In this document: positions 1-64,000 of the stretch, piece by piece
How positions within the stretch are numbered: position 1 is the first letter of the stretch
Layout of the letters: each line of letters opens with the position of its first letter
Translations under genes and position numbers: made by a program
Notes under the pieces: model-generated
Seen by the model: the letters and a program-made list of their open reading frames with translations, nothing else
Databases searched by the model: none
Told to the model about the DNA's origin: nothing
Assembly: GCA_964399035.1 (NCBI GenBank)
Contig: CAYNPH010000037.1
Location: 4,681-68,680, forward strand
Source of the DNA: an uncultured Desulfurococcaceae archaeon
GTDB taxonomy: Archaea; Thermoproteota; Thermoprotei_A; Sulfolobales; NBVN01
Direction: 5' to 3'
DNA: 64,000 nucleotides

Positions 1-793
1 TCCTAGCTAGTTCGATGTTGAATGGCGCGGCCCTCCTCACGCGGCCCGTGACCGTAGCTCTCTCCACCCAACCCCTCCTTAAGACCTCATCCTCCGGGAG
101 CTCGCCTGCGAGGGGTCCTCCACCGACGCGCGTTACGTAAGCCTTAAACACCACCACGACCTCATCCACGTCCTTCGGACCCACGCCGACCTCCGACGCG
201 AAGGCTGAGGCCGTTGTGTCCCTGCTCGTGACGTAGGGGTAGGTCCCGTGATAGAGGCTGAGGAAGGTTCCCTGCGTCCCCTCAATAATGACGTTTAGCC
301 CCGCCCTTAACGCGGCATGCACTTCGCCCGGGACGTCCGTGAGCATTCCTTTAAGCTCCTCGAAGTCCCTAGCTAACCTTAACCTCCTTAACACCCTGTC
401 CGACGCAGCCGCACCCACTCCCTGGAGCGTGGAGCCTACCTTACCCTTAAGGTGCTCGCTAGCCCTCTCAGCCTCAACGTGCTTCCCCTCTATAACCCCG
501 GCCTGCGGGTCAATGAATAGCCTGCCCGCGACCCCGGTCTCCCGCAGCTCCCTGAGTAGGACGTCGGTTCTGATGAGGGCGCCGGGAGGGATCAGTAGCT
601 TCGCCTCCTTCCTCACGAACGCTGAAGGCACTACCCTAAGCTTCCACACCCTCCCGCCGTGAACCACGGTATGGCCGGCGTTGACGGAGCCGCACCTAAT
701 CCCCGCAGCAACGCCGTCAGCTATGCTCAAGTACGAAACCACCTTCCCCTTACCCTCATCACCGAAGAAACCGCCGACAACCACGGTGAGCAT
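1..793 (-). CDS. purA: Adenylosuccinate synthetase (5' part; runs off window edge)
   Basis: Not in ORF track. Reverse strand from ATG at 793 reads MLTVVVGGFFGDEGKGKVVSYLS, the archaeal GDEGKGK P-loop, and later IEGTQGTFLSLYHGTYPYVTS. Directly follows purB. Confidence 0.95.
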   Translation of the reverse strand, partial: MLTVVVGGFFGDEGKGKVVSYLSIADGVAAGIRCGSVNAGHTVVHGGRVWKLRVVPSAFVRKEAKLLIPPGALIRTDVLLRELRETGVAGRLFIDPQAGVIEGKHVEAERASEHLKGKVGSTLQGVGAAASDRVLRRLRLARDFEELKGMLTDVPGEVHAALRAGLNVIIEGTQGTFLSLYHGTYPYVTSRDTTASAFASEVGVGPKDVDEVVVVFKAYVTRVGGGPLAGELPEDEVLRRGWVERATVTGRVRRAAPFNIELAR

Positions 794-796
794 GTC

Positions 797-2140
797 CTAA
801 CACCTCCTGAGGGACTCCCTAACGCTCCTTAACGCCCTCTCAACGAGCTCAGCGTGCGAGCCGAGGTAGTTCTCAGGTTCACTGCATGCCCTGAAGTCCT
901 CCTCGGTGAGGGGGGCGCCGACGCCGAGTCGCTTGAGCGCCTCCTCAACGCTCACGCCCTCACGCCTAGCAATGCTTAACGCTTCTCTCACTAAGCTGCG
1001 TGCTTCGTGCCTAGGCACCGCGCCCTTAAGCACTAGCCTCACCATGAGGCACTCAGCCATAACGGAGTCCTTACTCATGCTTAGGTTCCTCTTCATCGCG
1101 TCCTCATCGATTCTTAAGCCCCTCAACACCCTCTCAGTGTCGAGCAGCGCCTGATCGGTTAGGAGGAGTATGTGGGGTAGTAACACCCTCTCGCAACTAC
1201 TGTTCGTTAAGTCCCGCTCATGCATTAAGGCGATGTTCTCGAACGCCGCCACGGCCAAGCCGCGGCAGAGCCTCGCCAGCCCCGAAACGCGTTCGGCCGC
1301 GACGGGGTTCACCTTATGGGGCATCGTACTGCTCCCAGCCACGCCCTCGACTAAGGTGACCTCGCCGATCTCATCACGCATTAACTCCCTCACCTCGAGG
1401 GCTAACCTATCAAGCTGACTAGCCAGTATAGCCGCGAACGCCGCTAACTCCGCGTACCCGTCCCTAGGCGCTACCTGCGTTGAGATCGGGTGCGGCTCGA
1501 GCCCCAACTCCCTCAAGCACCCGGACTCCACCCTCAGGCCCGCATCACCCCACGCAGCCATCGTGCCCACCGCCCCGGAAACAACCCCCTTAACTACCCT
1601 GCTCGTTAGTGAGCATAGTCGCTCGTAACTCCTTGAGAGCTCGTACGCGTAGTTAGCTAGCTTGAAGCCGAAGGTTATGGGTAGGGCGTGCCTACCATGC
1701 GTCCTGCCAACCATGACGACGTCCTTAAAGGACTCGCTCAGGCTAACCAGTAACTCTATGACGGCCCTTAACCTACGCTTAAGCACGTTGAGGGCGTCCC
1801 TAAGGATGAGGGCCCACGCAGTGTCGATTACGTCCGAGCTCGTTGCCCCCAAATGAACGTACTTCCCGCACTCACCGCATCTCAACGCGATGAGCGTGGC
1901 GATAGAGGCTAACTCATGACCGGTCCTAGCCTCCATCTCATCAACATCCTCGGGACGCACACCGTACGCGCACTCCCTCAGAACATCAACGCATTCCTTA
2001 GGCGCTAGTCTCGCGTCGGCAAGCCCCCTCATTAGGGCGACCTCAACATCGATTAACCTTCTCAGCACGGCCTCACGCGTTAGGAGGGACCTCATCTCCT
2101 CGGAACCATACCTGTAGTCGAGGGGACACACGGAACTCAA
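797..2140 (-). CDS. purB: Adenylosuccinate lyase
   Basis: Fumarase/ASL superfamily signature GSSTMPHKVNP, plus HLGATSSD and GRTHG; lies next to purA. Confidence 0.95.
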   Translation of the reverse strand: MSSVCPLDYRYGSEEMRSLLTREAVLRRLIDVEVALMRGLADARLAPKECVDVLRECAYGVRPEDVDEMEARTGHELASIATLIALRCGECGKYVHLGATSSDVIDTAWALILRDALNVLKRRLRAVIELLVSLSESFKDVVMVGRTHGRHALPITFGFKLANYAYELSRSYERLCSLTSRVVKGVVSGAVGTMAAWGDAGLRVESGCLRELGLEPHPISTQVAPRDGYAELAAFAAILASQLDRLALEVRELMRDEIGEVTLVEGVAGSSTMPHKVNPVAAERVSGLARLCRGLAVAAFENIALMHERDLTNSSCERVLLPHILLLTDQALLDTERVLRGLRIDEDAMKRNLSMSKDSVMAECLMVRLVLKGAVPRHEARSLVREALSIARREGVSVEEALKRLGVGAPLTEEDFRACSEPENYLGSHAELVERALRSVRESLRRC

Positions 2141-2751
2141 CGCTGATCCCTCCTCACGTACTCCATTAGTGAGAGCTTCAGGGCCTCAGCACCAAGCATG
2201 TCGACCTCAGCCCCAACCCTTAACGCTATCCTTAAGGCGGACTCCAGCACGTCGCCGCCCTCACGCTTAGCTAAGCTGTAGAGGGTTTCACTGAAGGACC
2301 ACGGGTAGAATATCCACACCCACTCCTTAACAACCTCAACGTAGTAGTCCGGCCTTAACGAACTGGTTAGCTTATAGTGCAGTACGGCGGACTTAACGTT
2401 CCTCGCACCCATACCCCTAATTAGCTTCACCACCTTACCCATGGTTAAGCCCGTGTCAACCACCTCATCAACAACGAGCACGTCCTTACCGCTAACGTCC
2501 AGCGGCTCGTGAATGCTTACCTGCGGCTCCTCAAACACCCTCCCCGCAACCCCCCAGAACCTTGACCTGATGACATACATCTCCTCAATACCCAGCACGT
2601 CGCTGATTATGCGGGCAGGAACTAAGCCACCCCTAGAGATTGTGACGATGGCGTCGAAGGAGGCCCCAGAATCAAGTATCCTCCCCGCAAGCGAGTAACA
2701 GAGCTTAAGCGCCTCACCCCAAGGAACGTACTTAACCCTCACAGCCACCAC
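2137..2751 (-). CDS. Purine phosphoribosyltransferase (hypoxanthine/guanine/xanthine PRTase family)
   Basis: PRPP-binding motif VLVVDEVVDTGLT, ISRGG loop and WIFYPW; purine operon context. Confidence 0.88.
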   Translation of the reverse strand: MVAVRVKYVPWGEALKLCYSLAGRILDSGASFDAIVTISRGGLVPARIISDVLGIEEMYVIRSRFWGVAGRVFEEPQVSIHEPLDVSGKDVLVVDEVVDTGLTMGKVVKLIRGMGARNVKSAVLHYKLTSSLRPDYYVEVVKEWVWIFYPWSFSETLYSLAKREGGDVLESALRIALRVGAEVDMLGAEALKLSLMEYVRRDQR

Positions 2752-2752
2752 C

Positions 2753-4300
2753 TCAGCAAGGCTCTATGGTGCTCGGAGGCTTCGGCGTGACAGCGTACGT
2801 AACCATGGTCACGCCCTCAACCTCCGACGTTATCCTAGAAACGACCCTGTCCAGGACGTCGTAGGGTAGCCTAACCCAGTCAGCAGTCATGGCGTCCTCG
2901 CTTGACACCACCCTTAAAGTCACGACGTACCCAACCTCCCTCGAGTCGCCCTTAACGCCGACCCACCTATCCTCACCCACGACCGCGAACGCCTGCCACA
3001 CACCACCGTACAGTCCAGCACGCCTCAGCTCCTCCTCAAGAATGCGTGACGCCTTCCTCACAACCTCAAGCTTATCCCTAGTGAACCTACCCACAACCCT
3101 AACGGCTAAGCCCGGGCCGGGGAACGGGTGCCTCTCAATAACCTCCTCAGGCAACCCAAGTAGCTTACCTAACTCCCTAACCTCATCCTTGTAGAGCCCC
3201 CTCAACGGCTCAACAACCTTCAACCCCAACCACTCAGGCAGCCCAGCAACGTTGTGATGGCTCTTAATCCTGTCGGCAGCCTCAACACACCCACTCTCAA
3301 TCACGTCAGGGTAGGTAGTACCCTGAACAAGGTACTCGGCATCACCCAATGACTCCGAAACCTCCTTAAACACGGCCGCGAACTCCTCCCCTATGATCCT
3401 CCTACGCTCCTCGCAATCCTCAACACCCTCAAGCCTACTCAGGAACCTCTCCCTAGCATCAATGATTAGGGGGTCAAGCCCCAACGCCCTCAGAAACGAC
3501 GCGACCTCCCCCACCTCACCCTCCCTAAACAAGCCATGATCAACTAAGACCGGCACCAACCTATCCCCGACAACCCTTCGCACAAGCACGGCAGCCACGG
3601 TCGAGTCAACGCCGCCGCTAACGGCAGCGATCACCCTACCCTTAGACCCGCCCAGCACCCTCCTCAAATCCTCAAGAACCTCCTCAAGGATGTTAGCAGG
3701 CCTCCACGTCAGCTTAACACCCGCCAACCTCAGGAAGTTACGGAGAAGCACCATACCCTTACGCGTGTGCCTAACCTCGGGATGGAACTGAACACCGTAA
3801 ATCAAGGAATCTCTAAACCTAAGTGCAGCTACCTGCCCCCTACCACTAACAGCTAATACCTCAGCACCCTCGGGAAGGGACGTAACGCACTCCCTATGAC
3901 TCATCCACACCTCCTCAACATCTCCCCAACCCTCGAAGAGCGGATCTTCGCGGACGACCCACACGTACGCCCGACCGAACTCACCCTCACACCCGCCAAC
4001 GACGCCGCCGTGACAAGCAGCCAGTAACTGATGCCCGAAGCAAACCCCAAGCACCGGCAAGCCAGAATTAAGCACCTCACCACACACGTCAAGCCTCCCA
4101 AGGAAGTCCCTCACGCTCATGGGCCCGCCGGAAAGAACCACCGCCTTAACGCGGACCCCGCCACCCTCGAGGACCTCATTAACCCTACTTGGGTTCGCTA
4201 GGATAGCGTGAGCACCCAACTCACGCAACCTACGGGCTATGAGGTGTGCGTACTGCCCACCAAAATTAACGACGAGTACAGTATCGTGAGACCCGCCCAA
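2753..4300 (-). CDS. guaA: GMP synthase (glutamine-hydrolysing), fused GATase and synthetase domains
   Basis: NFGGQY, GVCFGHQ (catalytic Cys), GVQFHPEV, AVSGGVDS, IKSHHNV, RHPFPGPGLAVR and C-terminal KPPSTIE. Confidence 0.97.
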   Translation of the reverse strand: MGGSHDTVLVVNFGGQYAHLIARRLRELGAHAILANPSRVNEVLEGGGVRVKAVVLSGGPMSVRDFLGRLDVCGEVLNSGLPVLGVCFGHQLLAACHGGVVGGCEGEFGRAYVWVVREDPLFEGWGDVEEVWMSHRECVTSLPEGAEVLAVSGRGQVAALRFRDSLIYGVQFHPEVRHTRKGMVLLRNFLRLAGVKLTWRPANILEEVLEDLRRVLGGSKGRVIAAVSGGVDSTVAAVLVRRVVGDRLVPVLVDHGLFREGEVGEVASFLRALGLDPLIIDARERFLSRLEGVEDCEERRRIIGEEFAAVFKEVSESLGDAEYLVQGTTYPDVIESGCVEAADRIKSHHNVAGLPEWLGLKVVEPLRGLYKDEVRELGKLLGLPEEVIERHPFPGPGLAVRVVGRFTRDKLEVVRKASRILEEELRRAGLYGGVWQAFAVVGEDRWVGVKGDSREVGYVVTLRVVSSEDAMTADWVRLPYDVLDRVVSRITSEVEGVTMVTYAVTPKPPSTIEPC

Positions 4301-4528
4301 TCGCTTCCCGGGAACACTAACTATTCTTGAGTATATAAAATTTCCTAAAAATCATTTTTAAGTATTACTCAAATAATTAACATAATTACGTTATACGTTA
4401 TAAGGGCCCCTACATCACGAGGACGTAGAGACGCATAAATAGCGGGCACCCACACTAAAACAATGAACAACAAGTAATTCTTGAGGGACAAGGGAGAGCA
4501 ACGTCAATGACCGAGCAGGTGATGAGGC

Positions 4529-5803
4529 TTGACAGAACTCTACCCCCTAGTAAGTAAGGGGCGGCTGAGAGGTATTCTAGGGTGCGGCGGGGACGCCGTG
4601 CTCCTTTGCCGCATTGATGAGGGATGCAGGTACTTCCTGTGGGTGAGTGCTGAAGAGTCCGTTGAGGTTACGGACATGATTGAAGGCAGGGGCGTGAAGC
4701 TACCTGACGGCACGATCCTCCCGGTAATTTCGTGGGTTAGGGCGGCTCCCTACGTGCATGTTAGGGTGTGCGGTGACTTAAGGAGGTACGTGTCGTGGGT
4801 TGCTAAGGAGTTGAGGGGCTCCGGCATCACCGGTAAGCCCGTGATCGTCGGTGTGAGCGGGGGTAAGGACTCGGTCGCGGCACTAACCGTGGTTAATTCC
4901 CTTGCCAGTAAGTTCGGGCTTAAGGTTCGGGCGACGTACGTGTACATACCCTTCCTAGATTCTGTAAGGTCACGTAGGTTCGTTGAGGACGACCTGCCCT
5001 CGCGTGTGGGGAGCGACGTGGAGGTCGTTGAGGCTAGGAAGAGGGACGTTAAGCGCTACCTCAAGTGGAAGGGCATGCCTAAGAGGGGGAAGAGGTGGTG
5101 CACTTACTTTAAGGTGAGGCCGATGCGTGACGCCATGAAGGCCGACAGGAGGCTCCTCGAGGTCGTCGCTGATAGGGTCTCTGAATCGCCGAAGAGGGCT
5201 AGGAAGCTCCTTAAGGTCGCGTCCGAACGACTCATCCTGGCTGGGAGGAGGTTCAGGCCAACATACCTCCTAACGATCCTAGACGTTATCGACATCGTTA
5301 GGTCGATCAACGCCACCCACCCAGACTACCTGTCGGGCTACCCTAGAGTAGCGTGCGCGTTATGTCCCTACAGGTCACTCTACGAGTTAGGGGAGGAGGT
5401 ACTCAGAGATGTTGACGATGCGGGCCTGATCGAGGAGGTGCTAAGGAAGGAGCACTCAATAAGGTACGCCGGGTTAGGGATTAGCTTCGAGGACTTCATG
5501 ACTAGGCACTTATGGAGGTTCGAACCAGCTACGGCTAAATTACTTAACGAGGTGGCGGGCGCTGTGGCTAAGGACGAGGGACGAGCACGGCTAAGCAGGA
5601 ACTGCATTAAATTAATAATAAAGGAATTATGGGAAGGAACCTTACCGAGCGCCTACGTCCTCAGAAACCCTTGGGAATACCCGGACACCTTACTTAAGGC
5701 GTGGAGTGAGGGATGGTTGGTCGCGGAACTCACGCGTAGCGGGTTAAGGGCCTTAGTCAAAGCCCCTCCTTCTCTTCAGGCCAGTAGTGCTCGCCGGGCT
5801 TAG
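4529..5803 (+). CDS. PAPS-reductase-family (PP-loop) protein with probable Fe-S cluster
   Basis: VSGGKDS PP-loop, RWCT and RVACALCPY motifs typical of archaeal PAPS-reductase-domain proteins. Confidence 0.75.
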   Translation: MTELYPLVSKGRLRGILGCGGDAVLLCRIDEGCRYFLWVSAEESVEVTDMIEGRGVKLPDGTILPVISWVRAAPYVHVRVCGDLRRYVSWVAKELRGSGITGKPVIVGVSGGKDSVAALTVVNSLASKFGLKVRATYVYIPFLDSVRSRRFVEDDLPSRVGSDVEVVEARKRDVKRYLKWKGMPKRGKRWCTYFKVRPMRDAMKADRRLLEVVADRVSESPKRARKLLKVASERLILAGRRFRPTYLLTILDVIDIVRSINATHPDYLSGYPRVACALCPYRSLYELGEEVLRDVDDAGLIEEVLRKEHSIRYAGLGISFEDFMTRHLWRFEPATAKLLNEVAGAVAKDEGRARLSRNCIKLIIKELWEGTLPSAYVLRNPWEYPDTLLKAWSEGWLVAELTRSGLRALVKAPPSLQASSARRA

Positions 5804-6341
5804 GCCTGAAGGCTACTTTGACCTCGAGCCCCGATTCCAGTAGGATCGCCCTCAGTATGGAGTGGGTGGTGAGCACGCCGTAAACCATGTGTTCCTCATC
5901 CGTCACTACGGCGTGCTGCGTCCCGTCGCGTTCCATGAGCGCTACCGCCTCAGCCACGGTGTCGTCGGCAGGAACGCAGTGCGGTAGCCTATCCATGATA
6001 TCCCTCGCCTTAATCCTTCCCTCGTCCTCGGGCCGGAGGCCGGAGCCCTTAACGAGTCTTCTGGGGCCCGTGAAGGGTATGTGATGCTTCGCTAGGGATG
6101 TTTGGCCCAGTAGCACTAGTATGTCGTCGTACGTTATTAGCCCCTTAAGCCTACCTTTACTGTCTATCACTATCACGTAGTGCTTGCCTTGAAGTACGTG
6201 GCGAAGTATGTTGCTTAAGGGCTCGTCCTCAACCACGTAGTCATACATTGGCGTTAAGTTGCGGTACTTCCTGATGAAGTCCTTCACCTTCATACCCAGC
6301 ACTTTGCTCGCTCCCTTCACGAGTGACTCTATCATGCTCAC
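5757..6341 (-). CDS. CBS-domain pair protein
   Basis: Two CBS repeats (VVEDEPLSNIL..VIVIDSKGRLKGLIT; VPADDTVAEAVALM..VVTDEEHMVYGVLT). Confidence 0.85.
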   Translation of the reverse strand: MSMIESLVKGASKVLGMKVKDFIRKYRNLTPMYDYVVEDEPLSNILRHVLQGKHYVIVIDSKGRLKGLITYDDILVLLGQTSLAKHHIPFTGPRRLVKGSGLRPEDEGRIKARDIMDRLPHCVPADDTVAEAVALMERDGTQHAVVTDEEHMVYGVLTTHSILRAILLESGLEVKVAFRPKPGEHYWPEEKEGL

Positions 6342-6451
6342 GTGGGGCGCCCGAAAATAATTACCGTGTCGGGAATTAATTCCTTAGCCTTTGCACCGAG
6401 TAACGTAACGCTTTAAAAGTGCACCCCCACTTAAGGCTTGGTGTACCCACG

Positions 6452-7123
6452 ATGCACATACCGGACGGGTTCCTAGACCTCCCCGTGATAATCGTGACGT
6501 ACGCTATAGCGGTAGCGTGGCTAGCCTACTCCTTCTACAAGGTAGGGAAGGGCGTGGGGAAAGACAGGCTGTCGATGGTGCCGGTGCTCGCAGCAGGAAT
6601 ATTCGTGGCGCAGATGCTGAACTGGCCAATACCCGGCGGAACAAGCCTGCACTTCGTGGGCGGCGCCCTAGCGGGAGTGCTCCTAGGTCCCTACCTAGGG
6701 TCCATAGTGATATTCATAGTGCTCCTCGTGCAGTGCCTAATATTCCATGACGGGGGCATAACCGCGTTGGGGGCTAACGTGCTTAACATGGGGATAGTTG
6801 ACGTCCTTGTGGGGTACGCGACCTACGTGCTCGCCCTGAAGCTACTGGGGCCCAAGAGGAGGGCGAGGTTAGTCGGTGCCTTCGCGGGCGGGTGGCTAGG
6901 CATAACCCTGGCCGGGATAGTCTGCGGGCTCGAGATAGGGTACTCATCAGCTTGCCCCTTCGGAATAGCGGTCTCGGTGCCCGTAATGGGTGCGTGGCAC
7001 GCCGCCCTAGGCGTGATCGAGGGCTTCATAACGGCCTTCGTGATAGACTACCTAAGCACTAAGGCCGACATGATCCCGCAGGCAGACCTGCTCTCGGGGG
7101 TGGTAAGGAATGCTAAGCCGTAA
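6452..7123 (+). CDS. cbiM: ECF-type Ni/Co transporter substrate component (NikM/CbiM)
   Basis: N-terminal MHIPDG metal-binding motif (start moved to ATG 6452), GTSLHFVGG, QCLIFHDGGITALGAN. Confidence 0.92.
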   Translation: MHIPDGFLDLPVIIVTYAIAVAWLAYSFYKVGKGVGKDRLSMVPVLAAGIFVAQMLNWPIPGGTSLHFVGGALAGVLLGPYLGSIVIFIVLLVQCLIFHDGGITALGANVLNMGIVDVLVGYATYVLALKLLGPKRRARLVGAFAGGWLGITLAGIVCGLEIGYSSACPFGIAVSVPVMGAWHAALGVIEGFITAFVIDYLSTKADMIPQADLLSGVVRNAKP

Positions 7124-7397
7124 GACAGTCATCGTAATCGTCGCGCTAATAATAATCAGCCCGCTATTCGGCGTCATACTAGCCGACGCCGTAGGGTACC
7201 ACGAACCCCTAGACGTCGCTGCGGAGAAGTTAGGGCTGAAGGACATAACCGACAAGCTCAACTGGACGCCATTCCTAGACTACAGCGTCCCAGGACTACC
7301 GGCGACGGTAGGGTACATAATAAGCGGGTTCATAGGGGTCGCGGCTGTCCTTGGCCTAGGGTACCTCATCAAGGCGGTGCTGGGTAGGAAGTCTTGA
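7110..7397 (+). CDS. ECF Ni/Co transporter small component (NikN/PDGLE-like)
   Basis: Two TM helices around HEPLD..PFLDYSVPG; overlaps the cbiM stop. Confidence 0.8.
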   Translation: MLSRKTVIVIVALIIISPLFGVILADAVGYHEPLDVAAEKLGLKDITDKLNWTPFLDYSVPGLPATVGYIISGFIGVAAVLGLGYLIKAVLGRKS

Positions 7398-8158
7398 GGG
7401 GCGCCACCCAAGCATACCTAACCGGGTTAAGGGAGGTTTTAACGGAGCTACTCAAGGAGAGTAATTCCGGGCTACTCACACCCTACTCAACCCCAGCAAT
7501 CATTATCCTAACCTTCACCGCTGCCCTAGCCCCCACGTGGTTATGTGCCGTCCTCCCGCCGATCATCGCCCTAGCCGCGCTGACCTTAAGTGCTTGGGGA
7601 AACATCGCGGAGGAGCTTAAGGGCGCGGCGAAGCCCGTGGTGACCGTGGCGGCGTTCTCAGCCTTCGTCTCAACACCCCTCCTGATCAGCAGGGACTTCG
7701 TCGACGCCGCCTTCTTCGTAACTAGGGTGGTTGCGTCGTCAATCACGTTCATAATGCTGACGAGGGCTGCCGGGTGGTCTAGGGTGCTTAGGGGGTTAAG
7801 GTACTTGATGTTGCCTGAGAGCGTGGTTCTAATGATTGAGGAGACCGTCAGGTTCATCCCATCCTTCCTCGGGGACGCCTTAACGTTAACGAGTGCTAGG
7901 GAAGCCAGAACGTTAGGTGACCCGGGGACGTTAAGTACGTGGAGGTCCTTAAGTACGGTTGCCTCGGAACTGATTTTAAGGGCTAATGCTAGAGCACAGA
8001 AGGTACTCATGGCGATCGAGTCAAGAACCCTCGCCAATAGTGACGACGTAGCCGCATGCAACGCGGTGCACCGCAGTGGCGTGAGTTACTTGGACGCCCT
8101 GCTCTACACCCTAGCGGCGCTACTGGTGTTGCTGGAGGTGATCGCCGTTGCGCTGTAA
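7394..8158 (+). CDS. cbiQ: ECF transporter transmembrane T component (CbiQ/NikQ)
   Basis: Hydrophobic, with AREAR and AIESR Arg motifs of EcfT; lies between M/N and the ATPase. Confidence 0.8.
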   Translation: MRGATQAYLTGLREVLTELLKESNSGLLTPYSTPAIIILTFTAALAPTWLCAVLPPIIALAALTLSAWGNIAEELKGAAKPVVTVAAFSAFVSTPLLISRDFVDAAFFVTRVVASSITFIMLTRAAGWSRVLRGLRYLMLPESVVLMIEETVRFIPSFLGDALTLTSAREARTLGDPGTLSTWRSLSTVASELILRANARAQKVLMAIESRTLANSDDVAACNAVHRSGVSYLDALLYTLAALLVLLEVIAVAL

Positions 8159-9032
8159 GGTAATGGTTGAGAACGTGTGGTTCTCCTACGTGCGCGGCAA
8201 CCCCGTGCTCAAGGGGGTAACGCTGAGTGCCTCCCCCGGCGAGGTGGTGGCGATCCTAGGCCCCACGGGATGCGGTAAATCAACCCTCCTAACGATAATG
8301 GCTGGGCTCATAGAGCCTGACGAGGGACGCGTACTCGTTAATGGGGAAGACCTCTTCAGCAACATTAAGGCGCTAAGGCGGCACATAGGCCTCCTCTTCC
8401 AGGACCCTGAACACCAGTTATTCAGCACGACTGTTTACGATGAGGTCGCGTACGCGTTAAGAACCATGGGTACGCCTGAGGATGAGGTGAGGCGCCGGGT
8501 ACTTGAGGTTGCGGAGGAACTAGGGATTAAGGACCTGCTGAGCCGGAGGCCGTTCAAGTTAAGCGTCGGCGAGAAGAAGAAGGTAGCGTTAGCCAGCATA
8601 CTCTCCTACGACCCGGAAATACTCTTACTTGATGAACCAACCGCGAACCTAGGCGTGCGGGATGAGGCCCTAATAATATCCATGCTCGTGAAGGCCCGGC
8701 GCGCAGGGAAAACCGTGGTGATGGCGTCCCACGACTTAGAATTCGTCTTCAGGGTGGCTGACAAAGCGTACATCATGGGTAACGGGACGATCAGGGCGGT
8801 GGTTAAGGGCGAGGACGTAATCAAGCCCGAAATACTTGAGGCGACAGGACTAACCCCACCACTAGTAACTATGGTGGCGGAGCACTTCAGAATAAGCTAC
8901 GAGGAAATAGCTTCCCTCACACGAGGAACCGGAGAGCACGGGCGGCAGGGACAGCACCTCAAGCCAGGAACCAGCTACGCACGCCGAGCCCTAGGCTCGC
9001 CGGTAGGCGACCGCGCCAGTAAGGACGCGTAG
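8148..9032 (+). CDS. cbiO: ECF transporter ATPase (CbiO/NikO)
   Basis: GPTGCGKST, FQDPEHQLF Q-loop, LSVGEKK, LLLDEPT, SHD. Confidence 0.9.
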   Translation: MRCKVMVENVWFSYVRGNPVLKGVTLSASPGEVVAILGPTGCGKSTLLTIMAGLIEPDEGRVLVNGEDLFSNIKALRRHIGLLFQDPEHQLFSTTVYDEVAYALRTMGTPEDEVRRRVLEVAEELGIKDLLSRRPFKLSVGEKKKVALASILSYDPEILLLDEPTANLGVRDEALIISMLVKARRAGKTVVMASHDLEFVFRVADKAYIMGNGTIRAVVKGEDVIKPEILEATGLTPPLVTMVAEHFRISYEEIASLTRGTGEHGRQGQHLKPGTSYARRALGSPVGDRASKDA

Positions 9033-9033
9033 C

Positions 9034-10278
9034 TCACTGAAGGAGCCACACGTTACCCACATACACGTGCCTCAGCCCGGCATTCCGTGCCTCCCTAACG
9101 CATTCCTCAGCCTGCTTACGCGGCGTGGTTCCGATATCGTTCATCAGGTGGTCCGGGTGGAAGGCTAGGAGCACTAGGGGGACGTCGGCATCGAGGGACG
9201 CTAGGTACTCGGAGATCCTCCTAACTTCCTCCGCGTCAACGTACTCAGGAACTAGGAGGACGCTAACGGTGAGTAACGGGATCTCAGGGCGCTCCTTACC
9301 CATCCTAGCCACTAGCGCGGTGTTAATCATTAACCGCTTAACAGCCTTCTCCCCGTTAACGCCCGTCAAAGCCTCATACACGGACGGTGTCCAAGCTTTC
9401 CAGTCCACCTTAACTATCCCGCCACTAACTAGGGAGAGCCTAGCCATGGCCCTCATCAACCCCGGGTGCTCGACACCGTTAGTCTCCCAACACACCCTCT
9501 TAACGAGCCCCTCCTCACGAGCCCTACGCACAACCTCGCTGGAAACCCTCAGCGCGAAAGGCGCGTGAGGCCCCGGGTCGCCGCCGAAGTAGCAGATACA
9601 CGTCACGCGAGGGCTCATCGCAACCTCAACTAACTCACTCCAGCCCCTAACCCACGGCACCCTACCTCCCCTCGCTACCGCCTCACCAGCCATCACCTTG
9701 TGCTGCCAGTTCTGACAGAACACGCAGTCCAGCCCGCAACCAGCGAAGAAGACAGCTAGGTTCACGTACCCCTCCTCAAGCCCCGGCCTCACAGCGAACT
9801 CAGGGAACCCAGCCCCCGTAACTGCGGGACAGAAGTGCGCGGCAACACAATTAGTTGGGTGCGGGTCGAAATACCACTCAACAACCGCCCCACCATGACC
9901 CGCAACAGGGACTAACCTACCGCCCCGGAACACCCAAGCACCACAGAACCCGCTAGCACCCTCCTCACGCGGCACTAAGCACTCATTAACACACAACCCA
10001 CACCTAAACCCGCCCTCAGACCTAGGTGGCTCGGCAGGTAAGCCAACCTCAGCCCTGAACCCCTCCCTAACACCGAGTGACTTAACCACCCTAAGCGACT
10101 CCGAGGGCCGGCACCTCAAGCACTCAGCACACACCCCGATAACCCCGCTAACGTTAGGTGAGAACCTACCGCAGACCCCGCACCTCACCAAACGCCCCGC
10201 ACCAAGTAAGTTAGCTGAATCAGATGAAATAAAGCCGGTATCAAGCTCCGCGCTACGGACATGAATTGCCCTTGTCAA
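9034..10278 (-). CDS. Radical SAM protein, PFL-activase-like (AmmeMemoRadiSam-type N-terminal Cys clusters)
   Basis: CGLDCVFC (CxxxCxxC), extra CGVC..CAEC, CGLCVNEC..FCG and HPTNCVAAHFC, WETNG, FHPDH. Confidence 0.88.
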   Translation of the reverse strand: MTRAIHVRSAELDTGFISSDSANLLGAGRLVRCGVCGRFSPNVSGVIGVCAECLRCRPSESLRVVKSLGVREGFRAEVGLPAEPPRSEGGFRCGLCVNECLVPREEGASGFCGAWVFRGGRLVPVAGHGGAVVEWYFDPHPTNCVAAHFCPAVTGAGFPEFAVRPGLEEGYVNLAVFFAGCGLDCVFCQNWQHKVMAGEAVARGGRVPWVRGWSELVEVAMSPRVTCICYFGGDPGPHAPFALRVSSEVVRRAREEGLVKRVCWETNGVEHPGLMRAMARLSLVSGGIVKVDWKAWTPSVYEALTGVNGEKAVKRLMINTALVARMGKERPEIPLLTVSVLLVPEYVDAEEVRRISEYLASLDADVPLVLLAFHPDHLMNDIGTTPRKQAEECVREARNAGLRHVYVGNVWLLQ

Positions 10279-10342
10279 GCAAAGCGCGGGCCGCGTTGAC
10301 GTCGGTTAAAAACAAGCCATTATGGGATCGTGCCGTGTTGCT

Positions 10343-10639
10343 TCAGGGCCTAGCGGCTTTCGCTATGGCCTCGCCCAGCGGCACGGCAGGCGCTACCCTG
10401 TACTTCGCGTAGAGGTTCGGCATAACCTTAACGAACGTCAGTAACACTTCAAGCACCTTCTCCTCGCTCTCGGCCTCCACCAGCGTGACTCCCCAGAACG
10501 GGATGCTTGGGACTATGTATGATTGGAGGATCCTCACGCCTTCCGGAGGGTAGCCGGTCTTCGTGGCAACGAGGGACGCTTCGGCAGCCTTCTTAACGTC
10601 GTACTCAGGGTTCAGCTCATAATATACTAGGAACTTCGT
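10343..10639 (-). CDS. Small DUF3303-like protein (98 aa) with apparent ACG start codon
   Basis: Frame stays open upstream of the track's GTG (10537) to a TAG at 10657 with no ATG/GTG/TTG. GGAGGTGA lies 7 nt before ACG-AAG-TTC-CTA-GTA ((M)KFLV). Body PEGVRILQSY..GVTLVEAESEE..RVAP resembles DUF3303 proteins. Confidence 0.6.
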   Translation of the reverse strand, partial: TKFLVYYELNPEYDVKKAAEASLVATKTGYPPEGVRILQSYIVPSIPFWGVTLVEAESEEKVLEVLLTFVKVMPNLYAKYRVAPAVPLGEAIAKAARP

Positions 10640-10859
10640 CCTTAACTCACCTCCCTAACAAGTCCGCTACGCCCCTATTATCGTCGAGCGACGCGACGTA
10701 CGTACGTTAGGTGTGTTCGCCAGCAACCAAAGTGGTTTTGCGTTTCATCCGTAACTGGCGATGAGTGTTTGGGGTGCCGTAGCTTTTTCTGTGGGGTTAA
10801 CCCATTACTTGTAAACAAATTTATTTGGTTCCCGAACCTCTTAAGTCGGTGGTAGTTGA

Positions 10860-12980
10860 ATGAGGCACCACTACGTCCCTGCATTACTGGCTTTGCTGGT
10901 TGTCGCGTTGGGCGTGTTAAATAACGTCACTTACTACGTGAACGCCGCCCAACCCTCAGGGAACACCAACGCGTACGGCGAGGTGCCTTACTGTGTGGGG
11001 ATCGTTAAGTACCCTAACTGGGGGTTACCCGACGTCACCTACCCGGGAGGTGAGGTAAGCATTCACTTATGGGGTGGTGTTGGGGTGAAGGGCGTTGTCC
11101 TCGAGAACGGCACGCTTAGAGCTAAGCTGAAGCTCATTAAGAGCGGCGAAGGCGTTGTCGAGGCTGAACTACCAGAAGGCGTGGGGCCCGGGATGTATGA
11201 CTTAATACTGAACACCACTGAGGGCGTTTGCGGCATCCACAACGCTGTCTGGGTACCGGGAGAGAGGTTCAACTCACCGAACAGTGCCTTAGTACTGATG
11301 CACGTGACCGACAACCACTTCAACGTCATGAACCCCGGCGAGAGGCCTGCGGCAGACTACGTGTTATCAGCGGTGCTCCTAGCCTTAAGCATGCCCAACG
11401 TCACGGCGGTGGTGAACACTGGTGACTTAGCGAACACGGGCAACGTTAACCAGTACCTCAAGGCGATCGAGGTGTTCAGCCTCCTTAACAAGCCCGTACT
11501 ATCGATACCCGGCAACCACGACCACGTGGTCGGGATCAAGAACTACGAGCTGTACGTAGGTCCTAGGAACTGGAGCTTAAGGCTAGGGAGGTTCCTCTTC
11601 GTGGGCATGGACACGGGGTACGACGGGTACCCAACGACGGCAGAAGCTACGTGGGCGTATAAGGTACTAACAGGAAGTAACGCCACTGCCGAAATACTGA
11701 TGTTCCATCACCCGCTCTTCGCGTACGTGTACGGGAACACGCCCCACGACTTCAACGTAAGCAGTTGGCAGGACCTAGAGAAGGTGCTGCTCTCCAAGAA
11801 GCCAGGGAGCAAGTACCCGTACCTCTTCACCAGCTGGGTTCAGAACAAGGAAGCCTTCGAAACCATGCTCAAGGCGATATACGGGTCGCGCACCGTGTTA
11901 GTGCTTGCGGGACACATACACCTAGACAGCTACGCCACGATAGAGAGGCCCAACCACGTCAAGACGTGGTTCATCGTGACGACCGCGTTAGGAGGGCCTG
12001 TCAGGGATCAGGACTACCACGGGTTCCGCATAATTAAGGTGTACGGGAACGGAACGGTTCAGGTCTACGGCGAGGGCAAGCCGTGGGACAGGCACGCATC
12101 CTACAGCGTCGAGGGTGTTGAAGCCTTCCTTAAGGTAAGCGCGGCGGCCTCAGCCGAAACCCTAACCATAGTTGACCCGAAGATAGCGGCGATGCTCCCC
12201 CACGTAGTGCTGGCGGTCCCCATACCGAAGGGCTTCGAAGGCAAGTACAAGGTATACGCCCCCAACGCGGACAGGGTCTGGAGTAGGTGCACGCCAGCCT
12301 TCTGCGCGACGTACGCGGAATTCAAGGACGTGAAGCTGGGGAAGACCTATAGGCTAGTGGCGTACGTGAAGCCCGACGAGGCACCCCCGACGATAATCGT
12401 GAGGAACGCCCCGCAGGAGGTGCTGGTCGGTAAGCCAGTAAACATAGCTTACGGGGTTAAGGACGATGCGTGGGGAGTGCAGGGAACCAACGCCGTGGTA
12501 ATCATTAATGGCGAGAAGAAGACCGTCAAGCCAATGCTTTACGGCGGCTCATACACGATATCCTTCCTAGCGCCGAAGACACCGGGTAAGGTAACCGTGG
12601 TGATAACCGCCACGGACTTCTCAGGCAAGGTAACAAGTAAAACCATAGTCATCAACGTAGTGAAGAGCACACCCACATCCCCGCCACCACCAACAAGCAC
12701 AACGAGCACCAGCACAACAACAACCGCGACAACCTCAACAACCACCACAACACAGCAAACAAGCACGACCACGCAGACAAGCACATCAACAACCACGCCA
12801 CCAACAACCACGCAAAGCACCGCAACCCCAACCAAGTCAACACGCACGCAAAGCAGTACCCCCTCAAGCACAACCCAGCAACCAGGGTCAGTGCCAATAC
12901 CGCTGATTGTTGGGGGCGTCATAGCCGTCATAGTGGTGGCGGCAGCCCTATACCTTGTGCTCAGTAAGGTCAAGCGATGA
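10860..12980 (+). CDS. Secreted, membrane-anchored calcineurin-like metallophosphoesterase
   Basis: Signal peptide; motifs DNH, GDLA, GNHD, FHHP, GHIH; Ig-like segment, Thr-rich linker, C-terminal TM and basic tail. Confidence 0.88.
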   Translation: MRHHYVPALLALLVVALGVLNNVTYYVNAAQPSGNTNAYGEVPYCVGIVKYPNWGLPDVTYPGGEVSIHLWGGVGVKGVVLENGTLRAKLKLIKSGEGVVEAELPEGVGPGMYDLILNTTEGVCGIHNAVWVPGERFNSPNSALVLMHVTDNHFNVMNPGERPAADYVLSAVLLALSMPNVTAVVNTGDLANTGNVNQYLKAIEVFSLLNKPVLSIPGNHDHVVGIKNYELYVGPRNWSLRLGRFLFVGMDTGYDGYPTTAEATWAYKVLTGSNATAEILMFHHPLFAYVYGNTPHDFNVSSWQDLEKVLLSKKPGSKYPYLFTSWVQNKEAFETMLKAIYGSRTVLVLAGHIHLDSYATIERPNHVKTWFIVTTALGGPVRDQDYHGFRIIKVYGNGTVQVYGEGKPWDRHASYSVEGVEAFLKVSAAASAETLTIVDPKIAAMLPHVVLAVPIPKGFEGKYKVYAPNADRVWSRCTPAFCATYAEFKDVKLGKTYRLVAYVKPDEAPPTIIVRNAPQEVLVGKPVNIAYGVKDDAWGVQGTNAVVIINGEKKTVKPMLYGGSYTISFLAPKTPGKVTVVITATDFSGKVTSKTIVINVVKSTPTSPPPPTSTTSTSTTTTATTSTTTTTQQTSTTTQTSTSTTTPPTTTQSTATPTKSTRTQSSTPSSTTQQPGSVPIPLIVGGVIAVIVVAAALYLVLSKVKR
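12670..12885 (+). repeat. Low-complexity ACN-rich tract encoding a Thr/Ser/Pro linker
   Basis: Runs of acc/aca/acg codons encoding TSPPPPTSTTSTSTTTTATT... within the metallophosphoesterase. Confidence 0.85.
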
Positions 12981-13840
12981 GGTCCTTAACCCACGCCGTT
13001 TTTATTAAGGGATTCACCACTTTTACTCCGCGGGCCGCAGGAATGCCCGGCACGCGTTGCGAGGCATTCACATCAAGTAAGTACTGGTTTAAGGTCGTCG
13101 CCTCGGGCTTCGTGAGGGGCGGTGACTTAAGCATCCTCAGCGACGCTTGGGTAGTTGGTTTAGGAACGGGCTTCACCACCTTCCCCAAGATACTAAGTGA
13201 GGTTGGGTCCGTGGAGGACGTGACGGGCGGTGCGCACGTGTTCCGAACGTATAACGTGTCCTTAAGCGGGAGGAAGGTCACGGTCGTTGTCTCGGCAGGC
13301 GGTAGCGGGTATGCTGAGGTGATCGTCGCCATGGCTAGTGAGCGGGGCGTGAAGGCTCTAATAGGTGTTGGGTTATGCGGCGCCTTAAGCGATGAGCTAA
13401 GCATCGGCGATGTAGTCATCCCTACAGGATCTGTTAGGGAGGACTGCCTCACCGACAGGTACGTGCCGCCGGGGTACCCCGCAACACCTGATTACGGTCT
13501 CCTGAAGGAGCTAGAGGAGAGCCTAAGGAGGTATGGCCTCAACCCCATACCCGGAACCATCGTGACCACCGCGTCTACCTTCACCGAGAGTAGGGAGTGG
13601 GCTGAAAACCACAGGAGGAGGGGCGTGCTCTGTGTGGAGTGCGAAGCCTCCGTAATCTTCACGCTAGCGCGCCTATGCAGGATACCCTCAGCCATAGCGT
13701 TAGTGGTGAGCGACTCCGTGATTAAGGAGGAGGAAGCATTCACGGGAGGGGAGGCCCGCGCACGGATGAGGAGAACCCTAGAGCTGGTCACGCGCGCGGC
13801 GCTTGACGCTTCCGCCAGCTTTGCCGAACTAAGCCATTAA
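12977..13840 (+). CDS. Nucleoside phosphorylase (PNP/UDP family)
   Basis: GVGLCGAL, IGDVVIPTGSVRED, GTIVTT..F, VECEAS, VSD. True start may be downstream. Confidence 0.88.
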   Translation: MRSLTHAVFIKGFTTFTPRAAGMPGTRCEAFTSSKYWFKVVASGFVRGGDLSILSDAWVVGLGTGFTTFPKILSEVGSVEDVTGGAHVFRTYNVSLSGRKVTVVVSAGGSGYAEVIVAMASERGVKALIGVGLCGALSDELSIGDVVIPTGSVREDCLTDRYVPPGYPATPDYGLLKELEESLRRYGLNPIPGTIVTTASTFTESREWAENHRRRGVLCVECEASVIFTLARLCRIPSAIALVVSDSVIKEEEAFTGGEARARMRRTLELVTRAALDASASFAELSH

Positions 13841-13928
13841 GGCGGCGTCAGTAACTCCCGGAGAAGGCTCGGCGCAGCACCCGCCGTTAATTATTACCTC
13901 CGCGGAACCTGTATTAACGGGTGCGTAA

Positions 13929-15863
13929 TTGCCCGCGGTCAACTGGAGGAGGTTAGACAGGAAATTCGTCCTCGGCCTTAACTACTGGCCCAGAAAGGCC
14001 GGGCCGAGAATGTGGTTCAGGTGGGACACCGCGTCAATCGCCGAGGATCTAAGGATCATTAAGTCCTTGGGTGTTAGGGCGGTCAGGTTCTTCTTACTCC
14101 TCCAAGACATCGTTAACCCGCATGCCGAGCCCCACTCAGAGATCGTGGGTAGGGTAGCTGAGTTCCTCAAGCTACTGAAGGAGTACGGGCTGGAAGGATT
14201 CGCCACGGTACTCGTGGGGCACATGAGCGGGAGGAACTGGGGCATACCCTTCCAGCCGAGGGAAGGTGTGTATACGCCTTCGTTCTTGAGGAGACTCGAG
14301 AGGTTCCTAGAAGCACTACTGAGCAACATAGGTGGCGAGTACCTAGAGCAGGTTAAGGCGTGGGTGCTCTCAAACGAACTAATGCTTTACGCGAAACCCC
14401 GCAGTACGGAGGAGTACTTAGGCTTTGTGAGCGCGGCGGTGAGGGCCATAAAGTCCCTCGACCCCGGGAAGCCCGTGGGCTTAGGGGACGTGGCGGGCCC
14501 GGGTACTGAGGCCCCTAACGCGGCACGCATATGCGACTACTGCGGGTACCACCTGTACTACTACGACGCCGACCCCGTGAGGCACGGGCTCGCGTACGCG
14601 TTCGCCACGGACCTCTACAGCATGGGCGGCAACGCCCCCGTGATCGCGGAGGAGGTGGGCTTCAGCAGCGCTCAGTTCAGCGACGGCGAGATAAGCAGGT
14701 TCCTTAGATCCGTGCTGGTCAGCATCCTAGCTAACGGTGCTTCAGGCGCCTTCATATGGTGCTTCAGTGACTTCGACCTAGACCATGAGGCGCCCTACCT
14801 GTGGAAGCCCTTCGAACTCCGCTTCGGCGTAGTCGATGCCCAGGGACGGCCGAAGGAGCAGGGCAGGGTGATTAAGGAGTTCTCAAAGCTACTGGAGGAG
14901 CTTGAGGGTCGTGGAATATACCCCGAATTCGAGCCTCTGAAGGACCCGGTAACCATAGTGTACCCGGCCTTCACGTATGACGAAGTAATTGAGTTCGTGG
15001 GGTACGGCACCCAATTAGCGAGGGGCCCGGCACTCGAGGCATACACCGTGCTGAAGACCATGGGCATCAACCCGCTGGTACTGCCGGAGCACATGATTAG
15101 CGAGGCAACCCCGAAACCGGGGCTAGTGATGGTGCCGTCAACACCGACGCTCCTCTCAACAACGTGGAGGGTGCTCGAGAGGCTTGCTAGGGACGGTAGC
15201 ACGCTGTATTATAGCTTCGTAAAGCACGCCCAGCACCCGCACGACTCCCCAACCCACCTCTGGCGTGAGTTATTCGGGGTGATCCCGGACGTGCCCGCAG
15301 GCTCGCCAGGAGCGCCCCCGCCAAGCAAGTTGCTAATCACTTACAGGAGGACGTACGAGTCACTCAGCGTACCTCAGGGAAAGGGGGACGTGCTGGGCTA
15401 CCTATTCAAGCCAGTAGAGGCCAGCGTCATCGGCTTAGACTACCTCGGCAAGCCCCAAATATTCCTGCGGGAAATCGGTGAGGGTCACGCGGTACTCGCA
15501 TCCGTCCCCCTCGAAGCACTGGCGTACGACGCCTTAAGGGCGGACACGTACAGAGGCGAGTTACTGAAAGCCTACGAAGTGCTGGTCAGGGTTGCGGGCA
15601 TTAAACCACGCGTGATTCAGCGTTCCGAGGGCGAGGGGCTGGAGACCGTCGCGTGGGGAGGCGGCGGGGACGAGGTAGCGTTATTCATCATAAACCACTC
15701 ACATAGGCACGTGGAATCAAGCCTAGAACTCGCGGGTGGTGAGGTAAGGTCCTTCGATGTCGTCGGGGCTCTAGGTAATGCACGTGCCCGCCCAGAGGGT
15801 ACGGGTGTGTGGGTTAGCGTGGATGGTAAATCCTCCATAGTGCTCCTTGCTCGGCTTGACTAG
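13929..15863 (+). CDS. Clan GH-A glycoside hydrolase, GH5-like (candidate beta-mannosidase/mannanase)
   Basis: GLNYWPR..MW, VRFF, WVLSNE (acid/base), GYHLY, IAEEVG (nucleophile), FIWCFSD; C-terminal trimerisation-like domain. Confidence 0.82.
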   Translation: MPAVNWRRLDRKFVLGLNYWPRKAGPRMWFRWDTASIAEDLRIIKSLGVRAVRFFLLLQDIVNPHAEPHSEIVGRVAEFLKLLKEYGLEGFATVLVGHMSGRNWGIPFQPREGVYTPSFLRRLERFLEALLSNIGGEYLEQVKAWVLSNELMLYAKPRSTEEYLGFVSAAVRAIKSLDPGKPVGLGDVAGPGTEAPNAARICDYCGYHLYYYDADPVRHGLAYAFATDLYSMGGNAPVIAEEVGFSSAQFSDGEISRFLRSVLVSILANGASGAFIWCFSDFDLDHEAPYLWKPFELRFGVVDAQGRPKEQGRVIKEFSKLLEELEGRGIYPEFEPLKDPVTIVYPAFTYDEVIEFVGYGTQLARGPALEAYTVLKTMGINPLVLPEHMISEATPKPGLVMVPSTPTLLSTTWRVLERLARDGSTLYYSFVKHAQHPHDSPTHLWRELFGVIPDVPAGSPGAPPPSKLLITYRRTYESLSVPQGKGDVLGYLFKPVEASVIGLDYLGKPQIFLREIGEGHAVLASVPLEALAYDALRADTYRGELLKAYEVLVRVAGIKPRVIQRSEGEGLETVAWGGGGDEVALFIINHSHRHVESSLELAGGEVRSFDVVGALGNARARPEGTGVWVSVDGKSSIVLLARLD

Positions 15864-15992
15864 CTACCACGTTAATCGAGCTGTTCTAAATTTTTGAACA
15901 GGCCGTTCGTTCTTAAGCAACGAACGATTACATATATTTTTATTGAATACATTTATCTAGAATGCTTTCAAGTCAAATATGTGGTGTGCGAC

Positions 15993-17306
15993 ATGGTCAC
16001 GCGTGCTAAGGCACTTACGGCGGGACTGATAGTGGTTGGGATAGCACTAATGCTCTTCAGCGTAGGGCTAATGGGCAGTAATGGTGTGGTTGAGGCGGCG
16101 AAGGAACTCACGATAAGCACGGTTAAGCTGGAGTCACTATACCACAACGCAAGCACAGGTAACCTAGACCTGAAGGTCACAGCAACAATAAAGAACCCGT
16201 CCAACGCCGACGTGAGGCTAGGGAACACGAAGTACTTCATGAGCGTCAACGGTGTTGAAGCCTCAAACGTCAATGGCCCGGACGCGATGGTAATACCTGC
16301 CCGGACCTCAAAGACCGTGACCATCACCGCCACGCTGAACCCCAACGATAACGCAACGAGGGAGATGCTCAGGAACCTCTTCATAATTAAGGAAGCGACG
16401 ATAGGGGTGGGCATGGTTGCCCAAGCACCCGTCGCGTGGTTCGGCGTCCTCCAATACGGCAGAGCCACGGTCGAGTTAAGCGGGAACACGACGCAGGAGA
16501 TAGGCCCCATACTGGCGTCCCTAATCAGCGGTGGCCACATGATGGTTGCTGGCAGTAAGAACGCCTTCGACGTGGTAAGCACCGCCTGGTACGTTAACGA
16601 CCATGAGGTAACTGAGGCTCAGCAGGGAGCTGAGGTTACGCTGAAGTTCAGAATCAGGGCTAACTCCGACCTAAACGGGTTTAAGGCGATGGCATGCATC
16701 GTGAGGGACAAAGCCCACGCGTTCGACATCATAGACACGTGTAAGGGGTACGTGCTAAACATGAGGAAAGGTGAGGAGAAGGAACTCTCGCTGTCGTTCG
16801 AGGTGAGGGACGTAAGCACCAACTGCCGCGGCTTCTACCTATCCGCTGGCAAGGAAGGAATGGGTGAGATCGGGGAGAGCACCATTGTTGAGGAGTACTA
16901 CGCGATGCCTAACAAGTACCCGCCAAGGCTTAAGGTCAAGCCCGTGGACATGTTCCTAGTGGTTACTGGGGCGGGGTGGTACGTTAACGGCCAGGAAGTC
17001 ACTAAGGTAAAGAAGAACACGAACGTGGAAGCCAGAGTGTACTTGAGGGCGGTCGCCAATTCACACGATGTGAAAGTAGAGGTCTGCGTTAGGGCCGACT
17101 ACAAGTACGTGCTCGACAAGAACGTCGCGTGCAGGACAGTGAGGGTGAGCCTCGATAAGGGGCAAACAACTACGGTGTCCTTAACCTTCAAGGCGGAGAA
17201 GCACTTCCTGCTCAGAGGGTACTTCATAAAGGTGAAGATCTCGCAGTGGAGCTCATCAACCTGGGAGATGGGCAACCACTACCCGCCGAGGCTTAAGGTC
17301 AGCTAA
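15993..17306 (+). CDS. Membrane-anchored LEA_2/WHy-domain protein with two C-terminal repeat domains
   Basis: Start moved to ATG 15993. N-terminal TM, then LKVTATIKNPSNADVRL..Y..SVNG (LEA_2-like), then two ~115-120-aa repeats from WYVN to YPPRLKV. Confidence 0.65.
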   Translation: MVTRAKALTAGLIVVGIALMLFSVGLMGSNGVVEAAKELTISTVKLESLYHNASTGNLDLKVTATIKNPSNADVRLGNTKYFMSVNGVEASNVNGPDAMVIPARTSKTVTITATLNPNDNATREMLRNLFIIKEATIGVGMVAQAPVAWFGVLQYGRATVELSGNTTQEIGPILASLISGGHMMVAGSKNAFDVVSTAWYVNDHEVTEAQQGAEVTLKFRIRANSDLNGFKAMACIVRDKAHAFDIIDTCKGYVLNMRKGEEKELSLSFEVRDVSTNCRGFYLSAGKEGMGEIGESTIVEEYYAMPNKYPPRLKVKPVDMFLVVTGAGWYVNGQEVTKVKKNTNVEARVYLRAVANSHDVKVEVCVRADYKYVLDKNVACRTVRVSLDKGQTTTVSLTFKAEKHFLLRGYFIKVKISQWSSSTWEMGNHYPPRLKVS

Positions 17307-17461
17307 GACTAGGTGCTAGCGCAAAGCGAGCGAGTTTTTCCCCACTTACGCATCCCCGAGCAGGCATGCATGCGCCTAGCGTGAGGTCAGCGCACCCGAT
17401 TACGGGATGGGCTAGGGGCTCGATGAACAGTTTATAACCATTTACTCAGGAAGGACTCTTA

Positions 17462-19048
17462 GTGAGCGGCATGCTTGACTTAATAATTAAGGGCGGGGTC
17501 ATCATCGACGGTTCCGGCGCGCCCCCATTCAAGGCCGACGTAGGGATCAGCGGGAACACCATAGCTAAGGTCGGGGACCTAAGCGGGGAGCGTTGCGAGG
17601 AGGTAATCGATGCACGCGACCTGGTGGTGGCGCCGGGTTTCATAGACCCGCACAACCACAGCGACCTAAGCATATTTGCGGACCCCGCCGCCAGGAACTA
17701 CGTTGCTCAAGGCGTGACGACGTTAGTTGTGGGGAACTGCGGGTCATCCCCCGCACCGGTAACCGACGTGAATAGGGAGGCGATCCACGAGCTGCTGTGG
17801 GGTGAGGCCTCCAAGTCAGTCCCGATTAAGTGGTCGTCCTTTAGCGAGTACCTCGCGGAGCTCGAGGGGTTGAGGAAGTCGGTGAATGTCGTTGCGTTGG
17901 TTGGGCACGGAACCGTGAGGGCAGCTGTGATGGGTTGCGAGGCCAGGGAAGCGACGGATCGTGAGGTGCGGGAGATGGAGGCCCTCGCCACCGAGGCGAT
18001 GGAGGCTGGCGCGGCCGGGATGTCCCTGGGTCTGATGTATGTTCCTGGAATGTATGCTGGGAGGGAGGAACTGATTAGGCTCGCTAAGGTCGTGGGTAAG
18101 TACGGCGGCGTCCTAGCCACCCACATGAGGAACGAGGGCGCGGGCCTCATAGAGTCGGTGATTGAGGTGATCAGCATAGCTAGGGAGGCGGGGGCAGCGT
18201 TAGAGATATCGCACCTGAAGGCCGCGGGGAGAAGTAACTGGGGCTTAGCTAGGAAAGCGCTAACCCTAATAGAGTACTACGCATGGAGGGGCATGGACGT
18301 AAGCGCCGACGCATACCCGTACGACGCGTCATCAACGTTCCTCTCAGCCCTCCTCCCAGGATGGGTCAGGGCTGGAGGTGCTGAGGCCCTCCTACGCAGG
18401 CTCAAGGAACCCGACACGATCGAGCGCCTAAGGAAGGAGTTGAAGGCCGGATTAATGGGTGAGAGGTTCATCAAGTGGGGGGACGTGATAATATCGTCCT
18501 CGCCATCCATGAGAGAACTCGAGGGCTTAAGCCTGATTGACGCGGCACGCGAGTTAGGCGTAGACCCCCTCTCAGCCGCGGTGGAGGTGCTCACGGCGGA
18601 TAAGGGCTTGACGGAGGTCATCATCAAGGCGATGGATCCTGAGGAAGTCGCTGAAGTCATAGCGCACCCGCTGGTGGCTGTGGGGAGCGACGGCCTAGTG
18701 ATCCCGGAACCTAAGGGGAAGCCCCACCCAAGATCCTACGGCACGTTCCCAAGGGTGCTGGGTAGGTTGGTTAGGGAGCGCAAGGTGATGAGCCTACCTG
18801 AGGCGGTGAGGAAGATGACGTCATTGCCTGCGAGGAAGTTCGGGCTCCTTGACAGGGGCCTCATAAGGCCGGGAATGAAGGCAGACGTAGTCGTGTTTGA
18901 CCCAATAGTAATTAACGACACCGCAACCTACGAGGAACCCGTGAGGAAGCCGGAGGGCGTAGTGCACGTCGTAGTTAACGGTGAGCCGGTACTCGTGAAC
19001 GGCGAGCACACCAGTAGGAAGCCAGGGATGTTAGTGAGGCGTGATTAA
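17462..19048 (+). CDS. N-acyl-D-amino-acid deacylase (D-aminoacylase family amidohydrolase)
   Basis: PGFIDPHNHSD, GNCG, THMRNE, ISHLK, GSDG, HPRSYGTFPRVLG. Confidence 0.9.
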   Translation: MSGMLDLIIKGGVIIDGSGAPPFKADVGISGNTIAKVGDLSGERCEEVIDARDLVVAPGFIDPHNHSDLSIFADPAARNYVAQGVTTLVVGNCGSSPAPVTDVNREAIHELLWGEASKSVPIKWSSFSEYLAELEGLRKSVNVVALVGHGTVRAAVMGCEAREATDREVREMEALATEAMEAGAAGMSLGLMYVPGMYAGREELIRLAKVVGKYGGVLATHMRNEGAGLIESVIEVISIAREAGAALEISHLKAAGRSNWGLARKALTLIEYYAWRGMDVSADAYPYDASSTFLSALLPGWVRAGGAEALLRRLKEPDTIERLRKELKAGLMGERFIKWGDVIISSSPSMRELEGLSLIDAARELGVDPLSAAVEVLTADKGLTEVIIKAMDPEEVAEVIAHPLVAVGSDGLVIPEPKGKPHPRSYGTFPRVLGRLVRERKVMSLPEAVRKMTSLPARKFGLLDRGLIRPGMKADVVVFDPIVINDTATYEEPVRKPEGVVHVVVNGEPVLVNGEHTSRKPGMLVRRD

Positions 19049-19076
19049 GCAGTTGCTTACCACGTCACCGCTGACC

Positions 19077-20120
19077 TCACCACCTGTCAATAACGCTCAC
19101 GTGAATGACCTCACGCCCCTCTGGCCTTCTCGGGGTTCCCAACTGCTCAAGGTACTTAATCATGAATACTTCATCGCTCTCAACACGCTCCGCCCCAGCG
19201 CGTTTCAAGGCGTTCAGCGCCGGGTGGTCATCAGGTAAGTCAACCGTCATGCTGGACAGCCCCTTACCCAGTACCCTCTCCGCAACACGTCTTAACGCGC
19301 TAACACAACTCACGTCGTCAATACACGGTAGTTCCTTAAGGTAAGCGTCCTCCCTGCCCTTCATGCCTCTTAAGTCACTCTCCCTCCACGTAGTTAACGC
19401 GTAGTAAGCTACGACGTTACCTGAACGTGACTCACATACCTCTATGTCCTCAGGGTTGCTGTGGAACCACGTGTAGTGGGGGTTCCGCTTAAGCACCCTA
19501 CCCCAGTACTTATCGGACCTCCTAACAACGTAGGCATGAGTTCTCGAGAACTCCTCATACAATTCGCTCAGCGGTTTTGGGTCCCTCGGCACGTACCAGC
19601 TCAGCGACTCACTACCCTCACCAACGCCTAGCAACGTCCTTAAGCACTCCTCGCCACATGAGAGCTTCGCAGGCTTCCATACCCCCTCGAACCCCAGCTT
19701 AAGGTAGATCCTGTGGGCAACGCTTCCCGCACCTGCGAAGAGCGCAGTAGCACTTAAACCAAGCACTTCCTTAACGTGGTTTAACATGTAACTCAGGAGT
19801 AGCTTAGCTAGACCGCGGCCCCTGAACTGCGGCGAGGTGCCCACGTTAGCGATGCCGGCAACCCTAAGTGTCTCTCCACTTCCCAGCGTGAGGTCCCTAA
19901 TGACTACCTGGACGGCGCTCGCGGGCTCCTCGCCCACGTAGGCTATGTAGGCCTTCCCCTCACCCACGCCCTCATCCTCCTCAGCGATTAAGCGCATGCG
20001 CTCAGGCGTCATGCCCGCGTAGCGGAAGGAGTTGAATGCGGAATTAATCACCGCCACTAAGTCCTCGGAGCAATCGGTACTTAGCGGCGAGCACACCCTC
20101 ACTTCAACCATCGCTCCCAA
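19077..20120 (-). CDS. Tandem-domain GNAT N-acetyltransferase (Eis-like)
   Basis: AGIANVGTSPQFRGRGLAKLLL (acetyl-CoA motif A), HRIYLKLGF, second GNAT-like half. Confidence 0.82.
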   Translation of the reverse strand: MGAMVEVRVCSPLSTDCSEDLVAVINSAFNSFRYAGMTPERMRLIAEEDEGVGEGKAYIAYVGEEPASAVQVVIRDLTLGSGETLRVAGIANVGTSPQFRGRGLAKLLLSYMLNHVKEVLGLSATALFAGAGSVAHRIYLKLGFEGVWKPAKLSCGEECLRTLLGVGEGSESLSWYVPRDPKPLSELYEEFSRTHAYVVRRSDKYWGRVLKRNPHYTWFHSNPEDIEVCESRSGNVVAYYALTTWRESDLRGMKGREDAYLKELPCIDDVSCVSALRRVAERVLGKGLSSMTVDLPDDHPALNALKRAGAERVESDEVFMIKYLEQLGTPRRPEGREVIHVSVIDRW

Positions 20121-20185
20121 GCACCCTCATGAGATCCTCACTGCTGACCCCTAATTACGGTGAGGGCCTTTACTTAGGGGCTGGG

Positions 20186-20200
20186 TTAGTAAGTTACTAA
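20186..20200. promoter_or_regulatory. Perfect 15-bp palindrome TTAGTAA-G-TTACTAA in the divergent GNAT/dppD promoter (candidate operator)
   Basis: Read directly; the core GTAA(G/C)TTAC recurs twice at 23435-23513. Confidence 0.6.
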
Positions 20201-20292
20201 ATCTAATTACAGCAATTCTTTATTTTTCAAGTAAATTACGTTTCCCGGCGCCCGGGCCAGCCGGGCTTCCCAACGATTTGGGGGAGTAAGCG

Positions 20293-21246
20293 TTGACGTT
20301 GCTTGAGGTCAAGGACCTGCACGTGCATTACAGGACGCTGAAGGGGGTAGTCAGGGCTGTTGAGGGAGTCACCTTCGAGTTAGGGAGGGGTGAGGCTTTA
20401 GGAATAGGTGGTGAGTCCGGGTGCGGTAAGTCGACCCTTGCTTTCGCGCTCATGAAGCTGGTCCCTCCTCCCGGCAGGATCGTTAAGGGTAAGGTCATCC
20501 TAGACGGGAAGGACTTGACGGGGCTACCGGAGGACACCCTTAGGAAGGAAGTGCGGTGGAAGGAAGTAAGCATGGTTTTCCAGGGAGCGATGAACGCGTT
20601 ATGCCCGGTCTTCACCATAGGTGATCAGCTTGCTGGACCGCTAATGTATCATCAGGGGATGAGCAGGAAGGAAGCGTTGGAGAGAGCCGCTAGGGCCCTA
20701 GAGATGGTTGGGCTGCATCCCGACATGCTGAGGAGGTACCCTCACGAGTTGTCGGGGGGTCAGAAGCAGAGGGTGGTGATAGCTATGGCGATACTGCTGA
20801 ATCCTAAGCTAATAATAGCTGACGAGCCCACCACTGCCCTCGACGTGATCGTGCAGGCGCAGATAATGAACCTATTCAAGAAACTTAAGAAGGAGCTGTC
20901 ATCATCCCTTGTCTTCATAACGCACGACCTCAGCCTCATAGCCGACATAGCGGATAAGGTAGCGATAATGTACGGGGGTAAGTTAGTGGAGTTCGGGCCA
21001 GCGGAGGAGGTCTTCATAGAGCCGAAGCACCCCTACACTCACTTACTCCTGTCAAGCATACCTAGGATAGACAGGAGGACTAAGCTAACGTGGATCCCCG
21101 GGACCCCGCCCGATCTAAGGAACCCGCCGCCTGGGTGTAGGTTCTGGCCCAGGTGCCCGCACGCCATGGACATATGTAAGAGGGAGGAACCACCCATAGT
21201 GGAGTTAGGGCGGGGTCATAGGGTGCTCTGCCACCTATACGCTTGA
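20293..21246 (+). CDS. dppD: Oligopeptide/oligosaccharide ABC transporter ATPase (DppD/OppD)
   Basis: GESGCGKST, LSGGQKQR, IADEPTT, C-terminal GCRFWPRC..CH Fe-S domain. Confidence 0.93.
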   Translation: MTLLEVKDLHVHYRTLKGVVRAVEGVTFELGRGEALGIGGESGCGKSTLAFALMKLVPPPGRIVKGKVILDGKDLTGLPEDTLRKEVRWKEVSMVFQGAMNALCPVFTIGDQLAGPLMYHQGMSRKEALERAARALEMVGLHPDMLRRYPHELSGGQKQRVVIAMAILLNPKLIIADEPTTALDVIVQAQIMNLFKKLKKELSSSLVFITHDLSLIADIADKVAIMYGGKLVEFGPAEEVFIEPKHPYTHLLLSSIPRIDRRTKLTWIPGTPPDLRNPPPGCRFWPRCPHAMDICKREEPPIVELGRGHRVLCHLYA

Positions 21247-21247
21247 G

Positions 21248-22321
21248 GTGATGCACGTGCCCACCCCAGGCAAGGAATTGCTGGTAGTGGAGAACCTGAA
21301 GAAGTGGTTCCCCGTCAGAAGGTCGCTAGCTGACGTCCTAGCCGGGAGGGAAAGGAGGTACGTGAGGGCAGTTGACGGCATCTCGTTCACCGTGGTGTGC
21401 GGCGAGGTATTCTGCTTGGTGGGCGAGTCGGGTTGCGGGAAGACGACGACGGGCAAGCTCATCGTGAGGGCCTTAAGACCCACCTCAGGCAGGATGCTGT
21501 ACAGGGTTAGCGAGGAAGCTATTAACGAGTTGAGGGCCCTCCACGTGCGCTTGGAGGACAACTCATTCATCGATTTAGCAGGTCGCTTCAGAGGTAAGGC
21601 AGATAAGTTGCTAAGGCGTGAAGTGCAGATGATCCTTCAGGACCCGTACGGGTCGCTCAACCCAAGGCAAACCATACGCGACGTGCTTGAAGAGCCCCTA
21701 ATAATCCACGGCGTCGGGAGATCCAGGGACGAGCGCCTCGAACTAGTTGTGAAGGCGCTTGAGGACGTCAAGCTAACTCCGCCTGAGGAGTTCCTCGACA
21801 GGTACCCGCACCAGCTCTCGGGAGGGCAGAGGCAGAGAGTCAACATAGCTAGGGCCCTCCTCCTCAAGCCCAAGTTAATAGTTGCTGACGAGCCCGTCTC
21901 GATGCTCGACGTCTCCATAAGGGCTGAGATCCTCCAGCTCATGCTGGAACTCAGGGACGTTAAGAACCTGACGTACGTCTTCATAACGCATGACTTAGCC
22001 GTAGCTAACAACATCTGCGACAGGATAGCCGTGATGTACCTGGGCAAGATAGTTGAGTTAGGCCCCGCTACCGAAGTAATACGTAATCCCCTGCACCCCT
22101 ACACGAAGGCATTAATAGCTGCGATACCGGAGCCGGATCCACGGAAAGGTAGGGCAATAAGGGAGGTACCCATCAAGGGTGAGGTCCCGAACGCCGTGAA
22201 CGTGCCTCCTGGGTGCAGGCTTCACCCGAGGTGCCCTTACGCTGAGGAGCGCTGCAGGCGTGAGGAGCCGGAGCTTAAGGACGTGGGCGGCGGGCACCTA
22301 GTTGCGTGCCATCTATATTAA
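21248..22321 (+). CDS. dppF: Oligopeptide/oligosaccharide ABC transporter ATPase (DppF/OppF)
   Basis: GESGCGKTT, LSGGQRQR, VADEPVS, GCRLHPRC..CH. Confidence 0.93.
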   Translation: MMHVPTPGKELLVVENLKKWFPVRRSLADVLAGRERRYVRAVDGISFTVVCGEVFCLVGESGCGKTTTGKLIVRALRPTSGRMLYRVSEEAINELRALHVRLEDNSFIDLAGRFRGKADKLLRREVQMILQDPYGSLNPRQTIRDVLEEPLIIHGVGRSRDERLELVVKALEDVKLTPPEEFLDRYPHQLSGGQRQRVNIARALLLKPKLIVADEPVSMLDVSIRAEILQLMLELRDVKNLTYVFITHDLAVANNICDRIAVMYLGKIVELGPATEVIRNPLHPYTKALIAAIPEPDPRKGRAIREVPIKGEVPNAVNVPPGCRLHPRCPYAEERCRREEPELKDVGGGHLVACHLY

Positions 22322-22379
22322 GGTACTGTAAAGTAAGCACGCCTCATGCGCGAGTCACTCACCCCTAACCGCTCCCGCG

Positions 22380-23378
22380 TTACTGCCCCGACACGGACTT
22401 CTTCTCGAGCATACGTATGAACCGCGACACCGTTATGTCGATTATGTCCTCCGCTATGGTGGCTATGAGGTCTAACTCGTTAAGTATTCCCTGCATGCTT
22501 AGCGGTGCTTCCTTCCTCATGCTCATGACCTTCCTCCTAAGCTCCCTCCTCATCTCGAGGATTCTCGACGCCGCCTTCAGGTTGACGCGCCTGTACGCGT
22601 AGAGCGTGTCGAAGATTATTTTGCTAGATAGCCTGAAGAGTTCGAGCAACGCGTCCCTTATGGGCTCCATTTCTACCCCTTGGAGTATCCGCACGCTCCT
22701 GTCTAGGGCGTCACCCACATGCTCTATCGAGCGTATGAGCATCGCTATGTCAAGCAACTCCCTAGCATAGCTAACGTCCTTCTCAAGCAGTTTAGTCATT
22801 ATGGTCCTCTTAGCCAGCCTGAGCCCCAGGAAGAAGAGCCTATCTAACTCGTCATCGCCTCTAAGCACTTCCTCGCCGTACCTCGTGTCCCCTGTCTCGA
22901 TGAGCCTCTCAACGTACGAGTACATGCCCTCCAGAACCTTAATCATCCTGTTAATGACTTCATCGAAGCTAACGACGCTCTCTGATATCGCGATCTTAAT
23001 CACGACCTCGTTACCCTCACCCTCCACCACCACAACACCGGGTAGCTTGGAGGAAACATCGCTAAGGGCTGGTGTAGGCCCCTCAAGCTCCAGTGAAATC
23101 ACGTCGTGTCCCTCCGTGTAGCACCCGGAAACACACCTATCCACTAGAACCCCGCAGTCACTGGCCTTCAGCCTAACCACGGGCTCGACAGGCTTACTGG
23201 CCTCAAACTTTCTGGGCCTTATGCAGATATAGCCGGACTTATCGAAGAGAACATCAACAGTGTCTCCGGGGGAAATCCCTAGGAGGTCCACCCACTTCTT
23301 AGGGAGGGTGACGGCGTATGACTTCTCACCCACCCTGATTACCTTTCTTGTCTCCAGCCAGGACAAGGTAGGCACCAC
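22380..23378 (-). CDS. AbrB/SpoVT-PhoU domain transcriptional regulator
   Basis: N-terminal RKVIRVGEKSYAVTLPKKWV (AbrB fold), then PhoU repeats (DDELDRL, EHVGD). Confidence 0.85.
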   Translation of the reverse strand: MVPTLSWLETRKVIRVGEKSYAVTLPKKWVDLLGISPGDTVDVLFDKSGYICIRPRKFEASKPVEPVVRLKASDCGVLVDRCVSGCYTEGHDVISLELEGPTPALSDVSSKLPGVVVVEGEGNEVVIKIAISESVVSFDEVINRMIKVLEGMYSYVERLIETGDTRYGEEVLRGDDELDRLFFLGLRLAKRTIMTKLLEKDVSYARELLDIAMLIRSIEHVGDALDRSVRILQGVEMEPIRDALLELFRLSSKIIFDTLYAYRRVNLKAASRILEMRRELRRKVMSMRKEAPLSMQGILNELDLIATIAEDIIDITVSRFIRMLEKKSVSGQ

Positions 23379-23434
23379 ATATACTTAAGGATAAGTAAGT
23401 AATATGCTTATTCCTTAATCTCATGAAAGTAACG

Positions 23435-23513
23435 TGTAAGTTACATGGTGATCGAAGAATAATAAAGTTAGTAGTTAGGTGCTTCGGTAACGTATACTGT
23501 TAGTAACTTACTT
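23435..23513. promoter_or_regulatory. Two palindromes TGTAA-G-TTACA (23435-23445) and AGTAA-C-TTACT (23502-23512) in the regulator/SBP divergent promoter
   Basis: Read directly; same core as the 20186 palindrome. Confidence 0.55.
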
Positions 23514-23570
23514 TCCTTACATATAATGTAATACCAGAGCGTCTTTATCGAGACCTCACCCCCTACTTAG

Positions 23571-25541
23571 GTGGGGGTAAATATTATGCGTAGGTACCTC
23601 CCACCGATTCTAGCGTTGGTGTTGGTAGCATTAACCGTAGCCGCGCCCTTGGCAATGACGGTCAACGCCCAGGGAGTTGAGGTGGTTCTCGCCACACCAG
23701 CGTGGAAGACGCTGAACCCGCTAACCTACAGGACCGTGTATGACGACATTGTGCTGGGGAAGATATACGACACCCTAGTCAGGAAGTGGGTTGACGGAGT
23801 AACTATTAAGCCTGAGATAGCGGCTAGCTGGGAGTTCAAGCACGAAGGCAACAACAAGGTGCTGATATTCCACCTAAGGAAGGACGTGGTGTGGCATGAT
23901 GGTCAGCCACTCACCGCTGATGACGTGGTCTACACCATTAACTTAGTGAGGAGCAAGCCTCAGGTCTACATAGCGCCCAGCAAGTACGTTTATGAGGGCC
24001 TCCTCAACGTGACGGAGCCCGACAAGTACACGGTTGAGCTGACGTATGACGCGACGAAGGCCGCGGCGGACAGGTTCCTGCTCGAGGCCTTCACGACGCT
24101 CTACATAGTGCCGAAGCATATCTGGGAGAAGCTACCGGACACCACGGCCTCCCTGAGCAAGCCTGAGGACATGGTTGGTTGCGGTCCCTTCAAGGTTGTT
24201 GAGGTTAAGCCAGGGCAGTACGTGAAGCTAGTGGCTTTCGATAAGTTCTTCAGGGGCAAGCCGGAGGTTGACTCACTCCTCATTAAGGTGGTCAGCGACA
24301 GGAACACCTTCGCGATGATGGTTAACACTGGTGAGGTTGACGCAGGGTACTTCTACTTCTTCGGCAAGCTCCTTGAGTCCCTGCAGAAGACCGTTGCTAA
24401 CAACCCCAACATTAAGATCTACAGGTGCCCGTCAACGTCAATACACATGCTAGTCCTGAACATTCACAAGCCGTTCTTCCAGAACGTGGAGTTCAGGAAG
24501 GCGATAGCGTACGCCATCAACGTCACTGCCATAGTGACTAAGTACTACGGCAAGGACGGGGCGATACTGGGCACGATGGGCTTCCTAGGGCCAAGGTTCG
24601 GCAACTACTCATACTACGTGCCTAAGGAGGAGGTCTACCCGTACAACCCCGACCTAGCTAAGAAGATACTCGACAAGCTGGGGTATAAGGACGTCAACGG
24701 CGATGGCTGGAGGGAGACGCCGGACGGCAAGCCACTAGTGCTCGACCTAATAACTAGGGCGCCGGGTGACTCCTTCTTCAGGGACGCCATAGCTGACGAG
24801 ATAGCTAACTACTTAGCTAAGGTAGGGATTAAGGTGCAGGTAGAGAAGCTGGCCAGCTCCGTCTACTGGTCAAGATGGGGCAAGATGTCCTATGACATGG
24901 CTATCGTGGGTTACGTGCCTCACAGCCCGCTAGCCCTCAGCTGGTTCACCACCGGCGACCCCGGCAACGTCGTCAAGTACAGCAACCCAGTGTATGACGC
25001 CCTAGTAAGTAAGTTCGTCACTAGCGGCGACCCGAAGTACGCGTGGGAGGCTGAGAAGATACTGATAAAGGAGTGCTTCCTCATAGGCCTCTACCACCCG
25101 ATAGTCGCCACGCCGTACAGGGTCGACAAGTTCAAGGACTGGATAGCGAGCCCCGTAGGCTTGACCGCGGGCTTCTGGTCCGTGCTGGGATCTAAGCTAG
25201 TGCTAGGCAAGGAGGGCCCTGTAGAGTTCAGCGCGCAGGCACTAATTAAGAACTGCCGCCTACCCACTAAGGAAGAGTTAGTGAAGCTCAACCCGGACCT
25301 AGCCGGCACGACACCCACCGTAACGACCGTGACGAAGACCTCCGCAACAACCATAGTTAAGTCCGGCACCACCACGGTCTACAAGACCGCCACCGTAACC
25401 GAGACGAAGAAGGAGGTCAGCACCACGACAGTCACTACGACCGTCGCTGGCGGTACTAACACAGGCCTCATCGCCGGAGCGATAATAGTGGGCATAATAA
25501 TAGGTCTGATAATAGGTTTCGCAGCTTTCAGGAGGAAGTGA
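23571..25541 (+). CDS. ABC transporter substrate-binding protein, family 5 (Opp/Dpp), with Thr-rich linker and C-terminal TM anchor
   Basis: TLNP, IYDTLV, PEIAASW, FHLRKDVVWHDGQPLTADDVVYT, GCGPF, YPYNPDLAKKIL. Confidence 0.93.
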   Translation: MGVNIMRRYLPPILALVLVALTVAAPLAMTVNAQGVEVVLATPAWKTLNPLTYRTVYDDIVLGKIYDTLVRKWVDGVTIKPEIAASWEFKHEGNNKVLIFHLRKDVVWHDGQPLTADDVVYTINLVRSKPQVYIAPSKYVYEGLLNVTEPDKYTVELTYDATKAAADRFLLEAFTTLYIVPKHIWEKLPDTTASLSKPEDMVGCGPFKVVEVKPGQYVKLVAFDKFFRGKPEVDSLLIKVVSDRNTFAMMVNTGEVDAGYFYFFGKLLESLQKTVANNPNIKIYRCPSTSIHMLVLNIHKPFFQNVEFRKAIAYAINVTAIVTKYYGKDGAILGTMGFLGPRFGNYSYYVPKEEVYPYNPDLAKKILDKLGYKDVNGDGWRETPDGKPLVLDLITRAPGDSFFRDAIADEIANYLAKVGIKVQVEKLASSVYWSRWGKMSYDMAIVGYVPHSPLALSWFTTGDPGNVVKYSNPVYDALVSKFVTSGDPKYAWEAEKILIKECFLIGLYHPIVATPYRVDKFKDWIASPVGLTAGFWSVLGSKLVLGKEGPVEFSAQALIKNCRLPTKEELVKLNPDLAGTTPTVTTVTKTSATTIVKSGTTTVYKTATVTETKKEVSTTTVTTTVAGGTNTGLIAGAIIVGIIIGLIIGFAAFRRK

Positions 25542-25649
25542 GGGCGCGGTAATCCTCCCAAACGATTAATTTTTCTTCTGCTTTGCTTTGACACGAGGCA
25601 ATCAATGCAGCCGTAGGTCAAAGCGTAGCCCTCCCACCATCAGCAGGCG

Positions 25650-26648
25650 GTGAGCAACATGAGCAGTAGTAGGGGTATGCTGGGGTACGTCCTCGCTAAG
25701 CTACTGCACAGGCTAGCCACACTTGTCTTCATAATGGCGCTCATCTACATATTAATGCGCCTCGCCCCCGGAACCCCTTTCGACCAGTACTTAGCTATGG
25801 GTAAGTTAACTAGGGAACAGTACGAGTACCTCCTCATGAAGTGGGGTTACAAGGACAACATACTCGTGGGTCTAGGTAAGGTTATTTACGGGATGTTTAC
25901 CCTCTCCCTATTCAAGATGAACTCACCCGTGTGGAACCAACCCATCCTTGAGCTAGTCACTACTAGGCTAATCAATACGTTGGGCCTCATAATCTCAGCC
26001 TACCTCCTCGGCTCCATGCTCGGCATGCTTCTGGGGCTGTACACCGCGAGGAAGCACGGCACCAGTGGTGAGGCAGTGATTCTCTGGGGAGCCCTTGTCT
26101 ACAGGTCCTTACCGGTCTTCTGGTTGGGTATGATATTCCTGTACTTCCTCTCCTACATAGGCGGGTTCTTCCCCTTCACCGCCACCTCAGAGATAAGTCC
26201 CTCCAATATCTTCCACTACGTTGTTGACTGGTTCTGGCATAGCATACTCCCCCTAATATGTCTCTCGAAGCTCGCCGCGGTCGGTTACCTCTTCACAATA
26301 AGGAACATGATCATGGACGAGATGTCCAACGACTACGTAACCACGTTGAGGGCCGTGGGGTACAGCGAGCACGTCATCCTCGAGAGGTACGTGATGAGGC
26401 ACATAATGCCTCCCGTCATCACCATGATGGCGATAGATATAGGCTTCCTCTTCGGCGGTGCCGTAGTTACTGAGACCGTATTCAACTACCCCGGTATGGG
26501 GCGCTTGATCTACGATGCGATATGGAGTAAGGACTACCCGGTCGTTCTGGCAGCGTTCTACATAGTCGCGTTAGCCGTGATTATTTCCGTCACCATAGCT
26601 GAGATAATGTACGCGTACCTAGACCCGAGGATAAGGGCTACGAGGTGA
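25650..26648 (+). CDS. dppB: ABC transporter permease (DppB/OppB)
   Basis: RLAPGTP, EAA-like loop DYVTTLRAVG, ETVFNYPGMG, DYPVV, YAYLDPRI. Confidence 0.92.
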   Translation: MSNMSSSRGMLGYVLAKLLHRLATLVFIMALIYILMRLAPGTPFDQYLAMGKLTREQYEYLLMKWGYKDNILVGLGKVIYGMFTLSLFKMNSPVWNQPILELVTTRLINTLGLIISAYLLGSMLGMLLGLYTARKHGTSGEAVILWGALVYRSLPVFWLGMIFLYFLSYIGGFFPFTATSEISPSNIFHYVVDWFWHSILPLICLSKLAAVGYLFTIRNMIMDEMSNDYVTTLRAVGYSEHVILERYVMRHIMPPVITMMAIDIGFLFGGAVVTETVFNYPGMGRLIYDAIWSKDYPVVLAAFYIVALAVIISVTIAEIMYAYLDPRIRATR

Positions 26649-26651
26649 TGC

Positions 26652-27611
26652 GTGATGGTTGACAAAGTGCGTGGTGTGGTTGCTGGGCACTCGAGGGTTA
26701 GTGGGCGGGGCCTCGCTCACGCCCTCTCAAGGCTTGAGGACCCGCTGTACTACGTCCTCCACCATCGCATGGGGGTCGTTGGCGTCGCCATACTGACCTT
26801 CATCGCGATAATGGCGTTATTCCCGCAGCTCTTCACGCCCTACGCACCCACGCAGATATTCGAGCAGAACTTCGCGCCCCCATCCTCCCAGCACCTCTGC
26901 GGCACTGACTATGAAGGGAAGGACGTGTGGACCCAGATAATATACGGGGCTAGGGCATCCCTGCTCGTGGGATTCATAGCCACAATACTCACCATAGCTA
27001 TAGGCGGCTTCATAGGAGTGCTCTCAGGGTACTACGGAGGCGTCCTTGATAACCTCTTAATGTTCTTCAGCGACTCACTCATGCTCCTACCCTCACTCCT
27101 CCTACTGATAGTGTTCGCGACCATGTTCAGGAACGGTTTCATAGTCGCTAAGCTCACGGGCGTGGGGAGATGGACCCTCTGGGACACCGCCATAGTGATC
27201 GCGTTAATCGCGTGGCCATCGACCGCCAGGATGGTTAGGGCGCAGGTAATGCAGCTTAAGAACAGACCGTACGTGGAGGCAATAAGGATAATCGGGGCCG
27301 GGCCCTGGAGGATAATGTTCAAGCACATACTACCCCAGACAACCCCACTACTCCTCTCAAGGATAACCGTGCTGACACCGGGCTTCATGGTAACCGCAGC
27401 CTCCCTCTCCTTCCTTGGTCTAGGGGATCCCAACACCCCGGACTGGGGATACGTGATGTACACTGCCTACAAGAACATGTTCACGGTAGTCACGGAGAAT
27501 AACTGGTTATGGATAGTGCTCCCCGGGTTACTCCTAGCGATTACCGTGATGGGGTTCATATGTGTTGGTGAGGCAATAGACGATTACCTGAACCCGAAGC
27601 GCAGGAGGTGA
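26652..27611 (+). CDS. dppC: ABC transporter permease (DppC/OppC)
   Basis: HLCGTDYEGKD..IYGARASL, EAIRIIGA, KHILP, LSFLGLG, PDWG. Confidence 0.92.
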   Translation: MMVDKVRGVVAGHSRVSGRGLAHALSRLEDPLYYVLHHRMGVVGVAILTFIAIMALFPQLFTPYAPTQIFEQNFAPPSSQHLCGTDYEGKDVWTQIIYGARASLLVGFIATILTIAIGGFIGVLSGYYGGVLDNLLMFFSDSLMLLPSLLLLIVFATMFRNGFIVAKLTGVGRWTLWDTAIVIALIAWPSTARMVRAQVMQLKNRPYVEAIRIIGAGPWRIMFKHILPQTTPLLLSRITVLTPGFMVTAASLSFLGLGDPNTPDWGYVMYTAYKNMFTVVTENNWLWIVLPGLLLAITVMGFICVGEAIDDYLNPKRRR

Positions 27612-27617
27612 GCTCAC

Positions 27618-28328
27618 ATGGCGGAGGAGGTTAAGCAGGCGCGGCACCGCATAACTGGGAAGGCAGTGGTAGCGCTACACGTCATCACCGCAGCAGCCAT
27701 CGCGGCCGCGGCAGTAACTACGGGGGGAGCGACCCTTCAGGGGGCAGCGTTCATGGTGTTCGCGGCGCTACTGAACTGCGCGGCTGCCGTAGCCAGCGCT
27801 AAGAGGGCGTACGGAACAGCCGCTATCGTGGCAGGGATGCAGCTAATATCATCACCCTTAGCGATCCTCACCAGCCCCTACTACGTCATTATTTCGTTGC
27901 TGTTGCTGGCCTCAACGTCGCTTTCAGCCTACCTAGCAATAACTGAGGGAAGTTCGGAGGCGATGGGGAGGTACGTAAGGCTCGGTGCGGCAGCGTACCT
28001 GGTGGGTGTGGGGATAGCGTTGGCGGTGGCGGCATTGACGTGTCAGCCGTCGCCGGACCTGTTCAGGGTTGCTGCCTCCATGGCTGAACGCAGGTTAATT
28101 ACGTGGCGCGTGCTGGGAGTTCTGGCTGGCTTAGCCCACATGCTCGCGGCCCGCTACGTGCTTAAGGGTAGGCTAATCCATTACCTCCTGTGCATCGGGA
28201 TGTTCGTGTCCCCCATTTTCCTTCTAGCTCAGGCCCTCCAAGCACCGCCTGCCGTGGTGTGGGCTCAGGTAGTGGTGGTGCTCGAGGCATATGCCCTAGG
28301 GTTCAACGCGGCTAGGGGGGCCGTCTAG
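27618..28328 (+). CDS. Hypothetical multi-pass membrane protein
   Basis: About 7-8 hydrophobic segments; operonic between the permease and the kinase. Confidence 0.65.
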   Translation: MAEEVKQARHRITGKAVVALHVITAAAIAAAAVTTGGATLQGAAFMVFAALLNCAAAVASAKRAYGTAAIVAGMQLISSPLAILTSPYYVIISLLLLASTSLSAYLAITEGSSEAMGRYVRLGAAAYLVGVGIALAVAALTCQPSPDLFRVAASMAERRLITWRVLGVLAGLAHMLAARYVLKGRLIHYLLCIGMFVSPIFLLAQALQAPPAVVWAQVVVVLEAYALGFNAARGAV

Positions 28329-28329
28329 G

Positions 28330-29289
28330 ATGGGAACCGCACCACGCTTCGTTGTAGGGGTGGACTGTGGTGCCACAAGCACTAAGGCAACAGCCTTCGA
28401 AGTACTTGGCGATGGATCGCTAAAGCCCCTAGCAAGGGTCGTCTGCGGCCCCTCGAACCCCGCCTCCACGGATAGGGCTGTCGGGCAGGCTAACATAATG
28501 GAGTGCTTAAGGAAGCTCGCGGAGGAGACTGGCTTAAGACGCTTCGACCTAGTTGCGTTCTCAGCGGCTGGGACGGGACACGGAGCGTGGAGGAACTACT
28601 ACGTGGAGGCGGTGCTTAACACGGGATTAGCTGATAAGGTGATGGTCTTCGAGGACTACCTAGTAGCGCATTACGCGTGCTTCGAAGGGGGGCCAGGGAT
28701 AGTTGCGATATCGGGGACCGGTAGCTCAGCCTATGGGGTCGGTAGGGGCGGGACGGAAGTGAAGGTCGGTGGGTGGGGCCACCTAATAGATGACGGCGGG
28801 AGCGCATGGCACGCGGGCAAGGAGGGCATTAAGGCCGCCCTCAAGTATCTGGATGGCCGGGGACAGTACACGTCACTGTTAGGCAGGTTGGTGCATTACC
28901 TAGGACTACGTGACTTAGGGGACGTAATAACTAAGGTGTACGGGGATAAAGCGCCCAAGACGCTAATAGCGGGATTCGCTAGGTACGTGGTTGAGGAGGC
29001 CATTAAAGGAGATGATGTTGCTGTCAACATTATTGAGGAGGAAGCCCGTGAAATAGCGGAACTCCTCCTCGCAGCAAGGAAAATGCTTAACGATAATGAA
29101 CTACCGCTGTGTGTTGTTGGGGGCTTCTATGAGGGTGCGGGGGAGTTGCTACAACCGCACTTGCTCAAGGAGTTAGGAAATCATGGAATTAGTAAGGACT
29201 CCCTCGTAGAGGCTTCACTAAGCATGGAGGAGGCGGCGGTTAAGCTATCGCTGAGCAAAATCTTGGTGTCAAGCGCAGTTAGCCCGTAG
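28330..29289 (+). CDS. BadF/BadG-type sugar kinase (N-acetylglucosamine kinase-like)
   Basis: GVDCGATST phosphate-1 motif, ISGTGS, GGWGHLIDDGGS. Confidence 0.85.
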   Translation: MGTAPRFVVGVDCGATSTKATAFEVLGDGSLKPLARVVCGPSNPASTDRAVGQANIMECLRKLAEETGLRRFDLVAFSAAGTGHGAWRNYYVEAVLNTGLADKVMVFEDYLVAHYACFEGGPGIVAISGTGSSAYGVGRGGTEVKVGGWGHLIDDGGSAWHAGKEGIKAALKYLDGRGQYTSLLGRLVHYLGLRDLGDVITKVYGDKAPKTLIAGFARYVVEEAIKGDDVAVNIIEEEAREIAELLLAARKMLNDNELPLCVVGGFYEGAGELLQPHLLKELGNHGISKDSLVEASLSMEEAAVKLSLSKILVSSAVSP

Positions 29290-29422
29290 CCAATCAATAT
29301 AATGCCATGGGAATCCTTGCGTGGGTATTGGGGCAAGGTCAAGATAGCACCCCGTCAGCATGGCTCCACGTGCTTAACGGAGGAGTTATTTTCACCGCGC
29401 CTAAACTGTCTCGGTGAGCTAG

Positions 29423-31930
29423 TTGAGTAATGATCAGCACCGCAAACTCCACTTACTCGGCCATAGCCACTTAGATGTTGCTTGGCTCTGGCCCACCAGT
29501 GAAGCGAGGGAAGTCTTCGTTAAGACTGTTGCGAACGTTCTTAAGCTCATGAGTAAGTACCCTGGCTTCACATTCGCTCAGAGCACGGCCCTCTACTACG
29601 ACTGGTTAAGGTCGCTTAAGCCGGAACTCCTGGAGGAGGTTAAGCGCAGGGTTCGTGAGGGGAGGTGGGAGGTCGTTGGCGGGTCGTGGGTTGAGAGTGA
29701 CTGCATACTCCCGTCCGGTGAGGGCCTAGTTAGGCAGTTCCTGTACGGTAAGAGGTTCCTTAAGCGTGTGTTGGGTGTTGACGTGAGGGTGGCTTGGTTC
29801 CCCGACAGCTTCGGCTTCCCTGCTTCACTCCCCCAAATACTTCGGGGATGCGGGATCAAGTACTTCGTCACGCAGAAGCTTAATTGGAACGACACCGTCA
29901 TGTTCCCCTACAACCTATTCAAGTGGTTGTCCCCTGACGGCTCCGAGGTCCTCGCCTACCAGACCGTGGGTGGGTACTGGGGCAACCCGGGTGAGGTGTG
30001 GAAGGTCGCCACGTACTTCCTAGCCCTACACGCAAGGCACGGTATCGGGGACCTACTCCTCATATACGGTTACGGCGACCACGGATGCGGCCCCAAGGAA
30101 GAGGAGGTTGCCGCGGCCGAAGCCCTCGTGAGGGAAGTACCGCCCGAACTTAAGGCCTTAGGGGTTAGTGAGGCTAGGCACTCACGTGCTGAGGACTACT
30201 TAAGGATGGTGGAGGAAGCGCACGGCGACCGCATACCTAAGTACGTTGGTGAACTCTACCTCCAATTCCACCGCGGAACCTACACCTCGCAAGCAAGGAT
30301 TAAGGAACTCGTAAAGGAGTGCGAACATTTACTGGAGACCCTCGAGAAGCTACTCACGCTAAGGTACCTAGCCTCAGGGAAGCCGTATGATAGGCGGGAG
30401 GTCGAGTCCCTCTGGAGGGAGGTCCTCACAGCCCACTTCCACGACGTGCTCGCCGGCTCACTATCGAAAACGCCCTACACGGAGTTCCTGAATAGGCTCT
30501 CGAAGCTACGGAAGAACCTCCACGCTAGGGTACGCGCGCTAATAGCGGAACTCCTTAACGTGCCTAACGCTGAGGACGGTAAGGGAAGCTTAGCGGTGTT
30601 CAACCCGTTGCCGAGGGAGGTACGTACCTACGTTGAGTTGCCGGGCCGCGGACTAGTTAGGGTGAGGGCGCCACCGCTAGCGCTGGTTGCCGCGGAGCCC
30701 GAGGAGGTTGAGGCGGGCGCGGAAGTGGTTGATGGTGGGGATCACCTGATCCTGAGGAACGGGTTGGTGGAGGTTAGGGTGAGTAAGGAGACGGGTGAGG
30801 TGAGGTCCCTGAAGCTCCTAGCTAATGGTCAAGGCAAGGAGTTCTTGGGAGGCCGAGGCGTGGGGTTCGAGGTGTATGACGACACACCACGCCTCGGCAG
30901 GGCGACCGCCGGAACCATCGAGAAGTTCGTTGACTACGCCTTCGACTGCTGGGAACTCTACCACCTCCAGAGGCTGGACGGGGTCAAGTACCGGAGGCTA
31001 ACGAAGCCCGTCAAGGTGGAGGTCACGGAGCGAGGACCTTCAAGGGCGTCCGTGATGATCGAGTACGCGTACAGGGATGAGGGCGGCGAGGCCAGGTTAA
31101 GGCACCACATACGCGTGTACGCCGGGGAACCGTGGGTCGAGGGCGTCGTCGAAATTGAGTGGGCACTCACCCATCGCCTGCTGAAGCTCGTGGCCGACCT
31201 AAGCATGTGGGCAGAAAACATCGTCGTCGGGCAACCCTACGGCCACGCAGTAAGGAGGAACCCAGCATCACCGTACTCCACCCTCTACGACAGGGCGATG
31301 TGGGAGGCATGGTTCAACGGCTGGATCGACTACAGCAACGGGAAAGCCGGACTAGCGCTGATCTGCGGCACCCGCTTCGGGTATGACGTCATGGGTAAGA
31401 CCCTCAGGCTAACCCTACTGCGGGGACCGAGATTCCCTCCCGAAGGCGCTATCGGCGTCCCGTGGACTCCCGAACTCCTTAAGGCACAAGACCCGGTCGA
31501 GTCAGGGCGCTACCGAATAACCTACTACCTCTACCCACATGAAGGCGACTGGGTCGCGGGTAAGGTACCTACGAAGGCCGAGGAACTACTGAATAGACCG
31601 TACGTCACGGTGGTGCGGGAACCCAAGGTCAGGGAGGTTACCCCCATAACGATTGAGGCTGGTGACGTTGAGGTTCCGGTGCTGAAGGTCTGCGAGGATC
31701 GGGACGACTGCGTGGTGTTGAGGGCCTTCAACCCGTACGGCCGTAGCGGCGTCGTGAGCGTGGGTCTAAGGGGTGCTGACGTGGTTAAGGCTGAGGAAAC
31801 CAACATGCTTGAGGAGAGCTTGAGCGAGGTACCCGTGAGTAACAACGGTAACCTCACCTTAAAGGTGAGGCCATTTAAGGTCGCCACATTTAAACTCACG
31901 GTCAAACATGACGGGACGCGATCAGTGTGA
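29423..31930 (+). CDS. Alpha-mannosidase, GH38
   Basis: HSHLDVAWLW (Zn), WEVVGGSWVE, RQFLYG, WFPDSFG (nucleophile), YGYGDHG, FHRGTYTSQ, HFHDVLAG. Confidence 0.95.
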   Translation: MSNDQHRKLHLLGHSHLDVAWLWPTSEAREVFVKTVANVLKLMSKYPGFTFAQSTALYYDWLRSLKPELLEEVKRRVREGRWEVVGGSWVESDCILPSGEGLVRQFLYGKRFLKRVLGVDVRVAWFPDSFGFPASLPQILRGCGIKYFVTQKLNWNDTVMFPYNLFKWLSPDGSEVLAYQTVGGYWGNPGEVWKVATYFLALHARHGIGDLLLIYGYGDHGCGPKEEEVAAAEALVREVPPELKALGVSEARHSRAEDYLRMVEEAHGDRIPKYVGELYLQFHRGTYTSQARIKELVKECEHLLETLEKLLTLRYLASGKPYDRREVESLWREVLTAHFHDVLAGSLSKTPYTEFLNRLSKLRKNLHARVRALIAELLNVPNAEDGKGSLAVFNPLPREVRTYVELPGRGLVRVRAPPLALVAAEPEEVEAGAEVVDGGDHLILRNGLVEVRVSKETGEVRSLKLLANGQGKEFLGGRGVGFEVYDDTPRLGRATAGTIEKFVDYAFDCWELYHLQRLDGVKYRRLTKPVKVEVTERGPSRASVMIEYAYRDEGGEARLRHHIRVYAGEPWVEGVVEIEWALTHRLLKLVADLSMWAENIVVGQPYGHAVRRNPASPYSTLYDRAMWEAWFNGWIDYSNGKAGLALICGTRFGYDVMGKTLRLTLLRGPRFPPEGAIGVPWTPELLKAQDPVESGRYRITYYLYPHEGDWVAGKVPTKAEELLNRPYVTVVREPKVREVTPITIEAGDVEVPVLKVCEDRDDCVVLRAFNPYGRSGVVSVGLRGADVVKAEETNMLEESLSEVPVSNNGNLTLKVRPFKVATFKLTVKHDGTRSV

Positions 31931-32870
31931 GGCTGGTTTTTCCCGGTAGCTTGAAGTAAGGTTCCCTTAACTCCGTCGCGCGCCTGAACGCATCCTTCAG
32001 GCCCTCAGCATCCCTCCTCAGTATGGCGTCCCTAGCGTCAACGGTTAGGTCGGGCCTGTATATGCATGTCTGTAGCTTGCCGTCGGGGGTCATCCTTAGC
32101 CTAGTGCATCTAGCGCAGAGGTAGGGGTTCCCGAAACCCTTAATGACGTATACCCTGATGCCGGAGGGCATTAAGTAGGTGGGCCTGTTCTGGAACTCGG
32201 CGAACCATACCTTACTGGCTCTCTCCCTCAGGTACTCCTCCACGGGACTTAACCCTACATGCAGCTCCCTGTAGACATCGGGTGGGGTGCCGACAGGTAT
32301 TAACTCAATCACGTTCAGATCAGCCCCTATTCTCGAGGCGTAATCCACGATGTCCTTAAACTCATCAACGTTTAGGGAGAGCACCAAGTAATTGAGCTTC
32401 ACCTTGAGCCCAGCGTCAACCGCTGCCTTAATACCCTTCAAAACATCATTTAGGGAACCCCCGCCAGTTATCCTCCTGAAAACATCCTCTCTCAACGAGT
32501 GTAGGGATACGTTAACCCTACTTAACCCGGCCTCGGCGAGTGCAGATGCAAACTCCCTTAACCTTGAGGCATTGGTGACTAAGCTAACATCCTTAACATG
32601 CTGGGATATTGCTGAGACGATGTCCGCAACATCGTCCCTGACTAAGGGCTCACCACCAGTTAGCTTGAAACCAACGATACCCAGGGATGAAGCCACCTCC
32701 GCCACAAAGCCGAAGTCACCCGCGCTCAGCTCGTCCTTAACCTGCGAGGCGGGTATCCCCTCCCTATGGCAGAAGATGCACGCGTGGTTACACCTTAGCG
32801 TTATGCTTACCCTCAACCTATTCACTGGCCTACCGAACCTATCCACCAGCAAGCTAGGCGATATCTTCAC
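31902..32870 (-). CDS. moaA: GTP 3',8-cyclase (molybdopterin biosynthesis)
   Basis: DRFGRP..LRVSITLRCNHACIFCHREG, LTGGEP, and C-terminal C..CTRLRMTPDGKLQTC. Confidence 0.95.
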   Translation of the reverse strand: MKISPSLLVDRFGRPVNRLRVSITLRCNHACIFCHREGIPASQVKDELSAGDFGFVAEVASSLGIVGFKLTGGEPLVRDDVADIVSAISQHVKDVSLVTNASRLREFASALAEAGLSRVNVSLHSLREDVFRRITGGGSLNDVLKGIKAAVDAGLKVKLNYLVLSLNVDEFKDIVDYASRIGADLNVIELIPVGTPPDVYRELHVGLSPVEEYLRERASKVWFAEFQNRPTYLMPSGIRVYVIKGFGNPYLCARCTRLRMTPDGKLQTCIYRPDLTVDARDAILRRDAEGLKDAFRRATELREPYFKLPGKTSLTLIASRHV

Positions 32871-33044
32871 TCACCCCTTCAGCCACTAAGCATAAGTAGG
32901 GCACAGTAAAATAAGTGTATTTTATTGGAGTTGGTCAACGTTAAACAGAGACGATATACTTGTGAAGAATTCCCTTCAACGCCGGTGCGTGAAAGTCTAC
33001 GAATGGCGCCCCACGCATTGTCGTTGGACCCGCTAACCTTAATT

Positions 33045-33072
33045 AATCGTTATCAGTTATTTGATAACGATT
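33045..33072. promoter_or_regulatory. Perfect 11-bp inverted repeat AATCGTTATCA-N6-TGATAACGATT (candidate operator)
   Basis: Read directly, 15 nt upstream of ATG 33087; the core CGTTATC-N8-GATAACG recurs at 34844-34865. Confidence 0.7.
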
Positions 33073-33086
33073 CAAGGGTGCCTCAA

Positions 33087-34829
33087 ATGAGTGATGCGGG
33101 CCACGGTGACAGAAGCTACGTACGTTGTAACGTGTGCGAGTTTCGATGCTCGATACCTGAGGGCGGTGCGGGTCGATGTAGAATGATAACGAATAGGGGC
33201 GGGAACCTAGAGGAGGTCTTCCATCAGTACTTCACCTTCACATTCCCCGTAAACTCTGAGGCGGTTCCGCTCCTCCATTTCTACCCTAACCATCCGTTCC
33301 TGGCAGTAGGGTCTATCGGATGTAACTTCACATGTGTGGGGTGCATATCCCGCACCCTAACCCAGCGCATTAAGCTGGCAACTAAGTTACTTCGAAGGAG
33401 GAGCTTGAGAGATATCATAAAAGAGGCGGTGGGCCTCGGGTGCGTGGGTGTGGCGTTCATCCTGAGCGAACCAACCGTAACTTACTGGACGTTCCTGAGG
33501 CTAGCTAAGCTAGCGAAGAGGGAGGGCTTACTTGTCGGGTGCTCCTCAAACCTCTACCTAACTGCGGATGCCCTATCAAGACTCGCACCCTATCTAGACT
33601 TTGCGGTTGCGGGCATCAAGGGTTTCTCGCCAGGAATTTATGCTAGGCTCAGCGGTGGCGCGGAACCAGCGCCAGTATTCAGGAACATCGAGTTCCTGGT
33701 GAGGGAGGGAATCCATGTTGAGGTCACGATCACCTACTACAGGGGTCTTGAGGATGAAGTCCTTCACGCGGCCAAGGCGATCGCCAGCATATCACCTGAG
33801 ATTCCCTTTCACATAATGGTGTTTACAGCTCCCTCAGAGGAGTACCTTGGGCTGGAGCCAGATGTTGGCGTTGCCGAGCGGTTGTGTGATACGATCAGGA
33901 GGGAGTACCTTAAGTACGCGTACCTGTTCAACATTCCTGGAACTAAGTACCTGAATACAGTGGTGGGTGGCGAGGAAGTCATTAAGCGCGAGTTCTTCGG
34001 CCCATGCTCAGCTAAGGTAACTTACTTCACACGTAACGCGGAAAGGGTGGCTGGCATTAAGGGGCACATAGCCCGTGAGTGCCCAATCAACGCCGAGTCC
34101 TTCATGCTGGGCTACAGGGTCACAGGTGCCTTAGAACTTATTGACTCAGTACTGCGGTTCCTAGGAGTTACCGATGAGACCGTGAGGTACGAAGCTCTTG
34201 GGAATGCAATCGAGCAGGGCTTCACAGACACGATACGTAGCACCCTAAACAACTCACCGAGCCCGCAGGAGCTACGCGGCTTAATGCAGGCAATAGCTAA
34301 GCTAGCTGGGCTGAGCCTAAGTAACCACCCTAAGGTGCTCTTCATCGACAAGGTAACGGAAACCATAGAACGATTAAGGGCGAGGATAGTGAAGCCCCGG
34401 AAAACCTATCTATGCTTAGGCCACCCGCTCTACGCGAAGAGGAAAGGATCATACCAGCTGGAATTACTTAAGTTCATAGGGTCTGAATGCATCAATTACT
34501 CGCTAAGTAGCTCCAGCACCATAGGGCAGAACGCCGGCGCGGAGGAACTGAAGCGCCTATCCCCTGAAGTGATATTCATAGACGCGCACTTCCCCTACAG
34601 CGTTGAGGACTTCATGAGGCTCTCCGAAGAGATAGGTCTGGACTTGAACGCGATTAAGCATCACAGAGTATATAAGGTGCCTCCCGCTTACAGAGGTTTC
34701 CATTACTGGTTACTTCAGGCTCTTTTCATGGCGTCCAAAACGTATTCAGATACGTATCCGTCTTCCTTAGTTAATAACGCTGAGAAATGCTTACTTCAAG
34801 GTAATTGCCGCTTGATTATGACTGGTTAA
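33087..34829 (+). CDS. Radical SAM (PFL-activase-like) protein fused to a C-terminal class III (Fe/B12-type) binding-protein-like domain
   Basis: Start moved to ATG 33087. CNVCEFRC..GRC, GCNFTCVGC (CxxxCxxC), SEPT; C-terminus EELKRLSPEVIFI..LNAIKHHRVYKVP resembles the Peripla_BP_2 C-lobe. Confidence 0.75.
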   Translation: MSDAGHGDRSYVRCNVCEFRCSIPEGGAGRCRMITNRGGNLEEVFHQYFTFTFPVNSEAVPLLHFYPNHPFLAVGSIGCNFTCVGCISRTLTQRIKLATKLLRRRSLRDIIKEAVGLGCVGVAFILSEPTVTYWTFLRLAKLAKREGLLVGCSSNLYLTADALSRLAPYLDFAVAGIKGFSPGIYARLSGGAEPAPVFRNIEFLVREGIHVEVTITYYRGLEDEVLHAAKAIASISPEIPFHIMVFTAPSEEYLGLEPDVGVAERLCDTIRREYLKYAYLFNIPGTKYLNTVVGGEEVIKREFFGPCSAKVTYFTRNAERVAGIKGHIARECPINAESFMLGYRVTGALELIDSVLRFLGVTDETVRYEALGNAIEQGFTDTIRSTLNNSPSPQELRGLMQAIAKLAGLSLSNHPKVLFIDKVTETIERLRARIVKPRKTYLCLGHPLYAKRKGSYQLELLKFIGSECINYSLSSSSTIGQNAGAEELKRLSPEVIFIDAHFPYSVEDFMRLSEEIGLDLNAIKHHRVYKVPPAYRGFHYWLLQALFMASKTYSDTYPSSLVNNAEKCLLQGNCRLIMTG

Positions 34830-34843
34830 GTAAATCTTAAATA

Positions 34844-34866
34844 CGTTATCCGTTATCCGATAACGG
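34844..34866. promoter_or_regulatory. CGTTATC-N8-GATAACG palindrome (with nested CCGTTATC-C-GATAACGG) upstream of the ABC SBP gene
   Basis: Read directly; same half-sites and spacing as 33048-33069. Confidence 0.65.
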
Positions 34867-34997
34867 TGATTAAGAGTGGTTGTTGAGTGTTTTGTCGAGC
34901 GTGGAATCCGTACGCATTGGCTGAATGCGGTTCCCTTGTTTGTGGTCAGCAAGAGTATATATTTAGGTGTACCTATTACCATAATGAGGTGCACTAA

Positions 34998-36158
34998 ATG
35001 AGCAGAAAAGCGTTAAGCAAAGCAATTTCCGTAGCGATAATAGTAGCAATAGTTATCTGCATCATCGCTGGTAGTGCGTACTACCTACACATAAGTAAAC
35101 GCGCAAACTTCACCACAACTACAAGCGTAGCGGCAACATCAGCCACTACCAGCACGAGAACGTCGACAACAACCAGGCAAGGGGGAGCAGCCACCACACA
35201 ATATGTTGTGGTGGTCGACGCCAGAGGTAAGAAGGTGAAGATACCTGAGCCCGTTACGAGGGTGATTGCATTATACGGTATGGCGCCGCCCTTCCTTTAC
35301 CTGCTCGGCGTAGGGAATAAGTTCTATGGGGGCTGGTCATGGGGTGAAGATTTCTATAAGCTCGTTGACCCAGAATTCAATAAGAAGATAGGGTTTGGAA
35401 GGTCAATGAACGTTGAGGAGATCGTTAAGGTAAGACCACAATTAGTTATAGCTGCTACATGGAGAAGATTCTCTAAGATGGTATCCCAGCTAGAGAGCTT
35501 AGGGATACCAGTAGTGTGTATTAAGATCGAAAACATTAACGAAATTTACAGTACCATATCAATGTTCGGTAAGATCTTTCACAAGGAGAAGTACGCGAAC
35601 ACCATAATCAACTACTATAAGTCCATAGTTAATGAAGTAGAGTCTAAGGTGAAAAGTGTCTCAACGAAACCCAAGGTACTGATACTGTACTACAGTGGAA
35701 GGCACCACAGCCTAAGGACGTTCGGCGGCGACATGTTCCAAAGCAAACTAGTCGAGCTTGCTGGCGGAGTGAACGTCGCCGGAAACCTATCAGGGAAGAA
35801 GGGGGTTAACGTAGAGCAGGTAGCTAAGTGGAACCCAGACATAATACTGATAATACAGTACGGCGTCCCGGCAAGCAAGACCCTCCAGCTAATCAGGAAC
35901 GACCCAGCGTGGCAGGCAATTAAGGCGGTTAAGGATGGGAAGGTATACGTAGTTCCTTACGACGGCGAGAACTGGATTGACCCGTGTCCGAAGTGGGCCC
36001 TCGGCCTGCTGTGGCTCGGCAAGGTTCTTCACCCACAGCAGTTTAAGGACGTTAACCTTACTGAGGTCGCGGCGCACTTCTACAAGGAGTTCTTCAACCT
36101 GAGCTTAAGTGAGGTGCACATAACTGGTAACCTAACGGTGAGCACTGCTAAGGGGTAG
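34998..36158 (+). CDS. Type II ABC importer substrate-binding protein (FepB/BtuF/MolA class III)
   Basis: N-terminal TM and Thr linker, VVDARGKKVKIPEPVTRVI, NVEEIVKVRPQLVI, VNVEQVAKWNPDII, AVKDGKVYVVP. Confidence 0.9.
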   Translation: MSRKALSKAISVAIIVAIVICIIAGSAYYLHISKRANFTTTTSVAATSATTSTRTSTTTRQGGAATTQYVVVVDARGKKVKIPEPVTRVIALYGMAPPFLYLLGVGNKFYGGWSWGEDFYKLVDPEFNKKIGFGRSMNVEEIVKVRPQLVIAATWRRFSKMVSQLESLGIPVVCIKIENINEIYSTISMFGKIFHKEKYANTIINYYKSIVNEVESKVKSVSTKPKVLILYYSGRHHSLRTFGGDMFQSKLVELAGGVNVAGNLSGKKGVNVEQVAKWNPDIILIIQYGVPASKTLQLIRNDPAWQAIKAVKDGKVYVVPYDGENWIDPCPKWALGLLWLGKVLHPQQFKDVNLTEVAAHFYKEFFNLSLSEVHITGNLTVSTAKG

Positions 36159-36162
36159 CACG

Positions 36163-37122
36163 ATGGATAAGGCGATCCTAAAGCTCACGGTGTTTTTCAT
36201 ATTCCTGTTTATTACCTCACTCAGTGTTGGTAGGCTCCTCTTTCCCCCATGGCATGCCAACGCGCTCGACAGGACGATAATTACGTACGTGCGCCTGCCG
36301 AGGGTTGCGGCGGCCTCACTCACAGGCGCCGCGCTAGGCTTAGCGGGGGTGGCGCTACAGAACATCTTCAGGAATTACTTGGCAGGGCCCGGAATACTCG
36401 GCGTCACGAGCGGCTCGGCGTTCGGCGCCGTGCTCGCCATACTTCTCCTGCCCCCGAACCCAGCCGCGGTTCAGTTAACTGCATTCGTGTTCGGCCTGAT
36501 GGCGATGCTCCTCGCATACTACTTAGCTAGGCTTGCGGGTGGAGGGATACTGGCGCTGATACTGGCAGGCATAGTTACCTCGGCGCTGTTCTCGGCGTGC
36601 GTCGGCATGGTTAAGTACATGGCGGATCCCTACAATAAGTTGCCGGCCATGGTTTACTGGTTGCTGGGTAGCTTCGCGGGAACTAAGTGGAGTGACCTCG
36701 CCCCAGCAGTACCGCCCTTACTCATCGGTGTGGTGACGCTCCTCTTACTTAGGTGGGTTCTTAACGTGCTTTCACTAGGGGATGATGAGGCGGTGGCGTT
36801 AGGCGTGAACGTGGGTTTATTCAGGGCCTTAACAATAGTGGCCGCGACCCTGGCGACCTCCGCCTCCACCTCCCTAGCAGGCATGATAGCTTGGGTTGGG
36901 GTAGTGAGTCCCCACATCGCTAGGCTACTTGTAGGGTATGATAACAGGAGGTTAGTGCCGGCATCCGCGTTAGTCGGTGCCACGCTACTGCTCTTCTGCG
37001 ACGACCTAGCCAGGACCCTGTCCGCGGCCGAGCTACCGTTGAGTGTTATGACTAACTTCGTCGGCGCCCCCATACTCTTCGCCATACTCGTTAGGAGGAG
37101 GGCGTGCCTTGCTGGAAGTTAA
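36163..37122 (+). CDS. Type II ABC importer permease (FecCD/BtuC/MolB family)
   Basis: VRLPRV, QNIFRNYLAGPGILGVTSG, YWLLGS, LSLGDDEAVALGV, GMIAWVG..PHIAR. Confidence 0.92.
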   Translation: MDKAILKLTVFFIFLFITSLSVGRLLFPPWHANALDRTIITYVRLPRVAAASLTGAALGLAGVALQNIFRNYLAGPGILGVTSGSAFGAVLAILLLPPNPAAVQLTAFVFGLMAMLLAYYLARLAGGGILALILAGIVTSALFSACVGMVKYMADPYNKLPAMVYWLLGSFAGTKWSDLAPAVPPLLIGVVTLLLLRWVLNVLSLGDDEAVALGVNVGLFRALTIVAATLATSASTSLAGMIAWVGVVSPHIARLLVGYDNRRLVPASALVGATLLLFCDDLARTLSAAELPLSVMTNFVGAPILFAILVRRRACLAGS

Positions 37123-37900
37123 GGACCTGTGGTTCAGGTACGGTGCCCCGGCCAATAAGGGGTACGTGTTGAGAGGCGTTTCACTAAGGGTCGATTGCTG
37201 CGTCGCTTGCCTACTAGGCCCTAACGGCGCCGGGAAGACCACGCTCATGAAGTGCGTTGTGGGTATCCTAAAGCCGGAGCGAGGGTGTGTGATGCTTGAA
37301 GGTCAGAGCATCACGGACATGGACTGCAGGTCAAGAGCCAGGTTAGTTTCCTACGTACCGCAGGAATTCACAGTTAAGTTCCCCTACACTGCATTCGAGG
37401 TCGTGTTGATGGGTAGGAACCCCTACGTAAACACCCTGCAGGGCCCGCGGGCTGAGGACGAGGCTAAGGCGCGTGAGGCCCTCAAGGCCCTAGGTGTGGA
37501 GCACTTAGCGGAGAAACCCTTCACGTCACTCAGCGGCGGGGAGAAGAGGTTAATCCTCATAGCTAGGGCACTCGCACAGGATGCTAAGCTACTAGTCCTA
37601 GATGAGCCAACATCGTTCCTCGACTACAGGAATAAGATAGTGGCGTTGGAAACCTTAAGGAGGGTGTCTCGACGCTTCAGTAAACCAGCCCTCATATCGC
37701 TCCACGACCCAAACCTAGCGCTACTATTCTGCGATGAGGTCTTCCTAATGAAGGACGGGGAAATAGTCGCTAAGGGCAAGCCCGAGGAAGTCGTGACGAG
37801 GAACAACATAAGGCGCGTTTACGGCATTAAGGTGAGGGAACTACGCGTTAACGGTTGCAAACTAATAGCCCCGGAGAACGCCCTATTCGGTGCGACGTAG
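37109..37900 (+). CDS. Type II ABC importer ATPase
   Basis: GPNGAGKTT, LSGGEKR, ARALAQ, LVLDEPTSFLD, SLHDPN. Confidence 0.93.
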   Translation: MLEVKDLWFRYGAPANKGYVLRGVSLRVDCCVACLLGPNGAGKTTLMKCVVGILKPERGCVMLEGQSITDMDCRSRARLVSYVPQEFTVKFPYTAFEVVLMGRNPYVNTLQGPRAEDEAKAREALKALGVEHLAEKPFTSLSGGEKRLILIARALAQDAKLLVLDEPTSFLDYRNKIVALETLRRVSRRFSKPALISLHDPNLALLFCDEVFLMKDGEIVAKGKPEEVVTRNNIRRVYGIKVRELRVNGCKLIAPENALFGAT

Positions 37901-38017
37901 TCTAACCCCGTCTTACCGAGGTTAAGGCAACGATCTCCTCACGCCCACTAAAAGTGTCAGGAGGTAATTAGCGACGGTTCACACCCATAACTATAAAAAT
38001 ATCACTACGGCAGGACC

Positions 38018-38716
38018 TTACCTTATCAACCAGTTGTAGTAGCACTTTCTGTGAGCTACGTTCCTTGCGAAGCTCTCCTCAACGTAGTTGATTACTGCCT
38101 CAATGTACCTTAATCCCTTAGCTGGCGATGCTTTGAGGGGATTTCCGGCAACCCCGTAGCGGCGTGGGTCCCCGCACTCCCGGTAGAATTCTAGGTTCTT
38201 AACGAGGGTACTGTCTATAGCCATTATCATGCTTGTCTCCCACTCACCAGCGTGCTTGTCTGAGTCGGTATCCACTAGTTGCAGGTCCTTAAGTATTCGC
38301 GATACGTGGAAAACATTTATTATGGTGCCCCAGCCCCGGCAGAGGTTGTCGCAGACCTCAACGACAACTTCCTTCATTTCAGGGCCACCGTGCCCCATAA
38401 TCACTATGAATTCCTTCTGGCCAAATGATATGAAGTGCTCGAGGATAGACCTTAAGTACTCCTTAAGTACTCTGGACGGTACGTGCACGTTCCCGGGCCT
38501 TACGGGTACGGTGACCGTGTAGGTGATGGGTGGGAGGGAGACCCACTTATTCCTCTCCGCTAGCTTATCAGCTATGAAGCTGGCGATGATCGTGTCGGTG
38601 CTCACGGGGAGGTGTAGGCCGTGTCCTTCCGTGGAACCCACGGGGAGCACTAGGGGCCCTCCGCCCTTGCCTATGTACTCCTTAAGCTCCACCCACGTTA
38701 GGTTGCGGGGATACAT
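38018..38716 (-). CDS. Creatininase-family amidohydrolase
   Basis: LPVGSTEGHGLHLP..TD, GHGG, HAGEWETS. Confidence 0.85.
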   Translation of the reverse strand: MYPRNLTWVELKEYIGKGGGPLVLPVGSTEGHGLHLPVSTDTIIASFIADKLAERNKWVSLPPITYTVTVPVRPGNVHVPSRVLKEYLRSILEHFISFGQKEFIVIMGHGGPEMKEVVVEVCDNLCRGWGTIINVFHVSRILKDLQLVDTDSDKHAGEWETSMIMAIDSTLVKNLEFYRECGDPRRYGVAGNPLKASPAKGLRYIEAVINYVEESFARNVAHRKCYYNWLIR

Positions 38717-38810
38717 GCGGGGCGAACCCGCTAATATCTACGCGTATGGAAGTATTAACGACTCCGCCCAAACATTAAGACCCTTCTTCAGCGTGTGGAA
38801 AGACCCTCCC

Positions 38811-39614
38811 TCAGGTCACCCGCTTCAGAGGCACCCTAAGTAACTCCCTATACGCGCATGCCTGCGCCTGAGTAACCTCGTCAACAGCTTCAGCAAGCTC
38901 GCTTAAGCTACCCACGCCCGCCGTGACGGCCACGTACCCTTCCTCCGTTAAGTCAAGCCTAGCGTAGTGCCTGCTACACCTCCTCACCGCCTCAGCCATT
39001 ACGTTTAATAGTGCTACGTCACCCAAGCTATTGCTGAATATTCCTAACGCTTCACCCTCAACATGCGCACCGTAATCCTCAACGTAGATGGTCACAGCGG
39101 ATCTGTAGGGGTACACATCCATAAGCTTGCACGCCGTGACCACCCTAACACCGTCATCTAAGGGGGTCGCCACCAAGTACCCCCTAGACCCAAGCATGCC
39201 TACAACATCCTTCAAGCCCTCATCAATGACGTGCTCCTTAACCCTAACCCCGCACTGCTCCCTGAACTCCCCAGCCAACCCAGGAACCCTCTGCACGGGG
39301 TCAACGATCACGCCAACCCTAGCCACGGGAGTGTATGCATGCGTAACCCCGTAGAACAGGCATAGGGATCTCTCAGGAGGCCAGTAGTACGCGAAACCCT
39401 TAGCCACACGGGCGTCGAGTTCCTCGTTGCTTAACTCGAGCTTAATGGGTGTGGAGAGGTATACCTCCTGCTTCCACGCAACCGCAACCGACTCAAAAGG
39501 TAATGCGGGCTTAAACCTGTTAACTAAGCCCTCATCAACGGCCACGACAACCGAGTAAGGCTCTTCAAGGGACTCAACCTCAATAAGCATGATAACCCCT
39601 ATATCATAGCACAC
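38811..39614 (-). CDS. Cyclophilin-like-fold protein (TM1367/AF2241-like) with C-terminal extension
   Basis: WKQEVYLSTP, YYWPPERSLCLFYG..TP pattern of the cyclophilin-like family. Confidence 0.6.
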   Translation of the reverse strand: MCYDIGVIMLIEVESLEEPYSVVVAVDEGLVNRFKPALPFESVAVAWKQEVYLSTPIKLELSNEELDARVAKGFAYYWPPERSLCLFYGVTHAYTPVARVGVIVDPVQRVPGLAGEFREQCGVRVKEHVIDEGLKDVVGMLGSRGYLVATPLDDGVRVVTACKLMDVYPYRSAVTIYVEDYGAHVEGEALGIFSNSLGDVALLNVMAEAVRRCSRHYARLDLTEEGYVAVTAGVGSLSELAEAVDEVTQAQACAYRELLRVPLKRVT

Positions 39615-39770
39615 CTTAGGGTTTAATGACTTTAATCCAAACTAAGCTAAGCCTAGAGCGCCTTGAGAGGGCCCTCCCTAATCCTATAATAAATATTAAG
39701 CAAACATACTGGGAACTAAGGGCTCGGCACCGCTAATCCTTTGGGAAGAAAATGGGTTTGTTCCCGTGGT

Positions 39771-40697
39771 TTACACGCCTAGCACTTCCTTGATTAGGGC
39801 TGCCCTCACGAACATTCCGTTTCTTGCTTGCTCGAAGTACCTTGCCTGCGGCAACTCATCCACGCTGGGGTCGAGTTCCCATACCCTTGGTAGTGGGTGC
39901 ATTATGACTGGTATGTGCTTGAATTTCTTGAGGTAGGCTGCGTCTATCTTGTAGCTTCCTTTGAGCCTCTCATACTCTGCTGGGTCCTTGAAGCGCTCCT
40001 TCTGTAGCCTCGTGACGTAGAGGACGTCTAGCTTCTCGATGACCTCTGAGAGGTCATTGACTAGGTGGTACTCGACCTTGCCTTCAATGTTCTTGAGCAC
40101 TTCCTCCCTTATCTGGAGGGCCTGCGGGGCTATGTAGTATATCGTTACGTCCTTGAACTTCGAGAGCGCGTATGATAGGCTGCTTGGCGTCCTGCCGTAC
40201 TTTAGGTCACCCATTATGCCCACGGTTAACCCGTCTATTCTCCCGAACTCCCTCCACATGGTGTAGACGTCTAGGAGAGCTTGGGTTGGGTGCTCGTGCG
40301 GGCCGTCGCCAGCGTTGATTATCGGCGCCCTAATCATTGGGGCTATCTGCTCTGGGAAGCCTGGCTTGCTCTGCCTCAGGACTATTACGTCGGGGTCGTA
40401 CCCGTCAATTATTCTAAGGGTGTCGACGTCAGTCTCTCCTTTAGCGAGGCTTGACCTGCTCACGTCGAAGTCAATTACCCTACCACCGAGCTTAACCATG
40501 GCGAACGTGAAGCTCAGCTTCGTCCTGGTGCTGGGTTCTAGGAACACCGTAGCCATTATCTTGCCCCTAGCGTAGTCGAGAATACCTTTCTCCCTGATCT
40601 CCTCGCGGAGCCTCTCAGCTAGGTTGAATAGCCTGAGTAGGTCCTCGCGAGTGAATTGAAGTGCGGATATTATGTCGTGACCTTTTAACGTGCCCAC
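39771..40697 (-). CDS. pyrB: Aspartate carbamoyltransferase catalytic subunit
   Basis: FLEPSTRT, SLAKGET, HEHPTQALLD, GDLKYGRT, TRLQKER, MHPLPR: carbamoyl-phosphate and aspartate residues all present. Confidence 0.93.
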   Translation of the reverse strand: MGTLKGHDIISALQFTREDLLRLFNLAERLREEIREKGILDYARGKIMATVFLEPSTRTKLSFTFAMVKLGGRVIDFDVSRSSLAKGETDVDTLRIIDGYDPDVIVLRQSKPGFPEQIAPMIRAPIINAGDGPHEHPTQALLDVYTMWREFGRIDGLTVGIMGDLKYGRTPSSLSYALSKFKDVTIYYIAPQALQIREEVLKNIEGKVEYHLVNDLSEVIEKLDVLYVTRLQKERFKDPAEYERLKGSYKIDAAYLKKFKHIPVIMHPLPRVWELDPSVDELPQARYFEQARNGMFVRAALIKEVLGV

Positions 40698-40784
40698 TGC
40701 CTCACACCTCCTGATCGGGTTCAGCTCCTCTTTTGGAAGGGACCCGAATACAGGTTTTGTCTTGAAAAATAAATTTTACCTGAT

Positions 40785-41276
40785 TCACGCTTTACCGCCA
40801 CTAATCTTTTCCGCCGCACGCTTAATTGCCTTAATGATGTTCACGTAGCCCGTACACCTGCAGAGATTACCCCTCACGTACTCCCTAATCATCTCCTCAC
40901 TCGGATTCCTTATCTCCTCGAGGAGCCTCTTAGCAACCAGTATGAAGCCCGGCGTGCAGTAACCACACTGAATCGCCCCCTCCTCTATGAAGGCCTCCTG
41001 CACAGGGTGCAGCTTACCGTCCTTAGCCAAGCCCTCAACGGTGGTTACCTCCCTACCATCTACCTCGACGGCCAGCGTAAGGCATGAGAGCACGGGCTCA
41101 CCGTCCAGTAGCACGGTGCAGGCACCGCACTCACCTATGCCGCACCCGTACTTGGGGCTGAGCACGCCTAGCCTGTCCCTTAACACGTTTATCAGTAACT
41201 CGTTGTCCTTAACCTCAATGCTTACGGGGCGCCCGTTCAGCTTGAAGTTAATTAACCTCGTGCCCACCGCGATCAC
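40785..41276 (-). CDS. Xanthine-dehydrogenase-family 2Fe-2S subunit (operon A)
   Basis: GCGIGECGACT..C, QCGYCTPG, NLCRCTGY. Confidence 0.95.
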   Translation of the reverse strand: MIAVGTRLINFKLNGRPVSIEVKDNELLINVLRDRLGVLSPKYGCGIGECGACTVLLDGEPVLSCLTLAVEVDGREVTTVEGLAKDGKLHPVQEAFIEEGAIQCGYCTPGFILVAKRLLEEIRNPSEEMIREYVRGNLCRCTGYVNIIKAIKRAAEKISGGKA

Positions 41277-42196
41277 CTCCCGAGCCTCTCCATAGCCTTC
41301 TTCAGTGCGTCAACAAGGATGACGCCTGAGACCTCCCTCCTGTACTCAGCGGTTGATCGTATGTCCGTTATTGGCTTCACCTCCGTCCTCACTATCTTGG
41401 CTGCCTCCCACATGACGTCCTCCGTGAGTTCCTTGCCCTTCAGGAACTCCTCGGTCTTGTACGCCCTTATCGGTGTTGGGGCTACCGACCCTAACGCCAC
41501 CTTAACGTCCTCCACGACACCGTCACTCATTCTTAGTGCGACAGCTATGTTTACCTTCGCCAGGTCCATCGCGACCCTAGCTATCTTTATGAACGCCGAG
41601 CCCGTGGGCTTAACGGGCTTAGGTATCCTCACCTCAACTAGGAGTTCGTTGCGTGCCATCACGGTCTTGCCGGGGCCGGTGAAGAACTCCGTTATCGGGA
41701 CTACCCTCCTGCCGTTGGGGCCAGCGATAACTACCTCCGCCTCGAAGACCAGTAGCGGTGGAGCGGTGTCCGCTGCTGGAGACGCGTTACATAAGTTACC
41801 GCCTATGGTTCCCATGTTCCTTATCTGCACTCCAGCCATTGACCTAACGGCCTCGTAAAGCGCCGTGAATAATTCCTTAATGATGCTGGACTTCTCTAGG
41901 GCCCTTAGCTTCGTTGCTGCCCCTATGGCTACGTGGTCCCCGCGGTCCTCGACGTAGTTGAGTTCCTTGATCCTGTTTATGCTGATTAGGTACTTGGGTC
42001 TGAGCACGCCCTGCTTCATCCTCACTAGGAGGTCCGTGCCTCCCGCCAGCACCTTGGCTTCCTCGCCGTACTTGCTGAGCAGTTCGATTGCTTCCTCAAT
42101 GGTTCTCGGTGCTAGGTACTTGAACTCGGGGAGTATGTGTGTGTTGGCTTTGTTCGGGTCTAGCTTGGGTCCGGGTGACTTGAGCACCTTACTCAC
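41273..42196 (-). CDS. Xanthine-dehydrogenase-family FAD subunit (operon A)
   Basis: AGGTDL, RNMGTIGGNLCNASPAAD, DIRSTAEYR. Confidence 0.95.
   Translation of the reverse strand: MSKVLKSPGPKLDPNKANTHILPEFKYLAPRTIEEAIELLSKYGEEAKVLAGGTDLLVRMKQGVLRPKYLISINRIKELNYVEDRGDHVAIGAATKLRALEKSSIIKELFTALYEAVRSMAGVQIRNMGTIGGNLCNASPAADTAPPLLVFEAEVVIAGPNGRRVVPITEFFTGPGKTVMARNELLVEVRIPKPVKPTGSAFIKIARVAMDLAKVNIAVALRMSDGVVEDVKVALGSVAPTPIRAYKTEEFLKGKELTEDVMWEAAKIVRTEVKPITDIRSTAEYRREVSGVILVDALKKAMERLGR
41906..41971 (-). repeat. 66-nt tract, inverted near-identical copy (65/66) of 47774-47839
   Basis: Reverse complement reads atcaaggaactcaactacgtcgaggaccgcggggaccacgtagccataggggcagcaacgaagcta. Confidence 0.9.
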
Positions 42197-44570
42197 CCCC
42201 TTCCTTCTCCTTAAGGGCTTTGAGGATCTTTTCAGGTGTTATGGGTAGTTCGTAGAACCTCACCCCTAACGCGTTGTAGATGGCGTTGGCGACGGCGCCG
42301 GCGACAGGGTTCAGCGCTGACTCTCCTAAGCCCTTAGCGCCGTAAGGCCCTGTGGGCTCGTAGGTCGAGGCGAATATCACCTGGAAGTTCTCTAGGCTCG
42401 GCATGTCCTGAGCCGTCAGTATCTTGTAGTCAGTTATGTACCCCCTACACGCTAACTCGCCTGTTCTGGGGTCGTAGGGCGTGTCCTCAAGTACGGTCAT
42501 GCCCCAGCCCTGCGCGAAGCCGCCGTGCAGCTGCCCGGCAGCTAGGTCCGGGTTTACGACGGTGCCTACGTCGGCACCCGCAACGACCCTCACGGGCCTG
42601 ACTCTGCCCGTCCACGTGTCGACCTCGACCTCAACGAAGTATACGGTGTACGCTGGCGGTGAGTTGGTTGCTCTGTAGGAAACGACCGCCGCTATCGAGC
42701 CCCAGTTCCTCTGCCACGCCTCCCTAGCGACCTCACCCACCGTTATCTTCTTGTCCGGCATCCCCTCAACGTAGATAACTCCCTGCCCTAACTTCTCGTC
42801 AGGCTTGATGGTGAGTGCCTCCGGGTTGACCACGTCACCTAATAGCCTGACCGCGTACTCCAGTAACTTCTTCTTAACTATCTGTGCTGCGCGCCTCGCG
42901 GCCTCACCGCCCACGTAAGTGCCTCTCGAGGCGTGGGTGCAGACGTCGTAGACTGTTGTCTTCGTGTCTGCCCACACGATGTTGACTTTGTCGAGCGGTA
43001 CGCCCAGTTCCTCGGCGATTATCTTTGCGTGGGCCTCTAAGGTACCGCCTCCATGGTCCTGTAGCGCCGTTATGTAGTCGACGCTGCCGTCCTCATTCAC
43101 CTTCAGAATGCAGCCTGTGTAGTCGATGACCTCGCCGGAGATCTTACCGCCGGCACCCGAGGTGTGGAAGCCCCTGCCCATACCTATGCCGCGCCTATAC
43201 CTGCCCTTCTGTTCGCCGGGCTTCGGCCTCTTACTCCACCCTATGAGTTCCGCGCCCTTCCTCATTAACTCAGGTACGCCATCACTCTTCACTATGGACT
43301 TAACGGTGGGTCCTTGACCCCAGAACAAGTCGCCCCTACCGACGTAGTTCTTGAGCCTGAACTCGATGGGGTCGATACCTAGGGCCTCAGCCAGCTCGTC
43401 AATTATGGTTTCCACTGCCCACGTTATCTGCGGGTTGCCGTACCCTCTGAAGGCACAGGACGGCACCTTATTCGTGTATACCGCCACTCCCCTATACCTA
43501 ATATTCTTCCACTTGTATAGGGAGACAAACCAGCCTAGCAGGCACCCTAGCAACGGGTACGCCTGGATCTGATGCCCGCCTATGTCCATCACGTTCTCCA
43601 GCTCGCCAGCAATGATCGTGCCGTCCTTCTTGGCCGCGACCTTGAGCCTGAAGTACATCTGGTACGCGCAGTGGTCCATCATGTCCTCTTCACGGGTCAG
43701 CGCTATCTTGACGGGCCTCCCCGCCTTCAGGGCGAGCGCTACCGCCACTAACGTCACTAGGTTGGTCTGAATGCTTGAGCCGAAGGACCCGCCTATGGGT
43801 AGCTTAACGACGTTTATCTTGCTCTCAGGTATGTCGAAGACCTGCGAAATCAATATCCTAGTGTTATGGATTGTTTGGGTGGTTGTCCATACGGTCACCC
43901 CTCCGTCGGGCTCCGGCCTAGCCACGGCTACCTTGGGCTCTAACTGCATGTGGTACCTCCTGTTAGTCCTGAATTCCCTCTCAATCACGACGTCGGCTTC
44001 CCTGAAGGCTTTCTCGATGTCGCCTTCGTCGTAGTTCAGCGTGCACGCTACGTTATTCTTAACCTCAACCTCCTTACTACCAAATAATATTCTATCATGT
44101 ATTTTGGGAGCGCCCTCCTTACGGGCCTCGAAGGGATCTAGGACGTGCGGGAGAACCTCCCACTCAACCTTAATAGCTTCTAACGCCTTCTGCGCTAGCT
44201 CCTCGGTCTCGGCCGCGACGGCCGCCACGTACTCACCGACGTATTTGGGGTGGTCGGTGAGGACTTCCCAGTCCTTGTAGTTCACCCTGTCCACGCTGAC
44301 GAGCCTAATGTTGAACTTCTTCTTTGGGACGTCCTTGAACGTTATTACGACAGCCCCGAGCTTCTCTGCCTCGCTGGTGTCTATGCTCTTGACGCGGGCG
44401 TGTGGGTAAGGACTCTTCAGGATCCTCCCGTAAAGCATTCCCGGCAGGTTAATGTCGTACGCGTACAGCGCCTTCCCAGTTACCTTAGCCACGCCGTCCT
44501 TCCTAGGGGTCTTCTTACCTATGTACCTAAGCTCCGTAACCTCAGAAGAACAGCTGGGCAATGATACCAC
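42189..44570 (-). CDS. Xanthine-dehydrogenase-family molybdopterin-binding subunit (operon A)
   Basis: KVTGKALY, RSPYPHA-like KSPYPHA, GGSFG, AFRGYGNPQ, DPIEFRLKN, HASRGT, GQLHGG, GAKGLGE (catalytic Glu). Confidence 0.95.
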   Translation of the reverse strand: MVSLPSCSSEVTELRYIGKKTPRKDGVAKVTGKALYAYDINLPGMLYGRILKSPYPHARVKSIDTSEAEKLGAVVITFKDVPKKKFNIRLVSVDRVNYKDWEVLTDHPKYVGEYVAAVAAETEELAQKALEAIKVEWEVLPHVLDPFEARKEGAPKIHDRILFGSKEVEVKNNVACTLNYDEGDIEKAFREADVVIEREFRTNRRYHMQLEPKVAVARPEPDGGVTVWTTTQTIHNTRILISQVFDIPESKINVVKLPIGGSFGSSIQTNLVTLVAVALALKAGRPVKIALTREEDMMDHCAYQMYFRLKVAAKKDGTIIAGELENVMDIGGHQIQAYPLLGCLLGWFVSLYKWKNIRYRGVAVYTNKVPSCAFRGYGNPQITWAVETIIDELAEALGIDPIEFRLKNYVGRGDLFWGQGPTVKSIVKSDGVPELMRKGAELIGWSKRPKPGEQKGRYRRGIGMGRGFHTSGAGGKISGEVIDYTGCILKVNEDGSVDYITALQDHGGGTLEAHAKIIAEELGVPLDKVNIVWADTKTTVYDVCTHASRGTYVGGEAARRAAQIVKKKLLEYAVRLLGDVVNPEALTIKPDEKLGQGVIYVEGMPDKKITVGEVAREAWQRNWGSIAAVVSYRATNSPPAYTVYFVEVEVDTWTGRVRPVRVVAGADVGTVVNPDLAAGQLHGGFAQGWGMTVLEDTPYDPRTGELACRGYITDYKILTAQDMPSLENFQVIFASTYEPTGPYGAKGLGESALNPVAGAVANAIYNALGVRFYELPITPEKILKALKEKEGGE

Positions 44571-44700
44571 ACTAAAACATTTTTTGAGAGAGCAAAAAAC
44601 CTTTTACCTTAAATGAGGGCATCAACGTGTGATTAATTCGTTGACTCACGCGTAATAAGCTCCGATAACCTTGTTTCGGGGTTTAAAAAGAAAACTAAGA

Positions 44701-45009
44701 CTAATCAAACTTAACCTCACCCTCACGGGCCCTCGGCCCGTAGTCTGGGGCGAGGCCTAGGTCCCCTTCACCCTTCTTAGTAGCCAGTAGGTAGAGCCTT
44801 CCCTCAATGACGGTGGTGCCCAGCAGTACGTAGCCCTCCTTACCCAGTTCATTAACTACGTGTTGAATCCTAACCGGGGCGAAGGGATACTCGTACACCG
44901 CGACGTCCTCCGGCCGCACGCCCCGCTCCTCGGCTAGGGAGTTCACCTCCTCAATTAAGGCCTCCCTCAAGGCTTGATTGTTGAGTTCCTCAATGGTAAC
45001 GCGCTTCAT
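44701..45009 (-). CDS. Hypothetical protein (102 aa) upstream of XDH-family operon A
   Basis: ATG-started ORF with genome-typical codon use; no family recognised. Confidence 0.6.
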   Translation of the reverse strand: MKRVTIEELNNQALREALIEEVNSLAEERGVRPEDVAVYEYPFAPVRIQHVVNELGKEGYVLLGTTVIEGRLYLLATKKGEGDLGLAPDYGPRAREGEVKFD

Positions 45010-45244
45010 TCTTGGCGCCGTCCCTAATTAGGGATTAGGGGTTAAAGGCTGTTGGTTTAACTTTGTTCAAACAAGTCAGGGTTTTACATCCTCTGGTTTG
45101 TAATTACTAATAATTACACTGATTACGCGGGTGTTTAGGTACTAAATAGTCTATAATGTGTTGTTAAATATTTTATGATTGCTAAAAACTTATTTTGGAG
45201 AAGCTTTAAACTAACTCGTGTATGATAGCGCCAGGTGAAGCGAT

Positions 45245-47587
45245 ATGGTCTTAATAGAAGACCCATACACCTTAATTAGCAAGTGGTTGCATGCCAAGGA
45301 ATTCCTGATCGTCGGCAAGGGGATTGCCAGGGCTGACGCGCTTGATAAGGCCTTAGGAACGGCTAAGTTCGTAGAGGACTACTTCCAGGAAGGGATGTTA
45401 TTCGTTAAGCAGGTTCTGAGCACGGAGCCCCACGCCAAGATACTTAGGGTTAGGGATGAGGAAGCCCTCAAGGTTCCTAAGGTGGTTAAGGTATTCACAG
45501 CGAAGGACATCCCCGGCGAGAACCAGGTAGGGTACGCCCTACCCGACCAGCCCCTCATAGCTGAGGGTAAGGTCAGGTACCACGGCGAGCTCGTTGCTCT
45601 GGTGGCTGCCGAGGACATTGACGCGGCATTACGTGCAGCTGAACTCGTTAAGGTCGACTACGATCCCCTGCCCTACGTCCTAGACCCGCTTGAGGCGCTT
45701 GAGCGTAAGGATGTCTTAGTGCATGAGGAGGTTGGGAGTAACATAGCTTTCAGGACAAAGGTTCGCAAGGGCAACATTGAGGAGGGCTTCAGCAAAGCGG
45801 ACGTGATCGTGGAGAACGAGTACAGGACGCATCACCAGGACCACGTGTACCTGGAGACTGAGGGCGCGCTGGCGATCCCGGGCTTAGACGGTAGGTTAAC
45901 CGTGGTGACGGCGGCCCAGTACCCGCACCTAGCTCAGTCAATAATAGCTAGGGTGCTCGGCGTACCGGCATCCAACATTAAGGTGGTCGTGCCCTTCATG
46001 GGCGGGGGCTTCGGAGGCAAGGACGATGAAGGCCCGCTGACGGCGGCTAAGGCTGCCCTAGTAGCTCACCTAACGGGCAGGCCTGCCTTCATACTCTACA
46101 CGCGTGAGGAGTCCTTAAGAATGCACCCGAAGAGGGAGGCAACGATAATCAAGTACAAGTCCGGAGCAACTGAGGACGGTAAGCTCACAGCCATAGACGT
46201 CAAGATAATCCACGACACTGGCGCGTACGCGAACAGAGGCCCATTCATCCTATGGAGGGCCACCGTACACGCGTCAGGGCCTTACGAGGTTCCGCACGCT
46301 AGGGTGGAGGGCTACTGTGTGTACACGAACAAGGTGTATCAGGGATCCTTCAGAGGCTTCGGCAACCCGTCAGTGCAGTTCGCTGCCGAGATGCAGATGA
46401 ATGAGCTGGCTAAGAAGCTCGGGATGGATCCGGTGGAGTTCAGGCTCAAGAACATGTTGAGGCCAGGCTCAAGAACGATAACTAACCAGCTGCTCGAGGA
46501 GTCCGTGGGTATCGCGGAAGCTGTCGAGAAGCTTGCTGAGAAGGTCAACTGGGCTAAGAGGAAGGCTGAGTGTGAGTCGTTCAAGGGCAGGTACAGGCGC
46601 GGCATAGGGATAGGTGTGGCGTGGCACGGAATAAGCACCAGCAGGGGGGTGCCTGACTGGTCGAACGCGTACGTGAAGATAGACAAGGACGGCTCAGTAA
46701 CGATGTTCACGGGCATAGTGGAGATGGGTCAGGGATCACCGAACTCATCACACAGGCAGATAGTGGCTGAGATACTCGGCGCGCCACTAGAGAAGGTCAA
46801 GGTAGTGTTCGGCACGAGCGACGCGCCGGACGCGGGAGCGACGCACGCGTCAAGAGGTACGAGCATAGGCGCGATAGGCGTGCTCGTGGCTGCCGCGAAA
46901 GTTAGGGAGAGGCTGAACAAGCTGGCCGCCGAGCTACTGGGCTGCAAGCCGGAGGACGTCGAGATCAAGGGAGGCGTGGTGAGGGCTAAGGGCGTTGAGG
47001 GCAAGGAGCTGAGCTGGGACGAGCTAATCAAGCAGGCATACGCACGCGGCGTCGACCTATCAGCGACGGGCTACTTCTTCCTGCCCAAGGGCAAATTCAA
47101 TGACGAGTTAGGGCAGGGGCAGGCGTACCCAGCCTTCAGCTACGTCGCCATGATCGCTGAGGTCGAGGTCGACACGTGGACAGGTAAGGTACGGGTGCTT
47201 AGGATCTGGCCCGCACTAGCTGCTGGCAGGATAATTAACCCGCAGCAGGTTGAGGGTCAGATAGAGGGTGCGGCGGTTCAGGGAATGGGTTACGTGCTGA
47301 TGGAGCAGTTCGTGTTCGACGAGAAGGGCAGGATACTGAACGCGGACATGACCGACTACGTGGTACCCACGGCGCTCGACATACCGGAGATAGAGAAGCC
47401 GGTGTACGTCGAGGACCTATTCAAGTACGGGCCCTTCGGCGCTAAGGGCGTCGGCGAGATGGCGCTGATACCGGCGCCCGCAGCGATAGCCGGTGCAGTA
47501 TCGCATGCGCTAGGGAAGCCAATAACTAAGCTACCCCTAACACCGGAGGCGGTTTACTTCGAATTAAGGAAAGGAGGTAGCACGTGA
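45245..47587 (+). CDS. Xanthine-dehydrogenase-family molybdopterin-binding subunit (operon B)
   Basis: KALGTAKF, GGGFGGK, SFRGFGNP, DPVEFRLKN, EMGQG, HASRGT, GQIEG, GAKGVGE. Confidence 0.95.
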   Translation: MVLIEDPYTLISKWLHAKEFLIVGKGIARADALDKALGTAKFVEDYFQEGMLFVKQVLSTEPHAKILRVRDEEALKVPKVVKVFTAKDIPGENQVGYALPDQPLIAEGKVRYHGELVALVAAEDIDAALRAAELVKVDYDPLPYVLDPLEALERKDVLVHEEVGSNIAFRTKVRKGNIEEGFSKADVIVENEYRTHHQDHVYLETEGALAIPGLDGRLTVVTAAQYPHLAQSIIARVLGVPASNIKVVVPFMGGGFGGKDDEGPLTAAKAALVAHLTGRPAFILYTREESLRMHPKREATIIKYKSGATEDGKLTAIDVKIIHDTGAYANRGPFILWRATVHASGPYEVPHARVEGYCVYTNKVYQGSFRGFGNPSVQFAAEMQMNELAKKLGMDPVEFRLKNMLRPGSRTITNQLLEESVGIAEAVEKLAEKVNWAKRKAECESFKGRYRRGIGIGVAWHGISTSRGVPDWSNAYVKIDKDGSVTMFTGIVEMGQGSPNSSHRQIVAEILGAPLEKVKVVFGTSDAPDAGATHASRGTSIGAIGVLVAAAKVRERLNKLAAELLGCKPEDVEIKGGVVRAKGVEGKELSWDELIKQAYARGVDLSATGYFFLPKGKFNDELGQGQAYPAFSYVAMIAEVEVDTWTGKVRVLRIWPALAAGRIINPQQVEGQIEGAAVQGMGYVLMEQFVFDEKGRILNADMTDYVVPTALDIPEIEKPVYVEDLFKYGPFGAKGVGEMALIPAPAAIAGAVSHALGKPITKLPLTPEAVYFELRKGGST

Positions 47588-47602
47588 GCGGGGTGGTGAG
47601 GG

Positions 47603-48478
47603 ATGTTCTACAGGATACCCGAGATAAACTACTTCCGCGCCTCAACACTGGAGGAAGCACTGGAGCTAATCAGCAAGCTAGAAAGCGTTAAGGTATTGGC
47701 TGGAGGCTCAGACCTACTGATAGACCTGAAGATCAGGAGGTACGAGGTGAAGAACGTAGTAGACATTTCAGGTATCAAGGAACTCAACTACGTCGAGGAC
47801 CGCGGGGACCACGTAGTCATAGGGGCAGCAACGAAGCTACAGGAAATCGTCGAGTCACCCATCATAGCGGCCAAGGCCCCCGTGCTCGCGGAGGCCGTGA
47901 ACGAGATGGCGTCATGGCAGGTAAGGAACGTCGCCACCATAGGCGGTAACATATGTAACGCGTCACCAGCCGCGGACACCGCACCACCACTACTGGTGCT
48001 GAACGCTAGGCTACGCCTAGTTAGCCTGGGGGGTGAGCGCGAGGTACCGATAACGGAGTTCTTCCTAGGACCCAGGAAGACCGTGCTAAGGAAGGGTGAG
48101 TTACTGAAGGAGATAGTGGTGCCCTACGAGCGCGGTGCCGGAGCGTCATTCATTAAGTTAGGGAGGAGAAACGCCTTCACGCTATCGGTGGTGGCGGTAG
48201 CTACCCTAGTCAAGGTGAGGAACGGAATCTTCGACGACGTTAGGGTAGCGCTAAACTCCGTAGCACCTAAGCCCGTAAGGGCGGCGAGTGTGGAGAAGTT
48301 CCTGAAGAGCAGGGAGATAAGCATGAGCGCTATCGAGGAGGGCGCTAAGCGCGTACTACAGGACATATCACCGATTAGCGACGTGCGCGCATCCGCCGAG
48401 TACAGGAAGGAGATGTCGGTGGTGCTAACAAAGGAATCCCTCCTAAGATCCCTCGAGAGAGCGGGGGTTAAGCTGTAA
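47603..48478 (+). CDS. Xanthine-dehydrogenase-family FAD subunit (operon B)
   Basis: AGGSDL, RNVATIGGNICNASPAAD, DVRASAEYR. Confidence 0.95.
   Translation: MFYRIPEINYFRASTLEEALELISKLESVKVLAGGSDLLIDLKIRRYEVKNVVDISGIKELNYVEDRGDHVVIGAATKLQEIVESPIIAAKAPVLAEAVNEMASWQVRNVATIGGNICNASPAADTAPPLLVLNARLRLVSLGGEREVPITEFFLGPRKTVLRKGELLKEIVVPYERGAGASFIKLGRRNAFTLSVVAVATLVKVRNGIFDDVRVALNSVAPKPVRAASVEKFLKSREISMSAIEEGAKRVLQDISPISDVRASAEYRKEMSVVLTKESLLRSLERAGVKL
47774..47839 (+). repeat. 66-nt tract, inverted near-identical copy (65/66) of 41906-41971
   Basis: atcaaggaactcaactacgtcgaggaccgcggggaccacgtagtcataggggcagcaacgaagcta; one T/C difference. Confidence 0.9.
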
Positions 48479-48489
48479 GGAGGTGGTGA

Positions 48490-48957
48490 GTGGTGAAGGT
48501 CTCATTCATACTTAACGGGGAACCCGTAACCGTGGATGTTAAGCCCAACGAAATACTCCTAGACACCCTAAGGCTAAAGCTAAACATAAAGAGCGTTAAG
48601 AGGGGCTGTGAACGCGCCGAGTGCGGTGCGTGCACGGTGCTCGTGGACGGGAAGCCAACGTACTCCTGCAACCTACTGACAGCGCAGGTCGAGGGCAAGG
48701 AAGTAACGACGCTAGAGGGCTTAAGGGATGACCCCATCGTGAAGGAGCTAACGAGTAAGTTCGTGGAGCACGGCGCCATCCAGTGCGGCTTCTGCACGCC
48801 TGGATTCATAATAACGGCGTACGCGCTGCTGAAGTCAGGCAAGGAACTAACGCCAGAGAACGTGAAGAAGATGCTTGAGGGCAACATCTGCAGGTGCACG
48901 GGCTACAAGAAGATCATTGAGGCAGTCACGGCGGCTGCTGAGGCGCTTAAGAAGTAA
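48490..48957 (+). CDS. Xanthine-dehydrogenase-family 2Fe-2S subunit (operon B)
   Basis: GCERAECGACT..C, QCGFCTPG, NICRCTGY. Confidence 0.95.
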   Translation: MVKVSFILNGEPVTVDVKPNEILLDTLRLKLNIKSVKRGCERAECGACTVLVDGKPTYSCNLLTAQVEGKEVTTLEGLRDDPIVKELTSKFVEHGAIQCGFCTPGFIITAYALLKSGKELTPENVKKMLEGNICRCTGYKKIIEAVTAAAEALKK

Positions 48958-49038
48958 TGAATTTTTATTACGTCACCGCGTTTAACTCAAAATATTTTTA
49001 ATCTCACCTCACAACTCCCTCAAGGTGATGAGTGAGTC

Positions 49039-50397
49039 ATGGCCGGAGGCAACATATTAATTCGCGGCGGAACCCTGATACTCCCTCATCACGAACCATT
49101 CAAGGCGGACATTAAGATCCTGGATGGGAAGGTTGTCGCCATAGGCGCGTCACTCAGTAAGGAAGGTGTTGATGAAGTCATAGATGCTACGGGAATGTAC
49201 GTGCTCCCAGGCGTGGTGGACGAGCACGTACACATGCGTGAACCAGGGCTAACGTACAAGGACGACTTCACCCACGGGACCTCCGGCGCGGCCGTCGCCG
49301 GCGTAACCACCGTGCTCGAGATGCCCAACACTAAGCCGCCCGTGGAGAGCGCCTCCATACTGAGGCAGAAAGCTGAGTTACTGAGTAGTAAGGCGTACGT
49401 GGACTTCGGCCTCTATGGAGTCATACATAATGCGAACGTCCATGAGTTCGAGGACATCGTAGCGGAAGGGGCCGTCGGGTTTAAGGTGTTCTTAGGCCCC
49501 ACCACCGGGAACATACCGCCCCCGGACGATGGTTCACTCTACGAAGCCCTAACCAAGTCAGCCAAGCTGGGTGTGCCGCTAGCGTTCCACGCGGAGAATG
49601 CCGACCTGGTGAAGTACTTCACCGAGAAGGTCAAGGCGTCCGGCAGGGACGACCCAGCAGCGCACGAGGCCGCAAGGCCCCCGATATGTGAGGAGGAGTC
49701 GATAAACAAGCTAATACTCCTATCCAGGAGAACCGGCGGGAGGGTACACATAGTCCACATGGCGGCTAAGGAAGGTGTCGAGCTACTTAGGGTTGCGAGG
49801 GCTAGAGGCCTGAACGTTACGGGTGAAACCTGCCCCCATTACCTACTACTGAACTCCAACGATTACCTCAAGTACGGGACAGCGATCAAGGTGAACCCAC
49901 CGATAAGGGGTAAGGAACACCAGGAAGCACTATGGAAGGCCGTGCTAGACGGAACCATAAGCACCCTAGGCTCGGATCACGCCCCACACGCAGAACACGA
50001 GAAACGCGGTAACGTGTGGGAATGCGCGGCTGGCTTCACAGGCGTGCAAACGTTCCTCCCGCTAATGATCCACCAGGCCCTAACAGGCAAGCTACCCCTG
50101 CAGAAGATACCTGAGTTAATGAGTGAAGCGCCAGCAAAGCTCTTCGGGATATGGCCCAGGAAGGGAGCCCTAATGGTGGGGTCGGACGGGGACGTAGTGA
50201 TAGTTGACCCGAACGGGGAAACAGCAATCACTAGGGAGTGGCTGAGGGCTAAGTACCCGATAAGCCCCTTCATCGGGTGGAGACTTAAGGGAGCAATCAA
50301 GTACACCATACTACGCGGAACGATCATAGCTAAAGACTACGAGCTAGTCGTAGATAAGCCCATCGGTGAGTGGGTCAAGCCCCTGAGGAAGCCCTAA
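49039..50397 (+). CDS. Cyclic amidohydrolase, dihydroorotase (type I)/allantoinase family
   Basis: PGVVDEHVHMREPG, EMPNT, GFKVF, FHAE, HIVH, ETCPHY, KVNPP, SDHAPH. The HxHxR and MPN residues are the dihydroorotase-type substrate residues. Confidence 0.85.
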   Translation: MAGGNILIRGGTLILPHHEPFKADIKILDGKVVAIGASLSKEGVDEVIDATGMYVLPGVVDEHVHMREPGLTYKDDFTHGTSGAAVAGVTTVLEMPNTKPPVESASILRQKAELLSSKAYVDFGLYGVIHNANVHEFEDIVAEGAVGFKVFLGPTTGNIPPPDDGSLYEALTKSAKLGVPLAFHAENADLVKYFTEKVKASGRDDPAAHEAARPPICEEESINKLILLSRRTGGRVHIVHMAAKEGVELLRVARARGLNVTGETCPHYLLLNSNDYLKYGTAIKVNPPIRGKEHQEALWKAVLDGTISTLGSDHAPHAEHEKRGNVWECAAGFTGVQTFLPLMIHQALTGKLPLQKIPELMSEAPAKLFGIWPRKGALMVGSDGDVVIVDPNGETAITREWLRAKYPISPFIGWRLKGAIKYTILRGTIIAKDYELVVDKPIGEWVKPLRKP

Positions 50398-50702
50398 CGT
50401 TAATCATGGTTATTTACAAAGGCCAGAAAGTTATACACGTCAAACTTACTCTAAATAATTTTTGTCAACTTAAGCATAATTATAAATAAAATTCAAAAAG
50501 TAGTAATTAAGTAATGACATCCCACCTAAAACCCATGAATTCTTATCATCCATCACCGAGAACCCGATATAAATGCTTTACCTATTAATGTAATCAATTA
50601 CGGCTTCATTCTCGTGCCCACCTAAAAATAAATTGACGTGATTAACGAAAAATCAGAAAAATTTATTTCTTTCAACAAGACACACTTACCCGTGGTGTTG
50701 CC

Positions 50703-52097
50703 TTGAGATTAGTCTCAAGAAAAGCCATATCAAAAACTGCATCTGCGGCCATAATTGTAATAATAATAATTGCTATAATAGCGGGAGGGCTGGCTTGGTG
50801 GCAGACCCAACAGAAACCACAAACCACTACCTCAAGCCCCACTACCTCCACTACTCAAACCTCCAGCACTTCTGCCACGGCAACTAAGCCCAAGATCAGC
50901 GTGATTAAGATCGGCTTAATAGAGCCACTCACCGGAAGGCACGCGGTCTTCGGCATCGAGGCTAAGGAAGCCGCAGAGCTAATTGTGAACGTAATTAACA
51001 ATGAGTTAGGAGGGATTAAGTCCCTCGGCGGCGCCAAGATCCAGCTAGTGGTTCAGGACGCTGGCGAGACCCCCGACGATGCTAGGCTTGCCGCCGAGAA
51101 GCTAATCACTCAGGAGCACCCAGTGATAGTTATCGGTGCCTACATTAGTAGGCTAACCGCAGCTGTTGCTGAGGTCACCGAGAAGAACCACGTGATCCTC
51201 TTCATGGACGGCCTCGTCGACTCACTAACGCAGCAGGGCTGGAAGTACGTCTTCAGGGTAGCCCCCAAGGCAAGCGCCCACGGTAAGTCCGCCGTCGACT
51301 TCATACTGGACATGGCTAAGAAGAAGGGCCTTAAGGTCAAGACAGCTGTCGTGCTGAACGAGGACTCCATCTTCGGCACCTACACCGCTGAGGGCGCCGT
51401 GCTCGAACTAACCAAGAACGGCGTTAGGGTGTTAGACCACATAACGTACCCCTACACGATAACGGACTTCAGCTCAATAATCAACAAGATCAAGGCAGAT
51501 AATCCCGACATCATAATATCCGTGCCGTACTTCCATGACGGCGTGCTCTTCGCCAAAGCCATCCAAGCCGCTAACATCCACCCGATGTTCATAGCTGGTG
51601 CAGGAGCCTGTGGCTACACCGACCCAGACTCCATTAAGGCGGCTGGTAAGGCAGTGCTTTACTACACCAACACCTACAGCTACAACCCGTACAGGCAGAC
51701 CGAGTGGAATAAGAAGATCGTGAAGATGTTCGAGGACAAGTACCACAAGCTACCCACCGAGGCTGCCGGCATTATCTTCTACTCAATGATGACTATTTAC
51801 GAGGCCCTCGAGAAGGCTGGCCAGATGTACCCGAATGACCCGCTTAACCCAGATAACCTAAGGAAGGTTCTACTATCCCTAGACCTAACTGACAATAATA
51901 GCATAGCCGCCCAGCTATACCCGACAGGCCACATTAAGTTCGCCCCCAACGGCGACAACATCTACGCCGGCACAGCCGTCCTGCAGGTGCAGATGATAAA
52001 CGGTAAGGAGACCCCAGTCCTAGTGTGGCCTGAGCCACAGCCAGGTGTGGAGCCAGTCTTCCCGAGACCCGACTGGCAGGGCTCAAGCGGTGGGTAG
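50703..52097 (+). CDS. Liv-type (branched-chain amino acid family) ABC substrate-binding protein
   Basis: N-terminal TM and Thr linker, IKIGLIEPLTG, INNELGGIKSLGGAKIQLVVQD, class I SBP layout. Confidence 0.9.
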   Translation: MRLVSRKAISKTASAAIIVIIIIAIIAGGLAWWQTQQKPQTTTSSPTTSTTQTSSTSATATKPKISVIKIGLIEPLTGRHAVFGIEAKEAAELIVNVINNELGGIKSLGGAKIQLVVQDAGETPDDARLAAEKLITQEHPVIVIGAYISRLTAAVAEVTEKNHVILFMDGLVDSLTQQGWKYVFRVAPKASAHGKSAVDFILDMAKKKGLKVKTAVVLNEDSIFGTYTAEGAVLELTKNGVRVLDHITYPYTITDFSSIINKIKADNPDIIISVPYFHDGVLFAKAIQAANIHPMFIAGAGACGYTDPDSIKAAGKAVLYYTNTYSYNPYRQTEWNKKIVKMFEDKYHKLPTEAAGIIFYSMMTIYEALEKAGQMYPNDPLNPDNLRKVLLSLDLTDNNSIAAQLYPTGHIKFAPNGDNIYAGTAVLQVQMINGKETPVLVWPEPQPGVEPVFPRPDWQGSSGG

Positions 52098-52110
52098 GCT
52101 AACCTTAAAA

Positions 52111-52124
52111 TATTTTTGTTTTTG
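52111..52124 (+). terminator. T-rich tract after the SBP gene (candidate archaeal intrinsic terminator/attenuator)
   Basis: tatttttgtttttg about 15 nt after the stop codon. Confidence 0.4.
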
Positions 52125-52258
52125 AACTGTAAAGTCAATAAAAATTGCTTGAATCCCGCCGTGTGCGGGCTGAATAACTACGTTCGCACGTAACCCGTGT
52201 GCGGTAAACGATGTGCGGCGTGACCCACGCGAAGGTAAGGGTGATGGGTGGGTAAGAA

Positions 52259-53128
52259 ATGATCGACCCGATAATAGTGGTGGCAAACATAATAGATGGA
52301 ATACTAATGGGCCTGCTCTACGCTCTTGTGGCCCTTGGTTTATCACTGATATTCGGCTTAATGGACATAATTAACTTCGCCCACGGGGACTTCGTCATGA
52401 TTAGCGCGTACTTAGCGTGGATATTAGCGATGAACTTCATGGTTGACCCCTCAGTAACAGCATTCGTAACGGTTCCGCTGTTCTTCGTTATCGGCCTAGC
52501 GATCTACAAGGTAATAATAGAGCCAATACTCGGTGCCGAGCCCCTAATCCAGATAGCGGTGACGGTGGGTCTGGGCTTCGTGCTCCAGAACATAGCCCTA
52601 GCGGTGTTCCATGCCGAGCCCAGGTCGTACCCGGCACCAGCGCTTAACTTCGGCATTAACATAGGCCCAATAACGCTTGTCGCGGCCAAGCTCGTGGCCG
52701 CCGCAGTCAGCCTAGTGTCTCTGTTCCTGATACACTACATGCTGACTAAGACGAAGTTCGGCCTAGCGATCAGGGCGACCTCAGCGAACAGGATGGTGGC
52801 CCCACTCATGGGCATTAACGTCGGTAAGGTGTACGCGGTGGTCTTCGGCCTCGGCATAGCGCTCACAGCTCTCGGCGCGGCCCTCTACATGACGTGGGGT
52901 CAGGTCGACCCGTACCTGGGTGCGTCCTTCAGCTTACTGTCATGGGTCATAGTAGCTATGGGTGGGTTAGGCGGCGTCATAGGGGTACTGGCATCTGGTC
53001 TAATAGTTGGTGTTCTCGAGGCGCTTGGAAGCACCTTCATAACGCCGAGCGCTAGGATGGCCGTAGTGTACTTGGCGTTCTTCCTGCTGCTGTGGTTCAG
53101 GCCGAGAGGGCTCTTCGCTAGGAGGTGA
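52259..53128 (+). CDS. livH: Liv-type ABC permease (LivH)
   Basis: ALGLSLIFGLMDIINFAHGDF, TKFGLAIRA, MGGLG, RPRGLF. Confidence 0.93.
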   Translation: MIDPIIVVANIIDGILMGLLYALVALGLSLIFGLMDIINFAHGDFVMISAYLAWILAMNFMVDPSVTAFVTVPLFFVIGLAIYKVIIEPILGAEPLIQIAVTVGLGFVLQNIALAVFHAEPRSYPAPALNFGINIGPITLVAAKLVAAAVSLVSLFLIHYMLTKTKFGLAIRATSANRMVAPLMGINVGKVYAVVFGLGIALTALGAALYMTWGQVDPYLGASFSLLSWVIVAMGGLGGVIGVLASGLIVGVLEALGSTFITPSARMAVVYLAFFLLLWFRPRGLFARR

Positions 53129-54117
53129 GGGCGATGATGGGTGCCGAGTTCAAGAAGTACTTCATAACACTGGCAGTACTCACCGTGGTGCTGGCGTTAG
53201 TCCCCTTCGCCCTAGGCTTTAATCAGTACTACATACTGCTCGCCGCGACCTCACTGATATTCGCGGTGTTCGTGGTCGCGTGGAACATCATAGGCGGGTA
53301 CGCTGGCCAGCTGGACCTAGCGCCGATAGCGTACGTGGGCATAGGCGGTATAGTGGCTGCGCAGCTCCTCAAGTACTACGGGATAACGCCCTGGGTAGGG
53401 ATGTTCATCGGTGCTGGGGCGTCAATGCTGCTCGCGGCCGCGATAGGGTACCCGACGTTCAGGTTCGGGATTAAGGAAGTGTGGTACGCGTTGCTGACCG
53501 CCTCCCTAGTGGTGATACTCAACAACATAGCGCACCTGCCCCAGTTCCTGGGATCCCTCGACCACTACTTACCGGCTAAGACCGGGTGGTACTACCTGAT
53601 ATTCACTGACTACCAGAACCTCTACTACGTGATACTGGCGGTGCTAGTTGCGACAATAGCGATTAACCTGAAGATCAGCAACTCGAAGACAGGGTATTAC
53701 TTAAGGGCTATTAGGGAGGACGAGCTGGCTGCCGAGGCCCTAGGGATTGACGTGAGGAAGTACAAGCTAAAGGCGCTAATGACGTACGCAGGCATAATGG
53801 GGTTCACGGGGTACCTCTACATAGTGTTGCAGGGCACGTACTCTTACCACACTTTCGACTCACCGACCTCATTAACGATAGCGATCATGGGCATCATAGG
53901 TGGTTTAGGGTCGGTGGCCGGTGCGTTCACGTCAGCGATATTCCTGAAGACCGTGGAGGAGTACTTAAGGAGCACGATAGGGGCGATGATTCCCGGCCTC
54001 TACCTACTGATCTACGGGATCCTACTCATAGTGGTCGGCATATTCAAGCCCGAAGGCATCGCCGCCCTCTTCAACTGGGTGAAGAAGAAAATCGGGTTTG
54101 ACAGGAGGGGTGCTTAG
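53125..54117 (+). CDS. livM: Liv-type ABC permease (LivM)
   Basis: WNIIGGYAGQLDL, SKTGYYLRAIREDELAAEALGI, IGGLGS, KPEGI. Confidence 0.92.
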   Translation: MRAMMGAEFKKYFITLAVLTVVLALVPFALGFNQYYILLAATSLIFAVFVVAWNIIGGYAGQLDLAPIAYVGIGGIVAAQLLKYYGITPWVGMFIGAGASMLLAAAIGYPTFRFGIKEVWYALLTASLVVILNNIAHLPQFLGSLDHYLPAKTGWYYLIFTDYQNLYYVILAVLVATIAINLKISNSKTGYYLRAIREDELAAEALGIDVRKYKLKALMTYAGIMGFTGYLYIVLQGTYSYHTFDSPTSLTIAIMGIIGGLGSVAGAFTSAIFLKTVEEYLRSTIGAMIPGLYLLIYGILLIVVGIFKPEGIAALFNWVKKKIGFDRRGA

Positions 54118-54119
54118 CC

Positions 54120-54851
54120 ATGCCCGACGCAATACTTCAGGTAAGGAACGTTGTTAAGAGGTTCGGAGGGATAATCGCGGTAAACAACATTAGCTTCGAC
54201 GTGCGTGAAGGCGAGATCATGGGGCTCATAGGCCCTAACGGCGCCGGTAAGACGACCCTCTTCAACTGCATAACCGGTATATACACGCCTGAGGAAGGCA
54301 AGGTATACTTCATGGGTGAGGACATAACAGGGTTACCGCCCCACAAAATAGCGCTTAAGGGCATAGCTAGGACATGGCAGAAGACAAGGCCCTTCAAGAA
54401 AATGACCGTGCTGGAGGCAGTCACGGTGGGCGCGCTACTAAGAACAAGTAACGTCGACAAAGCCATGAGGAAGGCCGAGGAAGTCCTTAAATTCATCGGG
54501 TTCCCTGAAGAGAAGATAAACGCCTTAGGCAAGGACATAACCCTCATGGATCACAAGATGGTTGACCTAGCGAGGGCCATAGCGACAGAGCCCAAACTAC
54601 TCCTGCTGGACGAGGTCGCCGCCGGCCTAAGGCCCCACGAGATGGATAGGCTTGCGGAGGTTCTGAGGAAGATAAACTCTGAGAAAGGAATAACGATGAT
54701 AGTGGTGGAGCACGTGATGAGGTTCGTGATGGGGCTGAGCGAAAGGATCGTGGTGATGCATGAAGGACAGAAGATTGCTGAGGGCCGCCCGGAGGAAATA
54801 GCGAACAACCCGAAGGTAATTGAAGCCTACCTAGGCACGAAGCCCGTGTGA
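54120..54851 (+). CDS. livG: Liv-type ABC ATPase (LivG)
   Basis: KRFGG, GPNGAGKTTLFN, LLLDEVAAG, VEHVM, VIEAYLG. Confidence 0.93.
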   Translation: MPDAILQVRNVVKRFGGIIAVNNISFDVREGEIMGLIGPNGAGKTTLFNCITGIYTPEEGKVYFMGEDITGLPPHKIALKGIARTWQKTRPFKKMTVLEAVTVGALLRTSNVDKAMRKAEEVLKFIGFPEEKINALGKDITLMDHKMVDLARAIATEPKLLLLDEVAAGLRPHEMDRLAEVLRKINSEKGITMIVVEHVMRFVMGLSERIVVMHEGQKIAEGRPEEIANNPKVIEAYLGTKPV

Positions 54852-54866
54852 GGGAGGTGGTCACAC

Positions 54867-55583
54867 GTGAGCGCATCCATGCTCGAGCTGAAAGGGATTC
54901 ACGCAGGCTACGGGGAGTTCCGCGTGCTCCACGACGTCAACATGCGTGTGGAGAAGGGCGAGATAGTCGCGTTGATAGGGCCCAACGGTGCGGGCAAGAC
55001 GACAACGCTCAGAACCGTGCTCGGAATGACGACCCTCTACGAGGGTAAGGTGCTCTTCAAGGGCGAAGACATAACTAAGGTACCGACACACAAGAGGGTT
55101 GAGAAAGGCATAGCGATGGTGCCGGAAGGCAGGGGAATATTCACACCACTAACGGTGTATGAGAACCTCCTCGCCGGCGCCTACACGAAGAGGGCCGAGG
55201 AGAAGCTGCAGGACTCCCTAGAATTCGTCTTCACCCTCTTCCCAAAGCTAAAGGAAAGGAGGAACCAAATAGCGGGGACGCTGTCCGGCGGCGAGGCCCA
55301 GATGCTCGCCATAGCAAGGGCACTCATGTCGAGACCGGAGCTACTACTCCTCGACGAGCCGAGCTTGGGCCTAGCTCCTAAGATCGTGCTTGAGGTATTC
55401 GACGTTATCAGGAAGCTAAGGGAGGAGGGAGTAACGATACTTATAGTGGAGCAGCACGTGAAGAACTCCCTAGAGACCGCCGACAGGGCGTACGTGATGG
55501 AGACGGGCAGGATAGTGCTTGAGGGCGAGGCCAGGTCACTACTCAAGGATGAGAGGCTGAAGAAGGCATACCTAGTGATATAG
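54867..55583 (+). CDS. livF: Liv-type ABC ATPase (LivF)
   Basis: GPNGAGKTT, VPEGRGIF, LSGGEAQM, LLDEPSLGLAP, VEQ. Confidence 0.95.
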   Translation: MSASMLELKGIHAGYGEFRVLHDVNMRVEKGEIVALIGPNGAGKTTTLRTVLGMTTLYEGKVLFKGEDITKVPTHKRVEKGIAMVPEGRGIFTPLTVYENLLAGAYTKRAEEKLQDSLEFVFTLFPKLKERRNQIAGTLSGGEAQMLAIARALMSRPELLLLDEPSLGLAPKIVLEVFDVIRKLREEGVTILIVEQHVKNSLETADRAYVMETGRIVLEGEARSLLKDERLKKAYLVI

Positions 55584-55644
55584 TGGCGGAAGGCCCTTCC
55601 CCTTAACCCCCGAAGAATTTTCTTGCAGGTAAGCTACCCTTCCC

Positions 55645-56133
55645 TCACTCCCCGTGAAGCTTCGCCGTGTTCCTCAGTAACTCGGTAGCCTCGGAAAGCA
55701 TGGACGCTACCCCCTCAACCTCCTCAGCCTTAATGCCTAACCCGTCAATACTGACCTTACCGAGTAACGCAACCCCCTCCAGCGCCGTTATTGCTGGCTC
55801 TATGAAGCCCCTTAAAACGCCGGCGTACACGTGCGGGTAATCCCTCTCCAGCACCTCCTTAACGAACTTAACCTTCCTTAACGCCTTCCTAGCCGAGTCG
55901 ATCGCCGACTTAACGTACATGTTCGCCATCGAGTCGCTCGAAAGCGGGAAGCCCGTTAACGCGGTCTGAATGAGTAACCTATCAACGACGCCCTTACGCG
56001 ACTCCCTAAGCACGTTCTCCGCAACACGCAACTTCATAGCGGACAACCTAGCATTCCTCACAGCGTCCTCCAACTCACCCGCTAAATCACCTAAACCGCG
56101 CCTACCGAAGAACCTGCCGAGCCACGGGCTCAA
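55645..56133 (-). CDS. Hypothetical helical protein (162 aa)
   Basis: ATG-started ORF, co-oriented downstream of the SPASM gene; no family recognised. Confidence 0.55.
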   Translation of the reverse strand: MSPWLGRFFGRRGLGDLAGELEDAVRNARLSAMKLRVAENVLRESRKGVVDRLLIQTALTGFPLSSDSMANMYVKSAIDSARKALRKVKFVKEVLERDYPHVYAGVLRGFIEPAITALEGVALLGKVSIDGLGIKAEEVEGVASMLSEATELLRNTAKLHGE

Positions 56134-56221
56134 AGCCCCTAACCATATGGAGTCACTCCTTCAAAGGTAATAACGCTACTCCGAAACCACCCGGAATCCC
56201 TTGGCACGCAGTTACTGAGGA

Positions 56222-57217
56222 CTAAAGCTCGCTTGCCACCCTAGGGCAGAGCGGGTCCGGTGAGTGCGGATTCCTCCTCAACATATAGGATCGGGCGAAG
56301 CACCCGCCCCTGCACTCGCTGGCGACAGGGCATGAAGCGCAGGGCTCCACGCGAGGAGGTCTCGACACGGACTTAATTACCGGGTGACTCATTAGCTTCG
56401 CCCACGCACCCCTAACGCCGTCCTTAACTACGTTCGCTACCTCCACGTTCATCACGTCGCAAAGCACTACCCTGCCGGAGGGCGTGACGTCCATAACTCC
56501 CCAGTCCCTGCAGTTCGCCGTCCTAAGCCACGGCGACTTACTGACCACTCTTAGGAAGGGTGTGCACCACACGTCAACGACCACGCCAAGCTCCTCCGCA
56601 ACCCTCTCAACAGCCTTCAACGCGGCAACGTAGTGCCTGCTACTGACGTAGGAATGTATCCTTAAAGCCGTTCCCGCGGGCATTGCCGGGATAATGGACA
56701 CTGACTCGGCCCCTAACTCCAGCGCCTTCTCGATAGCCTCACCAACGTACCTCCAGTTAAGCTCAGACACCGACACGTTAACGTGGAAGGGGACGCCGTG
56801 ATCCCTCAGCAGGTTAATCCCATTTAATACTGCGTCCCAAGACCCCCTCCCCCTGATTAACTCGTGTACGTCCCTTGACGGGCCCTCTATACTTGTGAAT
56901 ACTTTCACTCCTAACCTGCTTAGCTGTGATGCTAGGTCGTTATTTAGGAGCGTGGCGTTCGTGAACACGCTTGCCTCCATACCCAGCTCAACTATTTCGT
57001 TAAGGATCCTCACTAAGTCTCCCCTCAGCAACGGCTCACCCCCAGTCAGGTGGATGTGCTCAACCTCGGCGTCCGCGGCGTCCCTGATGATGTCCAGCAC
57101 CTTCTCAGTCGGTAACTCCCGCTCGTGCATGTAGGGGGTGGCGTAACAGTGTTTGCACGCCAGGTTGCACCTGGCTGAGATAATCCATATTATCGTCTCC
57201 AATCCTTCATCGCTCAC
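56222..57217 (-). CDS. Radical SAM protein with SPASM domain
   Basis: CNLACKHC, LTGGEP, C-terminal C..DVTPSGRVVLC and CASC-x5-C-RGGC..DPLC. Confidence 0.92.
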   Translation of the reverse strand: MSDEGLETIIWIISARCNLACKHCYATPYMHERELPTEKVLDIIRDAADAEVEHIHLTGGEPLLRGDLVRILNEIVELGMEASVFTNATLLNNDLASQLSRLGVKVFTSIEGPSRDVHELIRGRGSWDAVLNGINLLRDHGVPFHVNVSVSELNWRYVGEAIEKALELGAESVSIIPAMPAGTALRIHSYVSSRHYVAALKAVERVAEELGVVVDVWCTPFLRVVSKSPWLRTANCRDWGVMDVTPSGRVVLCDVMNVEVANVVKDGVRGAWAKLMSHPVIKSVSRPPRVEPCASCPVASECRGGCFARSYMLRRNPHSPDPLCPRVASEL

Positions 57218-57280
57218 TCGTCACCACCTGATGCCGTAATAGATGCGGTGTTGGGGAGCATTAAGCATTCCGCGGTGGCG

Positions 57281-58087
57281 CTACTTGGCTCCAGCGTTTC
57301 GAGGGGTGCGGGCACACGATTTAATCGCGTTAAGGTACTCCTCGTCCCTTAAGATGGTTTCCTGCTCCTTAACAACGTAATCAATCACTTGCTTACTCTC
57401 GCTTAACAGCACCGACGTCACCTTTCTTGAGACCTCCCTAACCCTGCCTAGGTTCTGTGGGAGAGGTATGCCGGCCCTACCCACGGATACTTTAGCCAGC
57501 AACCACGCACCTATCAGCGACGCGTTTACCGACGCAAGGGCATCCTCGATATTCGGTCCGCTAACCCAGTACAGCTCCCTAACGAAGCCGTATGCGAGCG
57601 CCTTAGGTCCCTTAACCCTAATCTTAGAGAGTAGCTCGTCCCCCCTACTCACGACCTCATTAAGCAATTCACCTTCCCTTACCCCACCGAGCCCCGTCCT
57701 AGCCGCTAGCCTCAGGAACCCTGTGCGGGCAATCACCCCTAGATCCTCATGCACTAGGAGGACGGAGAGCATGTAGGATGATGCTAGCACTGTCTTAACT
57801 AATCTCTCGTAGGCCTCCTCCACATTGCGGGGGACGTACGGCCTCGTATCGCCGCCCCTGAGGAGAGCTGCCACTAGCTCCGGTTTGAGGGGGTCCGTGG
57901 CTAGGGCCTCACCCTCACTGGCGAGGAGGGGTACGCTCAGCACGCCATGCTTGATTGCGTCATCGGGTGGGTGATCAAGGCTAACCACCCTTACCTCATT
58001 GCTTAGTAGGTCTGTTGAGATCAGGTGTTTAACCACTCTGTAGCTCGACCAGCATGTTGGGTGTACGTACAGCACGTACCTGCTCAA
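57281..58087 (-). CDS. Thioredoxin/glutaredoxin-fold protein (CxxS) with helical C-terminal domain
   Basis: N-terminal YVHPTCWSSY and later GVLSVP (cis-Pro motif). Confidence 0.6.
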   Translation of the reverse strand: MSRYVLYVHPTCWSSYRVVKHLISTDLLSNEVRVVSLDHPPDDAIKHGVLSVPLLASEGEALATDPLKPELVAALLRGGDTRPYVPRNVEEAYERLVKTVLASSYMLSVLLVHEDLGVIARTGFLRLAARTGLGGVREGELLNEVVSRGDELLSKIRVKGPKALAYGFVRELYWVSGPNIEDALASVNASLIGAWLLAKVSVGRAGIPLPQNLGRVREVSRKVTSVLLSESKQVIDYVVKEQETILRDEEYLNAIKSCARTPRNAGAK

Positions 58088-58248
58088 CGCGCTAACCCCG
58101 CTAGCCTTGCAATTAGCCTTAATCTAATTTTCTTGGATGATGAATTCCTTTTAAATCCATTTACAAAAAATAGATTCAGTCACGAGCTGATGCGTCGCAC
58201 CTCAAGCACTGGGAGGTTCCCCGACGTATCAGCCCAGCACAGCGTAGC

Positions 58249-59589
58249 GTGTCCCGGGTGTTACGCATGGGTACTGAAGCAAGTGATGGCGGCAAGCTTA
58301 AGAGGGTCCTTAACCTACGTGACCTGCTGGTTTTCGCTATAATGACAATGGTACCCATAGCCCCGATGGGCGTTTACGGCATCGTCGCCTCAGTGAGCCA
58401 CGGGTACGTGCCGCTAACCTACATCGTGGCCGCCGCGGCGATGTTTTTCACTGCGTGGTCCTACGGGCAGTTCGCTTTCAGGATCCCTGAGGCTGGCTCG
58501 GCCTACGCGTACGTGAGGGAGACCTTAGGACCGCATGCTGGCTTCATAACGGGGTGGGTCATCCTCCTTGACTACATACTCATACCCTCACTAGTGATAC
58601 TCGTTGCCGCACTATGGTTGCAGGCGGTGAGCGGGGTTCCGATGTTCGTGTGGGCCCTCGCCTTCATAGCCTTCGCGACCGTGGCGAACATACTGGGGGT
58701 TGAGATGACGATGAAGGCGTCTATGGCGCTCTTCATTTTTGAGGCGGGCGTGCTGGCGGCGTTCGTCGCGGCCGCCGTGCTCAAGATAATCACTGACCCG
58801 AACCTGCACTTCAGCCTAGCACCTTTCTACAACCCCGCAACGTTCTCGGTGGGCTACGTCGTGGCCGGGGCGTCCATAGCTGTGCTGAGCTTCCTGGGGT
58901 TCGACATCATGACAACGCTTGCCGAGGAGACGAAAGAGGCTAGGAGGGTCGTCAGTAAGGCGGTGGTTCTAGTGGTGCCCATAATAACTTCCTTCTTCGT
59001 GGTTCAGACGTACTTAGCCGCCGTGGTTCACCCGAGCTACACGTTCAAAGACACGGACGTGGCATTCTACTACATAGCCCGGGAAGTGGGTGGGAGGTGG
59101 CTACAGTTACTCACCATGGCTGGGACGGTGCTGGCGGCAGGCATAGGCGACACGCTCGCGGCCCAGGCAGGGATCTCCAGAGTGCTCTTCAGCATGGGGA
59201 GGCAGGGGCAGTTACCCAGAATCTTCTCGAAACTGCACCCAAGGTTCAGAACACCCTACGTCTCGACGCTGGTCGTCGCCGCCATAACGGCGCCGATCGT
59301 GTACGTACTAACACTACGTGACCTCTCCTCAATAGTGAACTTCGGTGCCCTAACGGCATTCCTGCTGATGCAGTTCTCGCTGGCGTACAGGTTCGTTAGG
59401 GTTGAGGGCAGGCCGCTACTCGCCTTCCTGCCGGCCATAGGCTTCGCGATAACTGGGGCGGTGTGGTACGGGCTCGATTCGAGCGCTAAGGAACTGGGCT
59501 TCATCTGGATAGCGTTAGGGGTGGCGTACCTAGCCTACATGACGAGGGGCTTCAAAACGGAAGCTAAGCTATCTATCCCGGAGGTGTGA
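58249..59589 (+). CDS. APC-family amino acid/polyamine permease
   Basis: About 12 TM helices; P..GSAYAY, SFLGFD..TTLAEE, SRVLFSMGR, HPRFRTP. Confidence 0.92.
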   Translation: MSRVLRMGTEASDGGKLKRVLNLRDLLVFAIMTMVPIAPMGVYGIVASVSHGYVPLTYIVAAAAMFFTAWSYGQFAFRIPEAGSAYAYVRETLGPHAGFITGWVILLDYILIPSLVILVAALWLQAVSGVPMFVWALAFIAFATVANILGVEMTMKASMALFIFEAGVLAAFVAAAVLKIITDPNLHFSLAPFYNPATFSVGYVVAGASIAVLSFLGFDIMTTLAEETKEARRVVSKAVVLVVPIITSFFVVQTYLAAVVHPSYTFKDTDVAFYYIAREVGGRWLQLLTMAGTVLAAGIGDTLAAQAGISRVLFSMGRQGQLPRIFSKLHPRFRTPYVSTLVVAAITAPIVYVLTLRDLSSIVNFGALTAFLLMQFSLAYRFVRVEGRPLLAFLPAIGFAITGAVWYGLDSSAKELGFIWIALGVAYLAYMTRGFKTEAKLSIPEV

Positions 59590-59609
59590 GGACCTATCAC
59601 CTCGCTTAC

Positions 59610-61118
59610 CTAACCGCCACCAGTCCTCGACACCACGTAAGCTAAGAGGGCTGAGGTGAGGACGTAAAGTTCCACAGGCTTCTTAAGGATCTCTAGGCCG
59701 TCAAGAACCTTACCCTCCCTAACCACGTACTCCCTGCTTAACCTCCCGTGAACTAAGTGGTTCCTTAAGTCCCTCAACCTAATGGGGCGCTCGGCAACGT
59801 ACCTAGTTAACGAGTCCTCACCACCCCTTAACTCCTCCAGAACACGCGAAATCACCGCCACGCCATCACCATTACCTCCCTCCCTAGCCTCCCTCAGGGC
59901 GGCCTTCAGCTCCCCACGCAACTGCCTTAACTCCCTACGAACCCCTACCGAATCCCCCGACATGACGCCTAAGTAAGCCCTCAGCACACGCGCTTCAAAG
60001 GACTTCGCAACCCTACCGCTCGGGTCAGCAGACCTTAAAGCGTCGTGAACCTCCTTCCTCACATCCATGATCCTCAGCTTACGTAACTCCTCAACTACGC
60101 GTGGCCCCACCTTAAGGGCCCTAACGCCCCTTAAGGCAGGAGCCACGATCTTCAAACCCTCGCTAAACGCCTCACCGACCTCAACGCTCATTAAGGCCCT
60201 CCCCTCAGCACCTAAGGTCTCAACATAGTTGAACAGGTTGATGAGTGAGGAGGGGTACCTGAGCCTATAGTAGTCAGCGGTGCTTGACCTGAGGAAGCCA
60301 GCATCCTCGACACGGGCTAAGTAATCATGTACGGCATCAAGCACTAAACCGTGATTCAGGAACACGCTCACCGCGAAGGAGAGCGCGAGCGACGCGTAGA
60401 GGTAGGAGAACGCTATCCCCAACCCTAGGTAGGGCCTCTCCCCCGGCTTGAAGTTAGGTATTAACACGACCACGATCGCTAAGGTGAAGGCAAAGAACGT
60501 CAGGAACTGGGTGAAGAGGGGTTCATCGCCTCCCCGCCCCGCCTCCGTCGACGCTATTACGCTCAGCACCCTATGAAACAGTAGCGAGTCATACGTGAGG
60601 AACAACGCAGCTAAGAGAATCGAGAGACCTATGATTAAGGCGGGCTCCAAAGCAAGCTCGCCCGCGTGGGGAATCACGGAGACGTAGAGCAGCATGCTTA
60701 GGGCCAAGCTAACCACGCACGCCAACCTGAGAACCCACTTAACGCTGGAGTACCTTAACCTAAGCGTACGTGCGGCCGCCCCAGCACTGACGGACCACAT
60801 GATCCCCGTCACGAAGGCAAGCAACGCGTACAGCACCCAAGCAGGCATGAGGGGCACGGACCTAACCCTAAGTAGCGTGACCCCGCTTACAACGCTCGCT
60901 AGGAGGTACGTGGAGACCAAGCCAACGAACGCGTGCTTCTCCCCGCCGAGGAGGAACTGGGCAAGCATGAACGCGGCCACGACGGCGACGACGTAGGCAA
61001 CCACGTGACTCTCAAGGAGGTAAACATACACGCCGAGCGCCAAGAGAGCCGGCACGTAGAGGAGAAGGAATAACACGTGCCTCCCCACACGTGCGGAACC
61101 CCTAACCACCCAAGCCAC
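59610..61118 (-). CDS. Multi-pass membrane protein with C-terminal HEPN-like domain
   Basis: About 8 TM segments in the first ~255 aa, then a helical soluble region with LRNHLVHG (R-x4-H). Confidence 0.55.
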   Translation of the reverse strand: MAWVVRGSARVGRHVLFLLLYVPALLALGVYVYLLESHVVAYVVAVVAAFMLAQFLLGGEKHAFVGLVSTYLLASVVSGVTLLRVRSVPLMPAWVLYALLAFVTGIMWSVSAGAAARTLRLRYSSVKWVLRLACVVSLALSMLLYVSVIPHAGELALEPALIIGLSILLAALFLTYDSLLFHRVLSVIASTEAGRGGDEPLFTQFLTFFAFTLAIVVVLIPNFKPGERPYLGLGIAFSYLYASLALSFAVSVFLNHGLVLDAVHDYLARVEDAGFLRSSTADYYRLRYPSSLINLFNYVETLGAEGRALMSVEVGEAFSEGLKIVAPALRGVRALKVGPRVVEELRKLRIMDVRKEVHDALRSADPSGRVAKSFEARVLRAYLGVMSGDSVGVRRELRQLRGELKAALREAREGGNGDGVAVISRVLEELRGGEDSLTRYVAERPIRLRDLRNHLVHGRLSREYVVREGKVLDGLEILKKPVELYVLTSALLAYVVSRTGGG

Positions 61119-61213
61119 CCCGAGGACGCGTTAGTGGCCTCAACCCCCAGCAACCACGTACTTGGGAGTAATTAATAAAGCAACGCATGGGTAGGGCACC
61201 CCGTGCTGAAGCC

Positions 61214-62056
61214 TCAAAGAGAGGTGCGGCCACCCTTGGGGAGATCCCTCACGTGAACGTCGAGTTGTGGGTAAGGTATCTCGATCCCTGCTTTGCCGTA
61301 CTCCACGTACACACCCTTAATTATGTCCGTCTTGACGGTGCCGTAATCTTCCTTCCTAACCCAAGCCCTTATCTGGAGGTTTACACTCGAGTCTCCCAGT
61401 TGCGTGACGACGACCGCTGGCTCCGGTTCCTTAAGTACCTTGGGGTGGTTGCGTAGAATGCTCATGGTGATGTTGACCGCCTTATCGAGGTCGGTGCCGT
61501 ACGCCACGCCTATGTCGAGCGTGACCCTCCTTAAGGGCTCCCTAGAGTAGTTCACTATGGGTGAACCCCAGATCTTCTTGTTAGGGATGGTTATCACGAC
61601 GTTGTCGAACGTCTTAAGCGTGGTGGACATAACCCCTATCCCGTCGATGAGGCCGGAGTAGCCCGCCACCTCCACATAGTCGCCCTTGTTGAAGGGCCTT
61701 ATGACGGCTAACCAAATGCCTGCCGCCATGTTCGCCCACGTGTCCTGAAGCCCGAACCCCAGTATTAGGCCGATGATCGCTGAGAGACCTAAGCCTAAGG
61801 TGCTCGTGTCAACACCTATTATTGGGAGGGCTGAAATCACCACAACCACGTAGCCCAAGCCCCGAACAACGCTTGTCAGCAACCCCGTTATGAGTGGTGG
61901 GGCCCCCGCCTTCTCCAGAGGCTTCCTGACGATGCGGGAGATAACCCTAACCACTAGGATACCGACCACCAGCACTGCTAGGAACAGCACTAGCTGGTAT
62001 AGGCTGAATCCAACCACGGGCAACGGCGCCATGAACATGCTTAACGGTGACTCCAT
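61214..62056 (-). CDS. mscS: Small-conductance mechanosensitive channel
   Basis: GFGLQD..AN, RPFNKGDYV, TLKTFDN..TIPN, IGVAYGTD, LGDSSVN, GIEIPYPQ. Confidence 0.93.
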   Translation of the reverse strand: MESPLSMFMAPLPVVGFSLYQLVLFLAVLVVGILVVRVISRIVRKPLEKAGAPPLITGLLTSVVRGLGYVVVVISALPIIGVDTSTLGLGLSAIIGLILGFGLQDTWANMAAGIWLAVIRPFNKGDYVEVAGYSGLIDGIGVMSTTLKTFDNVVITIPNKKIWGSPIVNYSREPLRRVTLDIGVAYGTDLDKAVNITMSILRNHPKVLKEPEPAVVVTQLGDSSVNLQIRAWVRKEDYGTVKTDIIKGVYVEYGKAGIEIPYPQLDVHVRDLPKGGRTSL

Positions 62057-62117
62057 GCTCCCTCACCACGTAACGCGGGCTATGTTGTTACGTGTTAAGA
62101 GTATTTAAGTACAACAC

Positions 62118-62885
62118 GTGAAGTGTTCCCCGACGCGTTCTAAGGAGTTGTTATTAGCTTTATTAATCCCTATAAGGAGGGCTAGGGGTGATGGTGCGGT
62201 GAGTGTAGCGGGCGCACTGAGGACGCTGACTGACATGGCCTCCACAGCAACCACCACGCGGACGACCGCCTCGGTCAGCGGAGGTAAGGCGGTGAACGCG
62301 ACCATCATGGAGGAGGCCTTCAGGAAGGCGGTAGCGGACTTTGTCTCCATGATGCCCTACATATTCATAGCCCTAGCAATAATCGCGATTTACGTAGGCA
62401 TAGCCGTAATACTGACCAAGCTCGTAAGGAAGCTGCTCACAGCACTGAAGGTGGACGAGCTGCTCAAACCGCTATTCAAGGAAGCCTACTTCAGCCTAAC
62501 AAACCTCATAATAGCGCTAATCAACGTAGGCATAGCCCTCCTAGCACTATACTCCATAGTCCTCACCCTATTCCCAGGGCAGGTACACACGCTCAACACG
62601 GTCCTAAACTACACGGCCAGGGTAGTCAGCGTAGTCTTCCTCATAGTCTTCGTGTTCCTCGCATTCAACGCCATAATACTCAGGATAAGGATGGAAGCAA
62701 AACTAAGGGGCTTCATATTCCTTCTCTCATTCTTCATAACCATAGTCCTAATACTCGACATAACAAGCATATCCGACCAAGTAAAGACAGCCCTTGCATG
62801 GGGCATAAGCGTCGGCATAGGCCTATCAATAGGGGTATTCGCCGCCTGGTACTTCTTCCACGACTACCTACGCGGAAGAGAATAA
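62118..62885 (+). CDS. Membrane protein with TM_helix (CmpX/MscS-associated)-like repeat; true start probably at or near 62235
   Basis: About 6 TM segments; KLVRKLLTALKVDELL pattern; ends GLSIGVFAAW. Confidence 0.55.
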   Translation: MKCSPTRSKELLLALLIPIRRARGDGAVSVAGALRTLTDMASTATTTRTTASVSGGKAVNATIMEEAFRKAVADFVSMMPYIFIALAIIAIYVGIAVILTKLVRKLLTALKVDELLKPLFKEAYFSLTNLIIALINVGIALLALYSIVLTLFPGQVHTLNTVLNYTARVVSVVFLIVFVFLAFNAIILRIRMEAKLRGFIFLLSFFITIVLILDITSISDQVKTALAWGISVGIGLSIGVFAAWYFFHDYLRGRE

Positions 62886-62946
62886 CGTGTAAGGGAAAAA
62901 CTCATAGTTTGGTTATTGTTACTTACTTGAGACGCGGGTGATTAGG

Positions 62947-63762
62947 ATGTGTAGGTTAGTTGCTTTCGCTGCTACGGCTGATGGGTTGCCCGAGCTCGCG
63001 GCGCTTGTTAAGGCGTTGGTTAGGTCCGCCGCGCATGACCCGCTTCTTGAGGCGTTGGGTGTTAAGCATCCTAGCCATGGGGATGGGTGGGGGCTCGCGA
63101 TAGCCGTGCTTAAGGGTGGTGCTTGGCGCTTCCACTACATGAAGTTCAGGAACCCGATATTCAGGGATTCCGAGGGCGTGCGTGGTTTGCTGAGGATCCT
63201 TTCCGACTCTGAGGGCGAGGTCTTCATGGGCGTTATACACGCTAGGAAGGCTTCTAAGGGTGAGGCGGTGACGTGGGTTGATGCGCACCCGCACCACGCC
63301 ATAGTTCGTGACGGTACCGAGATCTACGTGGCGCATAACGGCAGGGTTAATAAGGAGGCATTGGGCGGCCCTCTGAGGCGGTCTGACACGGTCTCGCTAG
63401 CGCTTTACTTGGCTAGGAACCCGCCGGTGAGTGAGGGGTTGAGGAAGGTCATAAAGTCTGGTTACGTTGAAAGCGCGTTGAGCTTAGGCATACTCATAGC
63501 TGGTTTAGGCGGGGCCGTTAGGGTTGCCTCGCTGAACTACGTGTCGCCTAAGGTGAGTAGTGAGGCTAGGAGGGAGTACTACGCCGTTAAGTTGCTGAGT
63601 GGGGGGAGGTACTTCGTGGCCACCGCCTCCTCCACGACCGCCTCAGTATTTGAGGAGCAGGTCGGGATTAAGGCTAGGGAGTTGAGGAACGGTGAGTTAG
63701 TGTTCATGGAGGCGGGGCCTGAGGGAGTGAGTTACTCTAGGGAAAACCTTGTTGAGGGCTAA
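62947..63762 (+). CDS. Class II glutamine amidotransferase (YafJ/EgtC-like Ntn hydrolase)
   Basis: Start moved to ATG 62947 giving N-terminal MCRL (Cys2 nucleophile); HGDGWG, HARKAS, AHNG, SDT. Confidence 0.85.
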   Translation: MCRLVAFAATADGLPELAALVKALVRSAAHDPLLEALGVKHPSHGDGWGLAIAVLKGGAWRFHYMKFRNPIFRDSEGVRGLLRILSDSEGEVFMGVIHARKASKGEAVTWVDAHPHHAIVRDGTEIYVAHNGRVNKEALGGPLRRSDTVSLALYLARNPPVSEGLRKVIKSGYVESALSLGILIAGLGGAVRVASLNYVSPKVSSEARREYYAVKLLSGGRYFVATASSTTASVFEEQVGIKARELRNGELVFMEAGPEGVSYSRENLVEG

Positions 63763-63764
63763 TT

Positions 63765-64000
63765 TTAGTCGGGGTATATCTTCCTTAAAGCATCCTCAGT
63801 AGCCTTAATCGTTGCCGGGGCGGTTGGCGCCGGGGTCAGGAACGGGTGGGTACCTATCTGTAGGTTCATGTACTGCGCGGCAGTGAAGCCTGCCTCGATG
63901 GCGAAGCCTATGAGGTTAATCATCTCGCCGATCGTGAAGCCGCCTGCTAGCTGACCGCCTAGGAAGAACCCTCCGTGCCTAGCGAATATTAGCTTAGCCC
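63765..64000 (-). CDS. C-terminus of a pyridine nucleotide-disulfide oxidoreductase (NADH oxidase/CoA-disulfide reductase-like dimerisation domain)
   Basis: Reverse strand reads AKLIFARHGGFFLGGQLAGGFTIGEMINLIGFAIEAGFTAAQYMNLQIGTHPFLT...YPD*. Confidence 0.7.
   Translation of the reverse strand, partial: AKLIFARHGGFFLGGQLAGGFTIGEMINLIGFAIEAGFTAAQYMNLQIGTHPFLTPAPTAPATIKATEDALRKIYPD

Follow-up and report, generated by a model that had tools for sequence, protein, structure and literature searches.

The genes at 19.1–31.9 kb of the window (the whole 64-kb stretch of DNA analyzed here) form what we tentatively read as a regulated unit for the uptake and catabolism of a mannose-containing glycan fragment, very probably one that also contains an N-acetylhexosamine; the imported fragment could be an oligosaccharide or an N-glycan-type glycopeptide. 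In the proposed pathway, the ligand would be caught by a surface-anchored family-5 binding protein and imported by an Opp-type ABC importer made up of a pair of permeases, a pair of ATPases, and a 236-aa membrane protein specific to this family. A cytoplasmic Ams1-like GH38 would then cut off alpha-linked mannose, a BadF-type kinase would phosphorylate the freed hexose and/or HexNAc, and an Eis-like GNAT may act on an amino group in the substrate or in a product. An AbrB-PhoU regulator would govern two divergent promoters via the palindrome AGTAA(G/C)TTACT.

A previous, sequence-only reading treated the 18 kb from 13929 to 31930 as one locus. Every gene that it listed is found where it had been placed, while a 437-aa membrane-anchored ORF was missed. 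The 18-kb stretch is not a single conserved unit: conserved synteny and a common operator support 19.1–31.9 kb as a unit, whereas the genes at 13.9–19.0 kb are joined to it by adjacency alone. One of these encodes a D-aminoacylase-family amidohydrolase (17462..19048, + strand) that matches PDB entry 1m7j (1.3e-95), N-acyl-D-Glu deacylase (3gip, 4e-92), and the sugar de-N-acetylase OngB (9kb1, 1.4e-71) and contains the metal ligands HxH, Cys, His, His, and Asp; it adjoins the cluster in near-identical genomes alone (L011 and L091). The overlooked ORF (15993..17306, + strand; open from 15894, with 15993 as the probable start) encodes a protein anchored in the membrane at its N-terminus, which has a borderline LEA_2 match and two internal repeats, each ending in YPPRLKV. 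A search of the PDB returned no relative, and none of the 172 fetched loci contains a homolog. Neither the amidohydrolase nor the LEA_2-like protein can be assigned to the pathway.

The core module consists of the family-5 binding protein (23571..25541), an OppB-like permease (25650..26648; BPD_transp_1), an OppC-like permease (26652..27611; BPD_transp_1 and OppC_N), the 236-aa polytopic membrane protein (27618..28328), and a BadF/ASKHA-type ATP-dependent sugar kinase (28330..29289; BcrAD_BadFG, 7.5e-30), all on the + strand, and it is found in 8–9 archaeal lineages, including the Thermococcales. The order binding protein–permease–permease–small membrane protein–kinase occurs in L006, L007, L008, L009 (without the kinase), L010, L171, and L172, with binding proteins 40–80% identical to that of the window. 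Across the orthologous loci, identities are 40–97% for the binding protein and 42–97% for the OppB-like permease. The kinase gene starts 2 nt past the end of the small membrane protein gene. Of the eight orthologous lineages, seven, spanning two phyla, have the kinase directly after the permeases and small membrane protein or directly beside the binding protein (it is absent in L009), and this adjacency favors a role of the importer in sugar catabolism over one in plain peptide use.

The 236-aa membrane protein matches no Pfam or NCBIfam family and carries the conserved motif PPD..R...TWR.LG. It follows the second permease in L006, L007, L008, L009, L171, and L172, and the kinase comes next in four of these (L006, L007, L008, and L172; not in L009 or L171). 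The Thermoprotei and Thermococcales versions are homologous (hhalign probability 98%), and only 5 relatives were found among 1.84 billion representatives; the protein is specific to this transporter family.

Accessory genes surround this core. The Eis-like GNAT acetyltransferase (19077..20120, − strand; Pfam Acetyltransf_9) occurs in six lineages, with homologs beside the orthologous transporter in L007, L008, L010, L171, and L172, and counts as a conserved accessory of the cluster. The two Opp/Dpp-type ATPases, OppD-like (20293..21246) and OppF-like (21248..22321), both on the + strand and both containing ABC_tran and oligo_HPY, occur in two lineages; their orthologs in L007 are 77% identical, at the equivalent position, and 71% identical, respectively. 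The AbrB/MazE-PhoU transcription regulator (22380..23378, − strand), divergent to the binding-protein operon, is found in four lineages, and its orthologs adjoin the binding protein in L006, L007, and L010.

Exact 11-bp palindromes are found in both divergent promoters. The candidate operator between the GNAT and ATPase genes, AGTAAGTTACT (20188..20198), has an exact copy at the matching intergenic position in L011, L091, and L007. The intergenic region between the regulator and binding-protein genes (23436..23512) contains GTAAGTTAC (23436–23444) and the palindrome AGTAACTTACT (23502–23512), and these positions are kept in L011, L091, L007, and L006. The palindrome has only 5 matches in 2.1 Mb of unrelated loci, and we infer that it is bound by the regulator. 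The GH38 gene is preceded by a 134-nt gap and has its own TATA-like element, and searches upstream of this gene and of the GH5-like gene found no operator palindrome.

The kinase contains the family motifs. The solved structures closest to it are a MurNAc/GlcNAc kinase (8zo3, 2.4e-31) and the S. tokodaii hexokinase (2e2n, 5e-26), and it scores 89 bits against the NagK equivalog, for which the cut-off is 370. Its substrate is predicted to be a hexose or an N-acetylhexosamine.

The GH38 (29423..31930, + strand) contains all four GH38 Pfam domains as well as the HSHLD metal-binding and WFPDSFG nucleophile motifs. Its similarity to Ams1 (6lz1, 1.8e-90), as compared to 1e-15 to 1e-20 for bacterial GH38s in the PDB, places it in the cytosolic Ams1-like clade, whose N-terminal extension it lacks. 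The catalytic domains of both the GH38 and the GH5-like protein begin at residues 8–13, so neither has a signal peptide, in agreement with the sequence-only reading. Only two of the 8–9 lineages have the GH38 next to the module, and its placement differs between them: in the window and L091 (88% identity) it lies downstream of the kinase, and in the rearranged L006/L092 (57% identity) it lies upstream, beside the regulator.

As the GH38 is the only glycosidase demonstrably tied to the module in the window, the ligand might be a simple alpha-mannoside without an amino sugar, such as alpha-manno-oligosaccharides from exopolysaccharides or mannosylglycerate, a compatible solute that neighboring hyperthermophiles would release; the GH38 would hydrolyze it and the kinase would form mannose-6-phosphate. 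The hydrothermal vent metagenome from which the sample derives is compatible with this alternative, as are the absence of all HexNAc catabolic genes from the window and the similarity of the kinase to a hexokinase described by the title of Nishimasu 2006 (cited in PMC9550789) as having "broad substrate specificity". Moreover, the one NCBIfam match of the GH38 is to the mannosylglycerate hydrolase model, and a homolog, P0224, is labeled mannosylglycerate hydrolase by its source. However, that match reaches 136 bits, where the cut-off is 1138, and covers only the N-terminal half of the protein; the enzyme is much nearer to the Ams1 type. Binding proteins 41–73% identical to that of the window occur in loci rich in HexNAc-6-P and peptide-processing genes, and the conserved GNAT would be left without a role; we consider this alternative unlikely.

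The orthologous loci carry genes for peptidase M14, a ceramidase-like amidase, GH84, and GH130, as well as NagA-, NagS-, and GlmD-like genes. These include a GH84 beta-GlcNAc-ase (1.9e-87), a homolog of NagS (9eol, 2.7e-43), which is a GlcNAc-6-P dehydratase (PMC12680351), SIS genes that are GlmD/GlmS-like, and, in L010, a GH130 beta-mannoside phosphorylase. Pooled over the loci, these predicted functions, together with that of the GH38, would fit a HexNAc/mannose glycopeptide of the form peptide-GlcNAc-GlcNAc-Man(beta)-Man(alpha); DUF4015/GHL, GFO_IDH_MocA, AP_endonuc_2, and GNAT genes recur as well and fall outside the N-glycan model. No homolog of the M14, ceramidase-like, or GHL genes typical of these loci was found in the window, so the system there may act on a substrate that is different or narrower.

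The same accessory genes could instead point to a HexNAc-based glycoconjugate other than an N-glycan, for example chito-oligosaccharides, peptidoglycan or pseudomurein fragments, or a GalN/GalNAc polymer, with the GH38 a late, lineage-specific addition that has a separate role. Six orthologous loci contain the M14 peptidase, the ceramidase-like amidase, and the GNAT, and none of the six contains a GH38; most have DUF4015/GHL, and several have NagA-, NagS-, or GlmD-like genes. The best match of the kinase is the MurNAc/GlcNAc kinase, and N-acyl-D-amino acids, the substrates of the D-aminoacylase family, would suit muropeptides containing D-Glu. This alternative leaves unexplained the mannose-specific enzymes beside the module, GH38 in two lineages and GH130 in a third, and the analysis recognized neither a lytic transglycosylase nor a muramidase, MurQ, or amidase family. 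In both the GH38-type and the M14-type loci, the binding proteins share 73–80% identity with that of the window, which argues for a single ligand class, and we regard this alternative, too, as unlikely.

The binding protein (SBP_bac_5, 1.6e-75) starts with a signal sequence and carries a Thr-rich linker and, at its C-terminus, a TM anchor. Its closest solved structure is a T. maritima mannoside binder (4pfu, 1.5e-34), but peptide binders follow at 7e-32 to 1e-30, so this similarity does not discriminate between a sugar and a peptide ligand; Opp-type binding proteins of thermophiles are known to bind sugars (Nanavati 2006, as cited in PMC3047682). An ordinary oligopeptide importer, with the kinase, GH38, and GH5-like genes as unrelated neighbors, would accord with the Opp/Dpp architecture, these near-equal scores, and an oligopeptide binder as the nearest NCBIfam model (at a score far under its cut-off), but is very improbable given the kinase kept beside the transporter genes and the glycoside hydrolases and HexNAc-P enzymes recurrent near the module.

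The GH5-like protein (13929..15863, + strand) has no match in Pfam or NCBIfam. A phmmer search of the PDB matches it to Op5Man5 (7bob, 2.4e-17) and, at 4.6e-7, to a GH5_18 enzyme (7lqx), and Foldseek ranks Op5Man5 (1.6e-30) first for its AF2 model (pLDDT 93), then a GH164 beta-mannosidase, then GH42. R53, H98, N149-E150, H208, Y210, E242, and W277 are invariant across 32 homologs. With a full set of clan GH-A catalytic residues, it is a genuine clan GH-A hydrolase with three domains (GH42-type architecture); it is cytoplasmic, is structurally nearest to exo-beta-mannosidases, and is probably one itself. Assignment to GH5_18 was rejected, as the protein has three domains and is Op5Man5-like.

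Linkage of this gene to the cluster, as the sequence-only reading implied, does not hold in relatives: the gene stands alone in five, in the complete genome CP072660.1 it is separated from the transporter by ~290 kb, and in the MAG GCA_054043105.1 the two are on separate contigs. By a rough estimate, a genome of ~1.7 Mb with ~15 GH genes would have one of them no more than 16 kb from the transporter by chance about a quarter of the time. The gene is an independent, widespread stand-alone gene that is merely nearby in this genome. Its product could nevertheless supply the beta-mannosidase step, and in two lineages the orthologous transporter has a beta-mannoside-cleaving enzyme in its vicinity, from unrelated families: GH5-like in the window and GH130 in L010.

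The proposed enzyme set for the N-glycan core thus stands in part. The Ams1-like GH38, the kinase by the importer, and the affinity of the GH5-like protein to exo-beta-mannosidases agree with it, whereas the GH5-like gene is unlinked and the window lacks a chitobiose-cleaving enzyme, an ENGase, a PNGase, NagA, NagB, and a phosphomannose isomerase, as well as any enzyme for GlcNAc-GlcNAc or GlcNAc-Asn bonds. Given these findings on the core, the GH38, the GH5-like linkage, and the genes of orthologous loci, the N-glycan/glycopeptide reading is partly supported but unproven. The region resembled a complete N-glycan pathway due to an adjacent beta-mannosidase-like gene whose link to the cluster is absent in relatives. 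In support of this reading, an analogous system is known from bacteria, where a locus combining a GH38, a GH5_18, and an ABC transporter trims Man3GlcNAc2 in the cytoplasm (PMC6160142).

ORF listing and Pfam/NCBIfam scans confirmed, at its coordinates, each gene that the sequence-only reading had assigned to a single putative glycan/glycopeptide utilization locus at 13929–31930, although one ORF (15894–17306, + strand) had been missed. This ORF, probably starting at 15993 and encoding 437 aa, specifies a protein that is anchored to the membrane at its N terminus, matches LEA_2 at a borderline score, and contains two internal repeats of ~130 aa, each with YPPRLKV at its end; neither a PDB relative nor a homolog across the 172 comparison loci was found. 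The cluster is flanked by purine-salvage, cofactor, and transport genes, and a scan of ORFs of at least 150 aa found no further carbohydrate gene elsewhere in the 64-kb window. Two divergent xanthine-dehydrogenase/CO-dehydrogenase-family gene sets (40785–44570, −; 45245–48478, +) lie beside an amidohydrolase gene (49039–50397) and, together with purine genes at 797–4300, may form a purine-catabolism neighborhood. In L091, a contig 88–95% identical to the window, ~5 kb (window 32925–38000) is missing (L091 13649–14854); the segment encodes a 634-aa radical SAM protein and a Peripla_BP_2/FecCD/ABC_tran transporter, and in L091 a MoaA-like gene is directly joined to a creatininase-like gene (window 38018). 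The window sequence, which belongs to an uncultured Desulfurococcales-type archaeon, occurs in hydrothermal vent metagenomes, where the matching runs are all DNA, with no RNA runs.

A genome-contig survey anchored on the binding protein was swamped by paralogs of 27–34% identity and returned one ortholog (L011), while the metagenome-contig survey returned two (L091 and L092); the comparison of orthologous loci rests on contigs retrieved for individual proteins (12 look-ups). Orthologs of the binding protein (40–80% identity) are always accompanied by two permeases, a homologous small membrane protein, and a kinase of the BadF type, save in L009, which lacks the kinase, and L010, where any counterpart of the membrane protein is short and doubtful. 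This module is found in Thermoprotei as well as in Thermococcus and Pyrococcus (L006–L010, L171, L172). Four lineages keep the regulator, six the GNAT, and two the ATPase pair. The evidence supports a conserved unit of ~12 kb but not a single locus of 18 kb. The binding protein and permeases (window 23571–27611) are 54–66% identical to those of Pyrococcus kukulkanii CP010835 (L008) and Thermococcus sp. M39 (L172). Because this is high for a cross-phylum pair, sequence identity suggests that the module passed horizontally between this Thermoprotei archaeon and Thermococcales.

The transporter has the complete composition of an Opp/Dpp-type (PepT) ABC importer: a family-5 binding protein (SBP_bac_5; 23571–25541, +), two BPD_transp_1 permeases, one with an OppC_N domain (25650–26648 and 26652–27611, +), and two ATPases, both ending in a C-terminal oligo_HPY domain (20293–21246 and 21248–22321, +). 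The binding protein opens with a signal sequence and is anchored in the membrane at its C terminus, with a Thr-rich linker as a further feature. Its best solved relatives are Thermotoga maritima mannoside binders and 1zty (1.5e-34 to 8e-30). The PDB ranking does not discriminate ligand class, as mannoside binders come out barely ahead of peptide binders.

Directly after the second permease, a hydrophobic protein of 236 aa is encoded (27618–28328, +), as are its relatives in L006 (14153–14737), L007 (14011–14712), L008 (13758–14477), L172 (13722–14435), and L009 (14141–14896). This polytopic membrane protein matches no Pfam or NCBIfam model, carries a conserved PPD..R...TWR.LG motif, and has only five relatives among 1.84 billion representative proteins; its AF2 model (pLDDT 59.5) is too low in confidence for a fold search. 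In the window, L006, L007, L008, and L172, but not L009, it is followed by the kinase gene, which in the window encodes a BcrAD_BadFG protein (28330–29289, +). The nearest solved structures to this kinase are a MurNAc/GlcNAc kinase (8zo3) and the Sulfolobus tokodaii ATP-hexokinase (2e2n). It belongs to the BadF/ASKHA family and falls below the cut-off of the NagK equivalog (NF046058; 89.3 versus 370 bits).

An AbrB/MazE plus PhoU regulator (22380–23378, −) and the GNAT (19077–20120, −) are each transcribed divergently from transporter genes, and each of the two divergent promoter regions holds an exact 11-bp palindrome, AGTAA(G/C)TTACT: one copy lies between the GNAT and ATPase genes (20188–20198) and one between the regulator and binding-protein genes (23502–23512), with a further candidate site at 23436–23444. 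Its positions are conserved in L011, L091, L007, and L006, and it is rare in unrelated loci (five matches in 2.1 Mb). None was found upstream of the GH5-like, LEA_2-like, amidohydrolase, or GH38 genes. The palindrome is a candidate operator for AbrB-PhoU. Three one-mismatch copies (33381–34027) lie inside the radical-SAM ORF (32925–34829), in a lower-GC stretch.

The GH38 protein (29423–31930, +) has four domains (PF01074, 1.2e-70, with PF09261, PF07748, and PF17677), and its N-terminal, middle, and C-terminal domains, HSHLD metal site, and Asp nucleophile motif (WFPDSFG) are those of GH38 alpha-mannosidases. It matches cytosolic Ams1-type enzymes (1.8e-90) far better than it does the GH38s of bacteria (1e-15 to 1e-20). 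With the mannosylglycerate hydrolase model (MngB equivalog, NF007331) it scores 136.5 bits, far under the cut-off of 1138, with only residues 6–406 covered. As had been proposed, neither glycosidase has a signal peptide: in both GH38 and the GH5-like protein the catalytic domain begins at once, and both are therefore predicted to be cytoplasmic. In the window and L091, GH38 borders the module on its downstream side, after the kinase; in L006/L092 (57% identity) it borders the module upstream, beside the regulator. The spacer between kinase and GH38 is 134 nt in the window (29289–29423) and ~700 nt in L091 (10469–11170), where an antisense ORF of 152 aa lies within it. A TATA-like TTATTTT in the window spacer, ~36 nt before the GH38 start, suggests that GH38 has a promoter of its own.

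The GH5-like protein (13929–15863, +; 644 aa) has no Pfam or NCBIfam profile match; even at E≤1 neither Cellulase (PF00150) nor GH5_mannosidase (PF26410) is found, whereas its homologs at 34–36% identity do match PF00150 or PF26410. Its GH5 membership therefore follows from transitivity and fold alone. The best PDB sequence match is Op5Man5 (7bob, 2.4e-17), with weaker matches to GH5_18 enzymes (7lqx, 4.6e-7; 6gvb, 0.04). Across an alignment of 32 homologs, R53, H98, N149-E150 (acid/base), H208, Y210, E242 (nucleophile), and W277 are invariant; this is the clan GH-A signature set (Arg, His, Asn-Glu, His, Tyr, Glu, Trp) on a (beta/alpha)8 barrel, and E242 aligns with E281 of Op5Man5, the experimentally assigned nucleophile (PMC8233224). 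The AlphaFold (AF2) model contains a TIM barrel (pLDDT 93); its best structural neighbors are, in order, Op5Man5 (1.6e-30), the GH164 beta-mannosidase Bs164, and GH42 beta-galactosidases, and it is therefore of the three-domain GH42-type architecture rather than the single-domain GH5_18 type. Weak similarity and this architecture set the protein apart from GH5_18, the Man-beta-1,4-GlcNAc-specific clade of single-domain dimers that includes BlGH5_18 and CaMan5_18.

Although the GH5-like gene had been counted as a member of the locus, its distribution does not support this. The family is widespread in Thermoprotei, and the gene stands alone amid housekeeping genes in five relatives (L001/L002, L003, L004, and L005). 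In the complete genome CP072660.1 ~290 kb separate it from the transporter, and in the MAG GCA_054043105.1 the two are on separate contigs. No conserved neighbors were detected, and a PNP/metallophosphatase context, considered as the ancestral neighborhood, was not found. The GH5-like gene is independently inherited, and relatives do not preserve its proximity to GH38.

The amidohydrolase gene (Amidohydro_3; 17462–19048, +) lies beside the cluster only in genomes 90–97% identical to the window (L011, L091). Its product matches Alcaligenes faecalis D-aminoacylase (1m7j, 1.3e-95) and retains all metal ligands (HxH, Cys, His, His, Asp; motifs PHNHSD, GNCG, THMR, SHLK, and GSDG), so that fold and ligands place it in the N-acyl-D-amino-acid deacylase (D-aminoacylase) family. 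It scores below the NCBIfam subfamily cut-off (PRK09061; 217.6 versus 340), and the D-aminoacylase family also includes the sugar de-N-acetylase OngB (1.4e-71).

Several genes recur around the orthologous transporters. Their products are peptidase M14, an amidase resembling ceramidase, glycosidase-like proteins of the DUF4015/GHL type, GFO_IDH_MocA together with AP_endonuc_2, an amidohydrolase similar to NagA, a NagS-like SIS_2 protein (SCO4393 relative, 2.7e-43; NagS is a GlcNAc-6-P dehydratase, PMC12680351), and GlmD/GlmS-like SIS proteins. A GH84 beta-N-acetylglucosaminidase occurs once, in L009 (1.9e-87), and a GH130 once, in L010 (Pfam, 61 bits; no PDB match). The window has no homolog of any of them. 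In L007, L008, L009, L010, L171, and L172, the recurrent genes belong to an apparently uncharacterized archaeal set around the transporter that also includes an Eis-like GNAT; the DUF4015/GHL proteins are of 900–1050 aa, with a BPL_N-like domain. Pooled over loci, the accessory genes cover peptide, beta-GlcNAc, beta-Man, alpha-Man, and HexNAc-6-P catabolism, but in no single locus is the set complete. The pooled set corresponds to the needs of N-glycopeptide breakdown and so supports the idea of the sequence-only reading, as evidence drawn across loci in which several recurrent genes are unexplained.

We suggest, at slightly under an even chance, that the cluster serves the uptake and dismantling of a glycan fragment or glycopeptide that contains mannose and probably also HexNAc. 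The AbrB-PhoU regulator would control both divergent promoters, and the surface-anchored binding protein would catch the fragment, which would be carried inside by the Opp-type importer and its additional membrane subunit. There GH38 would take off alpha-mannose, the kinase would phosphorylate the released hexose or HexNAc, the GNAT would work on an amino group, and the GH5-like enzyme might remove beta-mannose. The weaker claim, that the substrate of the importer contains sugar on which GH38 and the kinase act, we consider likely. For the N-glycan or glycopeptide idea in particular, the strongest indirect support is that two unrelated beta-mannoside-cleaving families are found near the same transporter (GH5-like here, GH130 in L010). 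The pooled accessory genes fit this idea, whereas GH5_18 membership, conserved GH38–GH5 linkage, and a chitobiose-cleaving enzyme are missing, and we retain it as a hypothesis.

A plain alpha-mannoside or mannosylglycerate system, to be weighed with the GH38 abutting the module on one side and the HexNAc-related genes around the orthologous transporters on the other, is improbable. We are equally doubtful of a HexNAc conjugate other than an N-glycan, to which GH38 would be a late add-on. In its favor, orthologous loci other than L091 and L006/L092 lack GH38, and adjacency of GH38 to the module is limited to two arrangements in two lineages; against it, GH130 in L010 is again a mannoside-related family. 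A peptidoglycan-fragment reading of the conserved cluster, with its MurNAc/GlcNAc kinase relative, ranks below the mannose-glycan reading because it leaves GH38 and GH130 unexplained. A plain peptide importer, as the family-5 binding protein might suggest in a cluster that also holds GH38 and a BadF-type kinase, is very improbable.

Under the mannose-glycan reading, the module (binding protein, permeases, novel 236-aa subunit, kinase, and GNAT) could be the core of an undescribed archaeal glycopeptide/N-glycan salvage system, exchanged between Thermococcales and Thermoprotei, that re-imports fragments from the S-layer glycoproteins of the cell or its neighbors, or from vent fauna, for cytoplasmic dismantling by a lineage-specific toolkit (GH38, GH130, GH84, M14, ceramidase-like amidase, and NagS-, NagA-, and GlmD-like enzymes). 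This wider proposal is speculative and, as a whole, unlikely; if true, archaea would have an equivalent of the free-oligosaccharide catabolism that eukaryotes carry out in the cytosol with Ams1/Man2C1. A limited literature search found no description of archaeal N-glycan or glycopeptide catabolism, and the module seems uncharacterized and is rare. Confirmation of the ligand would give a first handle on the recycling or scavenging of glycoprotein glycans by hyperthermophilic archaea, and functions for an unannotated membrane protein family, the widespread unannotated GH5-like family of Thermoprotei, and an AbrB-PhoU regulator with a candidate operator. The mannosidases, predicted to be thermostable, may be of practical use. 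Overall, the annotation is plausible and partly supported.

The closest relatives of the transporter are the Opp-type importers with which thermophiles take up sugars (title of Nanavati 2006, cited in PMC3047682). As in the T. maritima TM1223/TM1226 mannoside-binding (4pft, 4pfu) and Vibrio chitooligosaccharide-binding (1zty) systems, a family-5 binding protein is combined with two permeases and two oligo_HPY ATPases; in contrast to them, the binding protein is C-terminally membrane-anchored and an extra 236-aa membrane protein is present, and the similarity is distant. The kinase is of the ASKHA BadF/NagK type, like S. tokodaii hexokinase (2e2n) and 8zo3. For GH38, the cytosolic Ams1/Man2C1-type alpha-mannosidases (6lz1, 5jm0) are the closest solved clade, matched over residues 5–826, but the archaeal enzyme lacks their N-terminal extension of ~280 residues. 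The GH5-like protein is three-domain like Op5Man5, a GH5 exo-beta-1,4-mannosidase forming a GH42-type trimer that acts on beta-1,4-manno-oligosaccharides of plant mannan (PMC8233224), and matches it best in both sequence and fold, yet shares just 17–18% identity in structural alignment. Uncharacterized clusters in P. kukulkanii CP010835, Thermococcus sp. M39, and Desulfurococcaceae MEX13E CP072660 have the binding protein, permeases, membrane protein, kinase, and GNAT in common with the window (31–66% identity), but M14, ceramidase-like, DUF4015/GHL, NagA-, NagS-, and GlmD-like genes in place of GH38.

By analogy, the closest functional analog of the window cluster is the actinobacterial locus of Cutibacterium acnes and Bifidobacterium, in which GH38 (related to Ams1, 30% identity), GH5_18, GH20/GH18, and an ABC transporter serve cytoplasmic trimming of Man3GlcNAc2 (PMC6160142). 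The window lacks the conserved co-location of alpha- and beta-mannosidase genes that marks bacterial-type core trimming, and no GH20, GH84, GH3, GH18, GH85, or GlcNAc-Asn-cleaving enzyme was found among its ORFs of at least 150 aa across the 64 kb; as conserved linkage, GH5_18 membership, and chitobiose-cleaving enzymes are all missing, it does not match the defining features of the actinobacterial locus. Both nevertheless bring together in one neighborhood an ABC importer and genes for a GH38 and a GH5-type beta-mannosidase that lack signal peptides. The transporter is of the Opp/Dpp type (SBP family 5) in the window versus a classical sugar ABC system in the actinobacterial loci, and the GH5 enzyme is three-domain and Op5Man5-like versus single-domain GH5_18. 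Compared with these loci, the window cluster additionally encodes the AbrB-PhoU regulator, the GNAT, the BadF kinase, and the novel membrane protein.

Follow-up and report, generated by a model that had tools for sequence, protein, structure and literature searches.

The window analyzed here, a 64,000-nt stretch of DNA from an uncultured Desulfurococcaceae archaeon, carries moaA and, divergent from it, a gene for a radical SAM enzyme fused to a Peripla_BP_2-like domain, followed by the three genes of a type II ABC importer. The radical SAM fusion gave a Pfam Radical_SAM match and an NCBIfam TIGR04337 match of 75.7 bits that lies under the cut-off of that model. The C-terminal part of the fusion shows weak similarity to the adjoining binding protein, and fusion homologues of 565–630 aa carry PF01497. 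The binding protein of the importer aligns over its full length with H. influenzae HI_1472/MolA (3psa, 3psh) at an E-value of 7e-29, its third-best PDB match. Two palindromes, referred to here as operators 1 and 2, punctuate this gene cluster. Operator 1 is situated in the intergenic region from which moaA and the radical SAM fusion gene diverge; it comes after a TATA-like box and ends 15 nt before the ATG of the fusion gene (33087). Operator 2 has the radical SAM stop codon 15 nt upstream and the ATG of the Peripla_BP_2 gene (34998) 132 nt downstream.

Table 1 Features of the moaA–importer locus, in window coordinates, and the regulator gene on contig C64
Feature	Position	Strand	Description
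moaA (GTP 3′,8-cyclase)	31902–32870	−	NCBIfam moaA_archaeal, 325.3 bits; divergent neighbour
TATA-like box TTAATTAA	33039–33046	+	Abuts operator 1; read from sequence
Operator 1	33045–33072	none	AATCGTTATCA-GTTATT-TGATAACGATT; core CGTTATC-N8-GATAACG at 33048–33069; read from sequence
Radical SAM enzyme fusion	33087–34829	+	580 aa; AmmeMemoRadiSam/PflA-like core (residues ~1–300) plus cytoplasmic Peripla_BP_2-like domain
TATA-like box CTTAAATA	34836–34843	+	Abuts operator 2; sequence and alignment
Operator 2	34844–34865	none	CGTTATC-CGTTATCC-GATAACG, i.e., CGTTATC-CGTTATC-C-GATAACG, three heptad half-sites
Second TATA-like box	34955–34964		Nearer to the binding-protein ATG, within a strongly conserved block
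Substrate-binding protein, class III, membrane-anchored (Peripla_BP_2)	34998–36158	+	Pfam, 90.5 bits
FecCD/BtuC-type permease of type II ABC importer	36163–37122	+	Pfam FecCD, 271.5 bits
ABC ATPase of importer	37109–37900	+	Pfam ABC_tran, 104.9 bits
Regulator gene	C64:13005–14087		Directly upstream of wtpABC; 360 aa, ModE-type winged helix and PBP_like (PF12727)

Both palindromes, which had been picked out in a sequence-only reading of this DNA, are present as CGTTATC-N8-GATAACG, with the same 7-bp arms and the same 8-nt spacer. With up to two mismatches, the pattern occurs three times in the window against 0.14 expected, and none of 100 shuffles reached three; together with a genome scan that is cleanly bimodal (below), these counts bear out the earlier claim that a chance origin is very unlikely. 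A third half-site occupies the spacer of operator 2 (CGTTATC CGTTATC c GATAACG), and a degenerate one (AGTTATT) the spacer of operator 1, so that the operators are short heptad arrays and not simple dyads. Operator 1 is identical in the same-genus genome G001 and differs by one mismatch in G005, with its TATA-like box conserved in both, and operator 2 has kept both arms in G001 around a different spacer (CGTTATC-AGTTAACC-GATAACG). The radical SAM gene is absent from G005, where the junction falls within a single operator copy, flanked on the left as site 1 is and on the right as site 2 is.

The radical SAM fusion gene is the predicted target of operator 1, and from archaeal promoter geometry its transcript would start within or just past this operator. 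The TATA-like box at operator 2 may be a distal promoter for the transporter operon, giving a leader of ~130 nt. Because operator 2 is so far from the ATG, and a closer, better conserved TATA-like box is present, the transporter is a less certain target of operator control than the other three described below. For moaA, operator 1 is 177 nt from the start of the gene, beyond moaA's own promoter-like region, and moaA is therefore probably not controlled by it, although it provides a Mo/W cofactor context. The pairing of moaA with the radical SAM fusion is retained in a 46%-identical relative whose intergenic region has no operator; on these two grounds, moa genes were rejected as operator targets.

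That the palindromes have no regulatory role, and instead mark the borders of a mobile cassette, serve in recombination or form RNA hairpins (for example, a terminator downstream of the radical SAM gene), is highly improbable. The G005 junction and the position of operator 2, just past a stop codon, would suit such a role, but the same motif stands in the promoter regions of the unlinked wtpA and GAPN genes and beside the regulator in distant lineages, the stem has just seven A/T-rich pairs and no T-run, and on both strands a variable spacer separates conserved arms, as is typical of protein sites. A terminator scan called no terminator-like site at the operators, and a riboswitch or other RNA element in the 130-nt leader was rejected, as Rfam returned nothing at E-values up to 1 and the leader fold was unremarkable, with a z-score of −1.47. 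The indel in G005 is explained by recombination between the two 22-bp operators, as a by-product of their presence.

When all 2.12 Mb of the genome were scanned with a weight matrix, four sites scored 28.3–34.7 bits, operator 1 at 34.2 and operator 2 at 34.7 bits, and the next best match came at 13.8 bits. CGTTATC...GATAACG is present at all four. The N8 spacing accounts for three exact matches and one with a single mismatch genome-wide, and spacings of 4–7 and 9–12 gave zero exact matches in the whole genome. The other two sites lie in front of wtpABC, which encodes a high-affinity tungstate transporter (WtpA, NF003196 at 368 bits against a cut-off of 355), and in front of the gene for GAPN, a non-phosphorylating glyceraldehyde-3-phosphate dehydrogenase (NCBIfam equivalog G3PDH_Arch, 839.7 bits against a cut-off of 780). 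At GAPN and the radical SAM gene, the operator fills the gap from the TATA-like box to the start codon, 15–19 nt from the start, and at wtpA and most divergent regulator/tupA promoters, it abuts the upstream (BRE) side of the TATA-like box.

Tungsten use in this genome is represented by four AOR-family genes, wtpABC and a MoeA-PBP fusion. The sequence-only reading had expected a genome scan to find the motif before wtpA/modA, AOR or moa genes, an expectation that held for the site directly before wtpABC and failed for the AOR-family genes, none of the four having an upstream site in the weight-matrix scan; these genes were rejected as targets, and moaA, as described above, is probably not controlled either. 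The same reading had staked its proposal on conservation in orthologous promoters, which was found: the wtpA operator is kept in four other species of the genus and in two other genera, with constant half-sites and varying spacers, and an operator stands upstream of the MolA-like binding-protein gene in 3/3 orthologues found in the genus. The GAPN operator was seen in only two of four species of the genus.

The operator on the wtpA side lies between wtpA and the stop codon of a regulator gene whose product combines HTH_1/ModE_repress and PBP_like domains. The N-terminus of this protein matches TIGR00637 at 67.9 bits (residues 25–96) and, in a PDB search, the solved ModE structures 2ijl (E 7.6e-15) and 1b9m (E 8e-12), with a recognition helix that reads PYSRAW against SYKSAW in E. 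coli ModE. Pfam found no Mop/TOBE domains; in their place is a sensor part (residues ~120–360) that matches PBP_like at 157 bits. Across 45 homologues, this part has positions with invariant Ser, Thr, Arg and His (SHD, GS, NR..GSGTR), and S129, D131, S155, R232, S236, T238 and R239 are among its invariant residues. TOBE matches in the genome are confined to three ORFs of 365–379 aa on other contigs, none with a ModE HTH, and the genome has no canonical ModE. In an AlphaFold model of the regulator (pLDDT 92), the fold of the effector domain matches oxyanion-binding proteins, e.g., PstS, PhnD, ModA (3gzg) and AioX. The full-length model matches the LysR-type regulators OxyR, BenM, CbnR and CcmR at E-values of ~1e-11, with TM-scores of only 0.35–0.45 and sequence identities of only 11–16%, and Pfam gave no match to LysR_substrate (PF03466). 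The regulator types proposed earlier, ModE/TOBE, DtxR and NikR, were thus not borne out, the candidate being a ModE-type N-terminal HTH fused to a PBP_like domain. No description of an archaeal ModE_N–PBP_like regulator was found in the literature searched, the coverage of which was incomplete. Upstream of the regulator gene, this genus has no more than a direct pair of half-sites (TAATAACGATAACG), which is degenerate in G001 and G005, and autoregulation in this genus was rejected for that reason; most other lineages have a full operator 20–75 nt upstream of the regulator gene.

The association of motif and regulator was followed in a set of 61 regulator-homologue loci (449 kb) from Desulfurococcales, Pyrodictiaceae, Thermoproteaceae, Bathyarchaeia, Nitrososphaeria including Wolframiiraptor, and Njordarchaeota. 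With up to two mismatches, the motif matched 37 times in these loci compared to 0 for the reversed control, and 35/57 loci from outside the genus had a site above 14 bits compared to none in 145 kb of control loci. The motif usually has the regulator gene on one side and a tupA, wtpA or modA transporter operon on the other, and the flanking genes in sampled loci encode TupA-like, WtpA or ModA transporters. An unbiased count of hexamer pairs in the regulator loci gave spacings of 1, 8 and 15 only, i.e., a 7-bp phasing. Among 41 relatives, the 17 genomes with a full-length regulator hold 18 sites with at most one mismatch, whereas the 24 genomes without one hold 6, which is about the reversed-control rate. 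The idea of a Mo/W-responsive regulon, put forward from the two palindromes next to moaA, is supported by the third site before wtpABC and by a motif that follows the regulator and tupA/wtpA/modA across archaeal lineages.

It is improbable that the motif belongs to a different regulator. Three ModE_repress-like HTH regions are present in the genome, in the C64 regulator, in a protein encoded at C67:29372–30508, 3.3 kb from the GAPN site, and in one on C19, so that the C67 or C19 protein could in principle be the binder; an iron or cobalamin regulator would also suit a FecBCD-type importer, whose family is of the iron-siderophore/B12/heme type, and the GATAAC hexamers in the motif are faintly like Fur boxes. 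However, the motif co-occurs with the ModE_N–PBP_like gene and tupA/wtpA/modA across phyla and is at background frequency in genomes without that gene. The recognition helix of the C67 protein (PLTTLRKR) differs from the PYSRAW of the C64 regulator, the hexamers of Fur boxes have the reverse arrangement, and neither wtpABC nor GAPN is linked to iron uptake.

The palindromes are, in our view, probably operators of a tungstate/molybdate-sensing ModE-HTH/PBP_like regulator that has four targets and acts with ModE-like logic. The C64 regulator would recognize the heptad half-sites CGTTATC/GATAACG in inverted arrays with 7-bp phasing, most commonly as a 7-N8-7 pair, in front of the radical SAM/Peripla_BP_2 fusion, the MolA-like type II ABC importer, wtpABC and GAPN, the last of which would serve as a tungsten-independent alternative to the tungstoenzyme GAPOR. 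With an oxyanion in the PBP_like pocket, the regulator would sit on the operators, which abut or follow TATA boxes, and so block the recruitment of TBP/TFB or RNA polymerase. When tungsten (or molybdenum) is short, it would leave, allowing expression of the uptake systems and of tungsten-sparing GAPN. Through the operators, the importer, the radical SAM enzyme and a glycolytic enzyme that needs no tungsten are most likely tied to the tungsten supply of the cell in this hot-vent archaeon. A metal-sparing switch at the glyceraldehyde-3-phosphate step of glycolysis, with GAPN replacing the tungstoenzyme, is suggested by this arrangement; we infer it rather than read it from the genome, since NCBIfam and PDB searches assign the four AOR paralogues no more finely than ‘AOR family’.

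The same regulator and operators might follow another logic, in which the metal-free protein binds and is released by metal, or acts as an activator, or has a TaoR-like dual role set by operator position; we consider this unlikely. The placement of the operator against the BRE side of the TATA-like box at wtpA and most regulator/tupA promoters would agree with it, as archaeal activators can bind there, as would the long distance from operator 2 down to the promoter-like box nearest the binding-protein gene, and the behavior of M. acetivorans ModE, whose binding is unchanged by molybdate. At the radical SAM gene and GAPN, however, an operator between TATA-like box and start codon has the geometry of a repressor site, and the induction of high-affinity uptake and of a tungsten-independent bypass at metal plenty would make little physiological sense. 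ModE also represses transporters under metal-replete conditions, as TaoR reportedly does. A metal-responsive repressor remains our preferred reading of the C64 regulator.

The four residues named as oxyanion contacts of MolA are Y114, K221, R264 and Y301 (bioRxiv 10.64898/2026.10.15.759412). In the binding protein, K221, R264 and Y301 align with M, G and D, and Y114 with W, at an inferred numbering offset of 21. Despite the clear homology, conservation does not extend to the ligand residues, and for that reason the importer was rejected as a true MolA orthologue and is not filed here as a molybdate/tungstate importer; its cargo may therefore differ from that of MolBC-A. We offer as a tentative and rather doubtful extension that the MolA-like importer and the radical SAM enzyme, to which a cytoplasmic BtuF/MolA-like domain is often fused, form a W/Mo acquisition module, in which, under metal limitation, the importer would bring in complexed or thiolated W/Mo, or a pterin cofactor or its precursor, for intracellular processing by the radical SAM enzyme, with a parallel switch from GAPOR to GAPN and the whole under a new regulator class. 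Radical SAM/importer modules also occur in Methanotorris, Desulfatiglans and Thermoanaerobacteraceae, where they are accompanied by methyltransferases, DUF364, XdhC or a ModA-family transporter. No ModE-like palindromes were found at the homologous modules of Methanotorris, Desulfatiglans and others.

To our knowledge, little has been established about how archaea regulate their tungsten use: studies of archaeal ModE are limited to the Mop-domain protein of Methanosarcina, and those of the PBP_like sensor to bacterial TaoR. The present analysis supplies a testable candidate pair of regulator and operator, a ModE DNA-binding domain joined to a PBP_like sensor and a heptad-array operator built on CGTTATC. 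As the pair is conserved in Desulfurococcales, Pyrodictiaceae, Bathyarchaeia, Wolframiiraptor and Njordarchaeota, W/Mo regulons could be read directly from metagenome-assembled genomes. It may also give a functional handle on the widespread module of radical SAM enzyme and type II ABC importer, which automatic annotation labels as iron-siderophore transport. If true, the proposal would describe a coordinated tungsten-sparing response and a new regulator class in many Thermoproteota and some Asgard archaea.

Among known systems, E. coli ModE shares with the C64 regulator a homologous winged-helix domain, the half-site CGTTAT and a site before an oxyanion ABC transporter. The E. coli consensus is ATCGCTATATA-N6-TATATAACGAT (PMC2700814), and the modA operator, read from NC_000913.3, is CGTTATATTGTCGCCTACATAACG, i.e., CGTTAT-N12-ATAACG. 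The likeness to bacterial ModE sites noticed in the sequence-only reading is real, as the ATCG...CGAT ends of the E. coli consensus recur in operator 1 and the half-site is that of the modA operator. The two systems differ in that E. coli ModE has Mop/TOBE domains where the C64 regulator has a PBP_like type II binding-protein fold, the spacer here is 2 bp shorter (CGTTAT-N10-ATAACG), the half-sites here form 7-bp-phased arrays, and the transcription machinery is archaeal.

M. acetivorans ModE is a repressor that binds RTTATGT-N8-RCATAAY by gel shift, and its site list includes molybdate transporters, a radical SAM gene and two operons labelled ‘Fe ABC transporter’ (PMC12327845). It is, like the candidate described here, archaeal and ModE-type, with a 7-N8-7 palindrome containing GTTAT and the same unexpected combination of molybdate transporter, ‘Fe ABC transporter’ and radical SAM genes. 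Its binding in vitro was not altered by molybdate (PMC12327845), so that direct metal sensing does not necessarily follow from a ModE-type DNA-binding domain. It has one Mop domain in contrast to PBP_like here, and its GTTAT cores are 12 nt apart compared to 10 nt; the E. coli and M. acetivorans sites both read GTTAT-N12-ATAAC, whereas those described here read GTTAT-N10-ATAAC. Its regulon concerns nitrogenase switching, whereas the one proposed here would include wtpABC and GAPN, and it comes from another phylum, the present genome belonging to the Thermoproteota, order Desulfurococcales.

The sensor of the C64 regulator is of the kind found in TaoR, which is bacterial and has an excisionase-type HTH_17 where the C64 regulator has a ModE/LysR-type HTH_1. 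TaoR reportedly activates aor and represses tupABC. In TunR, a XerC-like DNA-binding domain is combined with a ModE-like effector domain. The TaoR family is described as having a PBP_like (PF12727/IPR024370) sensor and as linked with tungstate/molybdate transporters and tungstoenzyme metabolism (PMC11980592). LysR-type regulators appear to share with the C64 regulator the succession of winged helix, linker helix and type II binding-protein effector domain; here, the effector domain is like oxyanion-binding transport proteins, and the operator is ModE-like and not T-N11-A. The importer resembles MolBC-A (HI1470-72), the molybdate/tungstate type II ABC importer of H. influenzae, in having a MolA-homologous binding protein, a FecCD permease and an ATPase, and differs in the MolA ligand-contact residues, which are not conserved; it is most likely placed by its operator under a Mo/W-type regulator.

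The two palindromes flanking the radical SAM gene, operator 1 before that gene and operator 2 before the binding-protein gene, share the same arms and an N8 spacer, and coordinates and counts confirm them as the sequence-only reading had placed them. Operator 1 ends 15 nt upstream of the ATG (33087) of the 580-aa radical SAM protein, and the stop codon of this gene lies 15 nt before operator 2, with the ATG (34998) of a Peripla_BP_2 binding protein 132 nt beyond, followed by genes for a FecCD permease and then an ABC ATPase. The window holds three matches to the pattern at up to two mismatches, against 0.14 expected. In the genome (2.12 Mb, 105 contigs) the window occupies C37:4681-68680, and a genome-wide scan returned three exact copies of CGTTATC-N8-GATAACG and one with a single mismatch, and no exact match at the other spacings from 4 to 12. 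With a weight matrix run over the whole genome, scores drop from 28.3-34.7 bits for these four to 13.8 for the following match; what chance would produce is far exceeded. That fifth-best match (contig position C52:45861, CCATTATTATTTATTTAATTACGA) is probably no more than an A/T-rich promoter; the gene 17 nt downstream encodes a functionally uncharacterised secreted or membrane protein of 562 aa.

Coordinates of the operator sites and of moaA (positions in the window unless a contig, C64 or C67, is named)
Feature	Position	Strand	Sequence	Context	Source
Site 1	33045-33072		AATCGTTATCA-GTTATT-TGATAACGATT		window sequence
Site 2	34844-34865		CGTTATC-CGTTATCC-GATAACG		window sequence
moaA	31902-32870	minus		divergent from radical SAM gene
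Third site	C64:12983-13004		CGTTATT-CGTTATCC-GATAACG		genome scan
Fourth site	C67:26074-26095			19 nt upstream of GAPN	genome scan

Further copies had been anticipated before wtpA or modA, and one does precede wtpA: the third site, arranged as three heptads like site 2, is flanked on one side by the stop codon of a 360-aa regulator gene and on the other by a gene identified as WtpA by NCBIfam (368 bits, cut-off 355), with permease and ATPase genes next. The gene at the fourth site encodes the archaeal non-phosphorylating glyceraldehyde-3-phosphate dehydrogenase, GAPN (NF040869, 840 bits, cut-off 780). The 360-aa protein combines a ModE_repress/HTH_1 domain (TIGR00637, 67.9 bits, residues 25-96) with a PBP_like domain (PF12727, 157 bits). 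Its N-terminal part is similar to ModE proteins of known structure (2ijl, E 7.6e-15; E. coli ModE 1b9m, E 8e-12), and its recognition helix reads PYSRAW where E. coli ModE has SYKSAW. In an AlphaFold model (mean pLDDT 92, alignment of 45 homologues) the full-length fold resembles LysR-type regulators and the effector domain resembles the oxyanion-binding proteins PstS, PhnD, ModA (3gzg) and AioX. Of the regulator classes suggested earlier (ModE/TOBE, DtxR or NikR), the ModE-type HTH stands, while the sensor is PBP_like and the genome contains no canonical ModE; other contigs hold its three TOBE matches, each in an ORF (365-379 aa) that lacks a ModE HTH. Of three proteins with a ModE-type HTH, only this regulator carries PBP_like, and no description of the regulator/operator pair was found in the literature searched, the coverage of which was incomplete. 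The two others, of about 380 aa, are encoded at C67:29372-30508 and C19:7758-7994; the C67 protein has its HTH at the C-terminus behind a long unannotated N-terminal part and a recognition helix unlike that of ModE, and one of the two lies 3.3 kb from the GAPN operator.

Four congeneric species and two further genera of the family keep the wtpA operator, with constant arms and variable spacers. Orthologues of the MolA-like binding protein occur only in the genome under study and two congeners (G001 and G005), with the operator upstream in all three. The radical SAM fusion is confined to our genome and G001 among 41 relatives, and in G001 operators again stand on both of its flanks, with a different site 2 spacer. 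The GAPN site scores 28.3 bits here and 22.5 bits in a third congener, G002; G001 and G005 have a degenerate version at the orthologous position. Alignment of the regulator against one genome per prokaryotic species gave 61 loci (449 kb) from Desulfurococcales, Acidilobaceae, Pyrodictiaceae, Thermoproteaceae, Thermofilaceae, Bathyarchaeia, Geothermarchaeota, Njordarchaeota and Nitrososphaeria, including Candidatus Wolframiiraptor. Sites above 14 bits were present in 35 of the 57 loci outside the genus and in none of the unrelated control loci (145 kb), but since the matrix was partly built from the same sites, the independent figure is the pattern count at up to two mismatches, 37 matches against 0 for the reversed control. 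The site usually separates the regulator gene from a divergently transcribed operon whose first gene, in ten flanking proteins sampled, is TupA-like, WtpA or ModA. A full-length regulator is encoded in 17 of the 41 relatives, which together carry 18 sites at up to one mismatch; the other 24 carry six, about the reversed-control rate. This conservation and co-occurrence support assigning the motif to the C64 regulator and to tungsten/molybdenum uptake; comparative genomics supports the Mo/W regulon originally proposed, with a ModE N-terminal HTH and a PBP_like sensor in the predicted regulator. Most other lineages have a complete operator upstream of the regulator gene itself. This genus has no more than two direct half-sites (TAATAACGATAACG) in that region (C64:14150-14180), plus a distant CGTTATT, degenerate in G001 and G005; loss or weakening of autoregulation may have accompanied the placement of the regulator gene directly upstream of wtpA.

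Operator 1 of the radical SAM gene directly adjoins an upstream TTAATTAA box, and the GAPN operator follows a T-rich box after about 10 nt. Both operators would occupy the classical position of archaeal repressors, between TATA and transcript start. TATA-like boxes are found on both flanks of the wtpA operator, a layout that many divergent regulator/tupA promoters elsewhere resemble; the downstream box is correctly spaced for a leaderless GTG start, and if it is used the operator would overlap the BRE. A CTTAAATA box immediately precedes operator 2, and a second, highly conserved TATA-like block (34955-34997) lies closer to the ATG, leaving the binding-protein gene as the least certain of the predicted targets. 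About 40 nt long, this block hardly varies among three species, whereas the remaining leader diverges; it contains the TATA-like box, GGTGTAC...GGTGCAC and a GAGGTG Shine-Dalgarno-like element, and may be a second promoter or the site of another regulator. An inverted repeat at 32900-32930 (TAAAATA-AGTG-TATTTTA) does not vary between our genome, G001 and G005; it precedes the moaA start by about 40-55 nt and probably represents the core promoter of moaA, or else a separate operator.

In a comparison of 33045-34865 with the corresponding loci of G005 (C144, 3925-4152) and G001 (C165), the radical SAM fusion gene behaves like an indel with an operator at each end: G005 lacks the gene and has a single operator whose flanks match site 1 on the left and site 2 on the right. 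This fits either deletion by recombination between the two 22-bp operators or arrival of a cassette with a duplicated operator.

H. influenzae MolA is the molybdate/tungstate-binding protein of a type II importer. The binding protein here is its full-length homologue (3psa, 3psh; E 7e-29), but the reported MolA oxyanion contacts K221, R264, Y301 and Y114 (bioRxiv 10.64898/2026.10.15.759412) align with M, G, D and W, and because these residues are replaced, homology does not fix the cargo. The 38 homologues of the fusion (565-630 aa; Halobacteriota, Desulfatiglans, Desulfotomaculum and others), many with a recognised C-terminal PF01497 domain, always neighbor FecCD and ABC ATPase genes and often SAM methyltransferases. 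Close homologues of the binding protein (46-67% identity) adjoin radical SAM genes, as in another archaeal MAG; in Methanotorris formicicus the neighbors are the same fusion and two methyltransferases, and in a Thermoanaerobacteraceae MAG a radical SAM gene, DUF364 and a ModA-family (SBP_bac_11) ABC transporter. Another relative has a fusion of 46% identity that is still divergently paired with moaA, and there the importer and operator are absent. The site list of M. acetivorans ModE includes two 'Fe ABC transporter' operons and a radical SAM gene, and that protein shifted oligonucleotides of one such operon (ma1234) and of the radical SAM gene ma1204 (PMC12327845). Together, these contexts and the site list point to a recurrent link between the radical SAM/importer module and Mo/W metabolism. 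The module, uncharacterised and recurring at five compared loci (L134, M. formicicus; L054, Desulfatiglans; L136, Thermoanaerobacteraceae; L055; L056), comprises a radical SAM protein (often a Peripla_BP_2 fusion), a Peripla_BP_2/FecCD/ABC importer and one to several SAM methyltransferases, with variable neighbors (DUF364/DUF4213, XdhC, a TonB receptor, a ModA-family ABC transporter).

Given its four AOR-family genes, wtpABC and a MoeA-PBP fusion, the organism is a tungsten user. Transporters under ModE and TaoR are repressed when the oxyanion is replete, and wtpABC and the second importer would be repressed likewise. Archaeal glycolysis can use the tungstoenzyme GAPOR or, independently of tungsten, GAPN, and the presence of GAPN in the predicted regulon of two species suggests a metal-sparing switch; sequence searches did not identify any of the four AOR paralogues as a GAPOR.

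An unbiased count of GTTATC/GATAAC pairs across the regulator loci (L064-L120) gave inverted spacings of 1, 8 and 15 only and direct repeats of 7 and 14, which makes the operator a heptad array with 7-bp phasing. To our knowledge, no such array has been described for ModE. The phasing is not a multiple of the helical repeat and suggests alternative registers or several dimers per operator. The CGTTAT half-site is shared with the E. coli modA operator (CGTTATATTGTCGCCTACATAACG in NC_000913.3, CGTTAT-N12-ATAACG), and site 1 shares its ATCG/CGAT ends with the ModE consensus ATCGCTATATA-N6-TATATAACGAT (PMC2700814). M. acetivorans ModE, which acts as a repressor, binds RTTATGT-N8-RCATAAY by gel shift (PMC12327845). 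The GTTAT cores are 10 nt apart here, compared to 12 in the E. coli and M. acetivorans sites.

Follow-up and report, generated by a model that had tools for sequence, protein, structure and literature searches.

Dihydroorotase-like and aspartate carbamoyltransferase genes flank two molybdenum enzyme operons in Desulfurococcaceae

In a heat-loving archaeon represented by a Desulfurococcales metagenome-assembled genome (MAG), pyrimidine genes flank molybdenum (Mo) enzymes of the xanthine dehydrogenase (XDH) family; the arrangement is also seen in its relatives and, for one arm with pyrB, in spirochaetes. It recurs in many genomes, so it is not due to chance. The linkage is real, and several readings of its purpose compete. 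We tentatively prefer a nucleotide-economy module, in which a scavenging organism keeps forward-working PyrB and PyrC beside Mo enzymes that oxidise bases.

Two molybdenum enzyme operons

The window is the whole 64-kb stretch of DNA that we analysed. Gene calls with Pfam and NCBIfam annotation place two divergent XDH-family operons at 39771-55583, each in the order Mo-FAD-FeS. A sequence-only reading of the region had described them as complete, and every gene lies where it had placed it. Arm A continues into pyrB, and arm B into a cyclic amidohydrolase gene followed by a Liv-type ABC importer, as that reading had it. The claimed absence of further pyr genes and carAB is also upheld. Annotation of the whole window gave neither carAB nor a carbamate kinase nor any further pyr gene, and tblastn queries with PyrI, PyrD, PyrE, CarA, CarB, PyrK and carbamate kinase found none in the 64 kb.

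The arm A genes are all on the minus strand. They encode a Mo subunit of 793 aa (42189-44570; Ald_Xan_dh_C and MoCoBD_1/2), a FAD subunit of the CoxM/XdhB type (41273-42196; FAD_binding_5 and CO_deh_flav_C) and a small subunit with two [2Fe-2S] clusters (40785-41276; Fer2 and Fer2_2). The FAD and Mo genes overlap by 8 nt, and the FeS and FAD genes by 4 nt. The FeS translation shows both cysteine motifs. The FAD subunit has a single cysteine, so it lacks the additional [4Fe-4S] loop found in 4-hydroxybenzoyl-CoA reductase (4-HBCR). The Mo subunit stays under every NCBIfam cut-off, and in the PDB it comes closest to 4-HBCR and CoxL-like proteins. Its bacterial homologues reach 57-61% identity. 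The catalytic glutamate is present in the pocket, with isoleucine at the Glu802 equivalent and cysteine, valine or threonine at the Arg880 equivalent. These residues indicate a pocket that is not of the xanthine type.

Arm B lies on the plus strand. It consists of a Mo subunit of 780 aa (45245-47587), a FAD subunit (47603-48478; FAD_binding_5 and CO_deh_flav_C) and a small subunit with two [2Fe-2S] clusters (48490-48957; Fer2_2 and Fer2). The closest NCBIfam models of the Mo subunit are pucD and XdhA, both below cut-off, and it matches the Rhodobacter capsulatus XDH structure in the PDB with 315 bits. The pocket retains the Arg880 equivalent (R338), Phe914 and the catalytic glutamate. Glu802 is replaced by aspartate (GGGFGGKDDEG) and Phe1009 by threonine. 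The same pocket residues recur unchanged in Desulfurococcus mucosus, L047 and L048. Unlike that of arm A, the pocket is of an oxo-purine/pyrimidine type.

Each arm encodes a complete Mo-FAD-2x[2Fe-2S] enzyme that retains the catalytic glutamate. Their large subunits share only 35% identity, so they represent two distinct subfamilies and no recent duplication. E. coli XdhA shares about 31% identity with each of them, and its pocket is of another kind.

A small ORF lies between the arms (44701-44970, minus strand; 89 aa as called; a gene call in the source contig). It has no Pfam match at E<=0.1 and is kept between the arms, at 49-90% identity, in L004, L006, L024, L028, L035, L036, L039 and L046. 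As context only, the molybdenum cofactor synthesis gene moaA (31902-32870, minus strand; Radical_SAM and Mob_synth_C) is 6.9 kb from pyrB, in agreement with the 7 kb reported before. It is even nearer to the cluster in L004 and L023.

The carbamoyltransferase, the amidohydrolase and the importer

The pyrB gene (39771-40697, minus strand) encodes an aspartate carbamoyltransferase (ATCase) catalytic chain of 308 aa. It follows the arm A FeS gene after 87 nt, with no adjoining pyrI. The protein passes TIGR00670 (338 bits, cut-off 237) and NF002032 (302 bits, cut-off 263), and its top PDB match is the Pyrococcus abyssi ATCase 1ML4 (301 bits). ATCases and pseudo-ATCases were told apart by the motif criteria of Barba et al. 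2013 (PMC4016543): in pseudo-ATCases RxQ is lost and HPLP is altered to HPLA, H[ST]LP or HSLP. The window PyrB has all four ATCase motifs (STRT(K), HPTQ, HPLP and RLQ), which rules out a pseudo-ATCase and marks it by sequence as a genuine ATCase. HPLP and RxQ are likewise intact in its relatives and in the spirochaete PyrBs. The view that this is a canonical PyrB, unlike YgeW, is borne out by these motifs and by the YgeW models, which give 37-39 bits against cut-offs of 453-500.

The cyclic amidohydrolase (49039-50397, plus strand) follows the arm B FeS gene after 81 nt. It passes TIGR00857 (343 bits, cut-off 279) and TIGR03178 (375 bits, cut-off 358). Its top global similarity is to the L-hydantoinase 1GKR, and every solved dihydroorotase (DHOase) is more distant from it overall than the hydantoinases and allantoinases are. 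Database orthologues are named 'allantoinase AllB' or 'dihydroorotase'. We scored the dihydroorotase signatures HVHxREPG, MPNTxPP and SDHAPHx4K. The motifs of the enzyme (HVHMREPG, MPNTKPP and GSDHAPHaeheK) are those of a pyrC that belongs to a pyrBC-carAB operon; the aligned allantoinase and hydantoinase do not share them. An orthologue lies 14 bp from pyrB in D. mucosus, as a pyrC-pyrB pair, and another beside pyrB in an aigarchaeote without XDH. The enzyme is most likely a dihydroorotase (pyrC) of the carbamylated-lysine type, whose bridge motif differs from the Bacillus-type pyrC. Of the dihydroorotase/allantoinase assignment made earlier, the first half is favoured by the substrate-binding motifs and the pyrB neighbours, and the active-site motifs argue against an allantoinase or hydantoinase.

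Close relatives carry pyrB away from XDH genes (L007, 80% identical, and L008-L011). In the PyrB tree these stand-alone copies and the aigarchaeal one nest among the XDH-linked copies, and the window PyrB belongs with them to one orthologous lineage. The amidohydrolase, too, shares its orthologous lineage with copies in stand-alone or housekeeping settings in related archaea. Because of this nesting, the DHOase motifs and the adjacency to pyrB elsewhere, pyrB and pyrC of the locus look like the ordinary housekeeping copies of the lineage. By eye, TATA-like and oligo-T elements can be read in the 87-nt and 81-nt gaps, so each gene probably has its own promoter in the window. An aspartate-aminotransferase-like gene adjoins pyrB in L006; L030 and L036 have an ORF of about 400 aa at that position.

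Downstream of the amidohydrolase, after 305 nt, the plus strand carries a Peripla_BP_6 binding protein (50703-52097) and livHMGF (livH, livM, livG and livF; 52259-55583), both assigned by Pfam. The top PDB match of the binding protein is 8WCH, a 'probable Leu/Ile/Val-binding protein'. The importer is beside arm B in L024, L028 and L039 and absent from the close relative L046 and from L047 and L048. It is not orthologous to the importers adjoining PyrB or DHOase elsewhere. It is probably an amino-acid importer that neighbours arm B and is no core part of the cluster, and the ring-importing role once given to it is not sustained.

Recurrence in other genomes

Across Desulfurococcaceae the four units (the two arms, pyrB and pyrC) are found together in five gene orders, even where PyrB identity falls to 60%, and repeated rearrangement has not separated them. 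In Spirochaetaceae, an A-type Mo-FAD-FeS-pyrB operon ends in pyrB with a 4-bp overlap, and its PyrB is of the bacterial type. A clade without pyrB stands between the archaeal and spirochaete clades in the A tree. The A-pyrB linkage in spirochaetes was apparently assembled independently of the archaeal one. The linkage of pyr genes to XDH-family operons is therefore conserved, which removes the lack of conservation that the sequence-only reading had named as grounds for refuting its proposal.

The A and B enzymes also occur as twins in other bacteria (58-62% identity), with MocA/XdhC and without any pyr gene. L013 has an IclR regulator upstream of its A operon, and L014 has one upstream of the twin cluster. 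Five bacterial PyrB relatives were sampled, all of them outside classical pyr operons; three adjoin XDH, one adjoins carbamate kinase, and one adjoins a TRZ/ATZ aminohydrolase with a DHOase-like gene. In L052, 34 bp separate a 74%-identical PyrB relative from the carbamate kinase upstream of it, which passes TIGR00746 and lies behind an ABC importer. In L049, a carbamate kinase is divergent from a DHOase orthologue. Neither carbamate kinase (in any Desulfurococcaceae locus read) nor PyrD (in any locus) was found within 10 kb of the cluster, and no pyrB of the compared loci has an adjoining pyrI.

Possible reasons for the linkage

The E. coli ATCase is activated allosterically by ATP, and this couples pyrimidine synthesis to purine supply. 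In the nucleotide-economy reading, PyrB and PyrC would work in the forward direction and catalyse the first two committed steps of UMP synthesis. The Mo enzymes would oxidise scavenged bases; B might plausibly convert hypoxanthine-like bases to xanthine, which would reach GMP by the PRT/GuaA route. Since this ATCase is without a nearby PyrI regulatory chain, placing pyrB and pyrC beside base-oxidising enzymes could couple the two supplies through expression. The link would then be co-regulation or shared physiology, with no shared linear pathway. The window carries salvage genes that suggest scavenging of nucleic acids: a guaA-PRT-purB operon (797-4300), whose 6-oxopurine PRT has the Sulfolobus purine PRT GpT-1 as its nearest match, and a nucleotidase-like Metallophos gene with a PNP_UDP_1 nucleoside phosphorylase (10860-13840). 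In the same direction, one Desulfurococcaceae MAG is reported to be auxotrophic for purines and amino acids, with complete uracil synthesis (PMC11467010). The motif evidence for PyrB and PyrC, the pyrB neighbours of PyrC elsewhere, the nesting in the PyrB tree, the probable separate promoters, the aspartate-aminotransferase-like gene beside pyrB in L006, the pocket of B and the conserved clustering also speak for this reading. Nevertheless, so persistent an arrangement is poorly explained by co-regulation alone. The spirochaete overlap and the upstream IclR are typical of a single catabolic pathway, and the bacterial PyrB relatives sampled are outside classical pyr operons. Likewise, A is without the xanthine-binding residues and B without Phe1009, and neither is a proven purine enzyme.

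Of what the sequence-only reading inferred, only a part finds support, and its catabolic route is possible and somewhat less probable than this module. A and/or B would hydroxylate a scavenged N-heterocycle (for example, imidazole-4-acetate at C2 and C5) to dihydroorotate or L-5-carboxymethylhydantoin, and the amidohydrolase would open the ring to N-carbamoyl-L-aspartate. Reverse ATCase would then release aspartate and carbamoyl phosphate, from which a carbamate kinase encoded elsewhere would make ATP. The same PyrB/PyrC pair could serve biosynthesis too. The ATCase and DHOase reactions are both reversible, as this route needs. In Clostridium oroticum, orotate is fermented through dihydroorotate and carbamoyl-aspartate, with carboxymethylhydantoinase (EC 3.5.2.4) as a side enzyme. 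At the pathway level this resembles the proposed route in its reverse DHOase and its end at carbamoyl-aspartate/aspartate. It differs in starting with a flavin orotate reductase and no Mo enzyme, and ureidosuccinase, not ATCase, is reported.

The apparently independent A-pyrB linkage in two domains with native PyrBs, the IclR regulators, the missing pyrI, the importer beside arm B in four loci (the window included) and the carbamate kinases of L052 and L049 all speak for the catabolic route. That an ATCase might act catabolically has been suggested and never demonstrated (PMC4581275). On the other hand, PyrB and the amidohydrolase look like housekeeping orthologues, the Desulfurococcaceae clusters are without carbamate kinase, the importer is not conserved and its binder is Leu/Ile/Val-like, and the twins occur without pyr genes. 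A carbamate kinase beside PyrB equally fits anabolic carbamoyl phosphate supply. We know of no natural substrate that Mo hydroxylation turns into dihydroorotate.

Known systems share parts of the locus. E. coli xdhABC-ygeW-ygeX-ygeY-hyuA-yqeA also sets an XDH-family operon close to carbamoyltransferase and cyclic amidohydrolase genes. However, YgeW is 22% identical to the window PyrB and HyuA only 34% to the amidohydrolase, and the window has no YqeA carbamate kinase, ygeX/Y, ssnA or XdhC/MocA. In Rubrobacter and Nocardioides, pseudo-ATCase/ureidoglycine carbamoyltransferase genes are beside xanthine dehydrogenase, cyclic amidohydrolase and carbamate kinase (PMC4016543); the window likewise combines an ATCase-like gene with the first two. 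The arginine deiminase, agmatine deiminase and oxalurate carbamoyltransferase modules with carbamate kinase follow the logic of the catabolic proposal, and L052 and L049 resemble them, unlike the Desulfurococcaceae clusters. Canonical pyrB-pyrC/pyrBI loci share the ATCase motifs, the equivalog pass, the DHOase motifs and the D. mucosus pair. The window differs from them in its missing pyrI and other pyr genes and in its interleaving with two XDH-family operons.

A direct role of the Mo enzymes in making pyrimidines is improbable. In strict anaerobes they might stand in for dihydroorotate dehydrogenase or help it; they might bring a scavenged precursor to the orotate/dihydroorotate level by hydroxylation (the alternative offered before); or they might supply the carbamoyl donor where carbamoyl-phosphate synthetase (CPS) is missing. 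The cluster does join pyrB and pyrC to redox enzymes in a family with small genomes, with PyrD, the sole redox step of the pathway, not nearby. To our knowledge, no XDH-family enzyme desaturates a C-C bond. Two different enzymes would have to be accounted for, and their twins occur without pyr genes. The complete uracil synthesis reported for the Desulfurococcaceae MAG implies an ordinary pyrD, and one is expected in the 4.8-Mb spirochaete genome. For the carbamoyl donor, there is the precedent that hyperthermophiles without CPS draw their carbamoyl phosphate from catabolism (PMC13260591).

Equally improbable is the absence of any functional link, with inherited synteny and local inversions in one archaeal family and a coincidence or old joint transfer in spirochaetes: the stand-alone pyrB of close relatives and the apparent separate promoters fit it, but the cohesion of the four units in five gene orders does not, and the bacterial-type PyrB and the intervening pyrB-less A clade make a chance adjacency of A and pyrB arising twice very unlikely.

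Layout and conservation of the twin operons

The locus carries two divergent operons for XDH-family Mo-FAD-FeS enzymes. Arm A lies on the minus strand. It consists of the genes for the Mo subunit (42189-44570), the FAD subunit (41273-42196, overlapping the Mo gene by 8 nt) and the FeS subunit (40785-41276, overlapping the FAD gene by 4 nt). The pyrB gene (39771-40697) follows after 87 nt. Arm B, on the plus strand, encodes its Mo (45245-47587), FAD (47603-48478) and FeS (48490-48957) subunits. A cyclic amidohydrolase gene (49039-50397) starts 81 nt after the last of them, and 305 nt further on come a Peripla_BP_6 binding protein and livHMGF (50703-55583, also on the plus strand). ORF listing and Pfam/NCBIfam scans recovered every gene named by the sequence-only reading, including the nearby moaA, 6.9 kb from pyrB. 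Likewise, pyrI, pyrD, pyrE and carAB are absent from the 64 kb of the window, as that reading had it, and so are pyrK and a carbamate kinase gene. No tRNA genes or Rfam families are found in the window.

Read by eye, oligo-T runs and TATA-like boxes (AAAATTTATTTTT; AAAATATTTTTAAT) occur in the gaps that precede pyrB and the amidohydrolase gene (pyrC). The element AAAACTTTTAAT is conserved before pyrB in two related loci, L006 and L036. These features suggest separate promoters for pyrB and pyrC.

Related loci came from three sources: genomes scanned with PyrB, metagenomes scanned with the large subunit of arm A, and look-ups of the contigs that carry homologues of the amidohydrolase. In Desulfurococcaceae, with PyrB identities to the window down to 60%, the four elements occur in five arrangements. 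The window and three relatives (L004, L028 and L046) have the divergent order, with pyrB after arm A and pyrC after arm B. Four others (L006, L024, L036 and L039) present arm B and then pyrC pointing leftward, followed by a rightward arm A and pyrB. In L047 (complete genome CP072660.1), pyrB again follows a leftward arm A, and pyrC, two small genes and arm B run rightward. Locus L048 has arms A and B, both leftward, and then pyrC and pyrB rightward. Finally, Desulfurococcus mucosus DSM 2162 (L044) has a leftward arm B and then pyrC and pyrB rightward, 14 bp apart; arm A is not within the stretch viewed. The linkage of pyr-like genes to XDH operons that had been noticed in the window is thus real and conserved, in these five gene orders and, for arm A and pyrB, also in spirochaetes.

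The linkage is not universal. pyrB stands alone among unrelated genes, without pyrI, in L007 (80% PyrB identity) and in L008-L011 (68-70%). An aigarchaeote (L050) keeps pyrB and the amidohydrolase orthologue among housekeeping genes with no XDH, and Thermocladium has the classical order pyrB-pyrI-pyrE-pyrD. A Thermocladium PyrE query matched 18 sequences, none of them from Desulfurococcaceae; given the word filter of that search, this says nothing against a pyrE in the family. Neighbour-joining places the stand-alone PyrBs and the aigarchaeal one within the XDH-linked set, which points to one orthologous PyrB lineage of varying location.

A small minus-strand ORF between the two arms (44701-44970, 89 aa as called) has no family match. 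It holds the same inter-arm position in at least eight related loci (49-90% identity), and it could encode a regulator or an accessory protein. Downstream of pyrB, on the same strand, lie genes for a cyclophilin-like protein (PF04126, 267 aa) and a creatininase-family protein (38018-39614). The latter is below all NCBIfam cut-offs and is not ArfB. Both genes are kept only at species level, in the closest relatives L004 and L023. We do not count them as parts of the cluster, because they are missing from L006, L046 and L047.

Further out (31902-37900), moaA is divergent from a gene for a 634-aa radical-SAM protein, and a Peripla_BP_2/FecCD/ABC importer follows. This block is rearranged in L004 and L023, where moaA is 2.6 kb from pyrB. 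Two Desulfurococcaceae genomes have a CxxCxxCC (PF03692) protein and an AF_0155-family protein near the cluster (L047, 11372-12542; L048, 14441-15085 and 11342-11791). The window ORF at 55645-56133 has a homologue, 50% identical, immediately after pyrC in L046. For another window ORF, 23571-25541, a look-up gave no matching record.

Identity of PyrB and of the amidohydrolase

The window PyrB passes the ATCase equivalog models TIGR00670 (338.4 bits; cut-off 236.95) and NF002032 (302.3 bits; cut-off 263). It is 97-98% identical to the PyrB of three Desulfurococcales MAGs from hydrothermal samples, and the ATCases most like it are those of Pyrococcus abyssi and Methanocaldococcus. A published test separates true ATCases, which carry S[TR]RT, HP[ST]Q, HP[LG]P and the aspartate-binding RxQ, from "pseudo-ATCases", whose genes adjoin those for xanthine dehydrogenase, allantoinase and carbamate kinase (Barba et al. 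2013; Table 1, PMC4016543). In the latter, RxQ is lost (AIA, GxS or VxP) and HPLP is altered (HPLA, H[ST]LP or HSLP). The window protein carries STRT(K), HPTQ, HPLP and RLQ. These are invariant in 10 aligned relatives, among them the XDH-linked spirochaete proteins. By this test, the PyrBs of the window, its archaeal relatives and the spirochaetes are genuine ATCases. The retained RLQ and HPLP rule out a pseudo-ATCase or ureidoglycine carbamoyltransferase (UGTCase). YgeW is also rejected: PyrB scores 39.4 and 36.7 bits against YgeW-model cut-offs of 453 and 500, and it is 22% identical to E. coli YgeW.

The regulatory chain PyrI is usually encoded alongside ATCases of the archaeal/enterobacterial type. 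It is found at the Thermocladium (L012) and Lentimicrobiaceae (L019) loci. We found none in the window, nor within 10 kb at any Desulfurococcales or spirochaete locus; a gene for it may lie in another part of the genome. Another peculiarity concerns STRTR, a motif universal among transcarbamylases, which reads STRTK in all Desulfurococcales PyrBs examined and STRTR in Thermocladium and bacteria. The lysine characterises the Desulfurococcales as a whole, in XDH-linked and unlinked genes alike.

The amidohydrolase is less simple to name by scores. It passes the dihydroorotase (DHOase) subfamily-domain model TIGR00857 (343; cut-off 279), and it is under every DHOase equivalog cut-off (for example, PRK09060: 353 against 482). 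It narrowly passes the allantoinase model TIGR03178 (374.7 against 357.85, 17 bits) and falls far under the cut-offs of PRK06189 and PRK08044. Its best PDB match is the Arthrobacter L-hydantoinase (1GKR, 302 bits), followed by allantoinases and D-hydantoinases; solved DHOases reach at most 209 bits.

For DHOases we looked for HxHxR(E/D)PG, MPNTxP and (S/T)DHAPHx4K, which we take as the substrate-binding positions and the site of the catalytic Asp. The amidohydrolase has all three (HVHMREPG, MPNTKPP and GSDHAPHAEHEK) and shares them with its orthologues in D. mucosus and the aigarchaeote and with pyrC from the pyrBC-carAB operons of Alicyclobacillus. The aligned allantoinase 3HM7 has HVHFNEPGRTEWEG (HVHFNEPGRTxWEG) and SDHSP, where the amidohydrolase reads REPGLTYKDD and SDHAPH. 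Together with the failed PRK06189 and PRK08044 cut-offs, these mismatches led us to reject allantoinase (AllB). A hydantoinase or dihydropyrimidinase is rejected too, since TIGR02033 gives 335.9 against 393.25 and 1GKR reads HVHIIDMDL, MPITFPP and SDHGGH at the three positions. Because the amidohydrolase matches pyrC motifs and differs from the aligned allantoinase and L-hydantoinase, we read it as a putative dihydroorotase of the carbamylated-lysine type; the isomeric 5-carboxymethylhydantoin may also be a substrate.

The orthologue in the aigarchaeote L050 (55% identity) pairs with pyrB outside any XDH context, about 1 kb apart. Public names for the orthologues (homologues P0015-P0108) are either "allantoinase AllB" (NCBI, via TIGR03178) or "dihydroorotase" (JGI; D. 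mucosus). Motifs and pyrB adjacency favour the second. The name AllB is probably a systematic annotation error in MAGs of Thermoproteota, with consequences for their metabolic reconstruction.

The two molybdenum enzymes

The large subunits of arms A and B share only 35% identity, so the arms represent two subfamilies and not duplicates. In both, the catalytic Glu and the domains that bind the cofactor are retained. Neither arm reaches any curated NCBIfam cut-off, all XDH models included.

For xanthine dehydrogenase we considered the equivalents of bovine Glu802, Arg880, Phe914, Phe1009 and Glu1261, with roles presumed from the bovine and R. capsulatus structures. Arm A differs at the two xanthine-binding positions, with Ile at Glu802 and Cys (Cys, Val or Thr) at Arg880. 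Aligned with R. capsulatus XDH, arm B retains the equivalents of Arg310/Arg880, Phe344/Phe914 and Glu1261, with Asp in place of Glu232/Glu802 (GGGFGGKDDEG) and Thr in place of Phe1009. D. mucosus, L047 and L048 have the pocket unchanged, and judged by these residues arm B would be compatible with an oxo-purine or oxo-pyrimidine substrate. With an incomplete residue set in both arms and XDH models below cut-off, neither qualifies as a xanthine dehydrogenase proper.

Other members of the family were rejected as well. 4-Hydroxybenzoyl-CoA reductase is the best PDB match of both large subunits. However, the model scores are 456 and 497 against a cut-off of 995, and the FAD subunit of arm A contains only one Cys and no extra [4Fe-4S] loop. 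The active-site loops, CAFRGYGNPQ in A and GSFRGFGNPS in B, do not match aerobic CO dehydrogenase, for which we take AYRCSFR or AYRGAGR as signatures. E. coli XdhA resembles neither arm. More generally, the E. coli xdh-ygeW-hyuA purine cluster differs from the window, which has only distant homologues of HyuA (34%) and YgeW (22%) and lacks the carbamate kinase YqeA and the XdhC/MocA proteins.

Bacterial loci and the meaning of the linkage

An A-type Mo-FAD-FeS operon with pyrB is present on three spirochaete contigs, one of them the complete genome CP070696.1, and there the FeS and pyrB genes overlap by 4 bp. Two of the three have an IclR regulator upstream, and two have a second, divergently oriented XDH operon that differs from the first. 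Identity to the archaeal proteins is 57-59% for the arm A large subunit and only 45% for PyrB; the spirochaete PyrB groups with bacterial PyrBs in the tree. Four bacterial-looking metagenome contigs (L029, L031, L033 and L038) combine an A-type operon (58-62%), MocA, XdhC and a convergent B-like operon. They have moaA and a molybdate-type ABC transporter nearby and no pyr gene, so the A and B pairing exists without pyr genes. In the A tree, this pyr-less clade falls between the archaeal and spirochaete clades. Given this position and the bacterial type of the spirochaete PyrB, the A-pyrB adjacency seems to have been assembled at least twice. The linkage appears to have arisen separately in the archaeal family and in spirochaetes, in part at the operon level.

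The literature searched gave no description of a recurrent linkage of a true ATCase, in archaea also a dihydroorotase, to XDH-family Mo enzymes. Each gene singly is of a familiar kind. Four explanations were weighed. The one that we rank highest, tentatively, is a nucleotide-economy module, in which PyrB and PyrC would run forward beside Mo enzymes that oxidise bases. Both pyr enzymes look like the ordinary ATCase and dihydroorotase of the lineage (motifs, adjacency and PyrB tree), and not like specialised catabolic paralogues. A Desulfurococcaceae MAG is described as an amino-acid and purine auxotroph with complete uracil synthesis (PMC11467010). If the link is regulatory, it shows how a PyrI-less ATCase can be tied to purine supply.

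Next comes the catabolic route first proposed, with ATCase run in reverse, which is rather doubtful. The ordinary look of the pyr enzymes does not favour it; it stays in contention because of how the spirochaete operon is built and because of the contexts with carbamate kinase. Of these contexts, L052 (2972-10927) has a Liv-type importer in which a reductive-dehalogenase/QueG-like Fe-S protein is embedded, then a carbamate kinase and, after 34 bp, a PyrB with genuine motifs. It is a candidate ATCase module, catabolic or CPS-independent anabolic. In L053, pyrB comes after genes for a TRZ/ATZ aminohydrolase and a DHOase-like protein (frameshifted), with an overlap of 4 bp; the PyrBs of L052 and L053 are further members of the spirochaete family. 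In a Nitrososphaerota MAG (L049, 8833-20190), a carbamate kinase is divergent from a DHOase orthologue. There follow PrpD-like, Liv-type ABC transporter and peptidase-C45-like genes, a second DHOase paralogue with 41% identity, and the gene for a binding protein, in what looks like a ureide-utilisation cluster.

In its broader form, an undescribed pathway would have the Mo hydroxylase(s) turn a scavenged N-heterocycle into an intermediate at the level of dihydroorotate, carbamoyl-aspartate or 5-carboxymethylhydantoin, with the genuine ATCase acting phosphorolytically; a variant has a Mo enzyme substituting for dihydroorotate dehydrogenase. We consider it possible but unlikely. If true, it would be the first catabolic ATCase, giving carbamoyl phosphate for ATP or for cells without CPS. 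A review regards a catabolic ATCase as conceivable and unproven (PMC4581275), and in Thermococcus lacking CPS, arginine catabolism supplies the carbamoyl phosphate (PMC13260591). Were the link metabolic, it would amount either to that first catabolic ATCase or to a new route into pyrimidine metabolism, and two conserved orphan subfamilies of Mo hydroxylases would gain a function. The question is testable, because D. mucosus DSM 2162 is a cultured carrier of the cluster.

That the Mo enzymes act directly in pyrimidine biosynthesis is improbable. So is the absence of any functional link, against which the repeated assembly of A-pyrB argues strongly.

The best solved relative of the importer's binding protein (50703-52097) is a probable Leu/Ile/Val binder. 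The transporter stands behind arm B in several relatives and is missing from L046, L047 and L048. L049 and L052 have importers that are not its orthologues. Since the binding proteins compared share 26% identity or show no detectable relationship, one conserved Liv-type importer accompanying PyrB/DHOase across organisms is rejected.

Other genes of nucleotide metabolism lie elsewhere in the window. On the minus strand, guaA (2753-4300), a purine phosphoribosyltransferase gene closest to Sulfolobus GpT-1 (2137-2751) and purB (797-2140) abut or overlap in one operon. This purine salvage unit (797-4300) is about 37 kb from the XDH cluster. On the plus strand, genes for a Metallophos protein (706 aa) and an overlapping PNP_UDP_1 nucleoside phosphorylase (10860-13840) look like a nucleotide/nucleoside scavenging pair. 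Oligopeptide transporters are also encoded in the window.
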